Of a stretch of DNA of 64,000 nucleotides, positions 1 through 64,000 are shown one piece after another. The stretch comes from Tubulanus polymorphus (Eukaryota; Animalia; Nemertea): the NCBI RefSeq assembly GCF_964204645.1, contig NC_134036.1:10891859-10955858 (forward strand), in the 5' to 3' direction. Each line of letters opens with the position of its first letter. Within the stretch, counting starts at the first letter, position 1. The notes under the pieces are model-generated. The model made no database searches. It was not told the DNA's origin and was given only the letters and a program-made list of their open reading frames with translations. A program made the position numbers and the translations under genes.

Positions 1-409
1 ATAAAAGCCGCAACAAATATCCTGTAAAATCAGTTCATCTATGCAAGCCTGACTGTACACATCTCTCCGCTAAATAAATCGCTATAGTCTGAAGAAAGTC
101 TTAAGGTTAGTCATTTCATGACAAAAGGAACGGCTGCTTCAAGGGACAGGACGACGACTCTGCCTTGCTGCTTCAACCAGGGAACGTAACTCCGGCCGAC
201 TCGCTAATTTTGCTTCTGCCTGGTGACCCGCCTGGCTTTGCTTCTGCCTTGTCGACCCGCCTGGCTTCTGCTTCTGCCCGGCCTTTGCTTTGCTTCTTAC
301 GTGAACATATACAGTCCTCCTCGCTCGCTTCCTCACTCCCCATCGACTGTCGGTGGAGTGTGCCCGAAACCCCGTGGTGTTGGACCGAGAACTCTCCCAA
401 CAGTCCTCG

Positions 410-926
410 TTGACCAGTTAACAGCGCCAGTAATAAAACAAGCTTTAATGTGAGATCTTTTAGTGACAAACTAACTGCCGGAGACAGGCCTTTCAGGAAA
501 TTTAATACTGGTTCCACCGACCAAATAACCCTATTTCTGGGTAAAGCTGGCCTTAAATTAAATATACCTCTCATGAATCGACTAACTATGGGTACCTGAC
601 CAATAGGAGTTGGCACTGTAACTTAGGCCTTTAGAATACAACTCAGATAAGAAATCTAATACATTATTTACACTCCCCTCGTAGGGATCAGCATTCCTCG
701 GAGCACAAAAACCGAGCCATTTGCGAATTTGCGTTGAGTATTGATCACGTGAAGACTCTCGCCACGATGCCGTGATAATGACTCTACCTTCCTGAGAAAA
801 CATTCCGTCTGTTGTTGTACGCCCGATATCCTCGCCGCGAAAAGATTCATCTTCGGTAGCTCGCTCATCTGTCTCGACGGATGCGTAAGAAGAGTGCTGT
901 GGAAGATAGGAGAATAGGATAATCAA
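410..926 (-). pseudogene. DIRS tyrosine recombinase, N-terminal part, frameshifted and truncated
   Basis: ITASWRESSRDQYSTQIRKWLGFC (582..926) and RFMRGIFNLRP...LTLKLVLLLALLTGQR (173..616); similarity stops just after the first catalytic Arg at ~410. Confidence 0.85.
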
Positions 927-2717
927 TTAGCATGTTTACACATTTAGAAAACCAATATTGTGTAGTCCAAACAGGAGCCACAATGATTGCCTGAGCACTT
1001 TTTGCTTGGATTTTTTGTAGCGTCTTGCCCACCAAACAGAAGGGTGGAAACGCATAGACTAACTCTTTATTCCACGGTACAGAGAATGCATCAACTGCTT
1101 CTGCCTGTGGATCCGGTTTCCAGGAAAAAAGCCTTGGAACCTTGTGATTATTCCGGGACGCAAAAAGATCAATAGCTGGCTCACCCCAAATTTGACACAA
1201 CTTTCTAAACACTCTGTCATTCAGGCCCCATTCAGTGTTATCATGGTAAGTACGACTCATAGCATCTGCCTCAGTGTTTAGGGCTCCTGGCAGATAAGCA
1301 GCTGTCAACCATAAACCTCTAGCCTTGCACCAAAGCCAAGTTTCCCTAGCTATAGCATTACATTTTTCCTTTCTGCCGCCCATATTATTTAAGAAGGCGA
1401 CCGTGACTTGATTATCAATTCTAATCAAGATATGAGTATCTGTTTCCGTTTTACACAAAGGTTGTAGGGTGAAAAGGGCAGCTTCTATCTCAAGTTGGTT
1501 TATATGTAAAGCTGCTTCCCAGCTAGACCAATTTCCACCCGTCTTAAGATTTCCTCTTGTTCCTCTCCACCCTATGCCACTAGCGTCAGAAGTGAGGAAA
1601 ATTTCTGCTGGGGGCCTGGAGATTGGGTGGCTTTCATTACATTTTGAGTCCACCACTGCAGATCCTCTCTGCACTCTTGATTGAGTTTCATTTTAGCGTT
1701 ATAATTTCCAGCAGAATTTTTCAGCTCTCTAGTCTTAAGATTGTCACACCTTCTATAGTATAGTTTGCCATACTCAACGGCCTGAAAACTAGCCACCATC
1801 GTACCCACTAGTACTGCTAAGTCCTGTATCTTAATAGACTCTTTCTTGAGGGCGTTGCTGGCAAGTTTCAAAATTTTTTCCCTACTTTCTTGAGTGAGGA
1901 TATAGTCATTTTTATAGAATCAAAAAACCACGCCAGCAAACGTAACCCTTTGAGCAGGGTCCATCATTGATTTTACAGGATGAGTAATGAAACCTGCGCA
2001 ATCAGAAACCTCATGGGTATCCCTGACAATCTTTCTGCACAGTTGTAAGGTCTGAGCGACCATAAAACAGTCATCAATCCAGGTAACCAATTGATGACCC
2101 TGCTTCCTCAATTGAGAGAGAATCACCTCGACAATTTTAGTGAACAACCTCGGAGCTGACGTTAGTCCGTTCGGCATGGCATTGTAGGAATAGTATTTAT
2201 CTCTTCACCTGAACTTGAAATATTTTCTAAATTGGTCTGCAACAGGAATACAATAATACGCATCCTTCCAATCAATAGTGGCCATATAACATTTCGGAGT
2301 AATCAAGTTAATGGCAGAATCTAGGGTGTCCATCTTAAAATGATGATATACAATGACCTTATTAAGTTCAGTAAGACCTAAGATAACTCTCAAAGAACCA
2401 TCTATCTTATCTCTAGTAAATATGTTGGATACAAATTAGTCTCGTTCTTTTTTCAACTCTTGAATGACACATTTCTGGAGCATTTTCTCTACTTCCAAAT
2501 GTATCTTGTGTGACTTGGTGACATCGAAACAGTACGGTTTAGGTTCTCTAACCTGGTTGGGTACATTCTCAAATTCTATTTCGATGCCCCTAACCAACGA
2601 CAGGATGTGTCGATCAGACGTAAGAGTTTTCCAAAAACCCAAAAACTGAGCAATTCTGCCAGCTTCAAAATTTTTTACATCTGACTGAGCTTTAGCCAAG
2701 ATGGACACCTTACTTTC

Positions 2718-4643
2718 CGGTGTTGTCATATCGCGGAAAGACGGAATCGCGGAATTTTCCAAAAACGCGGAATTTCTTCATTTTTACTTTAAATAGTAAA
2801 CGACTTTTCCCACGGGGATACCCACTGTCGGACAGCGCACCGGACCGATCGATGCAACGAGTTAGGTTCGAATCCCATTATTTTCAGGCAATTTTATATG
2901 GAAATATTATATAACGATACCGCTGGCTGGCTGCCACCTGTAGAAGAAGTCGGAATCAAGTGGGGTGAAAGAGACCAGGCACCTAATGTCTATTTCTACT
3001 AGGCAAACTTCGGTTATCGAAGTTCATCGACTTTTTGAGAACTTCAGAAACGAATATTATCAGATAAATATTGAGCACGTTCGCGGTGTAGGACCGTAGT
3101 TGTAGATGGTTGCAAACATGAAATCCTACGACCAAACAAGTACCGGTTCAAATTCCTTTGAAATTATTATAATTTTACGGCCGTCCAGTACCGGTACCAA
3201 TAAGATTCTTTTGATCCAAATAATCAGCATAGGGACATATATGTTATAGCAGTCACAAAGTAAACATTAAAAGAAAAACGAAACCATTTTATAATCTTTC
3301 ATATCATTTCATTCTAAAAGATAAACCACATTCGCTTATAACAACAATGTAGACACACAACACGCATGAACAATCCTAAGCCAGAATGAAATATACATAA
3401 TGTCTATTTATTTTCGTCTGACATCGATCCAGTTCCACAGTTGTGAGTTAACTCTCAGTTACTTAGAATCAATTCATTTCCAATGTTTTAAATCCAGAGA
3501 CCAGAGTCAAATCTTAACTCGGAAATGAGTCCTGGAGAATGACCCATGATGTCATCACAAATCCTACGTTTACGTACCATCGATTTGTATTCCTTCAGTT
3601 AATGCAGCGATATTCTGTATCACTGAATTCGCAAAGCACGTATTGCCTAGGTTCTCCGCAAAAACCGTAAAGTTTCCCAAGTCTCCGTTTCTACCTAACG
3701 CATGCGCATTAGTCAGTGCTGGAATTGCTCTAAGTCGAGAAATCGGCACATTGCGCATGCGGCACTACATGTGAGCTACATGTAACCTTTAAGGACTAAT
3801 AGTCGCTGTAGTTTCCATTAGGTTCGAATCCCGTAAAAATATTGATCTTATTTACGCTGGTTCATCTTATAAGCGGCGCTATCAGATTCGAAACCCGAAA
3901 ATTACTGATCGTATTTCAAGCGTTACGACATGAACTTTGATGATTAAAGTGTCACTGGGTTATTGTTTGCCGAGTAAAAAAGTGATAGCATCCCGAATAT
4001 GAAATAATGAACTTTGATAGCCCCAGGATTTACTTTTAAGTGCTATTAGGTTCGAATCCCGTATGTGTAGCAGAAAAATACATTCATCCTTTATAATATA
4101 CCGATATATATCTTAGATTTTTAGCTTATGGCAAGACCACTTGAACACCTGTCATTCCCAAAAATACAAATGATCCTCTAAGAGGATCATGAAGAGTCTT
4201 AAGTGACCAAACAAACTGCGCCTTCCCGCTGCGCAAAAGTTCACGCAGGTTCATTCCGTTATAGTTCTATGTTTCAGCGTTCTGACATGACCCAGTTTAG
4301 GAAAAAATACACATGTAGCGACGCATGCGCACGCGACCAATTTCTGGACTTAGAGGATTTCCCCAACACTTCCTAATGCGCATGCGTTATAAACAGAGAC
4401 TTGGGAAACTTTACGGTTTTTGCAGGTTCTCCATTATTTGGAACAGTATCGTTAAGTTGTTGACTGGCGATATAATAAATTATCAAATACTAATTCCCGG
4501 TGTTGAAAACCTGGGTCCGGTGCCCTGTCCGACAGTGGGTATCCCCGTGGGAAAACCCCGTTTACTATTTATAGTAAAAATGAAGAAATTCCGCGTTTTT
4601 GGAAAATTCCGCGATTCCGTCTTTCCGCGATATGACAACACCG
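2718..4643. mobile_element. Non-autonomous DNA transposon with ~130-bp TIRs and 9-bp TSD (Mutator-like)
   Basis: TIR CGGTGTTGTCATATCGCGGAAAGACGG at 2718, inverted copy ending 4643; flanks CTTACTTTC (2709-2717) and CTTATTTTC (4644-4652); excision restores DIRS frame DLEWDENK|VSILAKAQ. Confidence 0.88.
3658..4423. mobile_element. Nested MULE-like MITE with ~110-bp imperfect TIRs and perfect 9-bp TSD
   Basis: GCAAAAACCGTAAAGTTTCCCAAGTCTC ... GAGACTTGGGAAACTTTACGGTTTTTGC; TSD AGGTTCTCC at 3649-3657 and 4424-4432. Confidence 0.88.
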
Positions 4644-4686
4644 CTTATTTTCATCCCACTCTAGATCAAAACTAGTTACCTGCCTG

Positions 4687-5512
4687 TTAGCTACTTGTTC
4701 CTTTCGGCCTTCTTTTTGGTGCCCTGGTTTGGTATGACCTCACTCTGTTGCCGCGGCCTCTCTGGTACTGATGGTATTGTTGGTTGGAGGATTGATGACT
4801 GGAGTACTGTTGGCGGGAGCGTTGGTATTGATAATGGTACGCGTCACACCCTCGCTTCGCTAAAAGATGAGGTCTCATTTTATAATTCTGTATTTTAGAG
4901 TCACGTTGAGAATACTCTTTGTTGAATATGGCGCCAACTTTAGAGAGGTCATTGAGCTCTTTGACCTTATTTGCCATGTCAACTCCAAATAAAACTTCAG
5001 AGGACTCTTTAACACTCTTACTGGCACAAATCGATCGATATCTTGGGTTTATGTGAGGTCTAAGTTCGTAGCGCCTTTGCTCTGCCAACGAGTGTAAGGC
5101 TACGCATGAAAGCGCAAACACATCCATCGTCATTTTAACGGCAAGTTTCAGATCAACTTGCTCCTTATTAGCAATTTTTGGAAAATTCCGCGATTCCGTC
5201 TTTCCGCGATATGACAACACCGCGGTTAGAAGGCTTGTTTTTATCCAACTTTCTGGTACGGGACCTAGTCTTACTAATTTTAGCGACTGAGGCACACTCC
5301 GCGCTCGACTTATTAGCCGAGTCGCCATGATTTTGAGGAAATTGTGAAGGAACACTTACTTCGTCATTCACTGCATTTTTCTCGACTGTTCCAGTCCTCC
5401 TAATCTTCGATTCCGACTCTCCGCCAACCGCATTAGCAGTTTGAGATGGCGGCTTGCTAAAAAGCGCCTCAGCAAGGTTAAATTCTTCCATTTCTTTGGC
5501 CATGATCGGCAC
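4687..5512 (-). pseudogene. DIRS gag-like ORF with central deletion
   Basis: MAKEMEEFNLAEALF... then ...SLAEQRRYELRPHINPRYRSICAS..LFG; Arg/Gln-rich tail; lies upstream of RT. Confidence 0.7.
5175..5222. repeat. Solo 48-bp TIR end of the 2718-4643 element family
   Basis: TTTTTGGAAAATTCCGCGATTCCGTCTTTCCGCGATATGACAACACCG matches the terminal sequence ending at 4643. Confidence 0.85.
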
Positions 5513-5954
5513 CGGTTAAATTCAAAATGGCGGAGCGGTTCCGACACGCGAACAGTAAACACCAGAAAACAAAATCCAATCGCATCCACCAACAAAAAAT
5601 TTTGTAACACAATGTCAAACGCCCAGCGTTGCTTAGATGGCCTAACAAGACGATTGCGCCTTATAAGTTAGGTTTTGACACGGATAAACGAAAATTCGAT
5701 CCCTTCAATCCGAATAATAGAACGACAAAGCACTGAACTTCGCCGGATCAAGCATGCAATTGACTGTCGGATCTACGCATGCGTATCTCATGGAACCTCG
5801 TAATGACGTCAGCAGTTAGATAGAATCTATTTTAGCGTGTAACTGTGTCTACGTTAATTTTCCTTTAGTTTGTATCATCTCTGATTACTTGAATTAGTCT
5901 CTTTTTCTCTGGATTGTATATATATCTCATAATTTTTGTAGTATCTCATTATTC

Positions 5955-5989
5955 TTGAAGATGACTATTAGTATATAGTCGAAACGTTG
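5955..5989 (+). ncRNA. Minimal hammerhead-ribozyme-like motif typical of Penelope pseudo-LTRs
   Basis: TTGAAGA (CUGANGA variant), stem GACTAT/ATAGTC, GAAAC, self-complementary AACGTT. Confidence 0.45.
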
Positions 5990-6380
5990 AAAAAACTACC
6001 ATCTCGAAGTTTCATTTTCGGACCTTTTATTATCATTGGGACTCGACCTCACAACAACTACTCGTGTTGATCTCATTTCAACGATTTAGTACACTACATC
6101 TTGTTTTGCATTGTTTAAACTCGCTGAATAGTTCTACACGACAGAAGATTGACGACACCGGCCTGACTTTTTTATATCGCGTACATTTCTTTTTTACGGA
6201 TGAGAATAGGAACATACCTTTTTGATTGCGAAGTAGTGAGTCTAAATCTCGCTCGCACCAAATGGACCATTGCGCAGCAAACGCGTACACGTACACGTGG
6301 CTCCATAGGAGCTTCAACGACGCCAGCCTTAAAGCTCGTGCCACCATTTCGATCATTATCTTTTTAAATCATATCTTACT

Positions 6381-7785
6381 TTATTAGGGTTTTCTGACTT
6401 TCGTCGAAAACCCTCTTGAAATTCTGTTGATTATTATTATTATTATATATTTTCCGCCGATTTCGTCAAATAAAATTCATCTTCATTCAGATTCGGCAAC
6501 TGACAGCTTCGAAACGAAATGTATAAATTCATACTGTACTAACGGTCTCTCTGAACCAACAGGTTGTCTGAATGTACTTTCCATCCTATTTGAAACTTAA
6601 AATTACTTATTAGGTTACTGTAAATAAAGAATTGAATTGAATTGTTAGACAAGCACCGGCGAAATTACAGTTTGTGACGTCATTTAGTAAGTAAATAAAG
6701 GAGGGCTCCGAGAATTTCCAAATCACGGGGTACTATACTGGGGTTAGACCATTCAACCAAAAAGCGGATTGCTCCGATAATATCCAAATCATCTCATTTT
6801 ATTTTTTCCATCGAATACCCGGTAATTAATTTTTCCTTTCGATCACATGCATCCAGAAAACCCGTTATCGCTGCTTTGCAGCTATATTTATTATATATTT
6901 TCCGCCGATTTTGTCAAATAAAATTCATCTTCATTCGAATTCGGCAACTGACAGCTTCGAAACGAAATGTATAAATTGATACTGTAATAACGGTCTCTCT
7001 GAACCAACAGATTGTCTGAATGTACTTTCCATCCTATTTGAAACTTGAAATTACTTATTAGGTTACTGTAAATAAAGAATTGAATTGAATTGTTAGACAA
7101 GCACCGGCGAAATTACAGTTTGTGACGTCATTTAGTAAGTAAATAAAGGAGGGCTCCGAGAATTTCCAAATCACGGGGTACTATACTGGGGTTAGACCAT
7201 TCAACCAAAAAGCGGATTGCTCCGATAATATCCAAATCATCTCATTTTATTTTTTCCATCGAATACCCGGTAATTAATTTTTCCTTTCGATCACATGCAT
7301 CCAGAAAACCCGTTATCGCTGCTTTGCAGCTATATTTATTATATATTTTCCGCCGATTTTGTCAAATAAAATTCATCTTCATTCGAATTCGGCAACTGAC
7401 AGCTTCGAAACGAAATGTATAAATTGATACTGTAATAACGGTCTCTCTGAACCAACAGATTGTCTGAATGTACTTTCCATCCTATTTGAAACTTGAAATT
7501 ACTTATTAGGTTACTGTAAATAAAGAATTCAATTGAATTGTTAGACAAGCACCAGCGAAATAACAGTTTGTGACGTCATTAAGTAAGTAAATAAAGGAGG
7601 GCTCCGAGAATTGCCAAATCACGGGGGACTATACTGGGGTTAGACCATTCAACCAAAAAGAGGATTGCTCCGATAATATCCAAATCATCTCATTTTATTT
7701 TTCCATCGAATACCCGGTAATTAATTTTTCCTTTCGATCACATGCATCCAGAAAACCCGTTATCGCTGCTTTGCAGCTATATTTT
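6381..7785 (+). mobile_element. Helentron-associated non-autonomous element (HINE) with body in three tandem 448-bp copies
   Basis: 5' hairpin AGGGTTTTC..GAAAACCCT, (TTA)n, each unit ending in subTIR AGAAAACCCG + palindrome GCTGCTTTGCAGC + TATATTT; units start ~6441, 6889, 7337. Confidence 0.75.
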
Positions 7786-8004
7786 TCTATCGGAATGCTC
7801 CATTTACGCCTACATCGCACCCACTAGAGTCTGAATGGGCGGGGGACTGAATGAATGTTACATGATTGTAGCGAGAAATTGTAGTTTAGAAAGAAAATTA
7901 CCTCAAGCACCGTGAGTAAAGGGAAATTGGGGGTTGGAGGCCAGAAGTATGAAGTATGAGGCTAGGTAGGTTTTTGGGTAAAAATGTTGGGTAAAATATA
8001 TGGG

Positions 8005-9120
8005 GTAATTTTCTTCTATATAAATGGAGGATGTAAATACAAGTTAAAAATGTTGATGAAATAAAATATTCTCCAAACATTGTGATAAATATGTTAGTAA
8101 ATCGAATATATCTTTTCATAATAAATCATGTCAACATCAGAAAAATGTAATTGATGACGAAAAAATAAATTTATATGAAAAAAAATAAAAAAATAGATTC
8201 TATAAAACTGAGTGGAATTAATTGTGATATTTGTGATGAAAACATTATGAAAAAAATTATAAGGTACATTTAGATTCTCTATAACATAAAATGAATATAA
8301 TTATAATTATTTTAGGTGAAGAATATTTTGGTGTTAAAAAACAAAGAGAAAATGTCGTTAAAACTGCTTATAAAGACCAATCTTACATGAAAAATATCAA
8401 TGACTACATCAATTCATTGTCTATAAAAGATGATATCGAATTAATTGAAACATTCAGAAGTAAAGTTGGCCCAGCTGCATTAATTATTAGATTTCATAAA
8501 GGAAGATTATCTTAGAATTTTGAAAAAATAGTTAGAAATAATGAAAAACATTGTGAGTTTTGTAACAGATGCTGAATATTCCAAACTTAGTTTTGGTCAA
8601 GTAACATTTACTAAATCTAATGAAAAAGTAACGCACCAGATTCAAATATGTTCTTATGAAGTTATTTTAAATGTTCAAATAGAAGATGTATTAAAGAAAT
8701 TATTTGCAGATTTTAGAACACGTATTGAAGAAAGATATTACGAAGGATCTGGTTAATCATTAGATGGAATATATTTTTTTTTTTGACTTACAAATTTATA
8801 ATAAAATTAGAAAAAATAACGTTAATGATTCAACATACACAACATAGAATTATATTGTTGCTTCATTATATATCAAATTACTGTTTTTAACACAAAAGCA
8901 GTAAAAAATGTTCAAAATGATGATATAAAATGTTTTTTATGGGCAATATTAAGTTATTGATATTCAACAAAAGTTGTTGAACATAGGTATAGATTATCTA
9001 ATTATAAGAAATATGAAAAAGAAACTAAAATATATAGTTATATTGAAATTAAATGTTTATGAGACGATAACATTAAGTGTTTGTAAAGGTGATAATATAC
9101 TACTACACTATACCCTAGAG
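8005..9120 (+). pseudogene. Remnant of a second, diverged Polinton pPolB 5' region
   Basis: YINSLSIKDDIELIETFRSKVGPAALIIRF parallels 10359 YIDSLEIKDTIEILETLRSKIGPAAIIFRF; EERYYEGSG; NVQNDDIKCFLWAI; start TATAAATG at 8024. Confidence 0.8.
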
Positions 9121-9968
9121 CCATTTATATTTTATATTAAGTTTTGAGAAAATTGCAATTTTAGGTTCTCATAATAAAGTCAAAACAGAAAAACCAATGG
9201 TTGGAACTAAAAACTGGAATATGACATGCGAGGATTCTAATGTAATTATTTATTTTTAACGTACTTTTCGTACAAAAATAGTTTAGAACCCACTTACTGT
9301 GTTTTAGCCTTGTAGGATCTTTCAAGCTTTCAAAGCAAAATCGCAGCATGTTATGGCGTGCTAGGCTTAAATACAGTAAGTAACTTTTTCCCAGGTTAAA
9401 AGACAGTATATTCCTCGGTTTCAGCTGAAAGGAATACCATTTTTTCCGGGTTCTAGGTGTGCCTTTAGCGGTTTGTGACATATTGTGTTAGCTCCAGTTA
9501 TGTTATTTTATGTCGTTTTGTCCGTCATTTTATTACTATACCATTATAGGGTCTCGTTTGATGTTCCTTCGCCTGAAGATACGTCAGATGATTCCCTCCC
9601 TATTTAGTGATGATCGTTGGAAGAGAGGTCCGTTTTTCCAGTATTTTACAGTAATTAGGAAATGGCGTTTTCATACCAGAGTACGAGAGTACGAGACACC
9701 ACTCATCACAGCTAGGCTCTAGTGAGAACGGACGATTGCTCTGTGATACACATATACAGTGAGTGCGCGTAACAACAACTTCGCGTGGATAGATCGATAC
9801 AGTGTGTCGCTACTGAGAACGGTTATTAACGCGTGTGCTATTACTGTAGTACAGTGATAGCGTGTCAACTGTGCTCGGATAAATAGATGCTGTGAGGCTT
9901 GGGTGAGAACGGTTAATAGCGTGCTTGTTATATACAAGGGGAAGTAAATCCCCACTCATCACCACAAG

Positions 9969-9989
9969 TAATTTTTTTCCTTATAAATG
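9969..9989 (+). promoter_or_regulatory. Representative T-run/spacer/TAAATG promoter-like motif (recurs at ~15 Polinton gene starts)
   Basis: TAATTTTTTTCCTTATAAATG; TAAAT-type starts also at 8024, 16336(-), 16406, 17087, 17690, 18132, 18583, 19986, 21463, 25473, 26601, 27509, 28050, 28793(-), 29712(-). Confidence 0.7.
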
Positions 9990-12900
9990 GGGGAGAATGA
10001 ACACCAGACAGAAAACAATAATGTTAATAAAAATCAATATTATTGTCCATATTGTAAAAAATACATCGATAAATCTAATAAATCTAAACATGAAAAATCT
10101 GCAAATCATAGAAAAAATGTTATAGATATTGAAACTCCAGAAAATTCCAATGAAAGAAAAGAACGATTAGATGATATGAATGTGGATGAAATAAAATGTG
10201 AAGTTTATAATGAATTTATAGTAAAAAGGAATTATAAAAGACATCTCGAATCACAAAAACACCATCAAAATTTGAGTAATAATGTTTTAGGAAAAGATAA
10301 ACCTCAACAAGTAAAAAAAACAACTTAAAAAACTAAATCCATTTCAAATAAACCTTACATGGAAAATGTTAGAAATTATATTGATTCACTAGAAATAAAA
10401 GATACAATTGAAATTTTAGAAACATTACGTAGTAAAATTGGTCCTGCAGCTATTATATTTAGATTTTTTAAATGTACAACAATAGAAGATTATAGTAAAT
10501 TTAATGAAATAATAGAAAAAATACTAGATTTGATAACAGATGTTGAATATCCAAAAATTAGTATCTCTGGGAAAGTAAGTTTTTTAAAGTCAGAAGAGAA
10601 AATGGATTATAATATTCGAACACTCTCTGAAGAAATAATTTCAAAAACGCAAATAAAAGAGAAGTTAGAAAAAATATTTAATGAATTTAAACGTCATATT
10701 GAAGAGTTCTGGTTTAACATTGAATGGAATTATATTTTTAGATTTAAATGTTTATAATACAAAAAGGAATAAAACATCAAAAAGTAAAACAATGTTTAAA
10801 AATGATTCAAGCTTTACAACAGAAAAGGATAAAAAAGCATCATCTTATATTAAATTACCATTTACAACAAAAGCAGTAATAAATGTTCAAAATGAAGATA
10901 ATAAATGTTTTCTATGGTCAATTATTAGTTGCTTACACCCAACAGAAGATATCACGCATAGTTTTAGAATAACAAATTACCGGAAATATGAAACATTATA
11001 TAAAATTGATCTATATCCAATAACTATAAAAATGATACCCAAAATAGAAAAAAATTAATAATTTAAAAATATATGTATTCGAATTAATGCAATAACCAAA
11101 GACAAAAGGTGAAAATATTAAGGATTATACATTGGAAGCTTTATATTTAACAGAATATTATGATGATGAAAATGCTATAGATTTGTTATATTACAAAAAA
11201 GATGAAAATGAACATTATATGTGGTTAAAACAAATTGATTTATTCTTTAGCACAGAAAGTGATTTTAACAGTCATAAAATTTATCTATGTAGAAAATTTT
11301 TATCTAAATTTAGAACTGAGAATGCTTTACTAAAACATAAAGAATTATGTGGTAATAAAGATTTTTGTAAATTTATAATGCCAACAGAAAAAGATCATAA
11401 ATTGAAATTTACTAATCATAAATTTAAGAATATTGTTCCATTTGTAATTTATGGGGATTTTGAATCGTTCAATAAAGAATTAACTGATCAAGATAGAAAA
11501 GAAATATATAACAAAAAGCAATTATTAAAATCAATGGATAAAGGAAATGAATTAAATGAAGACACAACACAAGATCCGCCAATTATAAACACAATTAAAA
11601 AAGTTCATGAAAGAGCTGCTGCTTATGGAATTTATATGAAATCAAATTATCCTGAATTATATGAAAGTCAATATATTTCTTTTAGAGGTGAAGATGTAGT
11701 TAATGATTTTTGTGACAAAATGATTGAATTTGAAAGTGATTTTGCAAAATTATTAAACAAAAATAAAAGAATAGTTATGACAAAAGAAGATGAAATTGAT
11801 TTTAATTATGCAACTCATTGTTGTTGTTGTGAAAAAACGTTTTCATTCATTTGATAAAAAAGTAAGATATCATGATCATTTAAATTCAAAATATCGTGGA
11901 GCTGCTCATGAAGATTGTAATTTACAAGCTAAGAAAGTTAATTTCGTACCAATATTATTTCATAATTTATCAGGCTATGATACCCATCTATTTATAAAAC
12001 AATTATCGGGAAAATTGGGCGCAATTAATCAAGAAATAGAAGAATATAATGCTATGAATGGTGTAAATGTAAGAACTATTAGCTAAAACATCCGAAAATT
12101 ATATTTCATTTCAATTTGGTTGCATTAGTTTTTTAGATTCTTATAGATTTCTTGCAAGTTCATAAGATAATTTCTCAAAAAGTTTAGTTGATAATGATTT
12201 TATAATAACTCGATATTATTATCCAAATGAACAAGATTTTAAATTATTGAGATATAAAGGTGCAATTCCTTATTCATTTTATAAAACACACAATGATTTT
12301 AATGTAACAGAATTATTAAAGGATCAATTTTATGATCAATTAAAAGAGGAGTATGTGAAAGATGAAGTGTTTAATAGAACATTAAATATTTGGAACCATT
12401 TTAAGATGAAAAATCATGGTGAATTAGTTGATTTATACTTAAAATCAGATGTTATGATATTGGCTGATATATTTGAAAAATTTAGAGAAGTTAATTTGAA
12501 TCATTTTAATGTTGATCCTTGTTATTGCTACTCTAGTCCTGGTTTAACCTGGCAATGTGGTTTAAAATACACAAATGTAGAATTAGATTTATTAAAAGAA
12601 CCAGACATGGTTTTATTATTTGAAAAATGAATTAGAGGTGGAATTAGTGGTGTTATGGGAGATAGGTATTTTAAAGCAAATGATGAATATAAATTATTAT
12701 ATATTGACACCAATAATTTATATGGTTGGGCAATGATGCAACCTCAACCATACAAAAATTTTATATTGACAGGAGTTGAAAATGATGATAAAACTGATTG
12801 GGAAAGCGCAATTGCGAGTTTAAAAGATGAAGCACCAATTGGTTATTTCTTTGTAGTTGATTTAGAATATCCTGAAAATATAAAGTTTAAAACAAGAAAC

Positions 12901-15023
12901 TTACCTTATTGCCCAGAACATTTAACCGTAGATGATAGTTATTTAAGTGAATACCAGAAGAAAATAAAACCGAAAGATTATGTTTTTACAGAAAAATTAA
13001 TACTTACTCAAAATAATAAATACAATTATATTGTTCATTATAGAATGTTAAAATTTTATCTTAAACAAGGAATGAAATTAAAGAAAGTACATAGATATAT
13101 TGAATTTTTAATCAATCGAAGTGGTTAGAAAAATATATAGATTTCAATACTCAACGGAGAACCATATCAAAAACAGATTTTGAAAAAGATTTCTTCAAAT
13201 TAATGAATAATAGTTTTTATGGTAAAACATGCGAAAATATTAGAAATAGAAATGATATTGAATTAGTAAATAATTCTGAACGATTAAGACATTTACAATT
13301 AAGTCCTAGACATTTAGGAAATAAAAGATTTGAAGATTAGTTAACAGCAGTTAAATTAAAAAGAACGTCAATGAAATTTAATAAAGCTATATTAATTGGT
13401 TCAACTGTTTTAGAAGTATCAAAATTATTAATGTATGATTTTTATTATAATGTTTTACAACCACTTTTTGGGGAAAAGCATATTGAAATATTATATTTTG
13501 ATTCTGTAACAGCTGACACCCCAATATTATTAAAATGTAATGATAAAATATCGATAAGAAGAATTTCAGAAATAATTCCCAAACAAAATGAATGTTATAT
13601 TTCATATGGTGAAAAAGAATTAATACAAATAAATGGTTTAATGGATGTTTGGACAAGAAATGGATTGAAAAAATTAAAGAATATTATTAGGCATAAAACA
13701 AATAAGAAAATCTATAGAGTTAGAACTAAATTAGGGTTTGTAGATGTTACAGAAGATCATAGTTTAACTAAACGAATTGGCGATGAAATAAAACCAACTG
13801 ATATAAACATTGGAGATGAATTATTACATAAAAGATTTTTCCAAAGAATGAATCATATGTCATTCGACGAAATTATTGATAATATTCATAATATAGAACC
13901 TGAAACATTAGAAGAAAAATAATATTTTATTAAAGGATTTTTCATGGGTGATGGTTCAGCAGGTGCGTATAATTATGTTTGGGGTAATAAATATTGTTGG
14001 TATTTATGCAATCAAGACTTAAAATTTTTAGAAAGAATTAAGAAATTCTGTGAAGAAGTTTATTCACATAAAACATTTAGAATCATGGATGTTATGAAAT
14101 CATCAGCAGTTTATAGAATACTTGTAAATAATCCTAAAGATTTTGCTATAAAATATAATGATGAATTCTATATTCATGCAATAGTGAAAAGTAATACTTC
14201 AACAAAAGAAAAGATAGTTCCAGATTATGTATTAAATGCAAAAAATTATTTAAGAAAATGGATCTTCATTGGATTCTACGCAGCAGATGGTGCTAAAAAA
14301 TATACAAAGGATAAAAAGATAACCTTTGCACAGATAGGAAAAGTTGCTTTATCGGGGTTAAATATATTATGTAATTCATTAGGCTTCAATATGAATATTG
14401 GATTGATTAAATCTAAAGGAAATTGCTTTAATTTAAGCCACACAGAAAAAGATTTAACGGAAGAAGTTAAAGATTTATTTGAAATATATAACCCAACAGA
14501 TTATGTTTATGATTTATCAACCGAAGATGGCACATTCACCTGTGGATTTCCATTAATTTGCTTCATTACTGATGCGTACATACTAAAAATCAAGACAAAT
14601 GACATAACAAAAGACATAAAAACATTAAAACATCATTTTGATTTTAGCAATTATCCCAAAGATCATGAACTATTTAGCAATGATAATAAAAAAATTCCTG
14701 GTAAATTTAATAATGAATTAGGGGGTGATGAAATGATTGAATTTGTTGGGATAAGAGGTAAAATGTATAGTTACAGAACAAAAGATCATGAAGCTACAAA
14801 GTTAAAAGGAATAACAAAGCATGTGGTTGATAAACATATAGAATTTCAAGATTATATAAAGTGTTTATATAACTCAATTGTAATGAAACACAAAATGAAT
14901 TGTTTAAGATCAGAAGATCACGAGATGTACATTAATGAAGTTGAAAAAACTAGTTTGAATCCATTTGATGATAAAAGGCATATTTTAGATGATGGTATAA
15001 AAACATTACCTTATGGTTATTAA
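9987..15023 (+). pseudogene. Protein-primed DNA polymerase B (N-terminal Zn fingers, OTU-like protease, HNH/EndoVII insert, intein); multiple stops and frameshifts
   Basis: CPYC..H..H; NVQNEDNKCFLWSII + HYMW; exo I YGDFES; HDHLNSKYRGAAHEDCN; FHNLSGYDTH; YLKSDV; IRGG; YIDTNNLYGWAM; KLMNNSFYGK; YFD|TD; KMYS; FDDKR. Confidence 0.93.
13503..14567 (+). other. Intein with LAGLIDADG homing endonuclease in pPolB motif C (355 codons, one internal stop)
   Basis: Starts SVTADTPILL; block B VTEDHSL; GFFMGDGS and GFYAADG; ends YVYDLSTEDGTF..LICFI|TD; removal gives LYFD-TDAY. Confidence 0.9.
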
Positions 15024-15160
15024 AATGGATCAATATCATCAAACTCGAAATCACTATTGGCTTCTTCATTTTCATTTAATTGTTCAGGTTCTTCTTCCAT
15101 TCCATTTTTCTCATTCAAATAAAGTTCTATCTTGTTCCACATTTCATCTCGCTCTCTTTG

Positions 15161-16336
15161 TTACTTTTTGTTTGTTAATTCATCAAATGGAATTATAATA
15201 TCTATGTTTAAATAATTTACAATCTTATTTAAAAAGAATTCATGATTAATTGAATCTGTTATTCTATTTTCCAAATGATATATTAATATTTGTTTGAATG
15301 TTTTTTTTATATTTTCCATATCTTCTTCTGTTAATTTAGGTTTTTCATAATAATCGTTAAATAATAAATATAAATACATTTTCTTATGTTTTGTGTTAAA
15401 TGTTGACGGAATAATTATTTTTATAATATCTTTTTTAGTTATTTCACCATTTCTATTTTCTATTATTTTCATTTTTTCAAGCCATTGCATATATTCTGGT
15501 GTATGATCTTCTATAGAAAATGTTTCATTTTCAATTTCATCTAGATAATTTATTTTTGGATCTATGAGAAAATTTCTAGTTTTTTCTTCACTCCATAAAT
15601 TCTTTTGCCATCCACATTCATTACAAAATAACACAGTACCTTCTTGTCTTAAGGTTGCATAACTACATTGTGGACATTTTTGTTTATAATTTATTGGTAA
15701 TAGATCTTCATTAAGCTCTTCGTATTTTCTTACGTTTTCTTTATGTTTTATTGTTCTATTATGTAGATTTGAATTACTTGTTGTAATAATCAATTTACAA
15801 TATTTACAATAATATGTTTTTCTTGTTAATTCATTATATTGTTTTTCTAACTTTTCAACTGTTTCTTTATTATCTGGTAACGTTTTCTCATATTTTATTT
15901 TTTCTAATAAATTATTTTTTCTTTCATTGAATTCAGTTTCAAATTTATTAGGAATTTTATCTATATGTGCTTTACGAAATTGATGATTCTCCCAATCTTC
16001 TATATTTTCAGGGCTATATTTTATTCGACAAGGCTCACAGAAATGATCTTTTATATTATCCTTGTCATAGAATAAGAAAGGTGTTTTCCAAATAACTTCA
16101 GGTTCTACTTCAACAGAATTACTATTACTTTCGTTACTATCAACATTAGCCGTTGCGCCATTAATTTTACACTTCTCTGAATGTTTTTTAACATAATTTC
16201 TTGAGAATAATTTATTACATTTTGGACAGTTTAGTTTAGGGGGTTTATAATTTTCATCATGTTTTTTCATATGTCGAGCCATATTACTTTTTCTTAGAAG
16301 TTCACCACAAATTTCACATGCTATCTTCTCATCCAT
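15161..16336 (-). CDS. Polinton multi-zinc-finger protein (391 aa, intact)
   Basis: CEIC..RHMKKH, CPKC..KHSEKC, CEPC..H..H, CKYC..H..H, CPQC/CNEC; TAAATG start. Confidence 0.75.
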   Translation of the reverse strand: MDEKIACEICGELLRKSNMARHMKKHDENYKPPKLNCPKCNKLFSRNYVKKHSEKCKINGATANVDSNESNSNSVEVEPEVIWKTPFLFYDKDNIKDHFCEPCRIKYSPENIEDWENHQFRKAHIDKIPNKFETEFNERKNNLLEKIKYEKTLPDNKETVEKLEKQYNELTRKTYYCKYCKLIITTSNSNLHNRTIKHKENVRKYEELNEDLLPINYKQKCPQCSYATLRQEGTVLFCNECGWQKNLWSEEKTRNFLIDPKINYLDEIENETFSIEDHTPEYMQWLEKMKIIENRNGEITKKDIIKIIIPSTFNTKHKKMYLYLLFNDYYEKPKLTEEDMENIKKTFKQILIYHLENRITDSINHEFFLNKIVNYLNIDIIIPFDELTNKK

Positions 16337-16405
16337 TTATTAAGGAAAAATTTTATTGAAATTAATTTTTAGTGATGAGCGGTAATTTTTTTTATGTTAT
16401 AAATA

Positions 16406-17070
16406 ATGGTAGAATTAAAAGAATACAGAATATTTGTTGATTCAAGAAGACTTACAAATTATAAATCACATAATTTATTAGTTCAATTAGATAGAGAATT
16501 TAAGAATTGTGTAGATTTAAAATTAGTTAATATAAGTTTATGTAACTCTTTTTACTATATATCAGATAAAACTGATGAACATAGAAGCCTTTTTATTTTT
16601 GATTAGGATAAAAAGTGAGAGCTCTAATAAAATTAAAATAAAGTTTGATAATGATTATTTTAAACTTTATCAACATACAAAAGAAAGATATCTTTACATG
16701 GTAAAAAAAACCTATAGCTAAACTGTTAGGAATTCCTCCAGATAAAGATATTAGAGAAAACATATACGGTAGATCAAACTTAATACCTTTTACACATTTT
16801 TATATTTATTGCAATTTAATTGACCCAACAAAAACATTTGAAGCAACTAAAGATATAACTTGTAATTCTTGTATATTAAACATTTTACCATTAAAGAATG
16901 TTAAACAATTTGGAACGCAAATAAATTATAATTTAGCTGAATGTGATTTTAAACCTTGCATTCCTAAATTTAATAATTTTAAATTAGAAATAAGAAATCA
17001 TAATGGTTATTTAATTGATTTGAATAACTTTCCTGTGATATATGAATTAATTATAAGATGTAAAGAGTAA
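16406..17070 (+). pseudogene. Minor capsid (penton-like) protein, disrupted
   Basis: IFVDSRR..LVQLDREFKNCVDLKLVNISLCNSFY at N-term; FYIYCNLI..LEIRNHNGYLIDLNNFPVIYELII at C-term in another frame. Confidence 0.7.
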
Positions 17071-17086
17071 TTTTTTCATTATATAA

Positions 17087-17665
17087 ATGAATATAACTGT
17101 TGGACCGAGTATATGTTTTGGGTTTGATTTCAAACGTGAGAAAGAAATGAAATTTAACGTTAATGATGTAATCACACATATCAAAAATATTGCATTTTCT
17201 AATGAAACAACATTTGAGTATGAAACAACAATAGATAAAGAAACTTTAAATGTAGAAAAGATTACTAATTTAATAAGAGAATCTTTAAGATTTTATGAAT
17301 TAGATGAAGATTTTATCATCGATGATATTAAAAAAATAATAATTGAAATATATACAAATGAAACTAGTAATGAAATAAATGTTGAAATAATCATAAATAA
17401 GTTAACTAAATATTTTGATGATAGTAATTTTTTTGATAAATCAATGAGTGATAATAAGTGGATAATAACTGGATTATATAATGGCGCATTACTATCACTT
17501 GGAACTGTTGGTTATTCACTGGTATTAAAAAAAGTATTTAAAATGGGAAGTGTTAATGTTGATAGATTTGATATAAATGATATTTTAGAAATAACGTTAG
17601 CAGTTACTTTATCTAATTTAACTATTGATTATTTGGAAAAACAAAAATATATTCCTCCCATATAA
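17087..17665 (+). CDS. Polinton hypothetical protein with C-terminal hydrophobic helices
   Basis: 192-aa ORF, TAAATG start. Confidence 0.6.
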   Translation: MNITVGPSICFGFDFKREKEMKFNVNDVITHIKNIAFSNETTFEYETTIDKETLNVEKITNLIRESLRFYELDEDFIIDDIKKIIIEIYTNETSNEINVEIIINKLTKYFDDSNFFDKSMSDNKWIITGLYNGALLSLGTVGYSLVLKKVFKMGSVNVDRFDINDILEITLAVTLSNLTIDYLEKQKYIPPI

Positions 17666-17689
17666 ATGCATAATTTTTTTGCTAAATAA

Positions 17690-18112
17690 ATGGCTTCTGC
17701 AATTATAACTATTATAGGATCGGCAAATGTCAACGCTTTTGCATTTGCTGGTGGTGGTTATTTATTTAAACATATTGATAAAAATGGATCATTAACAGAA
17801 CAAAAAAGACATAACTTAGCATTAGAGAAATATGATAAAGCTGCAGAAGAATACAGAGAAAAGAGACAAAACTATATGGATAACATCAATAAAGAATTAA
17901 TTGATCAGAATATTTCACATAGAGATTTTCTATCAGTTGATGATGCAATGAGTATATATAACGCAGTAACCAATAAAGAAAAATTACATCTATACGAACC
18001 TAAATTATCAGATTATTATACCCCAAGTAAAGAACAACAGAAATATGAAATAATATGGATTTTAGGTGGAACAGTTATTGCTATATTTGTAGCATATAAA
18101 TTTACTTATTAG
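17690..18112 (+). CDS. Polinton putative membrane protein (hydrophobic N-term, coiled coil, C-terminal TM)
   Basis: 140 aa; AFAFAGGGYLF, EQKRHNLALEK, IIWILGGTVIAIFVAY; TAAATG start. Confidence 0.65.
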   Translation: MASAIITIIGSANVNAFAFAGGGYLFKHIDKNGSLTEQKRHNLALEKYDKAAEEYREKRQNYMDNINKELIDQNISHRDFLSVDDAMSIYNAVTNKEKLHLYEPKLSDYYTPSKEQQKYEIIWILGGTVIAIFVAYKFTY

Positions 18113-18131
18113 TAATTTTTTTTCTAAATAA

Positions 18132-18566
18132 ATGGAAGATAAAGTTGATAATATTGATATTATTACTCATGATATAAATAAAACTAAATTAAAAACATAT
18201 TTAGAAAAACAAATATTAGAATTTGAAAATGACTTAAAGATAAAAAAGAAAAAATATTTAAAAAGTAAAATTATATATTATTTAACTATAAGTGGTTCGG
18301 TTACAATTAGTTCTGTAATAACATTTTTAGCAATATTCAGCCCATTAACACTTTTAGCTATATCAATTGGCGTATTAGGATTAAGTTCAAGTGTTTTAAC
18401 TGGTATAAGTTCAAAATTAAATATAAAAAGTAATAAAGAAAAATTTAAAACTAATATAAAAGAAATTAATAAATTAAAGAACACACTAGATTATATAATA
18501 AGTTTAAATGGCCATATAACAGTTGAAGAACAAGATAAATTATTAAAAGAATTAATAAATTATTAA
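18132..18566 (+). CDS. Polinton two-TM hairpin protein flanked by coiled coils
   Basis: 144 aa, central hydrophobic hairpin; TAAATG start. Confidence 0.6.
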   Translation: MEDKVDNIDIITHDINKTKLKTYLEKQILEFENDLKIKKKKYLKSKIIYYLTISGSVTISSVITFLAIFSPLTLLAISIGVLGLSSSVLTGISSKLNIKSNKEKFKTNIKEINKLKNTLDYIISLNGHITVEEQDKLLKELINY

Positions 18567-18582
18567 TTTTTTAATTATATAA

Positions 18583-19969
18583 ATGGTAGATAGTTTTCCA
18601 AAAGCTTTCCAATATAATAAATCAATTAAATATAATATTCCAGCAATAGATTTTAATAAAGATATTACATATAGAAATGAAGTTTTAGATTCATTAACTA
18701 ATTTAGAAATTTATGTTACTGAAACTAATAATTTCAATCCAAAGATGGAAAATATTTTTCATGTATATTTAATTGATTTTAAAAAATTGAAAGATGAAAA
18801 ACAATGGTTATTAAAATCTAATATGAAGTATTGGCAGAACCAATTAAATTTAGCTGTTTATTGTGCAACAACAGGTTGTGGAATTAGTTGGAATAATCAT
18901 TTGAATAATTCTAAATATAAATTAATTCAAAGTTTATTTAGATTTCATACATACTTTCAAATAAGATTAATATTAAATGAATTAGAGTGTCCTTTACCAG
19001 GATTTACCAGGTATTTTAAAGAATTAGATAATAATATTAATTTGTCAAAGTTTTATAAAATTTGTAATGAATATAATATAGATATAAATAATTCTGATTT
19101 TAGAACGAAAATTGGAACAATAAGATCACTTCCTTGCCCTAAAAAGATTGCAGAATATTGTGCACTTCCCATACCATCTAATAGTTTTTATAATATCTAT
19201 AATAATAAATTAGTATGGTAAAATAGAAACTAAGGATTTAGAAACATTAAATTTCAATAAATTACCGACATTTTATGATAATGTAACAAGAAAACAATAA
19301 TGGTTGGGTTTATTTCATTTTAGAAAATAGTGAAGGTTTTACTAAATCAAGTATAGAAAGAATAAATCAATCTATTAGAACTTATTTGATATGTATTTTA
19401 GGTGCGCAAGTTGAAACAGGATCCACAATAATTGGAAATTTAAATACATCATTTGATACACAAAAACAATTTAAAGTATTATTTGAAGATCCATTCATAA
19501 TGATAAAAATAGATCGATTCCAGAAAACATTGTAAGATATCAAAATTATTTAGATAAATCACATATTAGATTAAATCATTGTATCGGCCCTAATCTATTT
19601 ATTATTTCTAATGATTTAGTATTAAAGATGGGAAACATAATTGGTTACAATAATCTAATTAAAACAGCAACAATAAATAATTCATTTGGATTAAATGATA
19701 TAAATAAAAAGATAATTACTGCTCCAAAATTAATGGAAGGTGAAAAAAATAAAAAACATATTCAATCAACAGAAACTAAAACTAAGAATATTAAATTGGA
19801 TAATGATTCCAAAATAAAAGATTACAATACTACAGAAAATATAAAAACTGATAATATTCAACATGATATAATTAAACTAAATGATGATAATAAATCCCAT
19901 GAAAATACTAAATTAGCTTTAACTTGTATAGGAATTGTAATCGGAGGAATATTATATTTTAAATTTTAA
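18583..19969 (+). pseudogene. Polinton hypothetical protein with C-terminal TM anchor, frameshifted
   Basis: WQNQLNLAVYCATTGCGISW; FRFHTYFQIR; continues via frameshifts into 19628..19969 (LALTCIGIVIGGILYF). Confidence 0.6.
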
Positions 19970-19985
19970 TTTTTTTATTATATAA

Positions 19986-21428
19986 ATGGATGTAGAAGGT
20001 GGAGAAGATATTGGAATGGATCCTTTTGATGAACCTGGTATAAGTGATGAACAACCACCTGATTTTGATGAAAGAAGTTTTAATGATGGTAATGAGCACG
20101 GATATAATAATAATTTAAATATGCCTGATTATATTAAAAATGCAGAATCACCATTAAATCCTGAAAATTTAGACCCAGGTTTAGTAAAAGAAGATTTAGA
20201 TAATTTAAACAAAATACCTAAATTAGAAGATTTAATTGAAAAATCTAAACTTAACATAAATGATGAAGACGTTGGACTTTTAGCATATCAATTAAAATTT
20301 TTAGATAATGGTAAATGTTATTATCGTTTGAAAGGTGATTATTATATTGATATCACTTCTAAAAATAATAAAAAAATATTAGCGGAATCAACTTTGAAAA
20401 GTTTAAAACCAGATAAAATTAAAAGAATAAGTAATAGTAATGAAATAACTGATGTTACACAAAAAGAAATAGATGATAATATAGACGTATTTAAACAAAG
20501 AATTAATGAATTATTTGAAATAATCAAAAAGAAATCAGAAACAGAAACAACTTCTGAACAGAATATAACTTCCAAAACTAGTAAACTTAAATCAAATAAA
20601 GTTTCAATTGAAAAACTTTTACCGAATGGATTACTTGATGCAACAGATCAAGAATTAGAAGATTTAGATATATTTTCTGATGAAGCAATTAGAGAAATTA
20701 TTAGTATAAGAAATGAAGCTGATAAAATTGCACATAATAAAAGTATAAGAGATCAAAAAATTATGTATTTGGAAAAAGAATTAACTAATGCAAATAAAGA
20801 AATAGAAAAACTAAAGTCTGATTTAGATCATCGAGTAATTGATTAAATCGAATATAGGCAAAAAGAATTACGATTAGAAAAAGAAATTAATAATTTAAAA
20901 GATAATTTAGAAGTACAGAAAGAAGAAATTAAATTATTGTTAAAATCATATGATTATAATATTAATAGATTAAAAGATGTTTTTAAAAGATATCTAATAA
21001 AACAAGATTCTAAAATATCATTGAAAGATAGAATAACATTATTATTTAAATTTGAAGGAATAACAATTCTTTCAATTCTAACAGCTGTAACTATGTTATT
21101 TACAACAATTGGTTTAGCAATATCAAATGCTTTAAAATCTACTCCTACTCCAAATAAACCAGATAAATCCCCAGATAATAATTCTATACAAGATAAAGTT
21201 AAAGATGGTTTAAAGAAATTAGCAAAATATTTATGGGAACTATCTTAAAAATCCGCTGCAGCATTGCCAGGAATCATTGCATCAATTGTTGGTTTTATAT
21301 TGAAATCTGCAGGAAACATTATTAACTTCGCTGCTGAACATATTATTTTATTTCTAATTACAGTTGTAGGTGCTATTATTTTTGGGTTAGTGAATATGAT
21401 ATCAAAAAGATATCAAGAAAAAAAATAA
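19986..21428 (+). pseudogene. Polinton coiled-coil/membrane protein, two in-frame stops (copy 1)
   Basis: One frame through stops at 20844 and 21246; hydrophobic C-term KSAAALPGIIASIVGFIL... Confidence 0.7.
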
Positions 21429-21462
21429 TAAAAAATAAATAACTAATTTTTTTGTTAAATAA

Positions 21463-21873
21463 ATGAGTGGGAGTTATATAAGTCCTTCTAAGAATTCTAG
21501 AATATCTAATGCTATTAAAGCAGAAAGATCACATCATATAATTACGCATAACCCTTCTAATATTAATCCTGATGAAACTTTATATGTTAGAATCCCTAGA
21601 TTAACACAAAATACTTTTTACGTTCCAAATAGTATTTATTTATCAGCCGATATAAAAGTAATCGGTAATAATAATAATTATGTTGTTGATAATGTTGGAA
21701 GATATTTGATTGAAAAATTAACTATAAAGATTGGTCCAGAAACAGTTTTCTCATTAGATGATTATAATTTATTTATGCATTATAAAGATTTATGGTTAAC
21801 TAAAGAAAATAGAAATAATATGATATTTCAGGGTATTCAATCGGAAAACCATAATAAATTAAGATCGGGAAGT
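21463..21873 (+). pseudogene. Major capsid protein 5' fragment truncated at the duplication junction
   Basis: Identical to the 24195 ORF up to KLRSGS. Confidence 0.85.
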
Positions 21874-22717
21874 AAAAGATTGCAGAATATTGTGCACTTC
21901 CCATACCATCTAATAGTTTTAATAATATCTATAATAATAAATTAGTATGGTAAAATAGAAACTAAGGATTTAGAAACATTAAATTTCAATAAATTACCGA
22001 CATTTTATGATAATGTAACAAGAAAACAATAATGGTTGGGTTTATTTCATTTTAGAAAATAGTGAAGGTTTTACTAAATCAAGTATAGAAAGAATAAATC
22101 AATCTATTAGAACTTATTTGATATGTATTTTAGGTGCGCAAGTTGAAACAGGATCCACAATAATTGGAAATTTAAATACATCATTTGATACACAAAAACA
22201 ATTTAAAGTATTATTTGAAGATCCATTCATAATGATAAAAATAGATCGATTCCAGAAAACATTGTAAGATATCAAAATTATTTAGATAAATCACATATTA
22301 GATTAAATCATTGTATCGGCCCTAATCTATTTATTATTTCTAATGATTTAGTATTAAAGATGGGAAACATAATTGGTTACAATAATCTAATTAAAACAGC
22401 AACAATAAATAATTCATTTGGATTAAATGATATAAATAAAAAGATAATTACTGCTCCAAAATTAATGGAAGGTGAAAAAAATAAAAAACATATTCAATCA
22501 ACAGAAACTAAAACTAAGAATATTAAATTGGATAATGATTCCAAAATAAAAGATTACAATACTACAGAAAATATAAAAACTGATAATATTCAACATGATA
22601 TAATTAAACTAAATGATGATAATAAATCCCATGAAAATACTAAATTAGCTTTAACTTGTATAGGAATTGTAATCGGAGGAATATTATATTTTAAATTTTA
22701 ATTTTTTTATTATATAA

Positions 22718-24160
22718 ATGGATGTAGAAGGTGGAGAAGATATTGGAATGGATCCTTTTGATGAACCTGGTATAAGTGATGAACAACCACCTGATTTTGA
22801 TGAAAGAAGTTTTAATGATGGTAATGAGCACGGATATAATAATAATTTAAATATGCCTGATTATATTAAAAATGCAGAATCACCATTAAATCCTGAAAAT
22901 TTAGACCCAGGTTTAGTAAAAGAAGATTTAGATAATTTAAACAAAATACCTAAATTAGAAGATTTAATTGAAAAATCTAAACTTAACATAAATGATGAAG
23001 ACGTTGGACTTTTAGCATATCAATTAAAATTTTTAGATAATGGTAAATGTTATTATCGTTTGAAAGGTGATTATTATATTGATATCACTTCTAAAAATAA
23101 TAAAAAAATATTAGCGGAATCAACTTTGAAAAGTTTAAAACCAGATAAAATTAAAAGAATAAGTAATAGTAATGAAATAACTGATGTTACACAAAAAGAA
23201 ATAGATGATAATATAGACGTATTTAAACAAAGAATTAATGAATTATTTGAAATAATCAAAAAGAAATCAGAAACAGAAACAACTTCTGAACAGAATATAA
23301 CTTCCAAAACTAGTAAACTTAAATCAAATAAAGTTTCAATTGAAAAACTTTTACCGAATGGATTACTTGATGCAACAGATCAAGAATTAGAAGATTTAGA
23401 TATATTTTCTGATGAAGCAATTAGAGAAATTATTAGTATAAGAAATGAAGCTGATAAAATTGCACATAATAAAAGTATAAGAGATCAAAAAATTATGTAT
23501 TTGGAAAAAGAATTAACTAATGCAAATAAAGAAATAGAAAAACTAAAGTCTGATTTAGATCATCGAGTAATTGATTAAATCGAATATAGGCAAAAAGAAT
23601 TACGATTAGAAAAAGAAATTAATAATTTAAAAGATAATTTAGAAGTACAGAAAGAAGAAATTAAATTATTGTTAAAATCATATGATTATAATATTAATAG
23701 ATTAAAAGATGTTTTTAAAAGATATCTAATAAAACAAGATTCTAAAATATCATTGAAAGATAGAATAACATTATTATTTAAATTTGAAGGAATAACAATT
23801 CTTTCAATTCTAACAGCTGTAACTATGTTATTTACAACAATTGGTTTAGCAATATCAAATGCTTTAAAATCTACTCCTACTCCAAATAAACCAGATAAAT
23901 CCCCAGATAATAATTCTATACAAGATAAAGTTAAAGATGGTTTAAAGAAATTAGCAAAATATTTATGGGAACTATCTTAAAAATCCGCTGCAGCATTGCC
24001 AGGAATCATTGCATCAATTGTTGGTTTTATATTGAAATCTGCAGGAAACATTATTAACTTCGCTGCTGAACATATTATTTTATTTCTAATTACAGTTGTA
24101 GGTGCTATTATTTTTGGGTTAGTGAATATGATATCAAAAAGATATCAAGAAAAAAAATAA
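22718..24160 (+). pseudogene. Polinton coiled-coil/membrane protein (copy 2, same stops)
   Basis: Duplicate of 19986-21428. Confidence 0.7.
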
Positions 24161-24194
24161 TGAAAAATAAATAACTAATTTTTTTGTTAAATAA

Positions 24195-25442
24195 ATGAGT
24201 GGGAGTTATATAAGTCCTTCTAAGAATTCTAGAATATCTAATGCTATTAAAGCAGAAAGATCACATCATATAATTACGCATAACCCTTCTAATATTAATC
24301 CTGATGAAACTTTATATGTTAGAATCCCTAGATTAACACAAAATACTTTTTACGTTCCAAATAGTATTTATTTATCAGCCGATATAAAAGTAATCGGTAA
24401 TAATAATAATTATGTTGTTGATAATGTTGGAAGATATTTGATTGAAAAATTAACTATAAAGATTGGTCCAGAAACAGTTTTCTCATTAGATGATTATAAT
24501 TTATTTATGCATTATAAAGATTTATGGTTAACTAAAGAAAATAGAAATAATATGATATTTCAGGGTATTCAATCGGAAAACCATAATAAATTAAGATCGG
24601 GAAGTAATGACGCAATAGTAACTCGTGCCACAGATAATTTGATTAAAAAGATTTATGGAAGCAAATATAAAATCCCATTAAACTTTGAATTGATAAATAA
24701 CAATGCACCTTCATATAAATACGCAATTCAAGAAGATATTATATTTGAGATAACATTTGCTCCTGTTAATGAAATTGTATTATCTAGCGTTGTTAAAGAT
24801 ATGGGTTATAAATTATCGAATATATGTTTAGAATATAACACAGTCACCAATGAAAATATTGCTAGCACAATTCAAACTCAATACAATCAAGGATTTTCAT
24901 TATTATATGATTATATTGATAAATTTAAAACTGTAACTATTAATGCAAATGATGAAATAATTAATGAGAATATTAACTTCCCAAGAAGATCTATTAAAGG
25001 TATATTAATATTCTTTACCATTGCAACATATACTAATGGTGCAATAAATGTTGATAATTATTATAATCCTGAAATAACAAAAGTAGAAATAACTATCGAA
25101 GGAATAGCAAATAAAATATTTTGTCAAGGAATGAGAATGATTGATCAATGGCCAGAAATTAGAAAACATTTTATGAATGAAAAAGTAAAATCATTTGAAA
25201 ATTGTAATATTAATCAAATTGATTATTATACCGGCAATAAATATGCATTATGGTTAGATTTTAGAACAACAGAGGATAATTCATTACATGGTTCTGGAAA
25301 AAAACTACAGAATACTAAAGATGGAATACAATTATTAATGAAAAAGAAAAGAGGAGACAAAAATTTTAAAATGCACATTTATATTATATCTGATGCACAA
25401 TTAAATATTGTAAATTCACAATTAGATAGTATTCAATATTAG
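24195..25442 (+). CDS. Major capsid protein (double jelly-roll, putative), intact 415 aa
   Basis: Size, beta-rich pattern (LSNICLEYNTV, INFPRRSIKGILIFF, ALWLDFRT) and position next to INT/ATPase. Confidence 0.78.
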   Translation: MSGSYISPSKNSRISNAIKAERSHHIITHNPSNINPDETLYVRIPRLTQNTFYVPNSIYLSADIKVIGNNNNYVVDNVGRYLIEKLTIKIGPETVFSLDDYNLFMHYKDLWLTKENRNNMIFQGIQSENHNKLRSGSNDAIVTRATDNLIKKIYGSKYKIPLNFELINNNAPSYKYAIQEDIIFEITFAPVNEIVLSSVVKDMGYKLSNICLEYNTVTNENIASTIQTQYNQGFSLLYDYIDKFKTVTINANDEIINENINFPRRSIKGILIFFTIATYTNGAINVDNYYNPEITKVEITIEGIANKIFCQGMRMIDQWPEIRKHFMNEKVKSFENCNINQIDYYTGNKYALWLDFRTTEDNSLHGSGKKLQNTKDGIQLLMKKKRGDKNFKMHIYIISDAQLNIVNSQLDSIQY

Positions 25443-25472
25443 AAATATAAAGTTTAAATTAAGGATATATAA

Positions 25473-26600
25473 ATGGGTGGTAAAAAAACTCCTAATACTA
25501 AAGAACAATATTTAAGAAATTTATATTACAACCCTGAGAGTTCGGTTGCTTATTCTTCTACCAAAAATATATGGAGTAAAGTAAAACAAGATAAATTAGA
25601 TAAGATAATCCCACAAAATTTAGTTAAATATAAAGATATAAATGAATTTATGTTAGAACAACCAACATATACAACACATAAAAAAATTGTTAGAAAATAT
25701 AAAACTCGTAAAACTATGGTAAGTTATGTAGATCAACAGTGGCAAGGAGATTTAATTGATATGAAAAATGTTAAGAAAGATAATGATGATTATTGGTGGT
25801 TATTGAATATAATTGATATTTTTAGTCGTTATGTATGGAGTTTCCCACTTTATAGAAAAGATGCTGTACAAACATCAAATGTTTTAAGAAAATTTCTTTC
25901 CGATGATAAAGTAAAACCAGAAAAAATACAATTTGATGATGGAAAAGAGTTTGATAATTCATCTGTTCATGAACTCTTAGATAATCATAATATTAAATAT
26001 TTTTCAACAAAATCGGATAAAAAAGCTGCAGTTGTTGAACGATTTAATAGAACATTAAGAACAAGAATGTGGAAATATTTTACAGCAAATAATACTTTTA
26101 AATGGATTGATGTTTTACCCAAATTGATAGAAGGATATAATAATTCTTATCATTCTTCTATTGGAATGAAACCTATTGATGCTAGAAAACCTGAAAATGC
26201 TGAAATTGTTTGGAATAATTTATATGGAGCATTTCTTGTAGATGATTTTGGTGAACCTAAATTTAAAGTTGGTCAAAATGTTAGAATTTCTAAGTATAAA
26301 AAGATATTTAACAAAGGATACGATCGAAATTTTACTAGAGAAATATATAAAATAAAAAAGGTAATAACAACAAAACCATATGTCTATAAATTAGAAGATT
26401 TAGATGGTGAAGAAGTTGATGGCTACTTTTATGAAGAAGAATTAAGTTTAACTACTGAAAATCTAGAACAAGAATATAAAATTGAAAAAGTATTAAAAAC
26501 AAAAACTATTAAAAGAAAAAAATATTCTTTAGTAAAATGGGTTGGATGGCCAGATAAATTCAATGAATGGATATTATCAAGTAAAATTAAAAATATATAA
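25473..26600 (+). CDS. Retroviral-like (rve) integrase with C-terminal chromodomain, intact 375 aa
   Basis: QWQGDLIDM, IIDIFSRY, IQFDDGKEF, KAAVVERFNRTL, FKVGQNVRI, YKIEKVL..LVKWVGWPDKFNEWI. Confidence 0.95.
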   Translation: MGGKKTPNTKEQYLRNLYYNPESSVAYSSTKNIWSKVKQDKLDKIIPQNLVKYKDINEFMLEQPTYTTHKKIVRKYKTRKTMVSYVDQQWQGDLIDMKNVKKDNDDYWWLLNIIDIFSRYVWSFPLYRKDAVQTSNVLRKFLSDDKVKPEKIQFDDGKEFDNSSVHELLDNHNIKYFSTKSDKKAAVVERFNRTLRTRMWKYFTANNTFKWIDVLPKLIEGYNNSYHSSIGMKPIDARKPENAEIVWNNLYGAFLVDDFGEPKFKVGQNVRISKYKKIFNKGYDRNFTREIYKIKKVITTKPYVYKLEDLDGEEVDGYFYEEELSLTTENLEQEYKIEKVLKTKTIKRKKYSLVKWVGWPDKFNEWILSSKIKNI

Positions 26601-27204
26601 ATGAATAAGGAATTATTTATATTTGAGCCTCATAATATGTTAATTTCTGGCGTAACAAATTGTGGAAAAACTTGTTTTATATTAAATTTTTTAGAAACTG
26701 TTTATGAAAACTATTTTGATAATATAGTATTATTTTGCCCAACATATGAATTTAATCAAACTTATGATAGAAATATTACTAGAAATAATAAATTTATTAT
26801 ATTAGATCCTAAAACAGTAAAAGAAAATTTAGATAATTGTATAAAAATAGCAATTGATATTTATAAAGGATCAAATACATTATTCATTATAGATGATTGT
26901 GCTAATTTACATGATTCAAAAGTTAGAGAAAGTGAGTTATGTTATTTAGCTTTTTCTGGCAGACATTTTGGGATAACAACTTGGGTTTTAAATCAAAAAT
27001 ATAATTCAATTGTTAAAGATTTTAGGGAGAAGATTTCTAGTTTTATTCTACAATAAAGATAGAAAATCGATGAAAAATGCACTTGAGGAAAATGATATTA
27101 TTCCACATGATTTACATAATGAATATATGGATAAGTTGAAATATATTAAAAGATCAAAATTACTAATTAGATTACAACACCCATTTAAATATGAATTTAT
27201 TTAA
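26601..27204 (+). pseudogene. A32/FtsK-like packaging ATPase, frameshift near 27030
   Basis: Walker A GVTNCGKT, Walker B FIIDD, SGRHFGIT..LNQ; C-term in 27010..27204 frame. Confidence 0.9.
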
Positions 27205-27205
27205 A

Positions 27206-27492
27206 TTCAACTAGCTTGTTAATCTAATTGAATTCTAGTTACATTCTAGTTGAATTCTAGTTATTGGTAGTTGTAACAAAAATCAACTAGATGTAACAAT
27301 ATTATAACTAGCTTGTTAATCTAGTTTAATTCTAGTTACATTCTAGTTGAATTCTAGTTATTAGTAGTTGGAACAAAAATCAACTAGATTTAAGAAGAAA
27401 TAAACAAAAACAACAATATTTCAACTAGCTTGTTAATCTAGTTGAATTCTAGTTACATTCTAGTTGAATTCTAGTTGCAACATCACAACTAA
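27206..27492. repeat. Intergenic repeat array: three ~100-bp units built of 11-bp subrepeats
   Basis: AACTAGCTTGTTAATCTA at ~27209, 27306, 27423; subrepeats TTCTAGTTGAA / TTCTAGTTACA; inverted CAACTAG/CTAGTTG. Confidence 0.9.
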
Positions 27493-27508
27493 TTTATTTG
27501 TTATATAA

Positions 27509-28117
27509 ATCGGAGGTGAAAAGAAAATAAAATCTAAAAATGGTGATGTTCCAATTGAAAAAACTTTAGATGATTTAGGAATAACAGAAAACAAATTAAT
27601 TCCAGATGATGGTGCTTTAAATAATGTTACAACAAATAATAATTATGAATATTATCTTTATTATTGTAAACATCAATTAGAAATATTAATAGCATCTGGA
27701 AAATGTAAAAATTTTGTCGGTAAAAATTTAACTTATAATGAATTAGATACAATGAAATCAGATGAAATTATTAGATTATTTAAGATTTATGAAGCCGCGA
27801 GAACAGCTAGAATTAATGACGCGATATCAGAAAATGTAGTAAAAGGTTATAGTAAATTATGTAATTATATACTACCAATTCAAGATGAAAATAGATTATA
27901 TTCCGATTTAAAAAATGACTATTTAGTTATGACTGAATTAAATAAATGGATTGGATATTTATCATTTCAATTAGGTGGATTTATGACATTATTATCAACT
28001 GGAGTTATAACATTTTCAAATATTGAAAGTAAAAATATTTCCATAATAAATGAACAAGGTGGAAGAAGTGAAGGAATTAACTGTGAAGAAAAAACCGAGA
28101 TCACAGAATCAAATTGA
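27509..28117 (+). pseudogene. Polinton hypothetical protein with start codon apparently mutated (ATC)
   Basis: Frame open from TATAA-ATC GGA GGT (27509) into ORF 27752..28117. Confidence 0.65.
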
Positions 28118-28406
28118 ATGGTCTCGGCAATTAGGAATTAAATCACAAGAATATAAAAAAGCTGTAAAAGAAAAAAGAAGTGATAAAAATTGTCAAAATA
28201 TTGTTATTTCTACTCCTTCTGATAATAGAATATTTGATAAATGTCTATATTTTACGGTTGGATTTGTAATTGTATTCATTTTGATTGGGTGTAATTGGTA
28301 TAAGAAATCAAATAAAATTCATGATATTAATAATTCTGAAACAACTGCTATCAAAAATGAAAATAATTATGAAATTCCAAAATTGACAATAAAAAAAATG
28401 GATTAA
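28050..28406 (+). CDS. Polinton small single-TM protein
   Basis: 118 aa, TM LYFTVGFVIVFILIG; TTTTCCATAATAAATG start. Confidence 0.6.
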   Translation: MNKVEEVKELTVKKKPRSQNQIEWSRQLGIKSQEYKKAVKEKRSDKNCQNIVISTPSDNRIFDKCLYFTVGFVIVFILIGCNWYKKSNKIHDINNSETTAIKNENNYEIPKLTIKKMD

Positions 28407-29791
28407 TATTTTAGAAAAAAAGCAAAAAAAAATAATTTTTTTTAAGTTAATTGAATATCTCACTACTTTTGTCTATCTATGCGGAGCAATTAAATTGTCC
28501 AGATAAGTCATTTCGGATTCTAGATATTCATTATGTTTATTAATTTATTTTGTTTTTACTTGAATATTGTATTACAGTCGTTTCTTATTATTAGTTTTTT
28601 CTTAAATTGAAAGATTGGTGTGATGCTAAAATGAATATTTGAATTTGTTAATCAATTAACATAGTGATTAAAAATTATATCATAATTAAGTTAAAAATCC
28701 ATAATTCATTTATCAGTTTTCATTCTTATATTCTTTTCATTCGGAATAATTTATAATTTCAAATTTCACATATTTTTTTAGCACCAACAACATTTACTTA
28801 GGTGTTTTAGCTAAGTATATAAGGCAATTCATTCCAACACTGGAGTAGCTCTGGCCAGCAGAGGCATTTTGAAAATGCACCTTCGTCCACTCTCCGGGTT
28901 TCTCCTTCGGTTTCGAATTTCGATATTGGTAGAAATTACATTAGGCGCCTTTAATATAATATGATTTCTGCCAATCATTGAAGGAGATCCCGGTTGACGT
29001 GGGTCGCGGGGGTGTAAGTAGAAATGACGGGGGATAAGCGTCCCGTGGCGCCTTTCAATAATTGGATGCTTATCCCCTGAAAACTCTGTAGGTCGAGGAT
29101 AGGGCAATTTTGCTAAAACTCACCTTAAAAACACTGAAATATTCCTTTTAATCACGAGAGAGAGAATGTATCCTGTGTGTGTTGTATGTACTGCGTGCTT
29201 ATTATATAACTGCTAGCTATCCAATATGACAACAACGTTGTGCAACACCTGTTTCATTGATCAATATTCAAATGAAGCACTCTCTTATAATAACATGTAA
29301 CAGATGTTTGACTGTATGATTGTAGTTGTTCGTAAAACGACTGAGGTCATTTTGGATTCTAGATATTCATTATTTTTATTTTGTATTTAATCAACAATTT
29401 CTAAATCATGATGACCGTCTTCATTTTTCCCATGATAGATTATTTTAAATCCTTCTAAATCTTTTAATTCCTCTGTACTCAATGAAACCCATTAATCAGG
29501 AAAAAATACTTTAAATTCTCGCGATGTACTAACATTACAGTAGCTTAAATTTGCTGATACTTTCTCTCCATATTTAGTTTTTATCTTTTCTAATTTCAAT
29601 ATTTTATGTTCAATTTCTTTTGTAACATCAACTAACATTTTTATTTCAAATTGTTTTTTGCTGGTTTAATTCTGTTATTTATTGTTACTAAGAATGATTT
29701 TCTATCTCCCATTTATTAGGGGAAAAAATTACTTGTGGTGATGAGTGGTGTCTCGACCTTCGACCTCTGATCTGAAAGCCTACTTTTCCAA

Positions 29792-31030
29792 TTACTGCTG
29801 TACTATCGAATATGACAGGTAGGCGGAGTACGGTAATATTGGTGGACGGTAATGTTCGTATGAATCAGTTCGTCCCCTTACTACGATGATTCCTTTGTCA
29901 GTTTTCTCAGGCGTTAACGATTTTAGCTTCTTCATCTCCAGAGTTCTCTGAGATAAGACTATCAGTTTCTCTCTTGCGACATTAAATTCATCGACTGGAA
30001 TGTTTGATTTTTCAACTTTCATCTGATTTTTCACAATAGATATGAAACGCAATACATATGCTGTCACTCTAATAGCTTTGTCAAACGATGAGAATTTTTC
30101 GTTAAATTCTGGTGGGTTGATGATTGTGACTGTTACTGCAGCCTTCTTGATAATTGAATCATGCAGTACCCGATTATCACCATCATTCAATTAAATGTGA
30201 TCCTGACCCACGTTGAATGGCCACTCTCTCTCGGGTCGAAAGAGAAATGAGTCTCCAGTCGTCCAACGACCATACAATTGCGATAAATATAAACCTCGAG
30301 TAAGGTCATCAGCCACATTTAACGAGCTGGGTACATGATACCAGTCGCAAATTTTCGTTCGCATATGAATCTCTCCGACTCTTACTGAAGTGAATGGTTT
30401 CAAATTCCTAGACTCGGACTGAATCCACGCTAAGCAAATTTTCGAATCAGTAAATAAGATCGATTTTTCGAAGTCCAATCGAGATCCAGAAAGTATACTA
30501 TCATGTAACCGTGCTCCAATTACACATGAGTTTAGCTTTAGTTGATGTATGCTTAACGCTCTTAATGGGCTAACACGATTTTTTGAACAGACAAATCGAC
30601 ATTCATATGTTCCATTTGATATCTGCCATCTCACGTAAGCAACAGCTCCGTATCCGGATTGCGCTGCATCACAGAAAATTAGTAACGTAGGTTTTCCAAT
30701 CGCATCCTCAGGAGTTAAGCTTCTTCTAATTGACACTTGGTCAATGCTTTTAATTTTTTTCAGAAATTCGATCCAGAATTCTTTGATGCTGCAGGGTAAA
30801 TCATCGTCCCAATCCAAATTTAAGTTCCATATTTCTTGCATTCTGACTTTAGCCAGGAGTAAAAACGGACCGAGATAACCGGTGACATCATACACTTCAC
30901 TCACTACACTGAGTACATTACGCTTTGTAAGCTTCGTAGTCAACGAATCTCTCAGAATCTTAGGTGGGTATTTATTGATCATGAATAAAGTATCTTCACT
31001 GAATTCCATCCCAATACTTTTTCACTTGAT
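29792..31030 (-). pseudogene. BEL/Pao LTR retrotransposon pol fragment (RT C-term, RNase H, linker)
   Basis: LTKRNVLSVVSEVYDVTG, LDWDD, IFCDAAQSGYGAVAYVR, FTDSKICLAWI, NVADDLTRG. Confidence 0.92.
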
Positions 31031-31980
31031 GAATCTAATTTTATTCTCAAATCAGAATTCTCGGAAAATAACTTCATAAATTCTTTCAAACCTGAAAGTC
31101 AAAATAGTGTTATTGATCATTTACACATATTCTTATCCACGAGCAAGGCGTACATGTTTGTATTATTAGAACGGTGAATAAATAAAATGATCTTACTTAT
31201 GAATAACTTCATCTGTCACCCTTGAAAAACATTCTTTCAGTGATTAATGATCTGTAATGTATAATAAATCAGAAATGTAATGGAAGCTTTATGAATATTT
31301 TATAGTGCCGGTGATAAATAATAACTTTTTCTTTAAATTAGCATTAATCACTTATTTTTACATGCATGCTCAGCTTAGATGCCTCTTTGACGAGGGAGAA
31401 AAATGTATCCATGCTAATTACAAACCATTTGAATCAAAAAGCTAATTTTGGATTTGTAATTAAGTAGCGGTTCCCTTTTCCCCAGAGTCAATAACCTCAG
31501 TTTATGGCATGCCTCGGACTTAATTTGACCCAGGACAATTGTCTCAGATTGTTGCATGCCCCGATCAACTTTTACCCCAGACAAGAGATGATTTATTGCC
31601 TTGGATCTTCGCATGCCCAGATGAAATGGATTGCCTTGGATTATTGTGTGCTTTCTAGGCCCACCTGATGACTCCACGTTTGGTTGATGGTCACGATCCC
31701 GCGCGATAGATTTGTTCGCGGATACCAAAAAATATCGATTTCCTAAAAGGTCACGATGAGTGCGCGAAGCTTATTCTTAGTATTGCTGTAGAGATGTTGG
31801 CAAATTGTTCAAATCACGATATCCAACGTACGACACTAGTTCGGCACTTTATGCAACTAAGTCGAATAATCGTAGTCCAATTGTCCGTAAACACAGCTGG
31901 TTGCTGCGTGTCCCTCTTCACCAGTTTCGACTGTACCGCTGTCGCCAGCATCCACGTTACTACTTTCACCAGGATCAGCT

Positions 31981-32903
31981 ATGCCGTTATCACCATCATC
32001 CACCATACCACTTTCGCCGGCGTCCACTGAGTCAATGGATTCTGAGCCAGAATTTGAATTTCGGATGCCGATTTCGAAATTCCCGTCAGATATTAGTAAA
32101 TCGTTGGAAAGTAATCAAACATTAAATCCGTCTCAAGTCAAGTTCTTAAAAAACATAATGGCAAGCGAAATCGTGGACAAAAAAATCGACAATGGTTTTC
32201 CTTCGTTAAGGAGAATCGCGTTAGCTGTAACACGCCGGTATCCGTGTCTAAAAGATACGGATTTACAGGGGAGACCATTGGGAGATGGGTCTCAATCTCT
32301 TTCAAAGGCTATTCATTGGCAAATAGTCAATTGCAATAGGTCCAGGGCTGGTGTGGATGAAAACGCTGGCAACAGAAAATCGAAGAAAAATGCTACTGAT
32401 AAGTATGGCTGTGTGAACTGGGAATGCAGTTTACTAGAGGGCGAGACCGCGGAATCGCAAGCTGATAAACAAACTTTTTTGAAGGAACTGTATTCAAAAG
32501 GTGATACATCTGATCTTCAAACGATTAGGCAGACTATGAATGCTACGTACGCATCGCAAAGGAAATGTATCAACCGTAATCAGGGCGGGGTTGTGCCAGT
32601 TGTAGATGAATGCCCATTTCTTTTCCGTTATGAAGTTTTAATGGACCATTTTGATACGCTCATGCAGGTCAATTCGAGAGACTTATTTAATGAGGCGCTC
32701 TATGCCAGGAACAAAGCTAATCGCATTTGGAAGTTTGTTAAGTCAATCGCTAATGAATCCACTGCAATGGAGGATTGGATTGCCGTGATCGAAAAACAGT
32801 GCAATGAAATGAAATGTGTCGAACCACAAGTGCACGGTGTTATTCCCCTACTTATGGCTGTGTTAGGTGAAAAAAGCGAAAATGCGTTCAAAGTCTATGA
32901 GGT
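31981..32903 (+). pseudogene. SAMD3-like accessory gene exon of an EnSpm/CMC element (copy 1)
   Basis: YPCLKD..GDGSQSL, DKYGCVNW, TYASQRKCIN, CPFLF; near-identical to 55146-55965; ends at GAG|GTAAGT donor. Confidence 0.7.
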
Positions 32904-32919
32904 AAGTTAATAACCATTT

Positions 32920-33660
32920 AAGGGATTTGTGTATGAAAATATCCTTCTTACTTTGAAAATACAGGCTTTCATATGTGATGCCACAGCAAAGGAATTTGTT
33001 AAATGTATTAAATCACACACTGGGTATTATGATTGTGAAGAATGTACAACCAAGGGAAAGTATTCCAGTCATCGGATGACGTTTCCAAGTTTGAATGATC
33101 GATTGCGGAATGACTTCGATTTCATTCAAATGAAAGATATAAACCATCATACTTCTATATCACCCCTTACTGAACTTGACCTTGGAATGGTGTCTGGATT
33201 TCCTTTAGACTACATGCATCTTGTGTGCTTAGGAGTAATGGAACGGCTCATTTCTACATGGGTTAAAGGACCCTTAGAAAATCGTATCGGTCGTAATACT
33301 ATCATTGATATATCTGATAGATTACTCTCATTTGTAAGTTTTATCGCTTCTGATTTCAATCGTAAGGGAAGGTCTATGAATGAACTAGCGTATTGGAAAG
33401 CCTCTAAGTATCGTCTTTTTTATTGTATACCGGAGTAGTTGCTCTACATCAACTAATACCCGAGGAATTTTACAAAAATTTTCTCTTGCAATCAACTAGT
33501 ATAAACATTTTGTGCTGCCCAAGATTATGTATGAATCATGATTTTATTAAATATGCACATGATCTTTTGGTGACGTTTGTGGAGCATTATTCAGAGCTGT
33601 ATGCTCCCGATGCGATAGTATACAATGTTCATAATTTACCTTATGTTCACCTAATGTTTT
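32920..33660 (+). pseudogene. CMC/EnSpm-type transposase fragment (family distinct from 52955-54699)
   Basis: FICDATAKEFVKCIKSHTGYYDCEEC, FPLDYMHLVCLGVM, WKASKYR, VYNVHNL. Confidence 0.85.
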
Positions 33661-35749
33661 AAGGCCCCTAAAGACCAGAAGTGGCGATATCAACCTTTTA
33701 TGTGAAGTTCCAAAGAAGAAGAAAAATTTATCTCTTTATGGGATTCGACCTTTGTTTCATCAGTCCCTGGATTGAAGGAGTTGTGTCAACATTGTACCGT
33801 AAACATCTTACTTATTCTGAACACAAGAAACCAAATTGTTTTTAGGAATATTCTACGCGAGTTAGACATTATGAGGTAAGATATGGTTATAATAAATGTT
33901 TTAATGTTTTCAGATGTCAGCAAAGTATAATTGATTGTTGTCAAGGGTAAGGAGCGGTTTTTTACGCGTTTAATTACATGTGGCTTATGTGCACGTGTGT
34001 CTAATGTTACGGTTAACCCTAGTGATAGTAGATTTTTGAAGAGACAAGAACGCACTTAATCAGATACTGACAGTCACGAAATCAGGTAGGGTTATAGCAA
34101 AGGACTCCTTTTAAGTGTGTATTGAATAAATGGTTCCTAACTTTGACGTAGCGCCCTCTATACCTTTACCCGTAACATGCCGTTTTTCATTTTTGGCTTA
34201 TGTGCACGTATATCTTGTCTCAAATCTAACAATATTTACCCCTACCCTAACCCACTTTGGCTTATGGGCACGTATCTCTTATCTCCATCTAACAACATGT
34301 TTTAAGAGCATTGTTCCATCTCCATCTAACAACATGATTTAAGAGCATTGTTCCATTTTCAAACGTCCAAGCTGAAGCTACAGGAGGTCGTACATACATT
34401 TCGTCTTCGGCCCTTTGGTGGCCATCCTTTGGTGCCCAATGGAAAAATATTGGGCAGTTTAAATGAACGAAGCCTTATTAGATCAAGCAAATAAACGATA
34501 CATCATCACAATGAAGGTTTGTAAGCATGTTATGCCTAAAAAAATTGTTTTAATAATTTCGGGATTCGAACCTTAATTCTAAGCTGTACCGTACACGTGT
34601 ACCATTTTCGTAAGGGGTGTCTTGTTGTTTTTGCTGATGATGACTGGCACAAGCAACCTCTTGATTAGAAACGGCCCTCACTGAGGATATCTCATAAAGA
34701 TCTATTTCTGGTATTATTTTTACAGATAAACCGCGAGTTTGCGAGCGTACGGAATTAGTCGCTGAAATAGAACGAATGAGGGCTAAAATACGTGAATTAG
34801 AGGCCGCTTTAAAAGCTAAAGGTAAGAGAAAAATATACTGTTTAGTTTATATTTCACCCTTACAGCTTGGAATAAGGGGCCATGTCTATTTGAATTCTAA
34901 TTGTATGATTTATAGATGAAGAGATTATGAATACGAGATCAGTTGCTCAACCAGTAATGTTTCTACGCCTACTGATCATATCACTAGTGACAAGCACTCA
35001 GCAGCCCATGAGACTGGCTCCACAAGAGAGTATTCGCCTCCTCCGCCAGCCAATTCGTCGCGTCCGCCTATCGTAACTCCGACATTATACGACTGTTTAG
35101 ACATTCCTTTGCCGGAATCAGCTGTGCGGTGCAGCTTCGATGTTTCTTCATAAATCGTCTTAGAAGGTATCGAAGAACCTTTGAATTTATCATTACTTGC
35201 TCGAACGTCAACGCCCGTACCGGACACGCAGTTCCCGCGGAGACCACCCCCGCTGTACTTGCGGAACCTTGCGAATAAACATGTGAATTCAACGACCCAT
35301 TGCCAACCTTATTATCAATCCTTACTGTTGACCGAATTGTTTCACAATTCTGTGTCTGTGTCAGAATTGTGAGAATTGTTTCTACGCAGTTAGTCCTACA
35401 GCCGTCTCATCGAGCACAACACGAACAATTAAAAAGAAAAATAATTTTTGGCAAACTAAGTTTTCGATGCGCTCAAACCTTCAAATAGTATATTCTATAA
35501 CCAGGACTTTTTGAACCCCCTTGAAAACGAATAGCGATAGTACCGGTGTTTTGGTGTTTCTTTGTACACAGCGATGACCCGATCGCACTTCGCCTTTTAC
35601 AGAGAGCATCCTGAACAATTGGACTTTGTATTTATTGTAACCTTATTTCTCTTTGATACTGCAAATATTTTTGAATTCACCGAAATTCATAGTATTTTCA
35701 TAGTTATACTCCAAGTAATAGAACCTGTCAAAAGCGAAAGAACAAGCGA

Positions 35750-36567
35750 TATGATAGAGTGCATTTCTGTTTATACTCTCCCGATTCATCTACTAACATT
35801 TCTCGACATCTAGAGAATAATCATTTGGATAAGGAGGAAGTAAAGCGTATTATGAAATTGCCGATTGGATCAAAAATTCGAAGATTGGAATGGAAACTAC
35901 TAACAAATGAAGGGATTTCCTACACAACATCAATGTTTTGAAAACTAAGGAAGGAACCCTTATCGTTAGCTGCCGGGGTGACAACACCGATCCATTCGAC
36001 CACATACCGTGCCAGTATTGCAAAGCATTTTGTCTTCATCATCGCTGTGGCGGCACACAAAAAGATGTCCGTCTCGTCAAATAAGTCGATTCACCGCTAA
36101 AGACGACGAAGACGACGACGAGAATCCGGAAACTTCCTGTGTCAGAAGTGCCAGTCACGTTCTGCTCAGCGCGTTACTTAGATTATAGGATATCGTCGAA
36201 CTATTCGACAGGATGAAAAATGAGTTACACGACAGTGTCTAGCGGACACGTTTATTCAAACGCCAGGCAGCCCTGGAATTACACGCCCTAGGAGGCAAAC
36301 TTTCGAAAAAATATGATATCTCCCGGGTATCATAGAATGCTCGGACAATGCGGCGTCTTGTCATGGGAATTGGAATGTCTTGGGAATATGGTGGGCCATT
36401 TGCTTAACCATTGCGTTGCAGGGAAGATCGTTGATTCAATCCGATGCAGGGATGAGGCCCGAGAAAAATCAGCCGAACAGTTCAAGAAGATATTCGTAAG
36501 CGAATGGTGGTATAGCAAAAACTCCGCGGAAACCCGATGGCGGCTTATGAAAGCTGCGATTAATTAG
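35750..36567 (+). pseudogene. Remnant of the N-terminal region of a Crypton-like YR protein
   Basis: NISRHLENNH..EVKRI..LLTNEG; HNINVLKTKEGTLIV; HIPCQYCKAF..LWRHTKRCP across frameshifts; last motif parallels LWTHMNSCP at ~52940(-). Confidence 0.55.
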
Positions 36568-39099
36568 GTAAGTGTCTTTTCAGATCAAAGGTCGAAACTG
36601 CCAGAGCTCATTTAAACGAATTAAACCAAACTGAATACGTCTCGTACTGAATAAAACGAACGTCAAACCGACAGATTATGTAAGAAGTCGATTCGATTCC
36701 TCATCTAAGTCATGGGCTTCCGGGTGTCTACTGGTTCACTCAAGGTCGCTGGAGTGGTTTTAACATTCCTCCCCCAGCGAATCACGGATGCCGTTGCGCC
36801 CGGAGCCTGCGTTTTTGGTCACGGGCAATCACTAATCTCGTCCTTAACGCTGCAATCAATCATGTAAATACTGCTAATTATTCACAAGTCCATCCTAGGT
36901 GACCTTGTCGTCTGTCGAATCTCCTTTGGCGGTGTCATCCTAACGCTATCGTCGTTTTAATAGTATATCTTCCGTGCTATCTTCGTAGACCTATGCCGAT
37001 ATATTCTTATCTCTTCCGACTATTGCAATCTTCTATATTTAACAGTTGTAACTCCTCTTTCAAATACGCAGTCGTTGCTACGCCTGATAAACGTCACCAG
37101 TCTCGTATCCGAACGTTTACGTCGAGATTTTCAATTTGGCGCGCCGTCGTAAAATATCGACAATACACGTCGTTCGTTGAGTAACGACAACGTTCGTCAT
37201 TAACTGTTTGATGCTCCGTCGTATATTTCTTAACTGTTGATTAATGACAACGCTTGTAGTTAACTACTTGACACTCTGTCGTAGATTTCTTAGCCGCGCG
37301 TCCATCCTAGCTCTCGCGTCTTTATGTTCAATGCTCGTCTATTAATGTCGACCTTAGAAAAGACACGATCTCACCAACTCGGTCGTTTGGTCGTCTCTTC
37401 TGCACGACGTGTCAGAAGATGATCCGGCTCGGGTCGTATAAATATACTTGTAAATATTCTTCGGCTTGAAGGGACGAGATTTCTGATAGATAGTATGAGG
37501 AGTAATTCAGGAGTAATTCGTATGCTGACGTGATGCCTTTATGGCATCTAGAAAGTTGTTTTTATAATTAAAAGAAAATACAAATTCTAAAGACCATTTA
37601 ACATTCAAATCAAACTTCAGGACCTGCGTTTATTCGATTTTCTGGCACTGATAGAATGAGGATTTCCGTTGTTTTTCTGCTGCATAAATATCTAATTAGA
37701 TATCAGGATCTGACCTCCGTTACCGTCGACACTTACGCATATGGCTAGTTTGACAGATCTGGCATGACTCGCATTTAGCTCCTGAGATGACTGGGGACAG
37801 CGCTATGGTAGCAAAGCGAACTTGGAATGGGGTTAGCAATATCCGCCGAGTAATCAACACCGAGATGTTCGTTAGAGGGAAGCCCATAACCCGGGTTACT
37901 CAGAGGAGAGTGGGTTGGGGGTTTGCATTGGCCACACAGATTAAGGCTACGTGGAGTAGGGAGGCGACTGTTTGGAGGAGAGCATACTGCGAAAGCGCTT
38001 TTTAACGATAGTTTTCACATAAGACGAACAAATTTTATATATTTAAAACTACTAATTTTCCTGGGAAGACAGGAGTCTCCTAGCCGATTTAACTACCCGA
38101 GTGCGGTTGAGCTAGGCAGACCCGTCTAGCGGACGCCTGGGCACAGCAGAGTGACGAAAACTTCGCTACTTATGGTTTAAGTATTTTCAGAAATTTCTAA
38201 AGACCTTTTAACTGGTAATTTTCATGAAAAATAAGTAGTTTCCTTAACTATACACAAAAATCTTCTTCTTCTATCAAAATCAAATGTTTTCCTTTTTTTC
38301 GTGCGGGACCTTTATCTGTCTCAAGTTCAGAATCATATGCGTCACTAAGCTTAGATTGAGATAATGGATCTGAAGAGAACTCGGCACCAGACATGACAAA
38401 ATTATCCACACCAGCTGCCATTTTAGAGTATGTTGGTGTTGCTAGGCAAAATTTGGTTCAACCTCCAAAAACGGAAGGTGCGTTTAGTTTCCTTAGAAGA
38501 TGTTTGGGCAAGGTTGGATGGTATAGTTCAGAAATTTATCGGCTTCAAACATAGATCGATTGTCTGGATAATTGATGATTGGCGTGGAAGGATGTAGTCA
38601 TACAGAATATGTTGAGGCTATTTCTCATCGGAAACATCCATGCTGGGGCATACAGGCAGTTCATCGACATACCCGTGGCTCTAGTGTCATGTAACTCTCG
38701 ACGATTTGCGAAACAAAAAAGAAATGCGCCATAGTATCCAAAATATCACTTACATATTTACAAGACTTAAACGCTGCATTCCAATGGAGTCACAGCGTAA
38801 ATCATCCCATGCTTTTACCACCAGTGGAAATTACTTATTTCGTACCCCCATCCATTCATATGTCCATAGGAATTGGATAGCAAATTATGCAATTGGTTGA
38901 ACAACGCTACCGGGAGCTACGTAGACAAAACAACGCTAAATGAGAGAGATTCAATCTTATATGAACAATGGGCAACTTGAAGATTAGCTGGCTAAGCTGA
39001 CCTTAATAAAAATAATCTTCAGTGTTAAAACTCACAAATTGCTAAGAAAAAAAGCTTCTAGTTCTTCAAACTGTTCCGGCGCTATTTGTTTGATTCCAG

Positions 39100-39873
39100 T
39101 AATAGATGTCCCAAAACCAAATCAATGTGTACTGTTCAAATGGTAATGCGCCACATAACGAACAATGTGTTGTTATTCGTCAGGGCAGCAGTCATGTATT
39201 TCACCACCACCAGTGTAGTCCATACTACTGGCAAAAGGATTTCAACAACTATGGTAATGATATTTCAAACCGAACGTGATTTACCATTTGTTATCAAAGA
39301 GCCCTAGAAATTCGTTTATTGCCTGATCGATCATCTCCGAAATCAATTCACTCGGAAATTCAATATGGGTCCAATATAAATAGCCCTTGATAATAAGTTG
39401 CATGAAAATGGTATTGCCTGGCAATCTAATAGTTTTACTGGTAATCATGTACACAAATTATTGAAGATCCACACCCATTCTAAAAACTCCTTGAAGTTAT
39501 TGAGACTTTTTGATCCATTCCCATCAGAAAAATTTAAATTACTTACACTTAACACACAATTCAGTGACATGTATGCATTGTATACAGCATATCACTTTCT
39601 TCAAGACGAGATAAACAGCTTGAAACATCATCGTCATGATTTTGATTGTTTCCAACTAAATTTACCGCATCGACAATAACAGCAAGAACGCAGATACATA
39701 TATATCATGTTCCAGAGTTAAGATCGGGCAAGGACACTCTTGATGAACAAGGCCTTCAGAGTAAACATGCGATCATGAATGAAGATTGTCGAACTTGTAG
39801 CGCTGTGCGCAATCAGGTTCTTCTTAAACGCACGAGACTGCTGACAAGAATTGATAATTGGGAAACTCAGTAG
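39100..39873 (+). pseudogene. Highly degenerate DDE transposase remnant (Chapaev/Transib-like)
   Basis: SFTGNHVHKLL, YHVPE, EQGLQSKHAIMN in successive frames. Confidence 0.4.
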
Positions 39874-42543
39874 CGTTTTGATGTTTCATATTCCACCGGT
39901 TCAGAATCTGGGAACTCGGCATTGTGAATTTTTCTATTTCACCGAGTTGAGAATTGGTATAACGAATATTTTTTCGAATAATTTTTAGTGAAATTCACCG
40001 AAATCATCCGTAATGAATAAGGGGGAATCTGCCGTGTATGTGTAAACTCGGAATTGATAATATATTACTTTAGCGAGGTAAAGAATTAATAAACGATGAA
40101 AAAAATGGTATATGATTACCCCTCAGAATGTGTTCGGAGTGCAGACTACCATTAACGCTCATGAATTATGCAAAACGCTAGCGTTAAATATGCACTTGAT
40201 TTAGGCCCTCACCTGAATTAGTGGCCTATGAACATTTATCACCCTCGCTTGTTGAATGTAATTGACATTTGCAATAATTCATAGATACAAATGACTTATA
40301 CCCTTCTTTAATTAAGGTAGAAAAAGCCGCAGTTTAAAGCTGCAGCACAGTCAGTTGCCAACAAAGGTACAGAGCCAGCAGCCCCTTTCTCAAAGGGACT
40401 CTATACCCCATTCAGATAATGAGTTATATGTTGTATCGAGGTCATCAAGATCCCATTACTTCCTACTAATACCTCATGCCCGATTTTTTTCTATACACCT
40501 ACGTTGAGGCCACTTGTTAAATTGTTAAGGAAAATGTATGCCGATCCAGACTTATTTGATATTCAGCAGACCCAAAAGAAGTGATTTTCAGACCCAGTTT
40601 GTTTGAATGTCATACAACCAATTTAGGTGACGAATGTTATTAAATCACTACTGACTCAAATGGCTCAGATTAATTGGGAGTTTGTGAGAAAGACGGAAGA
40701 TCATTTAGTTGCTATATCTAAAATATAAGGACTTTTAAGGGATGATTAACCTGGGTTAAGAGGGAGTAGAATGGAAGTAGCGGGTATTGAAAATACCATA
40801 TAGGTTAAGGTTAGAAGCGGGTGAGGAAATAGTTTAGGAATGTGTGAAACGTACAAATTAGTATATAAGTCTAAGGTTTTTAAAGTTAGAGAGTACAAAA
40901 AGAGAGTTGGGCGATAAAGCAGAGAGATATGTTACACTAAGGAGAAGAAAATAAAGAAGCAGTGTGGTCGTATAAGAAAACTTGTTATAACTTATATTAC
41001 CCTCAGAAGGGAGAACGCTTAGGACAACCCAAATGAACAAGCCCGTCAACACCATTGGTTGAGAAAGTAGTCACACACCAACTACTAGCAGAACTTTGTG
41101 ACACAACAACTCTTCGAGAATTCCGTGGCAATTACAAATGGTACAGATTTTCAAAGTGACATTACGGTTCGATGTCGCAGGTATTGAATTTGAAAGACCA
41201 CGGGTCATGGTATGAAGGTGCACAGACAATACTATAGATTACCAGACAACAGATGCGAGTGGCAAAATAGACAACTAGTTGACGTGAAGGGGACACATTT
41301 GGAGGAGATCGCTGTGGACAAAGAAAGAAAAGGTTAAATACCTCTATACAAAGATATGGTAGCCATAATAATTCTTGTCAGCAACTTTATTTCATGAACA
41401 ATAAACATGAAACTCAAATGCAACCAGCAAGAAGTGTTTGAAACAACGAACAGTCAACTCCCTATATACCGCCCACATGGGTGTAGAACGTTTTACATGG
41501 TATAGAGTGTATGGCGGTGTATTGGAGGTGCTTTACTACGTATTTGTATAGAGATGTACATTGAGAAAACCTGGCGGCAGGAGGGGGTTGCTGTAAATAT
41601 GATGGTGGTTTATCGGGGGTTAAATGTACCCCAAAATCTTGGTTTTCCGATCAACTCAAAAAAATGTTGGTGTATTTTGTGGATGCTAAGGTTTCAAGAT
41701 TGTAAATAAAGTCTGAATTCAGATGTAGCAGCTGATTGGATTAATAAATATATTGTACCATAGTAGAGGCTAGCGACATTGACACTAGTGCCGATACTAA
41801 TTCCATCCTAGGTTAGATAAGGCGTGATAAGATCTTAAATAGATCGAAATAACTTCCTCCATTTCAATTGACTTGAACAGGACAGTAAAACGTTCAAAGT
41901 ACAATGTACACAAATACATTATTCACCTAAACTTTACAAACGCAAACGTACAATGCACATTACAAGGAATAAAATATATTTAAAAGCATAATTAAATTAA
42001 AACTTTTCATAGCGGATATTTGAAACTTATAGCCATTGTCATCGTACATGAAATAAGAAATTAGCCTCCGCTCTGAAGTCGGATCCTTCGAATGCTGTTC
42101 GATTTGGCTAAATTCCAAATTGAATTTTCAATGAAAATTTCATTGGGGACTTGTTAAAGATAGTATTAGGGTAATAAAACTATCGCCTGGACAATTTCAA
42201 CCACTTCACTGGTTAGCAAAAAAACAATGGTTGCTATGAATAATACACGTCCAGAGTTATTAATCAAATTCCCATTGACCCAAGTGACAAAATGGTTAGT
42301 ACCACTCATTATGATTAGCTAAGTCTATATTTTTAAAATGGACCCACCTTCACTTTCCCATGGCTAAGCTATGCATACATTTGAGTTAGAAAGCCTACTG
42401 ATACATGATGCCTAGTGATAACTTGTTAAACTTTACACATATTGAATTAGCGTTTTTCTTAGGACTTGTTTTAGGACTTATCTCAGGAAAATGGGATTTC
42501 TAGATAAACCTCAAAATCCGGAAACCGGCTCACATCTATACGA

Positions 42544-42548
<5 letters not shown>

Positions 42549-42592
<44 letters not shown>
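42549..42592. repeat. (TA)n microsatellite
   Basis: Uninterrupted TA run. Confidence 0.95.
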
Positions 42593-42599
<7 letters not shown>

Positions 42600-42679
42600 A
42601 GAGTATGTTTATGGGGTGATGATATCAAACCAACTTAGGGGGTCCAATTTTAGGACCTACCAATGAGCTGGCATATACA

Positions 42680-42761
42680 TTGTACATTTGCATAATATAT
42701 ACACCCCGTAGGTAAATTGGTTGTACATTTGCATAATATATACACCCCGTAGGTAAATTGG
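42680..42761. repeat. Short tandem duplication, 2 x ~41 bp
   Basis: TTGTACATTTGCATAATATATACACCCCGTAGGTAAATTGG twice. Confidence 0.9.
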
Positions 42762-43072
42762 TACACAACCCATAGGTGAATATGAAATATACATTCGTAT
42801 GTATAAACCACTGCAGCTAACAAACACGCGATTAATTCACCGAGTTCATGGTTAGCCTTGCAAAGATGCTACATAATTCACAAACAAGCCTCTGGATGAA
42901 GACAAATCCGACATCGGGATAATTGTGATACGTAATTGTACATTTCTTATTGATCAAAACCTTTTCAAGCTTTGGATTAAAGCAAATCACCGTTGATAAT
43001 GCAACTGCCGGGGTACTAATCCCAATCAATTCGACAAAGCTAACTAGAGCACAAACTTTAGCTAACTAGTAC

Positions 43073-43381
43073 CAGGCCCGTAGCCAGGGGGTGCGTCGGA
43101 TACGAACACACCCGTCCCCCACGAAAGAAAAGGACCGCAATTTAACCAATGAAAACAATTGTCCCTAAGAAAAACTGGTCGATCTATTTGCTATACTCTG
43201 CATATGTCATTTTCATATTTTATCAGAGTGCCACATATTAAAAGATATTGAAAGCCAAATGAGAGCTGACTTCGCATCAAAACTTTGAGCCGTCACTTGA
43301 CTTTACTGGCATGGTTAAGGTCCATTTGTAGTTTATATCGCTCCCCCCCCCCCTGGAAGGCCCTGGCTAAATACGGACCTG
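43073..43381. mobile_element. MITE with CAGG.CCGTA.CCAGGG termini
   Basis: CAGGCCCGTAGCCAGGG ... CCCTGGCTAAATACGGACCTG; flanked by AGTAC on both sides. Confidence 0.65.
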
Positions 43382-43974
43382 AGTACTGCTAATTAAATTT
43401 CAACACTGATTTTAGATTTGATAATGCAGCTGTCAATCTGCTATCTGTACCCGCTCCTGGACGATCGACGTCGACCTTTTCGATATCCTGACGATCGGTA
43501 GGGCATATCTAGGGTCTGAATTTGGGGGGGAGGAAGAAAAATTGTACCTCGCTTAGTTGGCCATAAGGGAACCATCATTTTGGGCGCATGCAAGCATGGG
43601 GTCTGGGGGGGGGCTCTTTTGGATTTTAATGCCATTTTAGTGCATTCTGAGCACTTCTGCGAACATTTTACTTTATTTTAGGGGGTATCCGCCCCTGACA
43701 GGTTTTTGTCAGGTTTGCGAAAGCCTGTCAATAACACTTGTGTATCATTTCGAACTGAGGGCAGAGGAAGGCGAATGTCTGTCGAAAATATTGCCATTGA
43801 AATGACGATGTTTGACGTTAAAATTTCATAATTTAGTGTCGATAACAATTTTTAATTTTAACTGTAAAAAGGATTCGAACCGTAAATATACGTTACAACT
43901 TCGGTGCTTATATATGACACCACTGTGAAATTACACATTTTACCACCTGTCCTCCGTTACATACAAGAAACAGG

Positions 43975-44087
43975 ATCTTTCATTATCTTCTCACCGTGAA
44001 CGAAAGAAATCTCAGTATAAGTGAGAAATTAGCTTTCTCACTTAGACTGAGATCTCTTTCGTTCACAGTGAGAAGATAATGAAAGAT
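43975..44087. repeat. 113-bp near-perfect palindrome
   Basis: 54-bp arms with 3 mismatches, loop TTAGC. Confidence 0.92.
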
Positions 44088-44936
44088 GAGAGCTGTCTAT
44101 GTTTGAGATACAGTAACTTTCTTGTGATGGACGCAATACAATATCATTACTTTATGAGGCCAATCTACTTGTATTATAATGATAGATAACCTTCCCAGAC
44201 CCGTGCTTTATTATTCAGTTTTGCTTTGCAACGGTGGCAATGTTTGTTGTTAATATCATCTTAAAAGTTATAGGCTATGGTCGTGCCTGAAATCCTCAGC
44301 GTATTGGTGATATCCTGGCTAACCTCGAAGTCTTGATGATCAGTTTTTAATAGGATAGGGATAATAGTCTCTCGATTATCTGAGGTGGGTGGATACAGAC
44401 AGCAGATTGACCGCTGCACATTTCGATTACTTAATGAATGAATTGTCTTTGGTCACATGTAAAAAATGGAGCTGGCTTTCTTGACAAGGCAATAAAAATT
44501 GGGGCAGTTGACTGGATTTCACACAAGTAGATTTCCATTCCTTTGCGACTCTGCCTTTAGGGAAAACTGAATTAAAATTAAACAGATCTCTTATCAATGT
44601 CACATCATTTATTTTATTTCTTATATGCTCAGATAAATGGAACAAGGTACATATATACTATGTAGAGAACGAGTTTTGAATTTGACTACATTAACGGCTC
44701 AAATGATACAGCAAACTAAACTACAACTAGAATGTGGCAGCAACACCACGTATTCCATGAACCCAATGGCTATTTAGATTGAAAAGTAGAAGTATAATTC
44801 GTTAAGTCATCTGATGCAAGCGCTAAAAATGGATTATTCACACAAATCAAAAATTTGTTAAGTCATCAGATGCAGTTGCTAAAAATTGATTATTCACACA
44901 AATCAAAAATTTGTTAAGTCATCAGATGCAGTTGCT

Positions 44937-47369
44937 AACTAGGGGTCCAGGGACACCATTGCCACTTGGAAAGTGGTTTCAAATGCTCAACAATCTAAAA
45001 TTTCAATATTCAACGCCTCCTTGTGACCGTATACAAAAACCAATGACCTTGAAACTCACCACAATGATAAAACAGGTCATAACCTACAATTTTGCAATCG
45101 ATTATGGTAACAAAATATACCTAGGTACCAATATAATAAGGAAATGCTAAGTTATTCTACTATTCAACGGCCCCTGGTGACCATATAGAAAAACTAATTA
45201 CCTTTAAGCTCACCACAATCATAGACCATGTCATGAGCTACAACTTTGCAATGGATGGTGGCAACAAAATATGCATAGGTATGAATATAATATAGAAATA
45301 CTAAGTTATTGTATTATTCAACGCCCTCTGGAGGCCATATACAAAAACCAATGACCTTGAAATTCACTAGAATCATAGAACATGTTATGAGCTACAACTT
45401 TGCAATTGATTGTGGTTACAAAATATGCATAAGGGACCATTTAATAAGTACGTACGCACAAAATCTCCGATTTTCTACCCCTCCCCCTATGTACGCAAGT
45501 GTACTAAAACTGAGACTCACCCCCCCCCCCCCCTTTGAGTACGTACGCACTAATGTGACACGAGCTGTACTAAAACTGACACCTACCCCCTTTGAGTATG
45601 CCACGTGTTGAGATATATCAAACTATGCGGCGATACTAGTGACCTTGAGTCTCGGAACCAATATTGTTGGGTGTCAGAAATAAACGGAACAATAAGAACA
45701 ACACTATAGGCAATTGACCCGCTTTATTAATAACACTTTATTAATGCATGTATGATGTAAACAAGCTTCTGTTTGTATAATCAGGTCTATCGCATGCGTA
45801 CGTACGAAATTGTCTGAAGCAACCCCCTCCCCATACGCAAATATACGCATTCTACGTAGAATGACAACTAAAACTATGAATGACCCGGCAAAGTGAGAGC
45901 CTGAGTTTCATCGGAGGTTTTTCATTATCATACGGCCCTAATTAGGACAGAAGCTCCCAATGAAAATTTGAGGCCAGTGTGGCGGGTACTAACGAAATAA
46001 AGTTTATCGACTGACATGGTTTTTAATAATTTCACGATAGGATTGCTTTAATTAGGCAGCCAAGCAACATCTTCACTCAGAATCGTTGTTACGTGCGACC
46101 TGCACATTGGCGCTTTTTATCTATAACTGATACATACACACAGTGACACGAGATAAGGCTATATTGTCTACGCGACTGTACGCGACTGTTTTCAACGCGA
46201 ACGCTCATCACTATGCCGCGATTAACAAACTAATACAAATAATCAGGCTCCAAAACGGATCGTTAATGCGAACGTCAATAAAATGACATCAATTAATGAT
46301 GATAAACAAATTATTCCAGTCGTGTTAATATCACTCATCTTTAAAAAAATTCGATGCTATCAGCTGATTAGTATCATCGACATCGAATCAGCCGTGTGGC
46401 GAACACGGAAGTAAATTTCCACAATTTGAAACCAGAATTTTGTCAGATATCTTGATGCAACGTTACCTTATGCACAGGATTTCAAAACTGGACGAATCAT
46501 TGAACACATCGCACACAATAAATCGTTATATCATACGCCTTGAGTATCAGTATTTTCGCTAGAAATGATGAATATGAACCGCTTCAATTGCGCTGCCATT
46601 TTGTGCCACCTCATTTACATATTCAACGAATGCTATGACGCCATGATGGAGTTCAAACCGGGTCAACACAAATTTTATATAACCGAGATTTTGAGATTTT
46701 GACGAAACCGAGTTTCGTCTTTGAAAGCCCATAACTACCGAACAAAACGTTGGATCTTGACGAGATAAAGTTCTTCCGACGCAAATTGCATTGAATTTTC
46801 ACATGTGTTATTTTGAACAATTAAAGATGCTGCATAAAAAAACGTGCTCAGATAAATCGAATTTTTGACACTTTTTGGTTAATTTCTCAAAAAATATGAA
46901 ACCCACGGCTTTCAACTTTGCGCACCATAAAGACAAATTAAAACAAATTACGAAATATATTATTGCTTAATCGGTTCAATTCGCCCATAAGTAGTGAAAT
47001 TACAGGCTACTGAAATTGCGTTTGTGTGTGCTAAAAATAGCTTTGAGCGTAGTGTATTAAGCATACGAATGATTATCGATCGACCAGACCGTTGACATAG
47101 GCTAAAAAGTGAAAAAAGTCCTGATTTTGGCGAACAACAATGGCTGCCAGTCGGCCATCTTGAATCTGACAGGGCCAGTTTTTGGGCTGAAGATGTGTCT
47201 AGGGTAGATACATGTGTAACCCAAATATCAAGTCAATCCATTGAAGCGTCTTCAAAACTTCCTAAAATAACTAGATTCCGTCTACGGACGAACGGACGAA
47301 TGAACGGACGACGGACGAAAAGTGAACGCAATAGCCCGCTGGGACTAAAGTCCCAAGTGGGCCAAAAAT
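44937..47369 (-). mobile_element. HINE/Helentron-like element with ~153-bp internal tandem repeats and nested insertions
   Basis: End AACTAGGGGTCCAGGGACACC; other end hairpin GCCCGCTGGGAC..GTCCCAAGTGGGC with GGAC/GAAC microsatellite; interrupts a ~57-bp tandem repeat that resumes at ~47365. Confidence 0.7.
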
Positions 47370-48466
47370 TGATTATTCACACAAATTAAAAATTCATAGT
47401 CATCAGATGCAGTCGCTAAAAATCAAGACTGATGATAGCTAACAGTACTTAGTAGTTCATTGCCTGGATCAAAGATCTAATATAGCAATTCGTTGGAAAA
47501 TCTAAACCAGTACAACACAATAGATGTCAATTACTCACTTCACTAAACTACAAATTTTTGTTTGCCTGTTATGTAATTATGAACCCGTGATCTTATTTGG
47601 GCAGTTGTTCTTCCCTTTAGTTTATCGCAAACTTCCCTGATTTTAGATGCGGGAGGCATCTTCTTCGATTCGATGTAATCCTTCATAATGTTGAAAAATA
47701 CTGTATTTTCTTCATCTGACCATCGTTTTCTGATGACAACTGAACAAAAAATAACAAATAGTCAAACCAGAACCCGATCAATATATTTATTTCAAAGCTA
47801 TTTCTATTATGTTCGTTCTAATTTTACTTACCATTTCTTATTGGTTCATTTGTGATAGAAATGGTAGATGTAGATGCACACACAGGTTTCACTGCACTAT
47901 CCACTAACTTTTTTAACATTACCAGAGGTTGTATCTGATGTTTCTGCTTCGTCAAATTGAGCCGAATGCAAAGGCAGAGCTGAAATTAGAATGAAGGGAA
48001 ATTAGAATGATAATAAAACAAATACAAATACATGTATCTAGACAATCTATGTCAGTATGGAGCACTGTAAAAATAAAAACCTGCCGCCCTCGTCACTATT
48101 CCAAAAAGGGCTGATGAGAAACAAGAGTATTTCTTTGCATGGCTTTGGGTTGCTAAGGTATAGATTTTTTTAGAAGATATTGATTTTTTCAAGCAAGTGA
48201 GTCTCGCGAGGAAGCGTTTTTGAGTAATACAAAAGAGGAACTGAAATATTTTTGGAGGCAATTTTAGCCACTTTAACTTCAAACACAGTCTTGTATGTGT
48301 AAACACTGAAAAGCACAAGGTCAGTGTAGGTATAATTTATTTATTGAAACCTGATGTGTAGTTGCTGAGTACTGAGCGGTCAAAGCGCCGACTGAGCGCC
48401 AGTCTGAAATTTAGGCGTAAAATAACGACTACGCGACTGGGTGGGTGGTTCATGCAAGCTCATGCA

Positions 48467-49018
48467 AACTAGAGGACCAAAGGTCCTGTGCTCTCGAGGT
48501 CCAGTTTTTTTAATAATAGGGCCTATTAATGAAAACATATTACATTATTCATTCTACTACTTTTTAAATATGCAGATCTGTTCACCTGGTGCCCTGGGCC
48601 CTACGGTGAGACTGGAGCCTCAAACAGTGGTAGGCAGGAACAAATACGTCAGATCGATTTGTTTTACCTTAAAAACTTGAGAGTGAGATATGGCCGGTTA
48701 AAAAGTTCAAAAAGATCGACAAACCAAAGTGTATCACATTCAAAGACTTTTTAATACGACAACTTCAATGAAAATCTATGATAAAGTTTACTTCATTCAA
48801 AATACTTATTTCACTGTATGAAAAACGCGCATATTCATAATTAGAAATATTGAATACAAAGTTGCCGGATCTATTTTTGCAGCGTATCTAACCCCATTTA
48901 TCGGATCTTTCGTTAATTCGATGACTGTAAAAATGGTGTGCTTTGGTTCACGGTAAACATACGCGACACAATGCCGACACGCTCGCAATAGCTCTCTCGT
49001 TCCTCGAGAGCTAAAAAA
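48467..49018 (-). mobile_element. HINE-like insertion in YR intron
   Basis: AACTAGAGGACCAAAGGTCC end; hairpin TAGCTCTC..GAGAGCTAAAAA end. Confidence 0.55.
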
Positions 49019-49736
49019 TGTTTATAGGGCCCGGTTAAACCCTCAGTATAATAATGGACTTCCAGAAGTCTCCAAAAGCCCATTACTGCAAGTTTTAAAA
49101 TTATACACAGATTGATGCAGATGTCAATGTCTGCGACAGATTATCCCCATTCTTCTAATATCTTATTGTGTGTAGTCATTTGCCAGGTACAGCAGATTCA
49201 TGTATAGCTGATTGACTACATAGTAACATAGTAATAATGACTTACTGTCGATTTCTATATCATCTAGGTTCTTTCCTTTAAAATCCTTTACTTGGCCATT
49301 TTCAACTGCAATAAGTAGCCGAGCTACTTTTGATTTCTCCAATAGTGATGACTGAAGACGATAATGGTTTATATGTATGTTGACATCGTGTCCCATATGG
49401 TCACAGAGCATTTTCAATTCCTCAGGCTTCATGTCTAGAATCTGAACAAAATTAAAGGGATACCATGATTAGATTATTGATAATCATTAAAACAGAGAAA
49501 TTAAAAACTTATGAAATGGCTATTAACCTGTGAAGTAGTGGCCAGATATCGACGTAGAGCAGATGTTCTGATAGACCCTGGCTCCAAAAGATTCGGGCAT
49601 TCATTCGTTACCACTCTGAATGCCTCACAGCCATCGAGAGGCGTTCGACTAGATTTGCTCTGACTAAAACACAAATTGCGACGTGTTTAGTTTTTAAAGG
49701 AAAAATCACTGATACCATGAATCGTAACCTGTATTA

Positions 49737-49885
49737 CAGTAAACCTCACCTAACTTGGACAAACTAACAAAATCCGAGATAAGGATAGGAAAATACGTTA
49801 GGAAGTCAGAAGACAGTGATTTTGTTTTTCTCCGAGTCAGTAAAAAGTCCAAGTTGGCCATGTCCGAGTAAAGCGAGGTATACTG
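49737..49885. mobile_element. Tigger/pogo-type MITE (TA TSD)
   Basis: TA|CAGTAAACCTC..ACTTGGACA ... TGTCCGAGT..GAGGTATACTG|TA. Confidence 0.7.
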
Positions 49886-51177
49886 TAACGCACAAAAAGC
49901 CTTTGATAGACAATTGAAAATAAATGGATGACAATGTGAAGAATATGGCATTTCAGACATTCGGAAAAAAATTATATTCACTTATGAAAAAAATATTCGT
50001 AAAGAAAACGATCTAGTGACAATCGAATATTATTTCTTTCAAATAAACAACAATGAATTAAAAATGTGGTAGAGATTTATGGAATTTAAGCAAAATGAAA
50101 AAACATTGTGGGAGACCAACAATATAAAACTACTTGTTTTGAGTTTTATACCATTAGAAACCATGAGAAACTTACCGGGCAAACAAGTAAGGATTCAACT
50201 TGTTACTGTTGGTGTTTGAAAGGTATTCAATGGAATCGACCATATCAGTTGTCATTAAAATAAATGCCTTCCTAAGACCACGGGTGCTCTTTCCACGTAC
50301 CTCAAATAGGCTCATCCTAGGAATTGAAACACAGCATCATAACTAGATAAACAGCATGAAGACTGACTTAGAAACTGGCAAAATACTTGACTATTGACAA
50401 TTTCGATAGTGGATACATGTATATACCAAATATCACGAAGATCCAACCTATTGTATCAACTGATGGATGGACGCCTGCCCCTAAGATAGACAGACAACAG
50501 CGTTGAGCTACAAATTTGCAATTGACCGTGTGGTTACCCAATATGCCTAGGTACCAATTAATGGAAAATTTGTATTCACTTCAATACACTGGTGGGGAGC
50601 AGAAATCAGCAGCCTATCGGCTGATATAGCTGGGGTGTTTTGTAAACTTCATTATTTTTATTTATCTAATGGCCCCATCACTAAGGGTATCTTAAAGGAA
50701 ATACAAGCACAGCCATCGAAAACATTTTCAAAATTTCCCTCGAAAACTTCAAAAATGTGGCTAAAAAGTGTAGGACTGGTAGCGATTCATAGAAATGTGG
50801 CCTCGATCTCCTAGGGCACCCCGTGGAGGTCAAATCCGAAAATATTAGTTAAAGCTTTGGCATACAGACCATACAAAAGTTCATCTTGAACTGATAAAAA
50901 CTGTAACACTAGTCGTGATTCATAGAAATATTGGTCTCCACTTTCGTGTCCATCGACCCAATCTTTTCAATCTAATGGGCCCTGGGGGATCTAAATGTAT
51001 GTGAAAGATCAAGATGATTGAAGCGTCTTCAAAATAACCCTCGAAAAATTTTAAAAATATGTAAAATAGCTGATCTCGATTCTGACCGACTTGAAATAAC
51101 TAGTTGGAGGTTTTGAAGACCTTTCAACGAATTGTCGTATTACTGGCTTCTGTCTATAGTAGAATGGACAAAAAACA

Positions 51178-51792
51178 AACTAGGGGTCCAGGGACACCAT
51201 GCCCACTTGGAAAGTGGTTTCAAATGCTCAACAATCTAACAATTTCAATATTCAACGCCCCCTGGTGACCTTATACTGAAACCAATGACCTTGAAACTGA
51301 CCACAATCATAGCAAATGTCATGAGCTACAATTTTGCAATTGATTATGGTAACAAAATATGCCAAGGTACCGGTAATAATATAATACGGAAATAATAAGT
51401 TATTCTACTATTACACGCCCCCTGGTGGCCATATACAAAAACCAATTTTTCTCATGCTGATGGGCCCTTCGGGGATACAAGTATATACGAATGATCAAGG
51501 TTATTGATAAAAGCGTCTTCAAAATTTCGCTCGAAAACTTGAAAAATGTGTAAAAAGTGCTGATTTTGGCGAACAACAATGGCTGCCAGTCAGCCATCTT
51601 GAATCTGACAGGGCCAGTTTTTGGGCTGAAGATGTATCTAGGGTAGATACATGTATAAACCAAATATCAAGACATTACCTTGAAGCGTCTTCCGAAAATA
51701 ACTGGATTCCGTCTACGGACGGACGAACGAACGAACGGACGAAAAGTGAACGCAATAGCCCGCTGGGACTAAAGTCCCAAGTGGGCTAAAAA
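51178..51792 (-). mobile_element. Second copy of the 44937-47369 HINE family, in YR intron
   Basis: Same termini and near-identical internal sequence. Confidence 0.75.
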
Positions 51793-52954
51793 TCAATGCA
51801 CTAGCCCACTGGGACATGAGTACCAAAAGGGTTAAAAATTTTCTAAGCTAGATTTGACTATGTACCGTTGACGATCCTGATGAAGCCAAATTAGTCCAAT
51901 CTGGCTCTCAAAATCATTTCACAGTAAAATCTAACCAAAAACTGCATATTGGTAGGTTTTTTGGGTCTTATCTATGAACCATGATGATCATTGTGAAGAA
52001 AAAGTGCATTATACATAAATTGACATGTTGAAATACTGAGTTTACTGGGTAAATTCTTACCTTTTCACTAGGGCCTGCTCTACTTTATCTAACGACTGGA
52101 GAATTTCACGATTTTCTGTCTGCTGACATTCATTTATTTCGTGTCTTTTAATTTCGGCCACTTCCGAAACTCTTCTTTTATTAAACATGGCTATTCTTAC
52201 GAGTGTTAATTGAGCCATGAATGTCCATTGTTTGGAATCAGGTGATTTTATTTTCATACATTGCTCCATTTCCTGGAGACTCCAGGTCTTTAATGTGATT
52301 AGATCATTCGTCAAAGGTATGACTGATTTCTTGTTTATCTTTCTGATCCCTTTTCTCCGATTTGCAACACATGACACCGAATTATTCCAATGAGCTATGT
52401 ACAAGTATTCGAAATCTTTACCATCATTTTGAATGGTTTCATTTTTCATCTTGATTCCATAGCTTATTTTGAGAATTATCAGATGTTTAACGTAACTTCC
52501 AAGTTCGACAGCCAATTGTGGTGAATCCGCTTCTTCGGACAATGATTTCACAGCTTTCACAACTTTGTTGAAATTAGTTCCACTAACATAAAAGCTCATG
52601 TCGTGGTTGGCATCAGCATTAAGTTTGAAGAGCAATCTTCCGATCACACGCACTTTAGAGCGTATATTAGTAATATCTTTCAATCAACGCTCCTCTGTTG
52701 TCCCAAGCCTACCTAACATTGAGACAGCAAATTCTCTTATCAATACATCATCTTCGATCACTTGAGATAAACCGGGATTAGCTGAAGTCCCTCTCAAAGT
52801 TAACACTTTGCTAAGCGCACTACCATCAACATCGTCATCATCATTGAAAAAAGGCATTATCATGAGCCTACCGCATCGAACAAAATCGTTTGATGGTTCT
52901 TTGGAAGCAGGACGCAAGGGGCACGAATTCATGTGTCCATAACGAGTTTTTATG

Positions 52955-54699
52955 GAACAACCCCCTTAAATTAATTGCCCTCTTATCTGACCAGTCAGTC
53001 AGAGATAATATTAATAATGCTCTACAAGAAAGAAAAAATGGTGTTTATTCTGATATTTGTGATGGTAGTGTGTATAAAAATTCAGAGCTGTTAGAACCAT
53101 CATTCAAAATCATTTTGTACCAGGATGGCTTTGAGGTGGTCAATCCTCTTGGCTCGGCTAAGAAGAAACACTAACTTTTAGGTGTTTATTTTTCACTTGT
53201 TATTTTCCATCCTTGGAACAGGTCCAAAACTGAGCAAATGCCACTTGTATTGCTGTGCACTGAGAATGATATGAAAGAATTTGGCTCAGAGAAAATATTT
53301 GAAACCTTGATATCTGATCTATGTGAAATCCGAAATGATGGCTTGCTTGTTAATGTTAAAAAGTGTTTGGTTGTGTTGTTAATATAGTTGGAGACAACCT
53401 AGGTAGCCATACAACGGTGGCTTTCTGGAAAGTTTCAGTGCACACTACTTTTGTAGGTACTTTCTTATAACAATAGATGACTTCAAAAATGGCAAAAATG
53501 ATGCCCCACTTAGAACTCCAAATCACTATGATGATGCTGTACGAAAAATAGTCGATGAAGATCTAGATTCATATGAGGGTATAAAGCATAATAGCACGTT
53601 TAACCGTATACCAGATTTCCATGTGTGTGACCCTAGATTACCACCTTGTCTTGGTCATGACCTCTTTGAGGGTGTCGTAACCTATGACCTAGCTCTGTGT
53701 ATCAAGTATTTTGTGACATCCAAACAATGGTTTACTTATGAACAATTGAATAGAAAAATCAACAAGTTTCCTTTCAAATCTTATGATAGTCGCAATCGAC
53801 CAGCTACCTTAGATGCAAAGAACCTGAAAGTAGGAGGTCATGCTGTTCAGACATGGAATTTTCTTAGGAAGCTGCCTTTTCTAATTGGAGAAAAAATTTC
53901 AGATAAAATTGATAATGTTTGGTTGCTAATTCTGTCATTAAGAAAGATTGTTGAGTTAGTTTGTGCACCTTGTATCTCTGATGGTATGTTGTTGTCTTTA
54001 CAACGTTTGATAGCAGAATATTTGAAAGACCGCCGTGAGTTATTTCCTGATTCTGCACTTCGACCAAAACATCACTATTTGTGGCATTACCCATACTTGA
54101 TAAGGTGTTTTGGGCCCTTGATGCGCGTGTGGGCGATGAGATTTGAACAGAAGCACAAGTACTTTAAAAATGCTGTCAGGCAGGTTAAAAATTTCATCAA
54201 CATCACGAAAACACTTGCAGAACGACATGAATTATTACAAGCATATCTTCTGCAAGGGTCTCTATTTATGGCTACTGAATCATCCGAAGAAAAATGTATG
54301 CCTCTTGTATTGGATATGTACAATGATAAAATCAAAAGTGCTATACTTGACAAAGAGAAAAATAACATTTCACTGTCAAACTGCTTTGTGACATCGAAAC
54401 TTAGTTACCGGAATACAGCATACCATCAGGACGCAATTGTTGTTTTGGAATTTGGGTTAGATGAAACTGATTTCGGGATAATACAGTTTGTGATTTCACA
54501 GAAAAATGAGAAATTCTTATTACTGCGGAAAGTCAAGGGGATTTACCTGCCAGGCTTAGGACTTTACAAAATAAACGAAGAATCATCTGAATATACCTGT
54601 ACAAGTATCATCAGTATTGCTGACTACCAACCTCTTGTTGCATATTACATAGATGCGGACAAATATTTGACACTGAAACATGCTAAATTCTATAAATAA
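52955..54699 (+). pseudogene. EnSpm/CMC transposase, disrupted
   Basis: LYQDGFEVVNPLGSAKKKH, GDNLGSH, PPCLGHDLFEGVV, RPKHHYLWHYP..FGPL..WAMRFEQKHKYFK. Confidence 0.9.
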
Positions 54700-54872
54700 A
54701 TAGGTAGGCTTTTTCAAAGATGATAGATAAGCTTGGTCTAATTTGTAATATTTTACTTAACTGGTACTTCAGAATTCTAAATTTAGGCCCCTCTAGATAA
54801 TATGAGCCCAAACAATAATGCTTAAAATGGAATACAATTGATTAATGAGATTTTTTTATATTTTGATAACAG

Positions 54873-57848
54873 GCAGCTAGGTGGTTCAGCAATGGACAAT
54901 AGAAGTATCAGGACGTATATAGAGGAAGTTTGTGGGACTGTTGATGATGGATTTATAAAATCCCTTTTTGACATGGGGGTTGAACATGTTGATGATTTGA
55001 AATATTTGATGGAAGAGGATATAAGCTGTTTACATGTGATCAAACGCAGAAAGTTATTAGATTCTCTTAAACCAAGAGGTAAGTCATTCTGTTAAGGATG
55101 TACAAAGAAGGTCTCTGGACCAGTTGACATAATTTTCAGGGTATTTCCCGTCAGATATTAGTAAATCGTTGGAAAGTAATCAAACATTAAATCCGTCTCA
55201 ATTCAAGTTGTTAAAAACATAATCGCGAGCGAAATCATGGACAAAAACTCGACAATGGCTTTCCTTCGTTAAGGAGAATCGCGTTAGCTGTAACACGCCG
55301 GTATCCGTGTTTAAAAGATACGGATTTACAGGGGAGACCATTGGGAGATGGGTCTCAATCTCTTTTAAAGGCTATTCATTGGCGAATAGTCAATTGCAAT
55401 AGGTCCGGGGCTAGTGTGGATGAAAACGCTGGCAACAGAAAATCGAAGAAAAATACTACTGATAAGTATGGCTGTGTGAACTGGGAATGCAGTTTACTAG
55501 AGAGCGAGACCGCGGAATCGCAAGCTGATAAACAAACTTTTTTGAAGGAACTGTATTCAAAAGGTGATACATTTGATCTTCAAACGATTAGGCAGACTAT
55601 GAATGCTACGTACGCATCGCAAAGGAAATGTATCAACCGTAATCAGGGCGGGGTTGTGCCAGTTGTAGATGAATGCCCATTTCTTTTCCGTTATGAAGTT
55701 TTAATGGACCATTTTGATACGCTCATGCAGGTCAATTCGAGGGACTTATTTAATGAGGCGCTCTATGCCAGGAACAAAGCTAATCGCATTTGGACGTTTG
55801 TTAAGTCAATCGCTAAGAAATCCACTGCAATGGAGGATTGGATTGCCGTGATCGAAAAACAGTGCAATGAAATGAAATGTGTCGAACCACAAGTGCACGG
55901 TGTTATTCCCCTACTTATGGCTGTGTTTGGTGAAAAAAGCGAAAATGCGTCAAAGTCTATGAGGTAAGTTAATAAACATTTTTGACTGCATACTTTACTC
56001 AGTGTGATGTACTTCCAAGAATGTCAATTTCAGACCGCTTCCGTGTATGCTTTTACGCGATATATAGGGATGCTTACTTTATTAACGTCTAACTATCTGT
56101 ATGTTCTTTATCAGGGTTTCCGCGTGGCTGTCTTTTTATCGTTAAACTGACATTTTTCCCCAGCTAAAAGTGGTCCTATTTTCCCCAGATCTGAAAAATT
56201 CCTCCGAGGAATTGTGAAATGAAATTGATAATTTGTTCTCTAAAGACGTTTTAGTGTTCTCATTTGAGTTTATTTCAATGTAATGATCGCTGATGTTGTA
56301 GAGAAGTAGTAACAACACATAGGCCATACGTACGTACCTTCCCTACAAAGCATAGTGTAATCACCCAGACAGTAGGTCAATGACATTCCTGTTTACCCTA
56401 TTTTCAATAATGGTTTAGTCCATACAAGTTGTGACTGAGACTACATGAATGAATGAAGTTCACGTGACAGACAGTACTCTATTATAGTTTTAAATACAGG
56501 CTTGTACATTATACCCCCATTATAATGACTACGGGACATTTTTTACCATCATTTGTTTATGGATTGCCCTTGATGTTCATTATCTTGAAAAGGGGTATCA
56601 AAGGTTTATCAAACGTCGTTTATGCTGAAAGTCTTTCTGGCACTAACCACGGGCAGTTAAGAGACATATGATTGATTTTTTTTTCTTTTTTCAGAACAAG
56701 ACCGCTGCTGAGAAAGACGGTGTATATCCATGTATCCATTTATTTGTGTGATTGGTAAGTTAGGGAGCAAAATTTCAATAGTTGTGTCAATTAGAATAAC
56801 TCTAATTCTTTCTCACACTCACGCCACCCTTTTGCCAAAGTTGGAACTATTGATTGATGATTACTCATCAGCCTACAGTCAACCCCCAATATACCGCCAC
56901 CCCACCTACCACCAGGATTTTTCTGAAAGTACATCTCTATACAAATACATAGTAAAACACCCCCGATATACCACCATACTCTCTATACACCCAAAGTCGT
57001 TCTGCAGTCGTTCATGGGCGCAGTATATTGGGGGTTGACTGTATTGACATATTTGTATTCAGGATAAATAAGACTATTTATGTCAGATAAAAATCACTGC
57101 TCACGACCAATGCCCCATGCTGCGAGAAAGCCGTCCATTGGACGGGTAATCGGCTTGTCCCTAATAAGACATTGTTTAAGGTGGCTAAAAGCAGCGATTC
57201 AATTGCTGTCTTTAATGTATTCCTCCTGCTAACATGTTTTGAAATTCTATGTAGGTGAGGATTTCTTTCACACAGATTTTTGTCTCATAGCTGTTGATTG
57301 CTTAATGAGAATCGAAGTGAAAAGCTGGAACGAAGCCGTGGAATGTTGGTTCGCTCTTCACTACGTTTTAAACATCGAGTATAGTCAAGATACAAAAACC
57401 ACCCTGGAATTTCTTCAGAGGTAAGCCTACAATAATGTAATAAATAGTCATAGAAACCACATATCCATTGCATCCACGAAAAAAGACAGGCTGGCCAGAG
57501 TGCCCTGGGTGTCTTGTTGTATCATTTGGCCCGTTAGGTTAGATGCAGTGCCCAAAACTTCTAGGTGGCAGTCTTTCACATACGGTCTTGTCAATCAAAA
57601 TCATCAGGTTAGTCCTAGTGATGACAGTGTTAGATCCCAGAAATCGGGAAAAAGAAACCATGTTCCTAATACTCTGTTGCTTCTTAGGACTGTGATCTTC
57701 ACTACTCACTACTCGTCTTGCTGTCCAATTTTATTTTAGGTGCATCTTGAACATAAATCCAGAAAAGTCGAAGAAACGGAGTGTCAATCCGAAGATAACG
57801 AAATTTGTCAACTCGTTGAAAGAGAGGGAGTCAGATTGGAATATTTAA
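54873..57848 (+). pseudogene. Spliced SAMD3-like accessory gene (copy 2)
   Basis: SAM-like exon (MGVEHVDDLKYLMEEDI), 55146-55963 exon, ~56695-56753, 57254-57420 (FALHYVLNIEY..TLEFLQR), 57740-57848 (NINPEK..VNPKI); GT-AG boundaries. Confidence 0.7.
56876..57041. mobile_element. Tigger/pogo-type MITE (TA TSD)
   Basis: TA|CAGTCAACCCCCAATATAC ... GTATATTGGGGGTTGACTG|TA. Confidence 0.85.
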
Positions 57849-58989
57849 ATTCACGTACCACGATGTTACTGTAGGACTCTAGACAGGACATTGTTTTGTT
57901 TCATTCAGCCTGTCCCACAAAAACGTATCCTAACATTTCACTATCCCCGGTTTCATTAATAATAATTCTTTCTAGACTCATTCATTCCAGATTGAAGGTA
58001 TCATAATTCATTTCTCTTTAACCTGGGACACCTAAAGTTCAAAATACTTTTTCATGTGGGGACTGCAGTGCAATTGTACAGTTTATTTTGTTAAAAGTTT
58101 TCAAAAAAGTTTTTGTAAGACTCAATTGTTGCAAGTTTTCAAAAGTTTGGAGGCTATTCATTTTCAGTGCAATTGTGTTGTTATTTAGTAATAAAGAGCC
58201 ATCAGGTATGGTTATGATAGTTTGATTAGTCAGTGTGTGACTGATTCTGGGACCATAAGGCTTATGCTGAAACATTTAAATAACATGTACAATTATGTTA
58301 CATTTAGTGTAGGAATCTAAAGTACTAGGACATGGTTTTATTTCGTAGTTTAATTTTAGACTAATTTTGTTAAAAGACTACATTTGCTGAAAATTTTCAA
58401 AAATTTCGAGGCTATTAATTTCCAGAACATTGTGTTGTTTAAAAGCATTATTTAGTAATACAAGAGCCATCAGGTATGGTTATGATAGTTTGATTAGTCA
58501 GTGTGACTGGTTCTGGGACCATAAGGCTTACGCTGAAACAAGATAGATGTATAAGATAGATATGGTTTTGTGTATTCTGTGGTCCATTTTTCTAGCACTT
58601 GGGAGTTACACTTCAACAAAATTGTTGTTTTTTGAAATTATGGAAATAATCTGTAACAATTATAGAAATCTTCCAAGTCTTCATAGTCAAATCTTCTATC
58701 ACTTGTATTGCAAAATTATTCCCATAATCTTTAAAAACATTTATTGTATTTTTACAAAGAAATATTGGCAGCAAAGTTGACAATTACAATGTTGTAGAAT
58801 GTGCTAATTACAGTTTAAATTTGTATAAGAATATGACAGTTTTGCTTGTAAAAGTCAATTTTTTTGTTGTACTTTCGCAACATTAATTGTATTGTAAATT
58901 GATTGTTGCGATTGTATTTTAGCACATTTTACAACATTGTAATTGTCAACTTTGCTGCCAATATTTTAACAGTGTATATCATCTAGTGA

Positions 58990-59124
58990 ACTGAAGTTTG
59001 TGCGGGTACGTCCACTTTACAAAGCAGGCAATAATGACTCTTCTGATAATAACAGACCGATATCTGTACTGCCTTGCTTTTCCAGAATTCTGGAAAAATC
59101 GTATGTAATCGAATAACGGAATAT
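58990..59124 (+). pseudogene. Non-LTR (CR1/L2-like) RT fragment
   Basis: KFVRVRPLYKAG..DNNRPISVLPCFSRILEK. Confidence 0.7.
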
Positions 59125-60013
59125 TGTAACACAGTTTCATAGTATTGATACGCTGGTCACAATCCTCTCCTTAGTCGTACAATAATATAAGCAATAATCG
59201 GTCCCTGGCGAGAGAACGTGTCCGCGCACAAACCCAAGTAAAACTAGAATACCGGGAATTTTGAATGGATAAAACAATACAAGATGAATTTATTTAACTT
59301 AATATTTAAACACAGCTCTCCAGTTTAATACAATCCAAATCCTAGCTCTAAATTCCTATTGCACTCTCCTGCGGGTAACCCGTCCTGAATCATGTCCCAA
59401 ACAAGCTTTTAACAAGTAACTATCGAATCTCTATCGAGTGTCTCTTGAATGTCTCTTGAGTGTCTCTTGAGTGTCTGCCCTCTCAAGATGTGGGTCCCTT
59501 TTATAGAAAGATTCGGCATTCTTAAAATACCGACTCTCCCACAGCAACCTAACTGTCATGACTGTTTTGGTCATATAGAATTTAGCCTTAACGATTCGCT
59601 GATCTAAAATTATTTTCAAAACTGATTTGCTGAACTAACTTTTTCCTTCCAACCCTCCTGTCATGACGCGAAATGATTTACTCACTCCTTGCTTATCATC
59701 GTTGAGAGAACAGCTATTCTCGAGTTACCAACAGACGTATACAACAAGATAAACTTTAGAGAGCTAGTATTATCATTTAACACAAATTAATTTTCTTAAA
59801 ACTTTAGCGATTATAGAGAATTTGTTCTCAATTAACATCTAGGATATTCAAACTAAATATATTTTCGAAACTTTAGTATTTGTCTCAAATTACGGTACCA
59901 ATGATTATTTCTTTTTGAATTATTATAAATACTTTTGAGTCGGAACTTCATTATGATCCATTATCTTTCTTAAAATCATTCTATAACTGTAATACTAAAT
60001 AAATTTGATTACA
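59125..60013 (-). mobile_element. Probable solo LTR
   Basis: TGTAA...TTACA termini, flanks ATAT/ATAC, minus-strand AATAAA (~59290) and TATA-like (~59500). Confidence 0.5.
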
Positions 60014-62570
60014 ATACGGGATAAAGCAAAACAACAATGTCTCTCCATACTTCCGTTTTCCTTTTTATAGAAAGTAGTCGGGAGTATCATGAAGTAACAG
60101 CGTGATTCTTTCACCTTTCTTTGTTTGTTTCTGTATTCTTCAACTTCAACGGCATTTTTTCCGAACAGCAACGAGTTCTACTAACTAATACATATTATAC
60201 TAACCACTATACAAGATAGATGGGATGTACAATATGACTTATGTGTAAAATGAGGATGTTAATATCAATTGATATATTATACAGGTGTATAACCGTTCAT
60301 TACTATGGCTTCTGCAATGGACAGTCAGATCACTCATTTTCAAGAACGCTTTACACAGATTTGGCACTGATTGCTCCGTGTATTTCTATCTACCTTACTA
60401 TTATCAATCATCAAATTGTTTTTACTGTTCCCTCAGTCATCTCCCCTACAGACTGATTGTACTGTACCCTCAGTCATCTCCCCCTAAAGACGGATTGTAC
60501 TGGACCCTCCTCAGTCATCTCGCCTTACACACTGATTGCAATGTTCCTTTAATCATACCTCCTTGCACTTCCTTTTGGTCCTTCCGATTATTCTTGCCGC
60601 ATCGACGATTGTTCACGTATACCTTCCGGGCAGCACTTCTTAATTCTTTCAGTTTTTTTCCGATTTTTTGGATACGAGGCACGAGGTACAACTGGGGGGG
60701 GGGGGGGGCGGCTGGTACGAGAACCGATATTGGCAATTTCATTATAAACGGTGATTAGGTCGCCCTGTAGTTCGTGCCTGTTGCGATTGTTGCTTTGGTG
60801 GGATCGACGCATCAGATAACACTGCGAAGACGATCTTCCATGTTGTGGCGCCGTGGCGGACTCTAAGAAGGCGCTAAGAATGATCCGATAAGCCATTGCA
60901 TTGATGTACTATACCCGGCGGGAAATTTAGAGAAAGAATATTATCGAACGTACGAACTATAAAACTTTAGAGGTACTGTAATGAAATTTTTTGGAATTTC
61001 TATCATAATACTAATGAAAATTATTTGACTCGCACCTGCTCATAGAATCCGCCGTTAATAATAACTTCCCTTTACCACTTTAACCCTGAAATTATTGCAT
61101 GAATTCCTAACATTACGCCGAGTTGGGTCCGATAACTCCAGTTTCCTCGTTTGTTCGCGCAATCATCGACAACATTTCAGCTCGTAGAATCACTACGAAT
61201 GATTTCGAGCGAAGTTGCTGTTCCACGCAGAAGTGTTAAGTAAAACATCTGCGTAACGAATGGTCGCCCACGCAGCAGTGACTCGCGTCCTGCAGACCGA
61301 CGGCAATGTTATTTCCTGCACGAAAAAGCGTGTATTTCCCTGGTTGGAGTGAGCCCAATCCCGCCGTATGACCTGTTCTATCTTCATAAGCATTATTATC
61401 AGCACTCATGTTTGTTCGTTATGTGCCTATGCTTAGTTATCGGTATGATCGGTTGTCACTGTTGCCCCTGCTTGGATAACCCTAGCGATTAATTCCCATG
61501 AGAGCCATCCTGCATATTTCGCAAAAAATAATTCTGTCCCTTGTCTTGTCCTTTTTAATGTTTCTTTCGTTGGAAACAACTATAAGCCTGATACTAATTA
61601 TGTTCAAACTGATACAAACTTACGATGTGCAAGTGGGGTACTTGCACACTGCCTCTTAGTTCTGTGCCTTTTGAGGTCATGTCCTCTCTTGAACCTCCCC
61701 CTAAAAACCCTACACACGTGTATGCAAACTTTTGGTAGATTGGTGATTGAGCTAAGTGAAATATTTGCCCAAACTCTCCTTCATTCCTGGGATGTCGATC
61801 TCCTCTTCTGTTGACGTTTATATTTTGCCAAGTAAAGAACATTATGCAAGAAGCCATTCCATACTGTTTTCTTTTATAAACTTAATTAAACATCTACTGC
61901 TGGGCTACTAGCGTGCGCCCCTAGCCTAGTCGAGTCAGGTGAATATCCAAACTCGTGACGAGTTTCGAGCAAATTGAACGCCTCTGATGTCCCGACACTG
62001 CGTTTTTCATGTCCCTCATTCGTTCGCATTTGTATCGTCTGGCGTATGTTTCAAGCGGAAATACCGGGCATATTATGTTTACGCTCTGCTCAGACCAGAC
62101 ACAGTTTTTTTTCGTACGCGTCCGTTTTGGATTGCCTGATGTCGATGCGATGCTGATAATTCCAGAGCTAAGGCCCATTGTCTGTGCTACTGAGCATATA
62201 TTCATACAAATCATTCATTAGACCATTATCCATTCTCCAAACCCTATGGAGCTGAATTTTGAGAAAAGTCCGCGTTGAAATTTTATGAGCTATTTCGCGA
62301 AAATCTGAATGCAAAAATATTCGTTTTAAAAAGCCAATCAGAAGGCAAAGACTCCTCTCTCCGCTTTGCCGCAGAAATCAGCAGGTGTTCATCAATTAGA
62401 GTTGTGAAATCCTATCAGTTCAAAAAGTATTAATGCCTTCATGGGAAAAGTCTTCAATTGCAGTCATGAAATTCAAACTGGTTGTATTATCAATATTGCT
62501 ATAACAACATTATTATTGCCATGCTGTGAAGACGTAGTAATAGTAATATGACATTGTAACTGAGTTGAAA

Positions 62571-64000
62571 TCATCCTTTAAGGTAGGCTTTCGAACTCAC
62601 ACAGTGCTTTCGAAAGCTGGTAATTAAGTCCCAATTAAGTGCTTCAATGAAGTCGTACGATTTCATGTTGCTACTAGGATCGAATGGATTTCCCTCTGTT
62701 CTGAATGAACATCCTAAAGGTGCCTTAATGCATGCCCATCTCTCTTTGATAAGTTCTTTTTCTTGGGCTGATATGTTCCATTCAGCTGGTGGCAGATTTT
62801 CATCAATGAGCTGAAAAAGAATTAATGAAATAAGCTTAAGACTCAAGTGCCATGATTATCTTACAGTATAGCGCTATATAAACAAATAAATTATTATAAT
62901 AAGGGATAATTTTTTTTATTTTAATTTATTTATTTTACGTACGCACTAGGGGAGGGGTAACTGTAAATGCGTACTGTAATGCTTAATGTATATTGAAAAA
63001 ATGGCTTATTTTGTGTACAAGGGGAGGGGTTTGAAAAAGTAAAATTTTATGCAATAAATGAATGATCCCTAATTATTAAAATTAGCTGAAATTAGTTAAT
63101 GTAAATTTATTGTAGAAAATGTAATAGTGCTACAAACCCAAAATTGTTCATTTCGCAATAGAATTTCTTCGTACTGACTTAGTCTTACACCATCTCTCAC
63201 TTCGTTTCCATTGAATTCTTCGATAAATTTCTTTATCATACCACTAATGGTATGCAAAGGATCCAATGCAATGATATCATTGACATTTGTTCCATCTAAA
63301 TCGAACAGAATCGACCGCCCTTTGAAGCCGAGTTCCAGCGTAACTGTTCCTTAGATTTCAAATGAACATATTATAACGCATTCTATAAATTTTCTTTAGT
63401 CGATGGTAATTCTTTATTGATGTACCGTTATTAACTCTGTTTGCACTTCTCAGCATAATGCCATGGGTTTTTCATCAGGTGGATGTCGCACCTCGATATT
63501 TCTAGTTGTTGAATTTCCATCATCGCTGATTAATGGTGCATCTACTTCAATTCGCTGCACATGATTAACTGGTAAGTATCTGATACAAAAATCAGAAGCA
63601 ATGTTTCTAAGAATATATCTTAACATACAATTGGTATTCAAATGTAGAATTTTTTCTTGCCTCCGATTCTGATGGTAGATCATTCTATTCAATAGTTGTG
63701 GGTTACCATGATGGCAGCATTTTATGCACCCATCAAAGCCAGCTGCCGTCTGATGCATTAATGTCAAACAGTGACTCTCGTTATCACCCCCGACTATTAT
63801 CAACTTGCCCTGATTGATAAAATGTACTTATGGTGAATGCACTACATTTATTTTTAGAGTACATATTTTTCGAGTCGAGAACAAATAATTTTGACTGGGG
63901 TATTCTGATATGAATTACCTTTAATTCGAAGTGTTCAAGATAACGACTTCCGTCTTTCGTTTGTTGCGCCTTGCAATAATTCATTGATTTCAGTAATTAA
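62571..64000 (-). pseudogene. Third CMC/EnSpm-like transposase remnant, continues off window
   Basis: VDAPL, GFDGCIKCCHHG, GFKGRSIL..IALDPLHTISGMIK, KSYDFIE. Confidence 0.6.

Follow-up and report, generated by a model that had tools for sequence, protein, structure and literature searches.

A start signal resembling poxvirus late promoters in one clade of Polinton-like elements

Genes of a ~20-kb Polinton-like element at 9692..29755 of the window (the whole 64,000-nucleotide stretch analysed here) begin with a T-tract, a short spacer and TAAAT(G), the layout of a poxvirus late promoter, and the TAAATG signal is a trait of one capsid clade. The original prediction had read these starts as pox-type promoters served by a helper virus. 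The signal stands, as a clade-specific feature, and we infer that dependence on a helper polymerase is its best explanation: a co-infecting large DNA virus probably supplies the RNA polymerase that reads it, which would make intact members of the clade virophage-like parasites. The expectation that this copy would respond to infection is not supported, since pPolB, the ATPase and several more of its genes no longer have intact frames.

A decayed provirus and its gene starts

The element encodes a protein-primed DNA polymerase B (pPolB), an integrase, an A32 ATPase and a double-jelly-roll capsid, but no protease was found; it is best described as a Polinton-like provirus, decayed at this locus and present in many copies. 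Its features are listed below, with T-run length and spacer in nucleotides at each start (T7/5 and so on).

9692..9992 (+): left terminal inverted repeat, within which pPolB has its T7/TAAATG signal and start codon
9987..15023 (+): pPolB with N-terminal zinc finger (PF03175 pieces), several stops and frameshifts; T7/5
13503..14567 (+): LAGLIDADG intein in pPolB motif C (YxD / S... / TD), with an internal stop and degenerate C-terminus
15161..16336 (-): 391-aa zinc-finger protein; T5/6/TAAATG
16337..16405: 69-nt divergent spacer, two back-to-back T-tract/TAAAT signals, upstream gene absent on both strands
16406..17070 (+): likely penton (minor capsid) gene, broken; T8/6/TAAATAATG; ortholog L003:565-1329
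17087..17665 (+): two small genes fused into a single frame; starts 17087 (T6/7/TAAATG) and 17444 (T7 tract, degenerate initiator)
17690..18112 (+): 140-aa conserved gene (family 5); T7/6/TAAATG
18132..18566 (+): 144-aa two-helix membrane protein, weak SLATT-like match under the cut-off; T8/5/TAAATG
18583..19969 (+): ~440-aa conserved gene (family 7), broken; T6/7/TAAATG
19190..24607 (+): tandem duplication, 2732-bp unit (19190-21875 = 21922-24607, one mismatch)
22718..24160 (+): ~480-aa conserved coiled-coil/membrane gene (family 4), broken; T7/6/TAAATG; first copy at 19986 (T7/6)
24195..25442 (+): major capsid protein (MCP), double jelly roll, open frame; T7/6/TAAATG
25473..26600 (+): rve integrase with chromodomain, open frame (PF00665, E 4.5e-11); TAAATG without a T-run
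26601..27204 (+): A32-type packaging ATPase, frameshifted (PF04665, E 3.7e-12); TAAATG made with the integrase stop codon
27209..27513: three palindrome-rich tandem repeats, ~97-117 bp each
27509..28117 (+): ~205-aa conserved gene; start codon missing at this locus, T-rich tract and TAAAT kept
28050..28406 (+): 118-aa gene overlapping the ~205-aa gene; T3/6/TAAATG within the upstream coding frame
29390..29712 (-): broken ~115-aa gene, ortholog L003:125-469; T6/7/TAAATG within the right repeat
29708..29755 (-): right terminal inverted repeat, adjoining a Pao retroelement fragment (PF05380, 30191-31006)

The terminal repeat arms (9952-9992 and 29708-29748; 41 nt, 85%) are unusually short and extend outward beyond a ~253-bp insertion with an 11-bp duplication that splits the left repeat; reads skip 9698-9952, and 11 letters match either side. 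Polintons and Mavericks are flanked by a 6-bp target-site duplication. None was found at this locus, where the flanks differ for each candidate end, and the locus may be rearranged. Roughly a hundred copies of the element are indicated by the reads, at identities from <90% to >99%. The tandem duplication, either recent or an assembly artefact, doubles the gene at 19986 (its second start lies at 22718) along with the 5' part of the MCP (21463), so these two signal sites occur twice. An older remnant at 8024-9040 shares 65% identity with the pPolB start.

The window genes are accounted for by matches to the relative L003 and to pPolB, which also aligns to P0121/P0122 and outgroup pPolBs. No match to an Ulp1/adenain cysteine protease was found in the window or the scanned clade proteins, and the element is therefore classed as Polinton-like rather than canonical; because protease is also lacking in outgroup relatives without the motif, its loss is no marker of helper use. 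The MCP model (pLDDT 87.7) matched PBCV-1, SGIV and mavirus capsids in Foldseek (E 1e-16 to 3e-11). Structure look-alikes of the L003 ortholog of the 16406 gene in the Atlas include DUF5901-type proteins (TM 0.74), and this gene is a candidate for the single-jelly-roll penton. In L003 the 17444 gene stands separate, an unrelated repeat occupies the position equivalent to 27209..27513, and a deoxynucleoside kinase is present. Outgroup pPolBs align to 13505 and resume at 14568, bracketing the intein, which occupies the site used by large-virus PolBs. A cytoplasmic virus is not specifically indicated by the intein, however: pPolB inteins form their own clade, with a Pol-delta-like enzyme as nearest row (FastTree 92), and polymerases of phage type and of Chloropicon carry members of the family too.

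Each T-run/TAAATG site of the original prediction was recovered where it had been placed, although the run at 28050 is T3 rather than the T4 reported, and 28793(-) is probably no gene start, being only a short frame with no homolog among the L003 orthologs. The ATPase is, as claimed, the sole exact stop-start junction among the window TAAATG sites. Beyond that list, sites occur at 17444 (degenerate), ~27509 (T-rich tract plus TAAAT) and 8024, in the older remnant. A T5-T8 run with a 5-7-nt spacer precedes 10/13 window starts, the T5 run being missing at the integrase, the ATPase and 28050; spacers between tandem genes measure 16-34 nt.

With one copy of the tandem duplication removed, and with the 13 starts chosen with the motif known (most were later matched to N-termini of L003 orthologs), TAA-ATG was found at 12/13 starts and 35/680 other ATGs (p 3e-14). 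The fuller motif T5+N4-8+TAAATG marked 9/13 starts against 1/680 other ATGs (p 7e-17), and within TAAATG sites only, the T-run accompanied 9/12 starts and 2/35 others (p 8e-6). When the 40 nt upstream of each start were shuffled in 20,000 rounds, full motifs averaged 0.04 and never exceeded 2, against 9 observed, and a blind weight matrix trained without the window ranked 12/13 starts within the top 24 of 693 ATGs. The signal stands well above AT-matched background.

One clade carries the signal

We compared nine shared gene families across 16 close relatives (GC 20-44%), 17 AT-rich outgroup loci and 46 GC-rich outgroup loci. Core genes started with TAAATG in 38/48 cases in-clade, 0/51 in the AT-rich outgroup and 2/262 in the GC-rich outgroup, over backgrounds among ATGs of 6.3%, 3.7% and 1.0%, respectively; with near-duplicates dropped, the counts were 33/38 in-clade and 0/34 in the outgroup. 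Repeating the motif test across related Polintons, as had been proposed, recovered the signal and confined it to one clade (38/48 vs 0/51); like the weight matrix, these relatives provided a blind test. In a quick IQ-TREE capsid tree (SH-aLRT 98) a 15-row clade held 14 TAAATG capsid starts, and in the capsid family overall such starts numbered 13/16 in-clade vs 0/63 outside. The T5 run was present at 17/48 clade starts, the remainder having A/T tracts, and the AT-rich outgroup elements L026 and L040 also show a T-tract followed by T-A(3-8)-ATG (18/51), so the T-tract alone is not clade-specific.

The signal could instead be a host RNA polymerase II core element or a translation context (a very short-leader initiator) in an ordinary nuclear self-synthesising transposon. 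High host copy number fits nuclear transposition, 24/60 clade sites read TATAAATG, a TATA-like word, and no helper sequence was identified. However, a TATA box abutting the ATG puts the transcription start inside the gene. A purine at -3 was present at 45/51 AT-rich outgroup starts and only 9/48 clade starts; T occupies this position in 39/48 clade starts, breaking the purine rule that the outgroup keeps. Exactly three A's stood at 38/48 clade starts, with a longer A run in none. The signal also persists at GC 40-44% (L007, L008), across the whole 20-44% range of loci, and at loci whose capsids are just 50-56% identical to that of the window, probably in different hosts. We consider the host-polymerase explanation unlikely. 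A trans-splice site was rejected since the motif lacks an AG acceptor.

Another possibility is that the motif marks the transcript end of the preceding gene (AATAAA or TTTTTNT), or arises incidentally where stop and start codons lie close together in AT-rich DNA. AATAAA occurs in 24/60 clade sites, TTTTTNT fits 6/13 window sites, and at 17087, 18583 and 19986 the stop codon of the preceding gene supplies the TAA in front of the T-tract. Yet the motif also stands in the two terminal repeats and in divergent pairs lacking an upstream gene, and these sites already largely refute such an origin; moreover, AATAAA is absent from 36/60 sites, a stop-start junction occurs at just 1/60, and the equally packed AT-rich outgroup shows 0/51. 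The suggestion that the T-runs double as TTTTTNT terminators is not supported, given that 6/13 fit, the scarcity of T5 in the clade, and a depletion of T5NT in coding strands that clade and outgroup share. Coding strands of the clade show no avoidance of AATAAA (O/E 0.97, 3.6 per kb), whereas those of the AT-rich outgroup avoid it mildly (0.82, z -2.0), a weak contrast. The 3'-end or packing origin is thus very improbable.

Candidate readers of the signal

Parts of PMC5294985 and PMC4542343 describe the vaccinia late promoter as a T-run core, a 5-7-nt spacer and a TAAAT(G) initiator. The window signal agrees with this description in layout and spacing, and its initiator overlaps the start codon. 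Unlike in vaccinia, it stands at nearly all element genes, polymerase and integrase included, and relatives often have an A-then-T tract instead of a pure T-run. From sequence, we regard it as likely a late-type promoter.

No RNA polymerase, capping or transcription-factor family was recognised in the window or the scanned clade proteins, the clade contigs being partial and several of their ORFs unassigned. The lack of polymerase and capping genes, the fixed spacing, the clade restriction and the loss of the -3 purine count towards reading by a helper, as do the signals at both terminal repeats, in the 69-nt divergent spacer and inside the frame upstream of 28050. AT bias, gene packing, a poly(A) signal and Kozak context are argued against by the clade restriction, the -3 contrast and the window counts. 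Alternatively, the clade might need no helper, or might rely on a polymerase-encoding element resident in the cytoplasm, after the manner of the yeast pGKL plasmids, in which pPolB goes together with a TAAAN initiator and poly(A) leaders (PMC6211774); known genes fill the 20-kb genome, leaving no room for large subunits, nor did the proteins scanned supply the families required, and we judge this the least probable of the explanations. The promoters could also be relics of a helper-dependent ancestor, the present copies spreading by read-through or cryptic host promoters with no helper today. Heavy decay, the remnant at 8024-9040 bearing the same signal and the wide range of read identities fit such a history, but orthologous starts on deep clade branches with open-frame genes show almost no variation in the signal, which implies continuing selection; a relic is improbable.

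The helper need not be pox-like, as first supposed. TAAATG starts were enriched in two invertebrate-iridovirus-like records (7/17 unselected starts vs 36/689 ATGs) and in other large-virus contigs (8/23 in one large virus; L202/L203/L205 enriched), and are therefore not poxvirus-specific. A pox-like helper is our tentative first choice, an iridovirus-like or related one is possible with somewhat less confidence, and another family has only a small chance.

By analogy with poxvirus biology, helper late factors would bind the A/T core, transcription would begin within the three A's of TAAAT, and slippage, described for TAAAT in part of PMC6211774, would add a 5' poly(A) leader that supplies translation context. 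Polymerase, integrase and capsid genes would be turned on together in the helper's factory, and new particles would re-integrate via the rve integrase. Around a hundred germline copies demand germline access by a helper-dependent particle, which weighs against helper dependence. That the clade comprises endogenous virophages of undescribed poxvirus-type viruses in invertebrate germlines, with the copies acting as an infection-triggered heritable antiviral defence, is a doubtful extension.

Animal Polintons may be nuclear viruses in their own right, transposons or parasites of larger viruses. A sharp start signature confined to one clade allows them to be sorted without data other than sequence: one branch appears set up for the polymerase of a large virus, and its sister branches, though they share its genes, appear set up for that of the host. 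The signature offers a way to predict large invertebrate viruses still to be found. If helper dependence is true, the clade is a candidate for virophage-type defence in animals, shown to date only in protists, and an animal counterpart of Cafeteria's endogenous mavirus.

Comparison with known systems

Like Polintons/Mavericks (Polintoviricetes; adintoviruses, PMC8502044; definition, PMC11161782), the element has pPolB, rve integrase with chromodomain, A32 ATPase, double-jelly-roll capsid, terminal inverted repeats and multicopy integration. It differs from them in that no cysteine protease was found, its very short repeats hold a promoter-like signal and start codon, this locus has no target-site duplication, pPolB contains an intein, and genes start with TAAATG. 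We found no paper describing this start signature, and the word 'promoter' is nowhere in PMC8502044, PMC10748475 or PMC11131425.

Polinton-like viruses (PLVs) have been reported from entomopoxvirus occlusion bodies, on the evidence of co-sequencing (Barth et al. 2024, PMC11296320). They too are small elements with a capsid gene, and their proposed way of life is parasitism on a poxvirus of an animal host; unlike our element, all four have the protease and none is reported with an rve integrase. The text of PMC11296320 contains none of motif, TAAAT, transcription and upstream, and two short words from our capsid family had no match in its supplement.

The yeast cytoplasmic linear plasmids pGKL1/2 (PMC6211774) are likewise pPolB elements with a TAAA-type initiator; unlike our element, pGKL2 is a non-integrated plasmid that lacks capsid and integrase genes but carries genes for an RNA polymerase and a capping enzyme. 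For the virophage class (Maveriviricetes), defined on capsid and protease, no maturation protease was found and the mavirus capsid ranked below large-virus capsids in the fold search, so the virophage likeness is one of how the element works only. Reactivation of an integrated virophage needs helper-like late promoters, according to 10.1101/2025.10.09.676808; that paper and 10.64898/2026.07.28.741278 describe mavirus/Cafeteria EMALEs and Tetraselmis PLVs as integrated pPolB/rve elements with promoters matching helper late ones, silent until infection. Those systems have protist hosts, a different motif, a known helper and shown reactivation; our element resembles them as an integrated pPolB/rve element, and its helper and reactivation are predicted.

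The element, its decay and its copy number

The AT-rich block at 9692-29755 (GC approximately 23%, against 35-46% in the flanks) was bounded by short inverted repeats, and no target-site duplication was found at its ends. The main genes identified in it were as follows.

9987-15023: protein-primed DNA polymerase B (pPolB), broken by stops and frameshifts
13503-14567: LAGLIDADG intein at motif C of pPolB
rve integrase with chromodomain, by profile match
A32 ATPase, by profile match, broken
Capsid protein, double jelly roll, by structure model and fold search

A further gene likely encodes the penton, and about eight smaller genes accompany the core set, nearly all of them colinear with L003, a close relative with open frames. 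Element genes aligned to relatives without introns. This copy has decayed. Stops or frameshifts break pPolB, the likely penton gene, the ATPase gene and four or more others; an apparent tandem duplication of 2732 bp is present, and an insertion of approximately 253 bp interrupts the left repeat. There were two GC-richer insertions of unassigned repeat families (9710-9962 and about 28800-29350). At its right end the element abuts a fragment of a Pao retroelement, which suggests an animal host. No protease family matched in the proteins scanned, an Rfam search gave 0 matches, and the product of a 115-aa gene folded poorly (pLDDT 51) and had no structural match.

The product of the gene at 18132-18566 is a small, conserved membrane protein. 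Its SLATT-like matches are weak and fall below cut-off, and it may be a pore-forming defence effector. A tandem repeat of approximately 100-120 bp separates the ATPase from the gene that follows, in the window (27209-27513) and in L003 (9085-9409), at the same position with unrelated sequence; it may be an origin or packaging site. Outside the element, at 8024-9040, lay what is left of the start of a related pPolB (65% DNA identity); this remnant is older and in a more advanced state of decay, has a T-tract and TAAATG of its own, and was covered by reads at nearly single-copy depth. Transposase-like and recombinase-like frames, both decayed, were seen by eye at 31891-33438 and 52057-55967, neither with a Pfam match, and a flank segment is duplicated at 31981 and 55215.

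Raw DNA reads labelled as the same species, from another individual, gave a depth of approximately 170-1000x over the element's left half and 1-3x over the flank at 8388-9175; identities ranged from <90% to >99%. The order of magnitude is roughly a hundred diverged copies, an estimate that comes from the left half only and may include free viral DNA. Depth rose two- to fourfold at 17450-18630 relative to the remainder of that half, which suggests many short non-autonomous derivatives.

A start signal in the window and in its clade

The original prediction described a T-tract, a short spacer and TAAATG overlapping the start codon, and in the window this architecture was confirmed with small corrections: the tract at 28050, a 118-aa gene, is T3 and not T4, and 28793(-) is probably not a start. 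TAA directly preceded ATG at 12 of 13 starts versus 35 of 680 other ATGs, T5+N4-8+TAAATG occurred at 9/13 versus 1/680, and all 13 had T at -14 and A at -4. Because these 13 starts were picked in knowledge of the motif, more weight falls on the blind tests. A matrix built from 51 starts in relatives placed 12 window starts inside the top 24 of 693 ATGs and ranked the thirteenth, the likely penton's start at 16406 (TAAATAATG), 195; it also picked 17444, a separate gene in L003. The word CTCATCAC, upstream of three window starts, was not kept at starts in relatives.

We compared 80 metagenomic loci encoding related capsids, the best 80 of 170. A quick tree of capsids of at least 300 aa (61 rows) placed the window in a 15-row clade (SH-aLRT 98), in which 14 rows had TAAATG at the capsid start; two partial loci, L021 and L071, were put in the clade by identity. 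When the first ATG per frame was taken mechanically in nine families common to both groups, TAAATG starts numbered 38/48 in the clade, 0/51 in the AT-rich outgroup and 2/262 in the GC-rich outgroup among these best 80 of 170 loci, and 33/38 versus 0/34 (clade versus outgroup) once near-duplicates were dropped. Several of the ten clade exceptions were internal ATGs in broken or partial frames, and in three others TAAAT lay one or two bases farther from the ATG, on its upstream side. The signal persisted at 40-44% GC, and was present in divergent pairs, in both terminal repeats and inside an upstream coding frame. It is a trait of the clade, not of base composition. The split is blurred by T-A(3-8)-ATG, which occurred at 18/51 starts of the AT-rich outgroup, in some cases together with a T-tract; this could reflect either mere A-richness of the context or a related promoter. 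Five AT-rich relatives (L055, L059, L058, L015 and L062) had starts at TATATA-ATG or ATATAAT-ATG, not TAAATG, and are possibly tuned to a different helper.

Accessory clade genes, namely a deoxynucleoside kinase and HNH/endonuclease VII-type genes, each start with TAAATG:

L003:10340-10981
L001:5568-6083
L008:3289-4023
L021:2278-2898

Clade capsid and penton proteins (clusters P0044 and P0361) also appear in Bartonella assemblies, where the contigs that encode them are very short. They are probably host-derived contamination, and suggest that the clade occurs in land animals too. Searches of IMG/VR gave no capsid or pPolB relatives, and those of phage records and PDB sequences gave no relatives either; motif scans of 6/64 parts of IMG/VR revealed no recognisable clade Polinton or poxvirus among the top-ranked loci inspected.

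Readings of the signal and probable transcription by a helper

The original prediction noted that many of the T-runs fit the poxvirus early terminator TTTTTNT. Reading them as terminators fails because any T7 run fits that pattern, only 6/13 sites do so, a T5 run is missing from most relatives, and every group shows depletion of T5NT. We also rejected a poly(A) signal, as the motif occurs in divergent pairs and terminal repeats. Stop-start packing accounted for one junction among 60 clade TAAATG cases, and the equally packed AT-rich outgroup had TAAATG at 0/51 starts; a Kozak context is at odds with the -3 base, which was T at 39/48 clade starts but a purine at 45/51 AT-rich outgroup starts. 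A trans-splice acceptor was likewise rejected, since the motif contains no AG.

The protease-less clade very probably carries late-type promoters of the kind used by large viruses. Tandem genes are separated by 16-34 nt and two divergent promoters share 69 nt, which leaves hardly any space for promoters and leaders of the host type; nor have clade coding strands been cleared of AATAAA (O/E 0.97 versus 0.82 in the outgroup, a weak contrast). No RNA polymerase or capping family matched in the proteins scanned, and as the element itself seems to lack a polymerase of this kind we infer that a helper's polymerase would transcribe its genes; transcription of the clade by a helper is probable. The same late-type signal on the polymerase and integrase genes would fit a parasite waiting for the helper's late phase.

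The motif C intein was absent from outgroup pPolBs. Its closest matches were in five other pPolB proteins (44-61%), followed by inteins at the same site in family-B polymerases (27-40%), one from a viral metagenome by name, the others phage-like, and a Chloropicon Pol delta. In a tree the pPolB inteins formed one clade whose nearest row was Pol-delta-like, and further pPolBs contain inteins of the same family, including clusters with >100 members that lie on long contigs (P0122, P0124). The intein reveals exchange with other, probably viral, polymerases of family B and does not prove a cytoplasmic stage. A literature search, judged by titles or abstract starts, gave no paper on an intein in a Polinton pPolB.

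Candidate helpers and known promoters

The two top-ranked records in a scan of 120 viral loci, each approximately 10 kb, came from genomes of 206 and 212 kb that carry MSV199, DUF3627 and KilA-N genes, and which from gene content and length we take to be invertebrate iridoviruses. These two records had TAAATG at 7/17 starts versus 36/689 ATGs, search-selected starts excluded. In three invertebrate-iridovirus-like loci (L209, L210, L085), about 40% of starts had TAAATG, often after a T-tract. The iridovirus promoter literature is sparse; passages of one account cite AAAAT motifs, do not mention TAAATG starts and leave open which polymerase makes the late messages (PMC5923455). Large-virus contigs related to an intein-bearing polymerase had TAAATG at 8/23, 6/25, 5/20 and 1/14 starts, and two further contigs at 3/22 and 1/16. 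Four or five genes at L150:1060-5245, on a viral contig of 19 kb that includes a DUF5872 gene, start with a T/A-tract and ATAAATG, resembling the element's starts; one of these was search-selected. The L003 kinase, penton relatives and intein tree gave no pointer to the helper lineage. By published layout the pox-like helper of the original prediction remains the closest, and it is not the sole candidate because TAAATG also occurs in iridovirus-like and large-virus records.

Helper dependence is known for Polinton-like viruses of protists and suspected for those found with entomopoxviruses (PMC11296320). Literature searches, judged by titles and abstract starts, gave no paper describing a Polinton with TAAATG or a poxvirus-type late promoter. 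No promoter signature for integrated animal-type Polintons was found in print among the openly accessible papers searched, the 2024 polinton-supergroup review apart; the supplements of three preprints may contain promoter analyses.

Vaccinia late promoters, as outlined in a section of PMC5294985, have a T-containing core, 5-7 bp and TAAAT(G/A) overlapping the start site, and the window spacers are likewise 5-7 nt. Slippage on three template T's yields a poly(A) leader, as summarised in part of PMC6211774, and in the clade the number of A's is likewise exactly three. With a poly(A) leader, A's would stand in place of the unfavourable T at -3, and this would explain why the clade alone can afford that base. 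Set against the published description, the tight form of T-run, spacer and TAAATG is still closest to that of poxviruses.

Follow-up and report, generated by a model that had tools for sequence, protein, structure and literature searches.

A decayed copy of a homing-type intein at motif C of a Polinton DNA polymerase, and a family of related inteins in Polinton elements

RESULTS

A Polinton element among transposon remnants

The window analysed here, a stretch of 64,000 nt from Tubulanus polymorphus, contains an AT-rich block (~9690–29757) between inverted repeats, with a GC content of 24% versus 38–42% in the flanks. The left terminal inverted repeat (9690–9994, plus strand) is interrupted by ~253 nt (9699–9951), which are missing from many other copies: 142 reads join position 9698 to 9952. 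The right terminal inverted repeat lies at 29705–29757 on the minus strand (44 nt, 91%). A protein-primed DNA polymerase (pPolB) gene is spread over about ten pieces at 9987–15023 (plus strand); one piece matches PF03175 (E-value 2e-5), and the pieces are 70–78% identical to the open polymerases P0244–P0246. The block also holds a zinc-finger ORF of 391 aa (15161–16336, minus strand; zf-U1, E-value 8e-7), a likely double jelly-roll major capsid protein of 415 aa (24195–25442, plus strand), a retrovirus-like integrase with a chromodomain (25473–26600, plus strand; rve, E-value 4.5e-11), and the N-terminal piece of an A32-like packaging ATPase (26601–27056, plus strand; Pox_A32, E-value 3.7e-12). 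The capsid assignment comes from Atlas, with values of 0.97–0.98 to viral clusters, some with capsid Pfams (the recognition value of these matches is low), and from Capsid_N (E-value 0.015). The candidate has no match in PHROGs or PDB, and its single-sequence fold has a pLDDT of 28.5. The polymerase, integrase, ATPase and terminal inverted repeats bear out the original prediction that the gene is a Polinton pPolB. Inside the element, a 2.73-kb tandem duplication (19142–24607, plus strand; 99.9% identical) is either a recent duplication or an assembly error. A maturation protease was not found by Pfam, which may miss a diverged one; no target-site duplication was found, and the element ends are disturbed. 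Immediately to the left of the element, 8005–9130 (at low-copy read depth) shares 65% identity with 9968–11006 and is an older remnant of the first gene of a related Polinton.

The flanks contain a Pao peptidase (PF05380, E-value 1.8e-44) and remnants of DIRS-like and other transposons. Features observed there (173–5355, 6435–7784, 29792–31021, 31891–33662, and 52057–55967) comprise a DIRS-like retroelement with a Dam-like domain, a 448-bp tandem repeat, the Pao fragment, and transposase-like ORFs, which have no Pfam match and which we take to be CACTA-like. The element had been described as embedded in an animal-like genome; the flanking transposons agree with this, but no host gene was recognised within the 64,000-nt window. 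An animal host is likely. Low-copy flank sequence is nearly exact in contigs under the same species label (2 differences over 601 nt, 1 over 966 nt), and one such contig stops at 9678, just ahead of the terminal repeat. Runs from two studies cover the element with deep, heterogeneous reads, and the named members of its polymerase class come from Mytilus, Pecten, and Ladona (two molluscs and one dragonfly). The element is, moreover, riddled with stops and frameshifts amid Pao-, DIRS-, and other transposon remnants. These observations make it most improbable that the region is a contaminant or that its host is not an animal, even though the window lacks a recognised host gene and no listed read or contig joins an element end to unique host DNA.

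An endonuclease-bearing intein in motif C

Motif C of the decayed polymerase (YFD/TDA; the slash marks the insertion site) is split by an endonuclease-bearing intein, present as a broken copy of 1065 nt, or 355 codons (13503–14567, plus strand). It lies in frame, flanked by EKHIEILYFD and TDAYILKIKT. In the intein-free relatives P0244–P0246, KHIEIMYFDTDSYILKIK runs uninterrupted across the site, which fixes both borders. A Hint domain is split around a two-motif LAGLIDADG endonuclease. The N-terminus is Ser1 (SVTADTP), and block B reads TEDH (T83–H86, residues 83–86; 13749–13760, plus strand). The endonuclease comprises LAGLIDADG motif 1 FIKGFFMGDG (residues 142–151 with acidic D150; 13926–13955, plus strand; PF14528) and motif 2 IFIGFYAADG (residues 254–263 with acidic D262; 14262–14291, plus strand). 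Blocks F and G span 14505–14567 (plus strand), with block F VYDLSTEDGTF at residues 335–345, and the +1 residue is Thr. T83, D85, and H86 are invariant in 19/19 aligned rows, as are both catalytic acids and K237. Blocks F and G have a one-residue deletion in common with the sister group described below and end in a terminus that is non-canonical in this copy, the terminal residue being Ile and the penultimate one Phe. An in-frame stop (13920–13922, plus strand), private to this copy, stands immediately ahead of endonuclease motif 1. The class 1 intein features Ser1, block B TxxH, block F Asp, and +1 Thr were all found; the open frame and canonical terminus of that class are absent from this copy. 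In all these respects (a 355-codon in-frame insert between YFD and TD; Ser1, TEDH, two LAGLIDADG motifs, block F, and +1 Thr; the stop at 13920 and the terminal Ile) the sequence agrees with what had been noted before.

For profile searches the insert was read with X at the stop codon. TIGR01445 (intein N-terminal region) scored 31.9 bits versus a cut-off of 24.5, and PF14528 (LAGLIDADG_3) scored 24.2 versus 22.5. PF14890 (Intein_splicing) gave an E-value of 1e-7, yet its 32.3 bits fall below the cut-off of 35.8. An AlphaFold2 model of the intein, with 19 sequences as input, has a pLDDT of 89.4 and a Hint fold; the Hint and LAGLIDADG assignment held in two of these profiles and in the model. 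The top PDB matches of the model are endonuclease-bearing inteins (2cw7, E-value 6e-15) and I-DmoI (target TM ~0.7). In a BFVD structure search the top 7 matches were all giant-virus proteins, 6/7 of them PolB; the best viral matches are PolBs of a phycodnavirus, pandoraviruses, a marseillevirus, and a megavirus. Two other identities were considered for the insert and rejected. A chance ORF does not fit the TIGR01445 and PF14528 scores above cut-off; a Hint domain of the Hedgehog type, or a bacterial intein-like domain, is contradicted by the endonuclease, the active-site position, and the existence of empty alleles.

Filled and empty copies in the reads

Copies were followed in raw whole-genome shotgun reads under the same species label (X5; ~12% of the run); four sequencing runs contain part of the intein's words. 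Read depth was 4.5x in low-copy flank bins, 212x in the intein, and 556x and 702x in the polymerase flanks. We estimate ~45–47 filled copies among 125–157 related polymerase copies, figures that are uncertain ~2-fold because the likeness thresholds differed and the flank is possibly hemizygous. The intein is skipped by 90 reads. The gap is exactly 1065 bases in 9 of them, and in the other 81 the match to the window resumes only at 14577–14619; the majority of empty copies thus diverge from this filled copy immediately after the site. Another 105 reads depart from the window at 13502. Filled and empty copies therefore coexist in same-label reads, as the search for intein-plus and intein-minus alleles had been meant to find out. 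At the stop codon 246/251 reads are unlike the window, and at the last codon of the intein 106/113 are, which makes both the stop and the bad terminus private to this copy. This copy is a fossil, predicted to be able neither to splice nor to cut.

One intein family resident in Polinton polymerases

A search at near-full length gave 37 matches, the top 20 of which (P0002–P0021) are Polinton-type or decayed copies thereof. In a longer search with 319 matches, 6 of the best 120 (P0039–P0043 and P0120) are again Polinton-type or decayed copies, and the top 5 (P0039–P0043) are Polinton polymerases with a complete intein at the identical site. The intein of P0039 is 61% identical to that of the window; P0040 stands for a cluster of 136, on contigs of up to 1 Mb, and P0042 for a cluster of 121. 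Identity among Polinton inteins is 46–61%, and to any outside intein it is at most 43%. Of the 9 complete Polinton inteins, all end canonically and are followed by Thr at +1, and 8 begin with Ser1. Open full-length Polinton polymerases carry the intein at the same site, including one of the other polymerase class (P0043), which scores strongly on PF03175, as in the Alpha class of PMC8502044, and is missed by the profile of the window's class. Despite its different polymerase, the P0043 intein nests within the Polinton clade (99/93). The intein is thus one family resident in Polinton polymerases and not a one-off.

Most related polymerases lack it. Among 118 new close polymerases, the site is empty in 84, partly filled in 2, and unscorable in 32, an empty share of 84/86 scorable sequences. 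The target motif varies among Polintons (YFD, YGD, YMD, YSD, YLD). In 29 of the 84 empty sites in related polymerases (P0248–P0355) Cys replaces Thr at +1 (xxD/CDS), possibly an escape from the endonuclease. In a profile search of 1.84 billion representatives, where polymerases with multiple inteins pushed up many of the top scores, the best 150 of 2288 matches included no further complete Polinton intein. Intein-bearing Polinton DNA was found in 0/597 and 0/311 candidate stretches of metagenome contigs and in 0/7 (P0003) and 0/9 (P0046) viral contigs. Among the best 80 of 515 IMG/VR loci identity tops out at 42%.

Relationship to inteins of large DNA viruses

Trees were built from inteins of 315–460 aa (154 of 160 in range after duplicate removal); the careful tree has 38 hand-picked rows and the widest 258. 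In the careful tree, 6 Polinton rows form one clade (100/99), which nests in a 26-row clade (98/93) of inteins from RNA-primed PolBs. Next to the Polinton clade, with a support of 95 on 258 rows and 69/88 on the careful tree, stands a likely sister group of 22 rows, 18 of them giant-virus-type and 4 phage-type PolB inteins. The one-residue deletion near the C-terminus occurs in 6/6 Polinton rows, in 8/8 sister-group rows, and in 0/24 others. A protein from a giant-virus MAG is identical to P0051, the deletion-bearing IMG/VR loci newly found are giant-virus MAGs in 8/8 cases, and in the polymerase tree the polymerases of the sister inteins group with aquatic giant-virus MAGs. An AU test (LG+F+G4, 24 rows, archaeal pol-c rows left out) gave p-values of 0.33 for the giant-virus group as sister, 0.10 for phage, 0.61 for P0045, and 0.07 for Asgard PolB, and rejected solely a Chloropicon Pol delta sister (p 0.0002).

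From these trees we regard a giant virus as the likeliest donor, with reasonable but not high confidence. The phylogeny supports the predicted kinship with NCLDV inteins in that the Polinton clade lies within a clade dominated by giant-virus-type inteins and its nearest non-Polinton relatives are mostly giant-virus-type PolB inteins; it does not fix the donor, as 4 sister rows are phage-type and the AU test leaves phage, Pol delta-like, and Asgard sisters unrejected. A large bacteriophage PolB or a protist Pol delta might have donated an equally real and mobile intein, which we consider clearly the lesser chance. P0046 and P0047 match phrog_262 (E-value ~1e-160) and P0049 and P0378 group with them, but 18/22 sister-group rows are giant-virus-type, only 1/50,697 named phage records matched, and the phage copies are possibly recipients themselves, since the wider clade is dominated by giant-virus-type rows. 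The best single-intein non-Polinton profile matches listed are the Pol delta-like P0045 and the phage-type P0047, and neither a phage nor a P0045 sister is rejected by the AU test; P0045, however, is without the common deletion, and the Chloropicon Pol delta is the one sister that the test excludes.

Entry of the intein into Polintons looks single and old, because the Polinton inteins form one clade and no outside intein exceeds 43% identity; the clade stem measures 0.35–0.43 changes per site. The proposal that the intein moved between an NCLDV PolB and this particular element does not stand: the intein belongs to a Polinton-only clade with a long stem, outside identity is at most 43%, and its GC3 is like that of the polymerase (0.17 versus 0.16–0.19).

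Several related inteins were seen along the way. The four archaeal outgroup (pol-c) inteins fall far outside on a long branch and archaeal pol-c inteins from GTDB loci are 29–32% identical; close kinship with euryarchaeal or TACK-type archaeal pol-c inteins was rejected. In two archaeal-type PolBs (L099:5001–6008 and L101:5001–6008; one of them from a Promethearchaeota MAG) the intein belongs to the giant-virus-type group and not to the usual archaeal pol-c group. The phage-type PolBs P0046, P0047, P0049, and P0378, one on a 236-kb contig, hold an intein subfamily otherwise found in giant-virus-type PolBs. The Pol delta of Chloropicon primus (P0137) has a 342-aa endonuclease intein at the same site, grouped with prasinovirus-like inteins (98/94), and P0045 is a second Pol delta-like protein with an intein; an intein in a nuclear DNA polymerase is absent from the table of PMC5784728 in its accessible part. 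Type II topoisomerase holds the same intein group at two other sites, DQD/TDG and SKH/TDG (L012:10001–11203; P0138, P0150, P0152–P0154), and each of the RNA-primed PolBs P0356–P0365 has two or three inteins, placed at the sites in motifs B and C.

Signs of homing and of inheritance

We compared closely related filled and empty polymerases. Outside the intein, filled P0040 and empty P0203 share 97.8% identity, and 8/26 of their differences fall within 15 of 1191 residues around the site (P-value 8e-10). P0210 (filled) and P0213 (empty) are 99.2% identical, and the site differs by the intein alone. Such ~98%-alike alleles, differing mostly at the site, are likely a homing footprint, and the intein has likely spread by cutting and converting empty copies. 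The clustered differences could also mark cut-resistant empty alleles in place of co-conversion. On a 56-row polymerase tree presence and absence amount to 7 changes, a count by which gain and loss are indistinguishable.

Within the window's polymerase class, intein identity (48–61%) roughly follows polymerase identity (39–70%), a pattern that also fits long vertical residence with repeated loss. The intein might then be an old passenger, gained once, inherited with the polymerase, lost repeatedly, and showing little or no homing today; its host-like GC3 and the 84/86 empty sites among scorable new close polymerases would suit such a history. We nevertheless judge it unlikely, given the invariance of the catalytic acids and K237 and the presence of the intein in both polymerase classes. 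Filled and empty alleles that are 98–99% identical occur in two separate clusters, with site-clustered differences in one, and a flanking tract is not expected from precise loss alone.

Poxvirus-like gene starts

The repeated TATAAATG in the element sequence prompted a check of its gene starts. A TAAATG start motif, often behind a T run, recurs at the gene starts of the element (9982–28052, no strand assigned). All 13/13 starts examined (8024–28052) read ATAAATG, 9 of them after a run of at least five T, against a background in the element of 53/786 ATGs preceded in this way (TAAATG). The starts chosen were stop-to-stop ORFs opening with Met, so that a stop before the ATG is partly built in, but the frequency of such ORFs is not. 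TAAAT is a poxvirus start element (PMC4542343), and Maverick-type viruses have been found in entomopoxvirus occlusion bodies (PMC11296320). The poxvirus-like TAAATG offers a better hint of helper dependence than the intein does.

The intein had been taken as independent support for life in a virus factory. A transfer that looks old and single is silent on the present lifestyle of the element and does not point to its co-infection. In favour of a co-infection in which the polymerase of this element received its intein from a giant virus, and of replication in a virus factory, are the site and intein family in common with giant viruses, the 13/13 TAAATG starts, the poxvirus start element (PMC4542343), and the occlusion-body findings (PMC11296320). 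Such a history is very unlikely all the same: giant-virus inteins are at most 43% identical whereas Polinton inteins reach 61%, the clade stem is long (0.35–0.43 changes per site), and poxvirus-type machinery is what the promoter hint suggests, while the polymerases that house the sister inteins group with aquatic giant-virus MAGs. As the intein's sister group sits in other giant viruses, the TAAATG clue and the intein clue are not one story and need not come from one helper.

DISCUSSION

Overall, we suggest, with a probability of roughly 0.78, that the window holds a broken copy of a LAGLIDADG intein in motif C of a Polinton polymerase, intact copies of which would self-splice and likely spread by cutting empty genes. 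In intein chemistry, Ser1 shifts the bond, the +1 Thr takes it, and the cyclising terminal residue releases the intein. Intact copies are predicted to follow this class 1 route, driven by Ser1, the block B His, and a canonical terminus with +1 Thr. A working polymerase would require accurate splicing, since the catalytic DTD is interrupted by the insert. In empty copies the conserved motif C DNA would be cut by the endonuclease; a filled copy would then serve as the repair template, and the intein plus some flank would be copied across. The pol-c intein pool of large DNA viruses, most likely a giant virus, may have been the source of a single, ancient entry of the lineage into Polintons, and a crossing between the two Polinton polymerase classes may have come later; conservation of motif C would have let the lineage pass between RNA-primed and protein-primed polymerases as well as between Polinton classes. 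A fuller picture is conceivable but on balance doubtful: a giant-virus-derived intein in both Polinton polymerase classes, still homing in animal genomes, and riding on a parasite of a poxvirus-like helper whose cytoplasmic factories bring filled and empty genomes together.

The closest known counterparts are the pol-c inteins of RNA-primed PolBs. The Polinton intein is like them in its motif C site (xxD/TD), Ser1, +1 Thr, length of ~350 aa, and Hint domain with a two-motif LAGLIDADG endonuclease, and it falls among them in the tree as well as in the fold search. It differs in its protein-primed host polymerase, in residing in an integrating 20-kb element with tens of chromosomal copies, and in its varied target motif and own clade. 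The pol-c site is that of the mimivirus PolB intein (PMC549080), as the original prediction held. Archaeal endonuclease-bearing inteins (PI-PkoII 2cw7, the Tli and Pho VMA inteins, and PI-PfuI) are the best solved-structure matches, with a structural identity of 12–16%. Like the fungal and protist nuclear inteins of VMA1 and Prp8, the Polinton intein is endonuclease-bearing and probably resides in nuclear DNA; those inteins occupy single-copy host genes, whereas this one occupies a dispersed virus-like element. The HNH and VSR insertions of Polinton pPolB2 (PMC10748475) likewise place a nuclease domain within a Polinton polymerase, but in the accessible text have no Hint domain or splice junctions, in contrast to the whole splicing apparatus and empty alleles found here. 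The terms 'intein', 'Hint', and 'LAGLIDADG' are absent from the text and one supplement of PMC10748475. The nearest statement in print is that of PMC11071308, which, in the part available, ascribes the HNH and VSR inserts to intein invasions and refers for this to a study of such inserts. The element itself resembles Polintons/Mavericks (adintoviruses, PMC8502044) in its pPolB, rve integrase, A32 ATPase, likely capsid protein, terminal inverted repeats, and length of ~20 kb. It departs from adintoviruses as described in the accessible part of that source by its intein and uniform TAAATG starts, and by having no protease or target-site duplication found.

PMC5784728 covers 257 eukaryotic and 136 viral inteins, with 67 viral DdDP inteins; its section 5 treats inteins in fungi, protists, plastids, and giant viruses and names no animal. 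PMC12220804 has GIY-YIG and HNH genes in its available text, the accessible text of PMC3671162 mentions inteins for giant viruses only, and a term search of PMC13215967 gave no match. In the literature within reach, outside which lay subscription papers, Repbase, and InBase, we found no intein described in a Polinton or other protein-primed polymerase and no report of inteins from animal chromosomes. A family of pol-c LAGLIDADG inteins that resides in Polinton polymerases and occurs in multiple copies in what is probably an animal genome is therefore likely new, and the finding matters because inteins in animal chromosomes are not reported in the literature searched.

Confirmation would mean that animal genomes contain true inteins, tens of copies of them, carried by endogenous Polintons; that one homing site is common to RNA-primed and protein-primed polymerases; and that there is a direct genetic link between Polintons and the gene pool of large DNA viruses. 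The coexistence of filled and empty alleles in one genome provides a marker for measuring homing and for asking in which state, chromosomal copy or replicating virus, Polinton genomes recombine. If the homing reading is true, animal chromosomes would have their first known case of an intein that splices and spreads by itself, residing in an endogenous virus-like element and not in a host gene.
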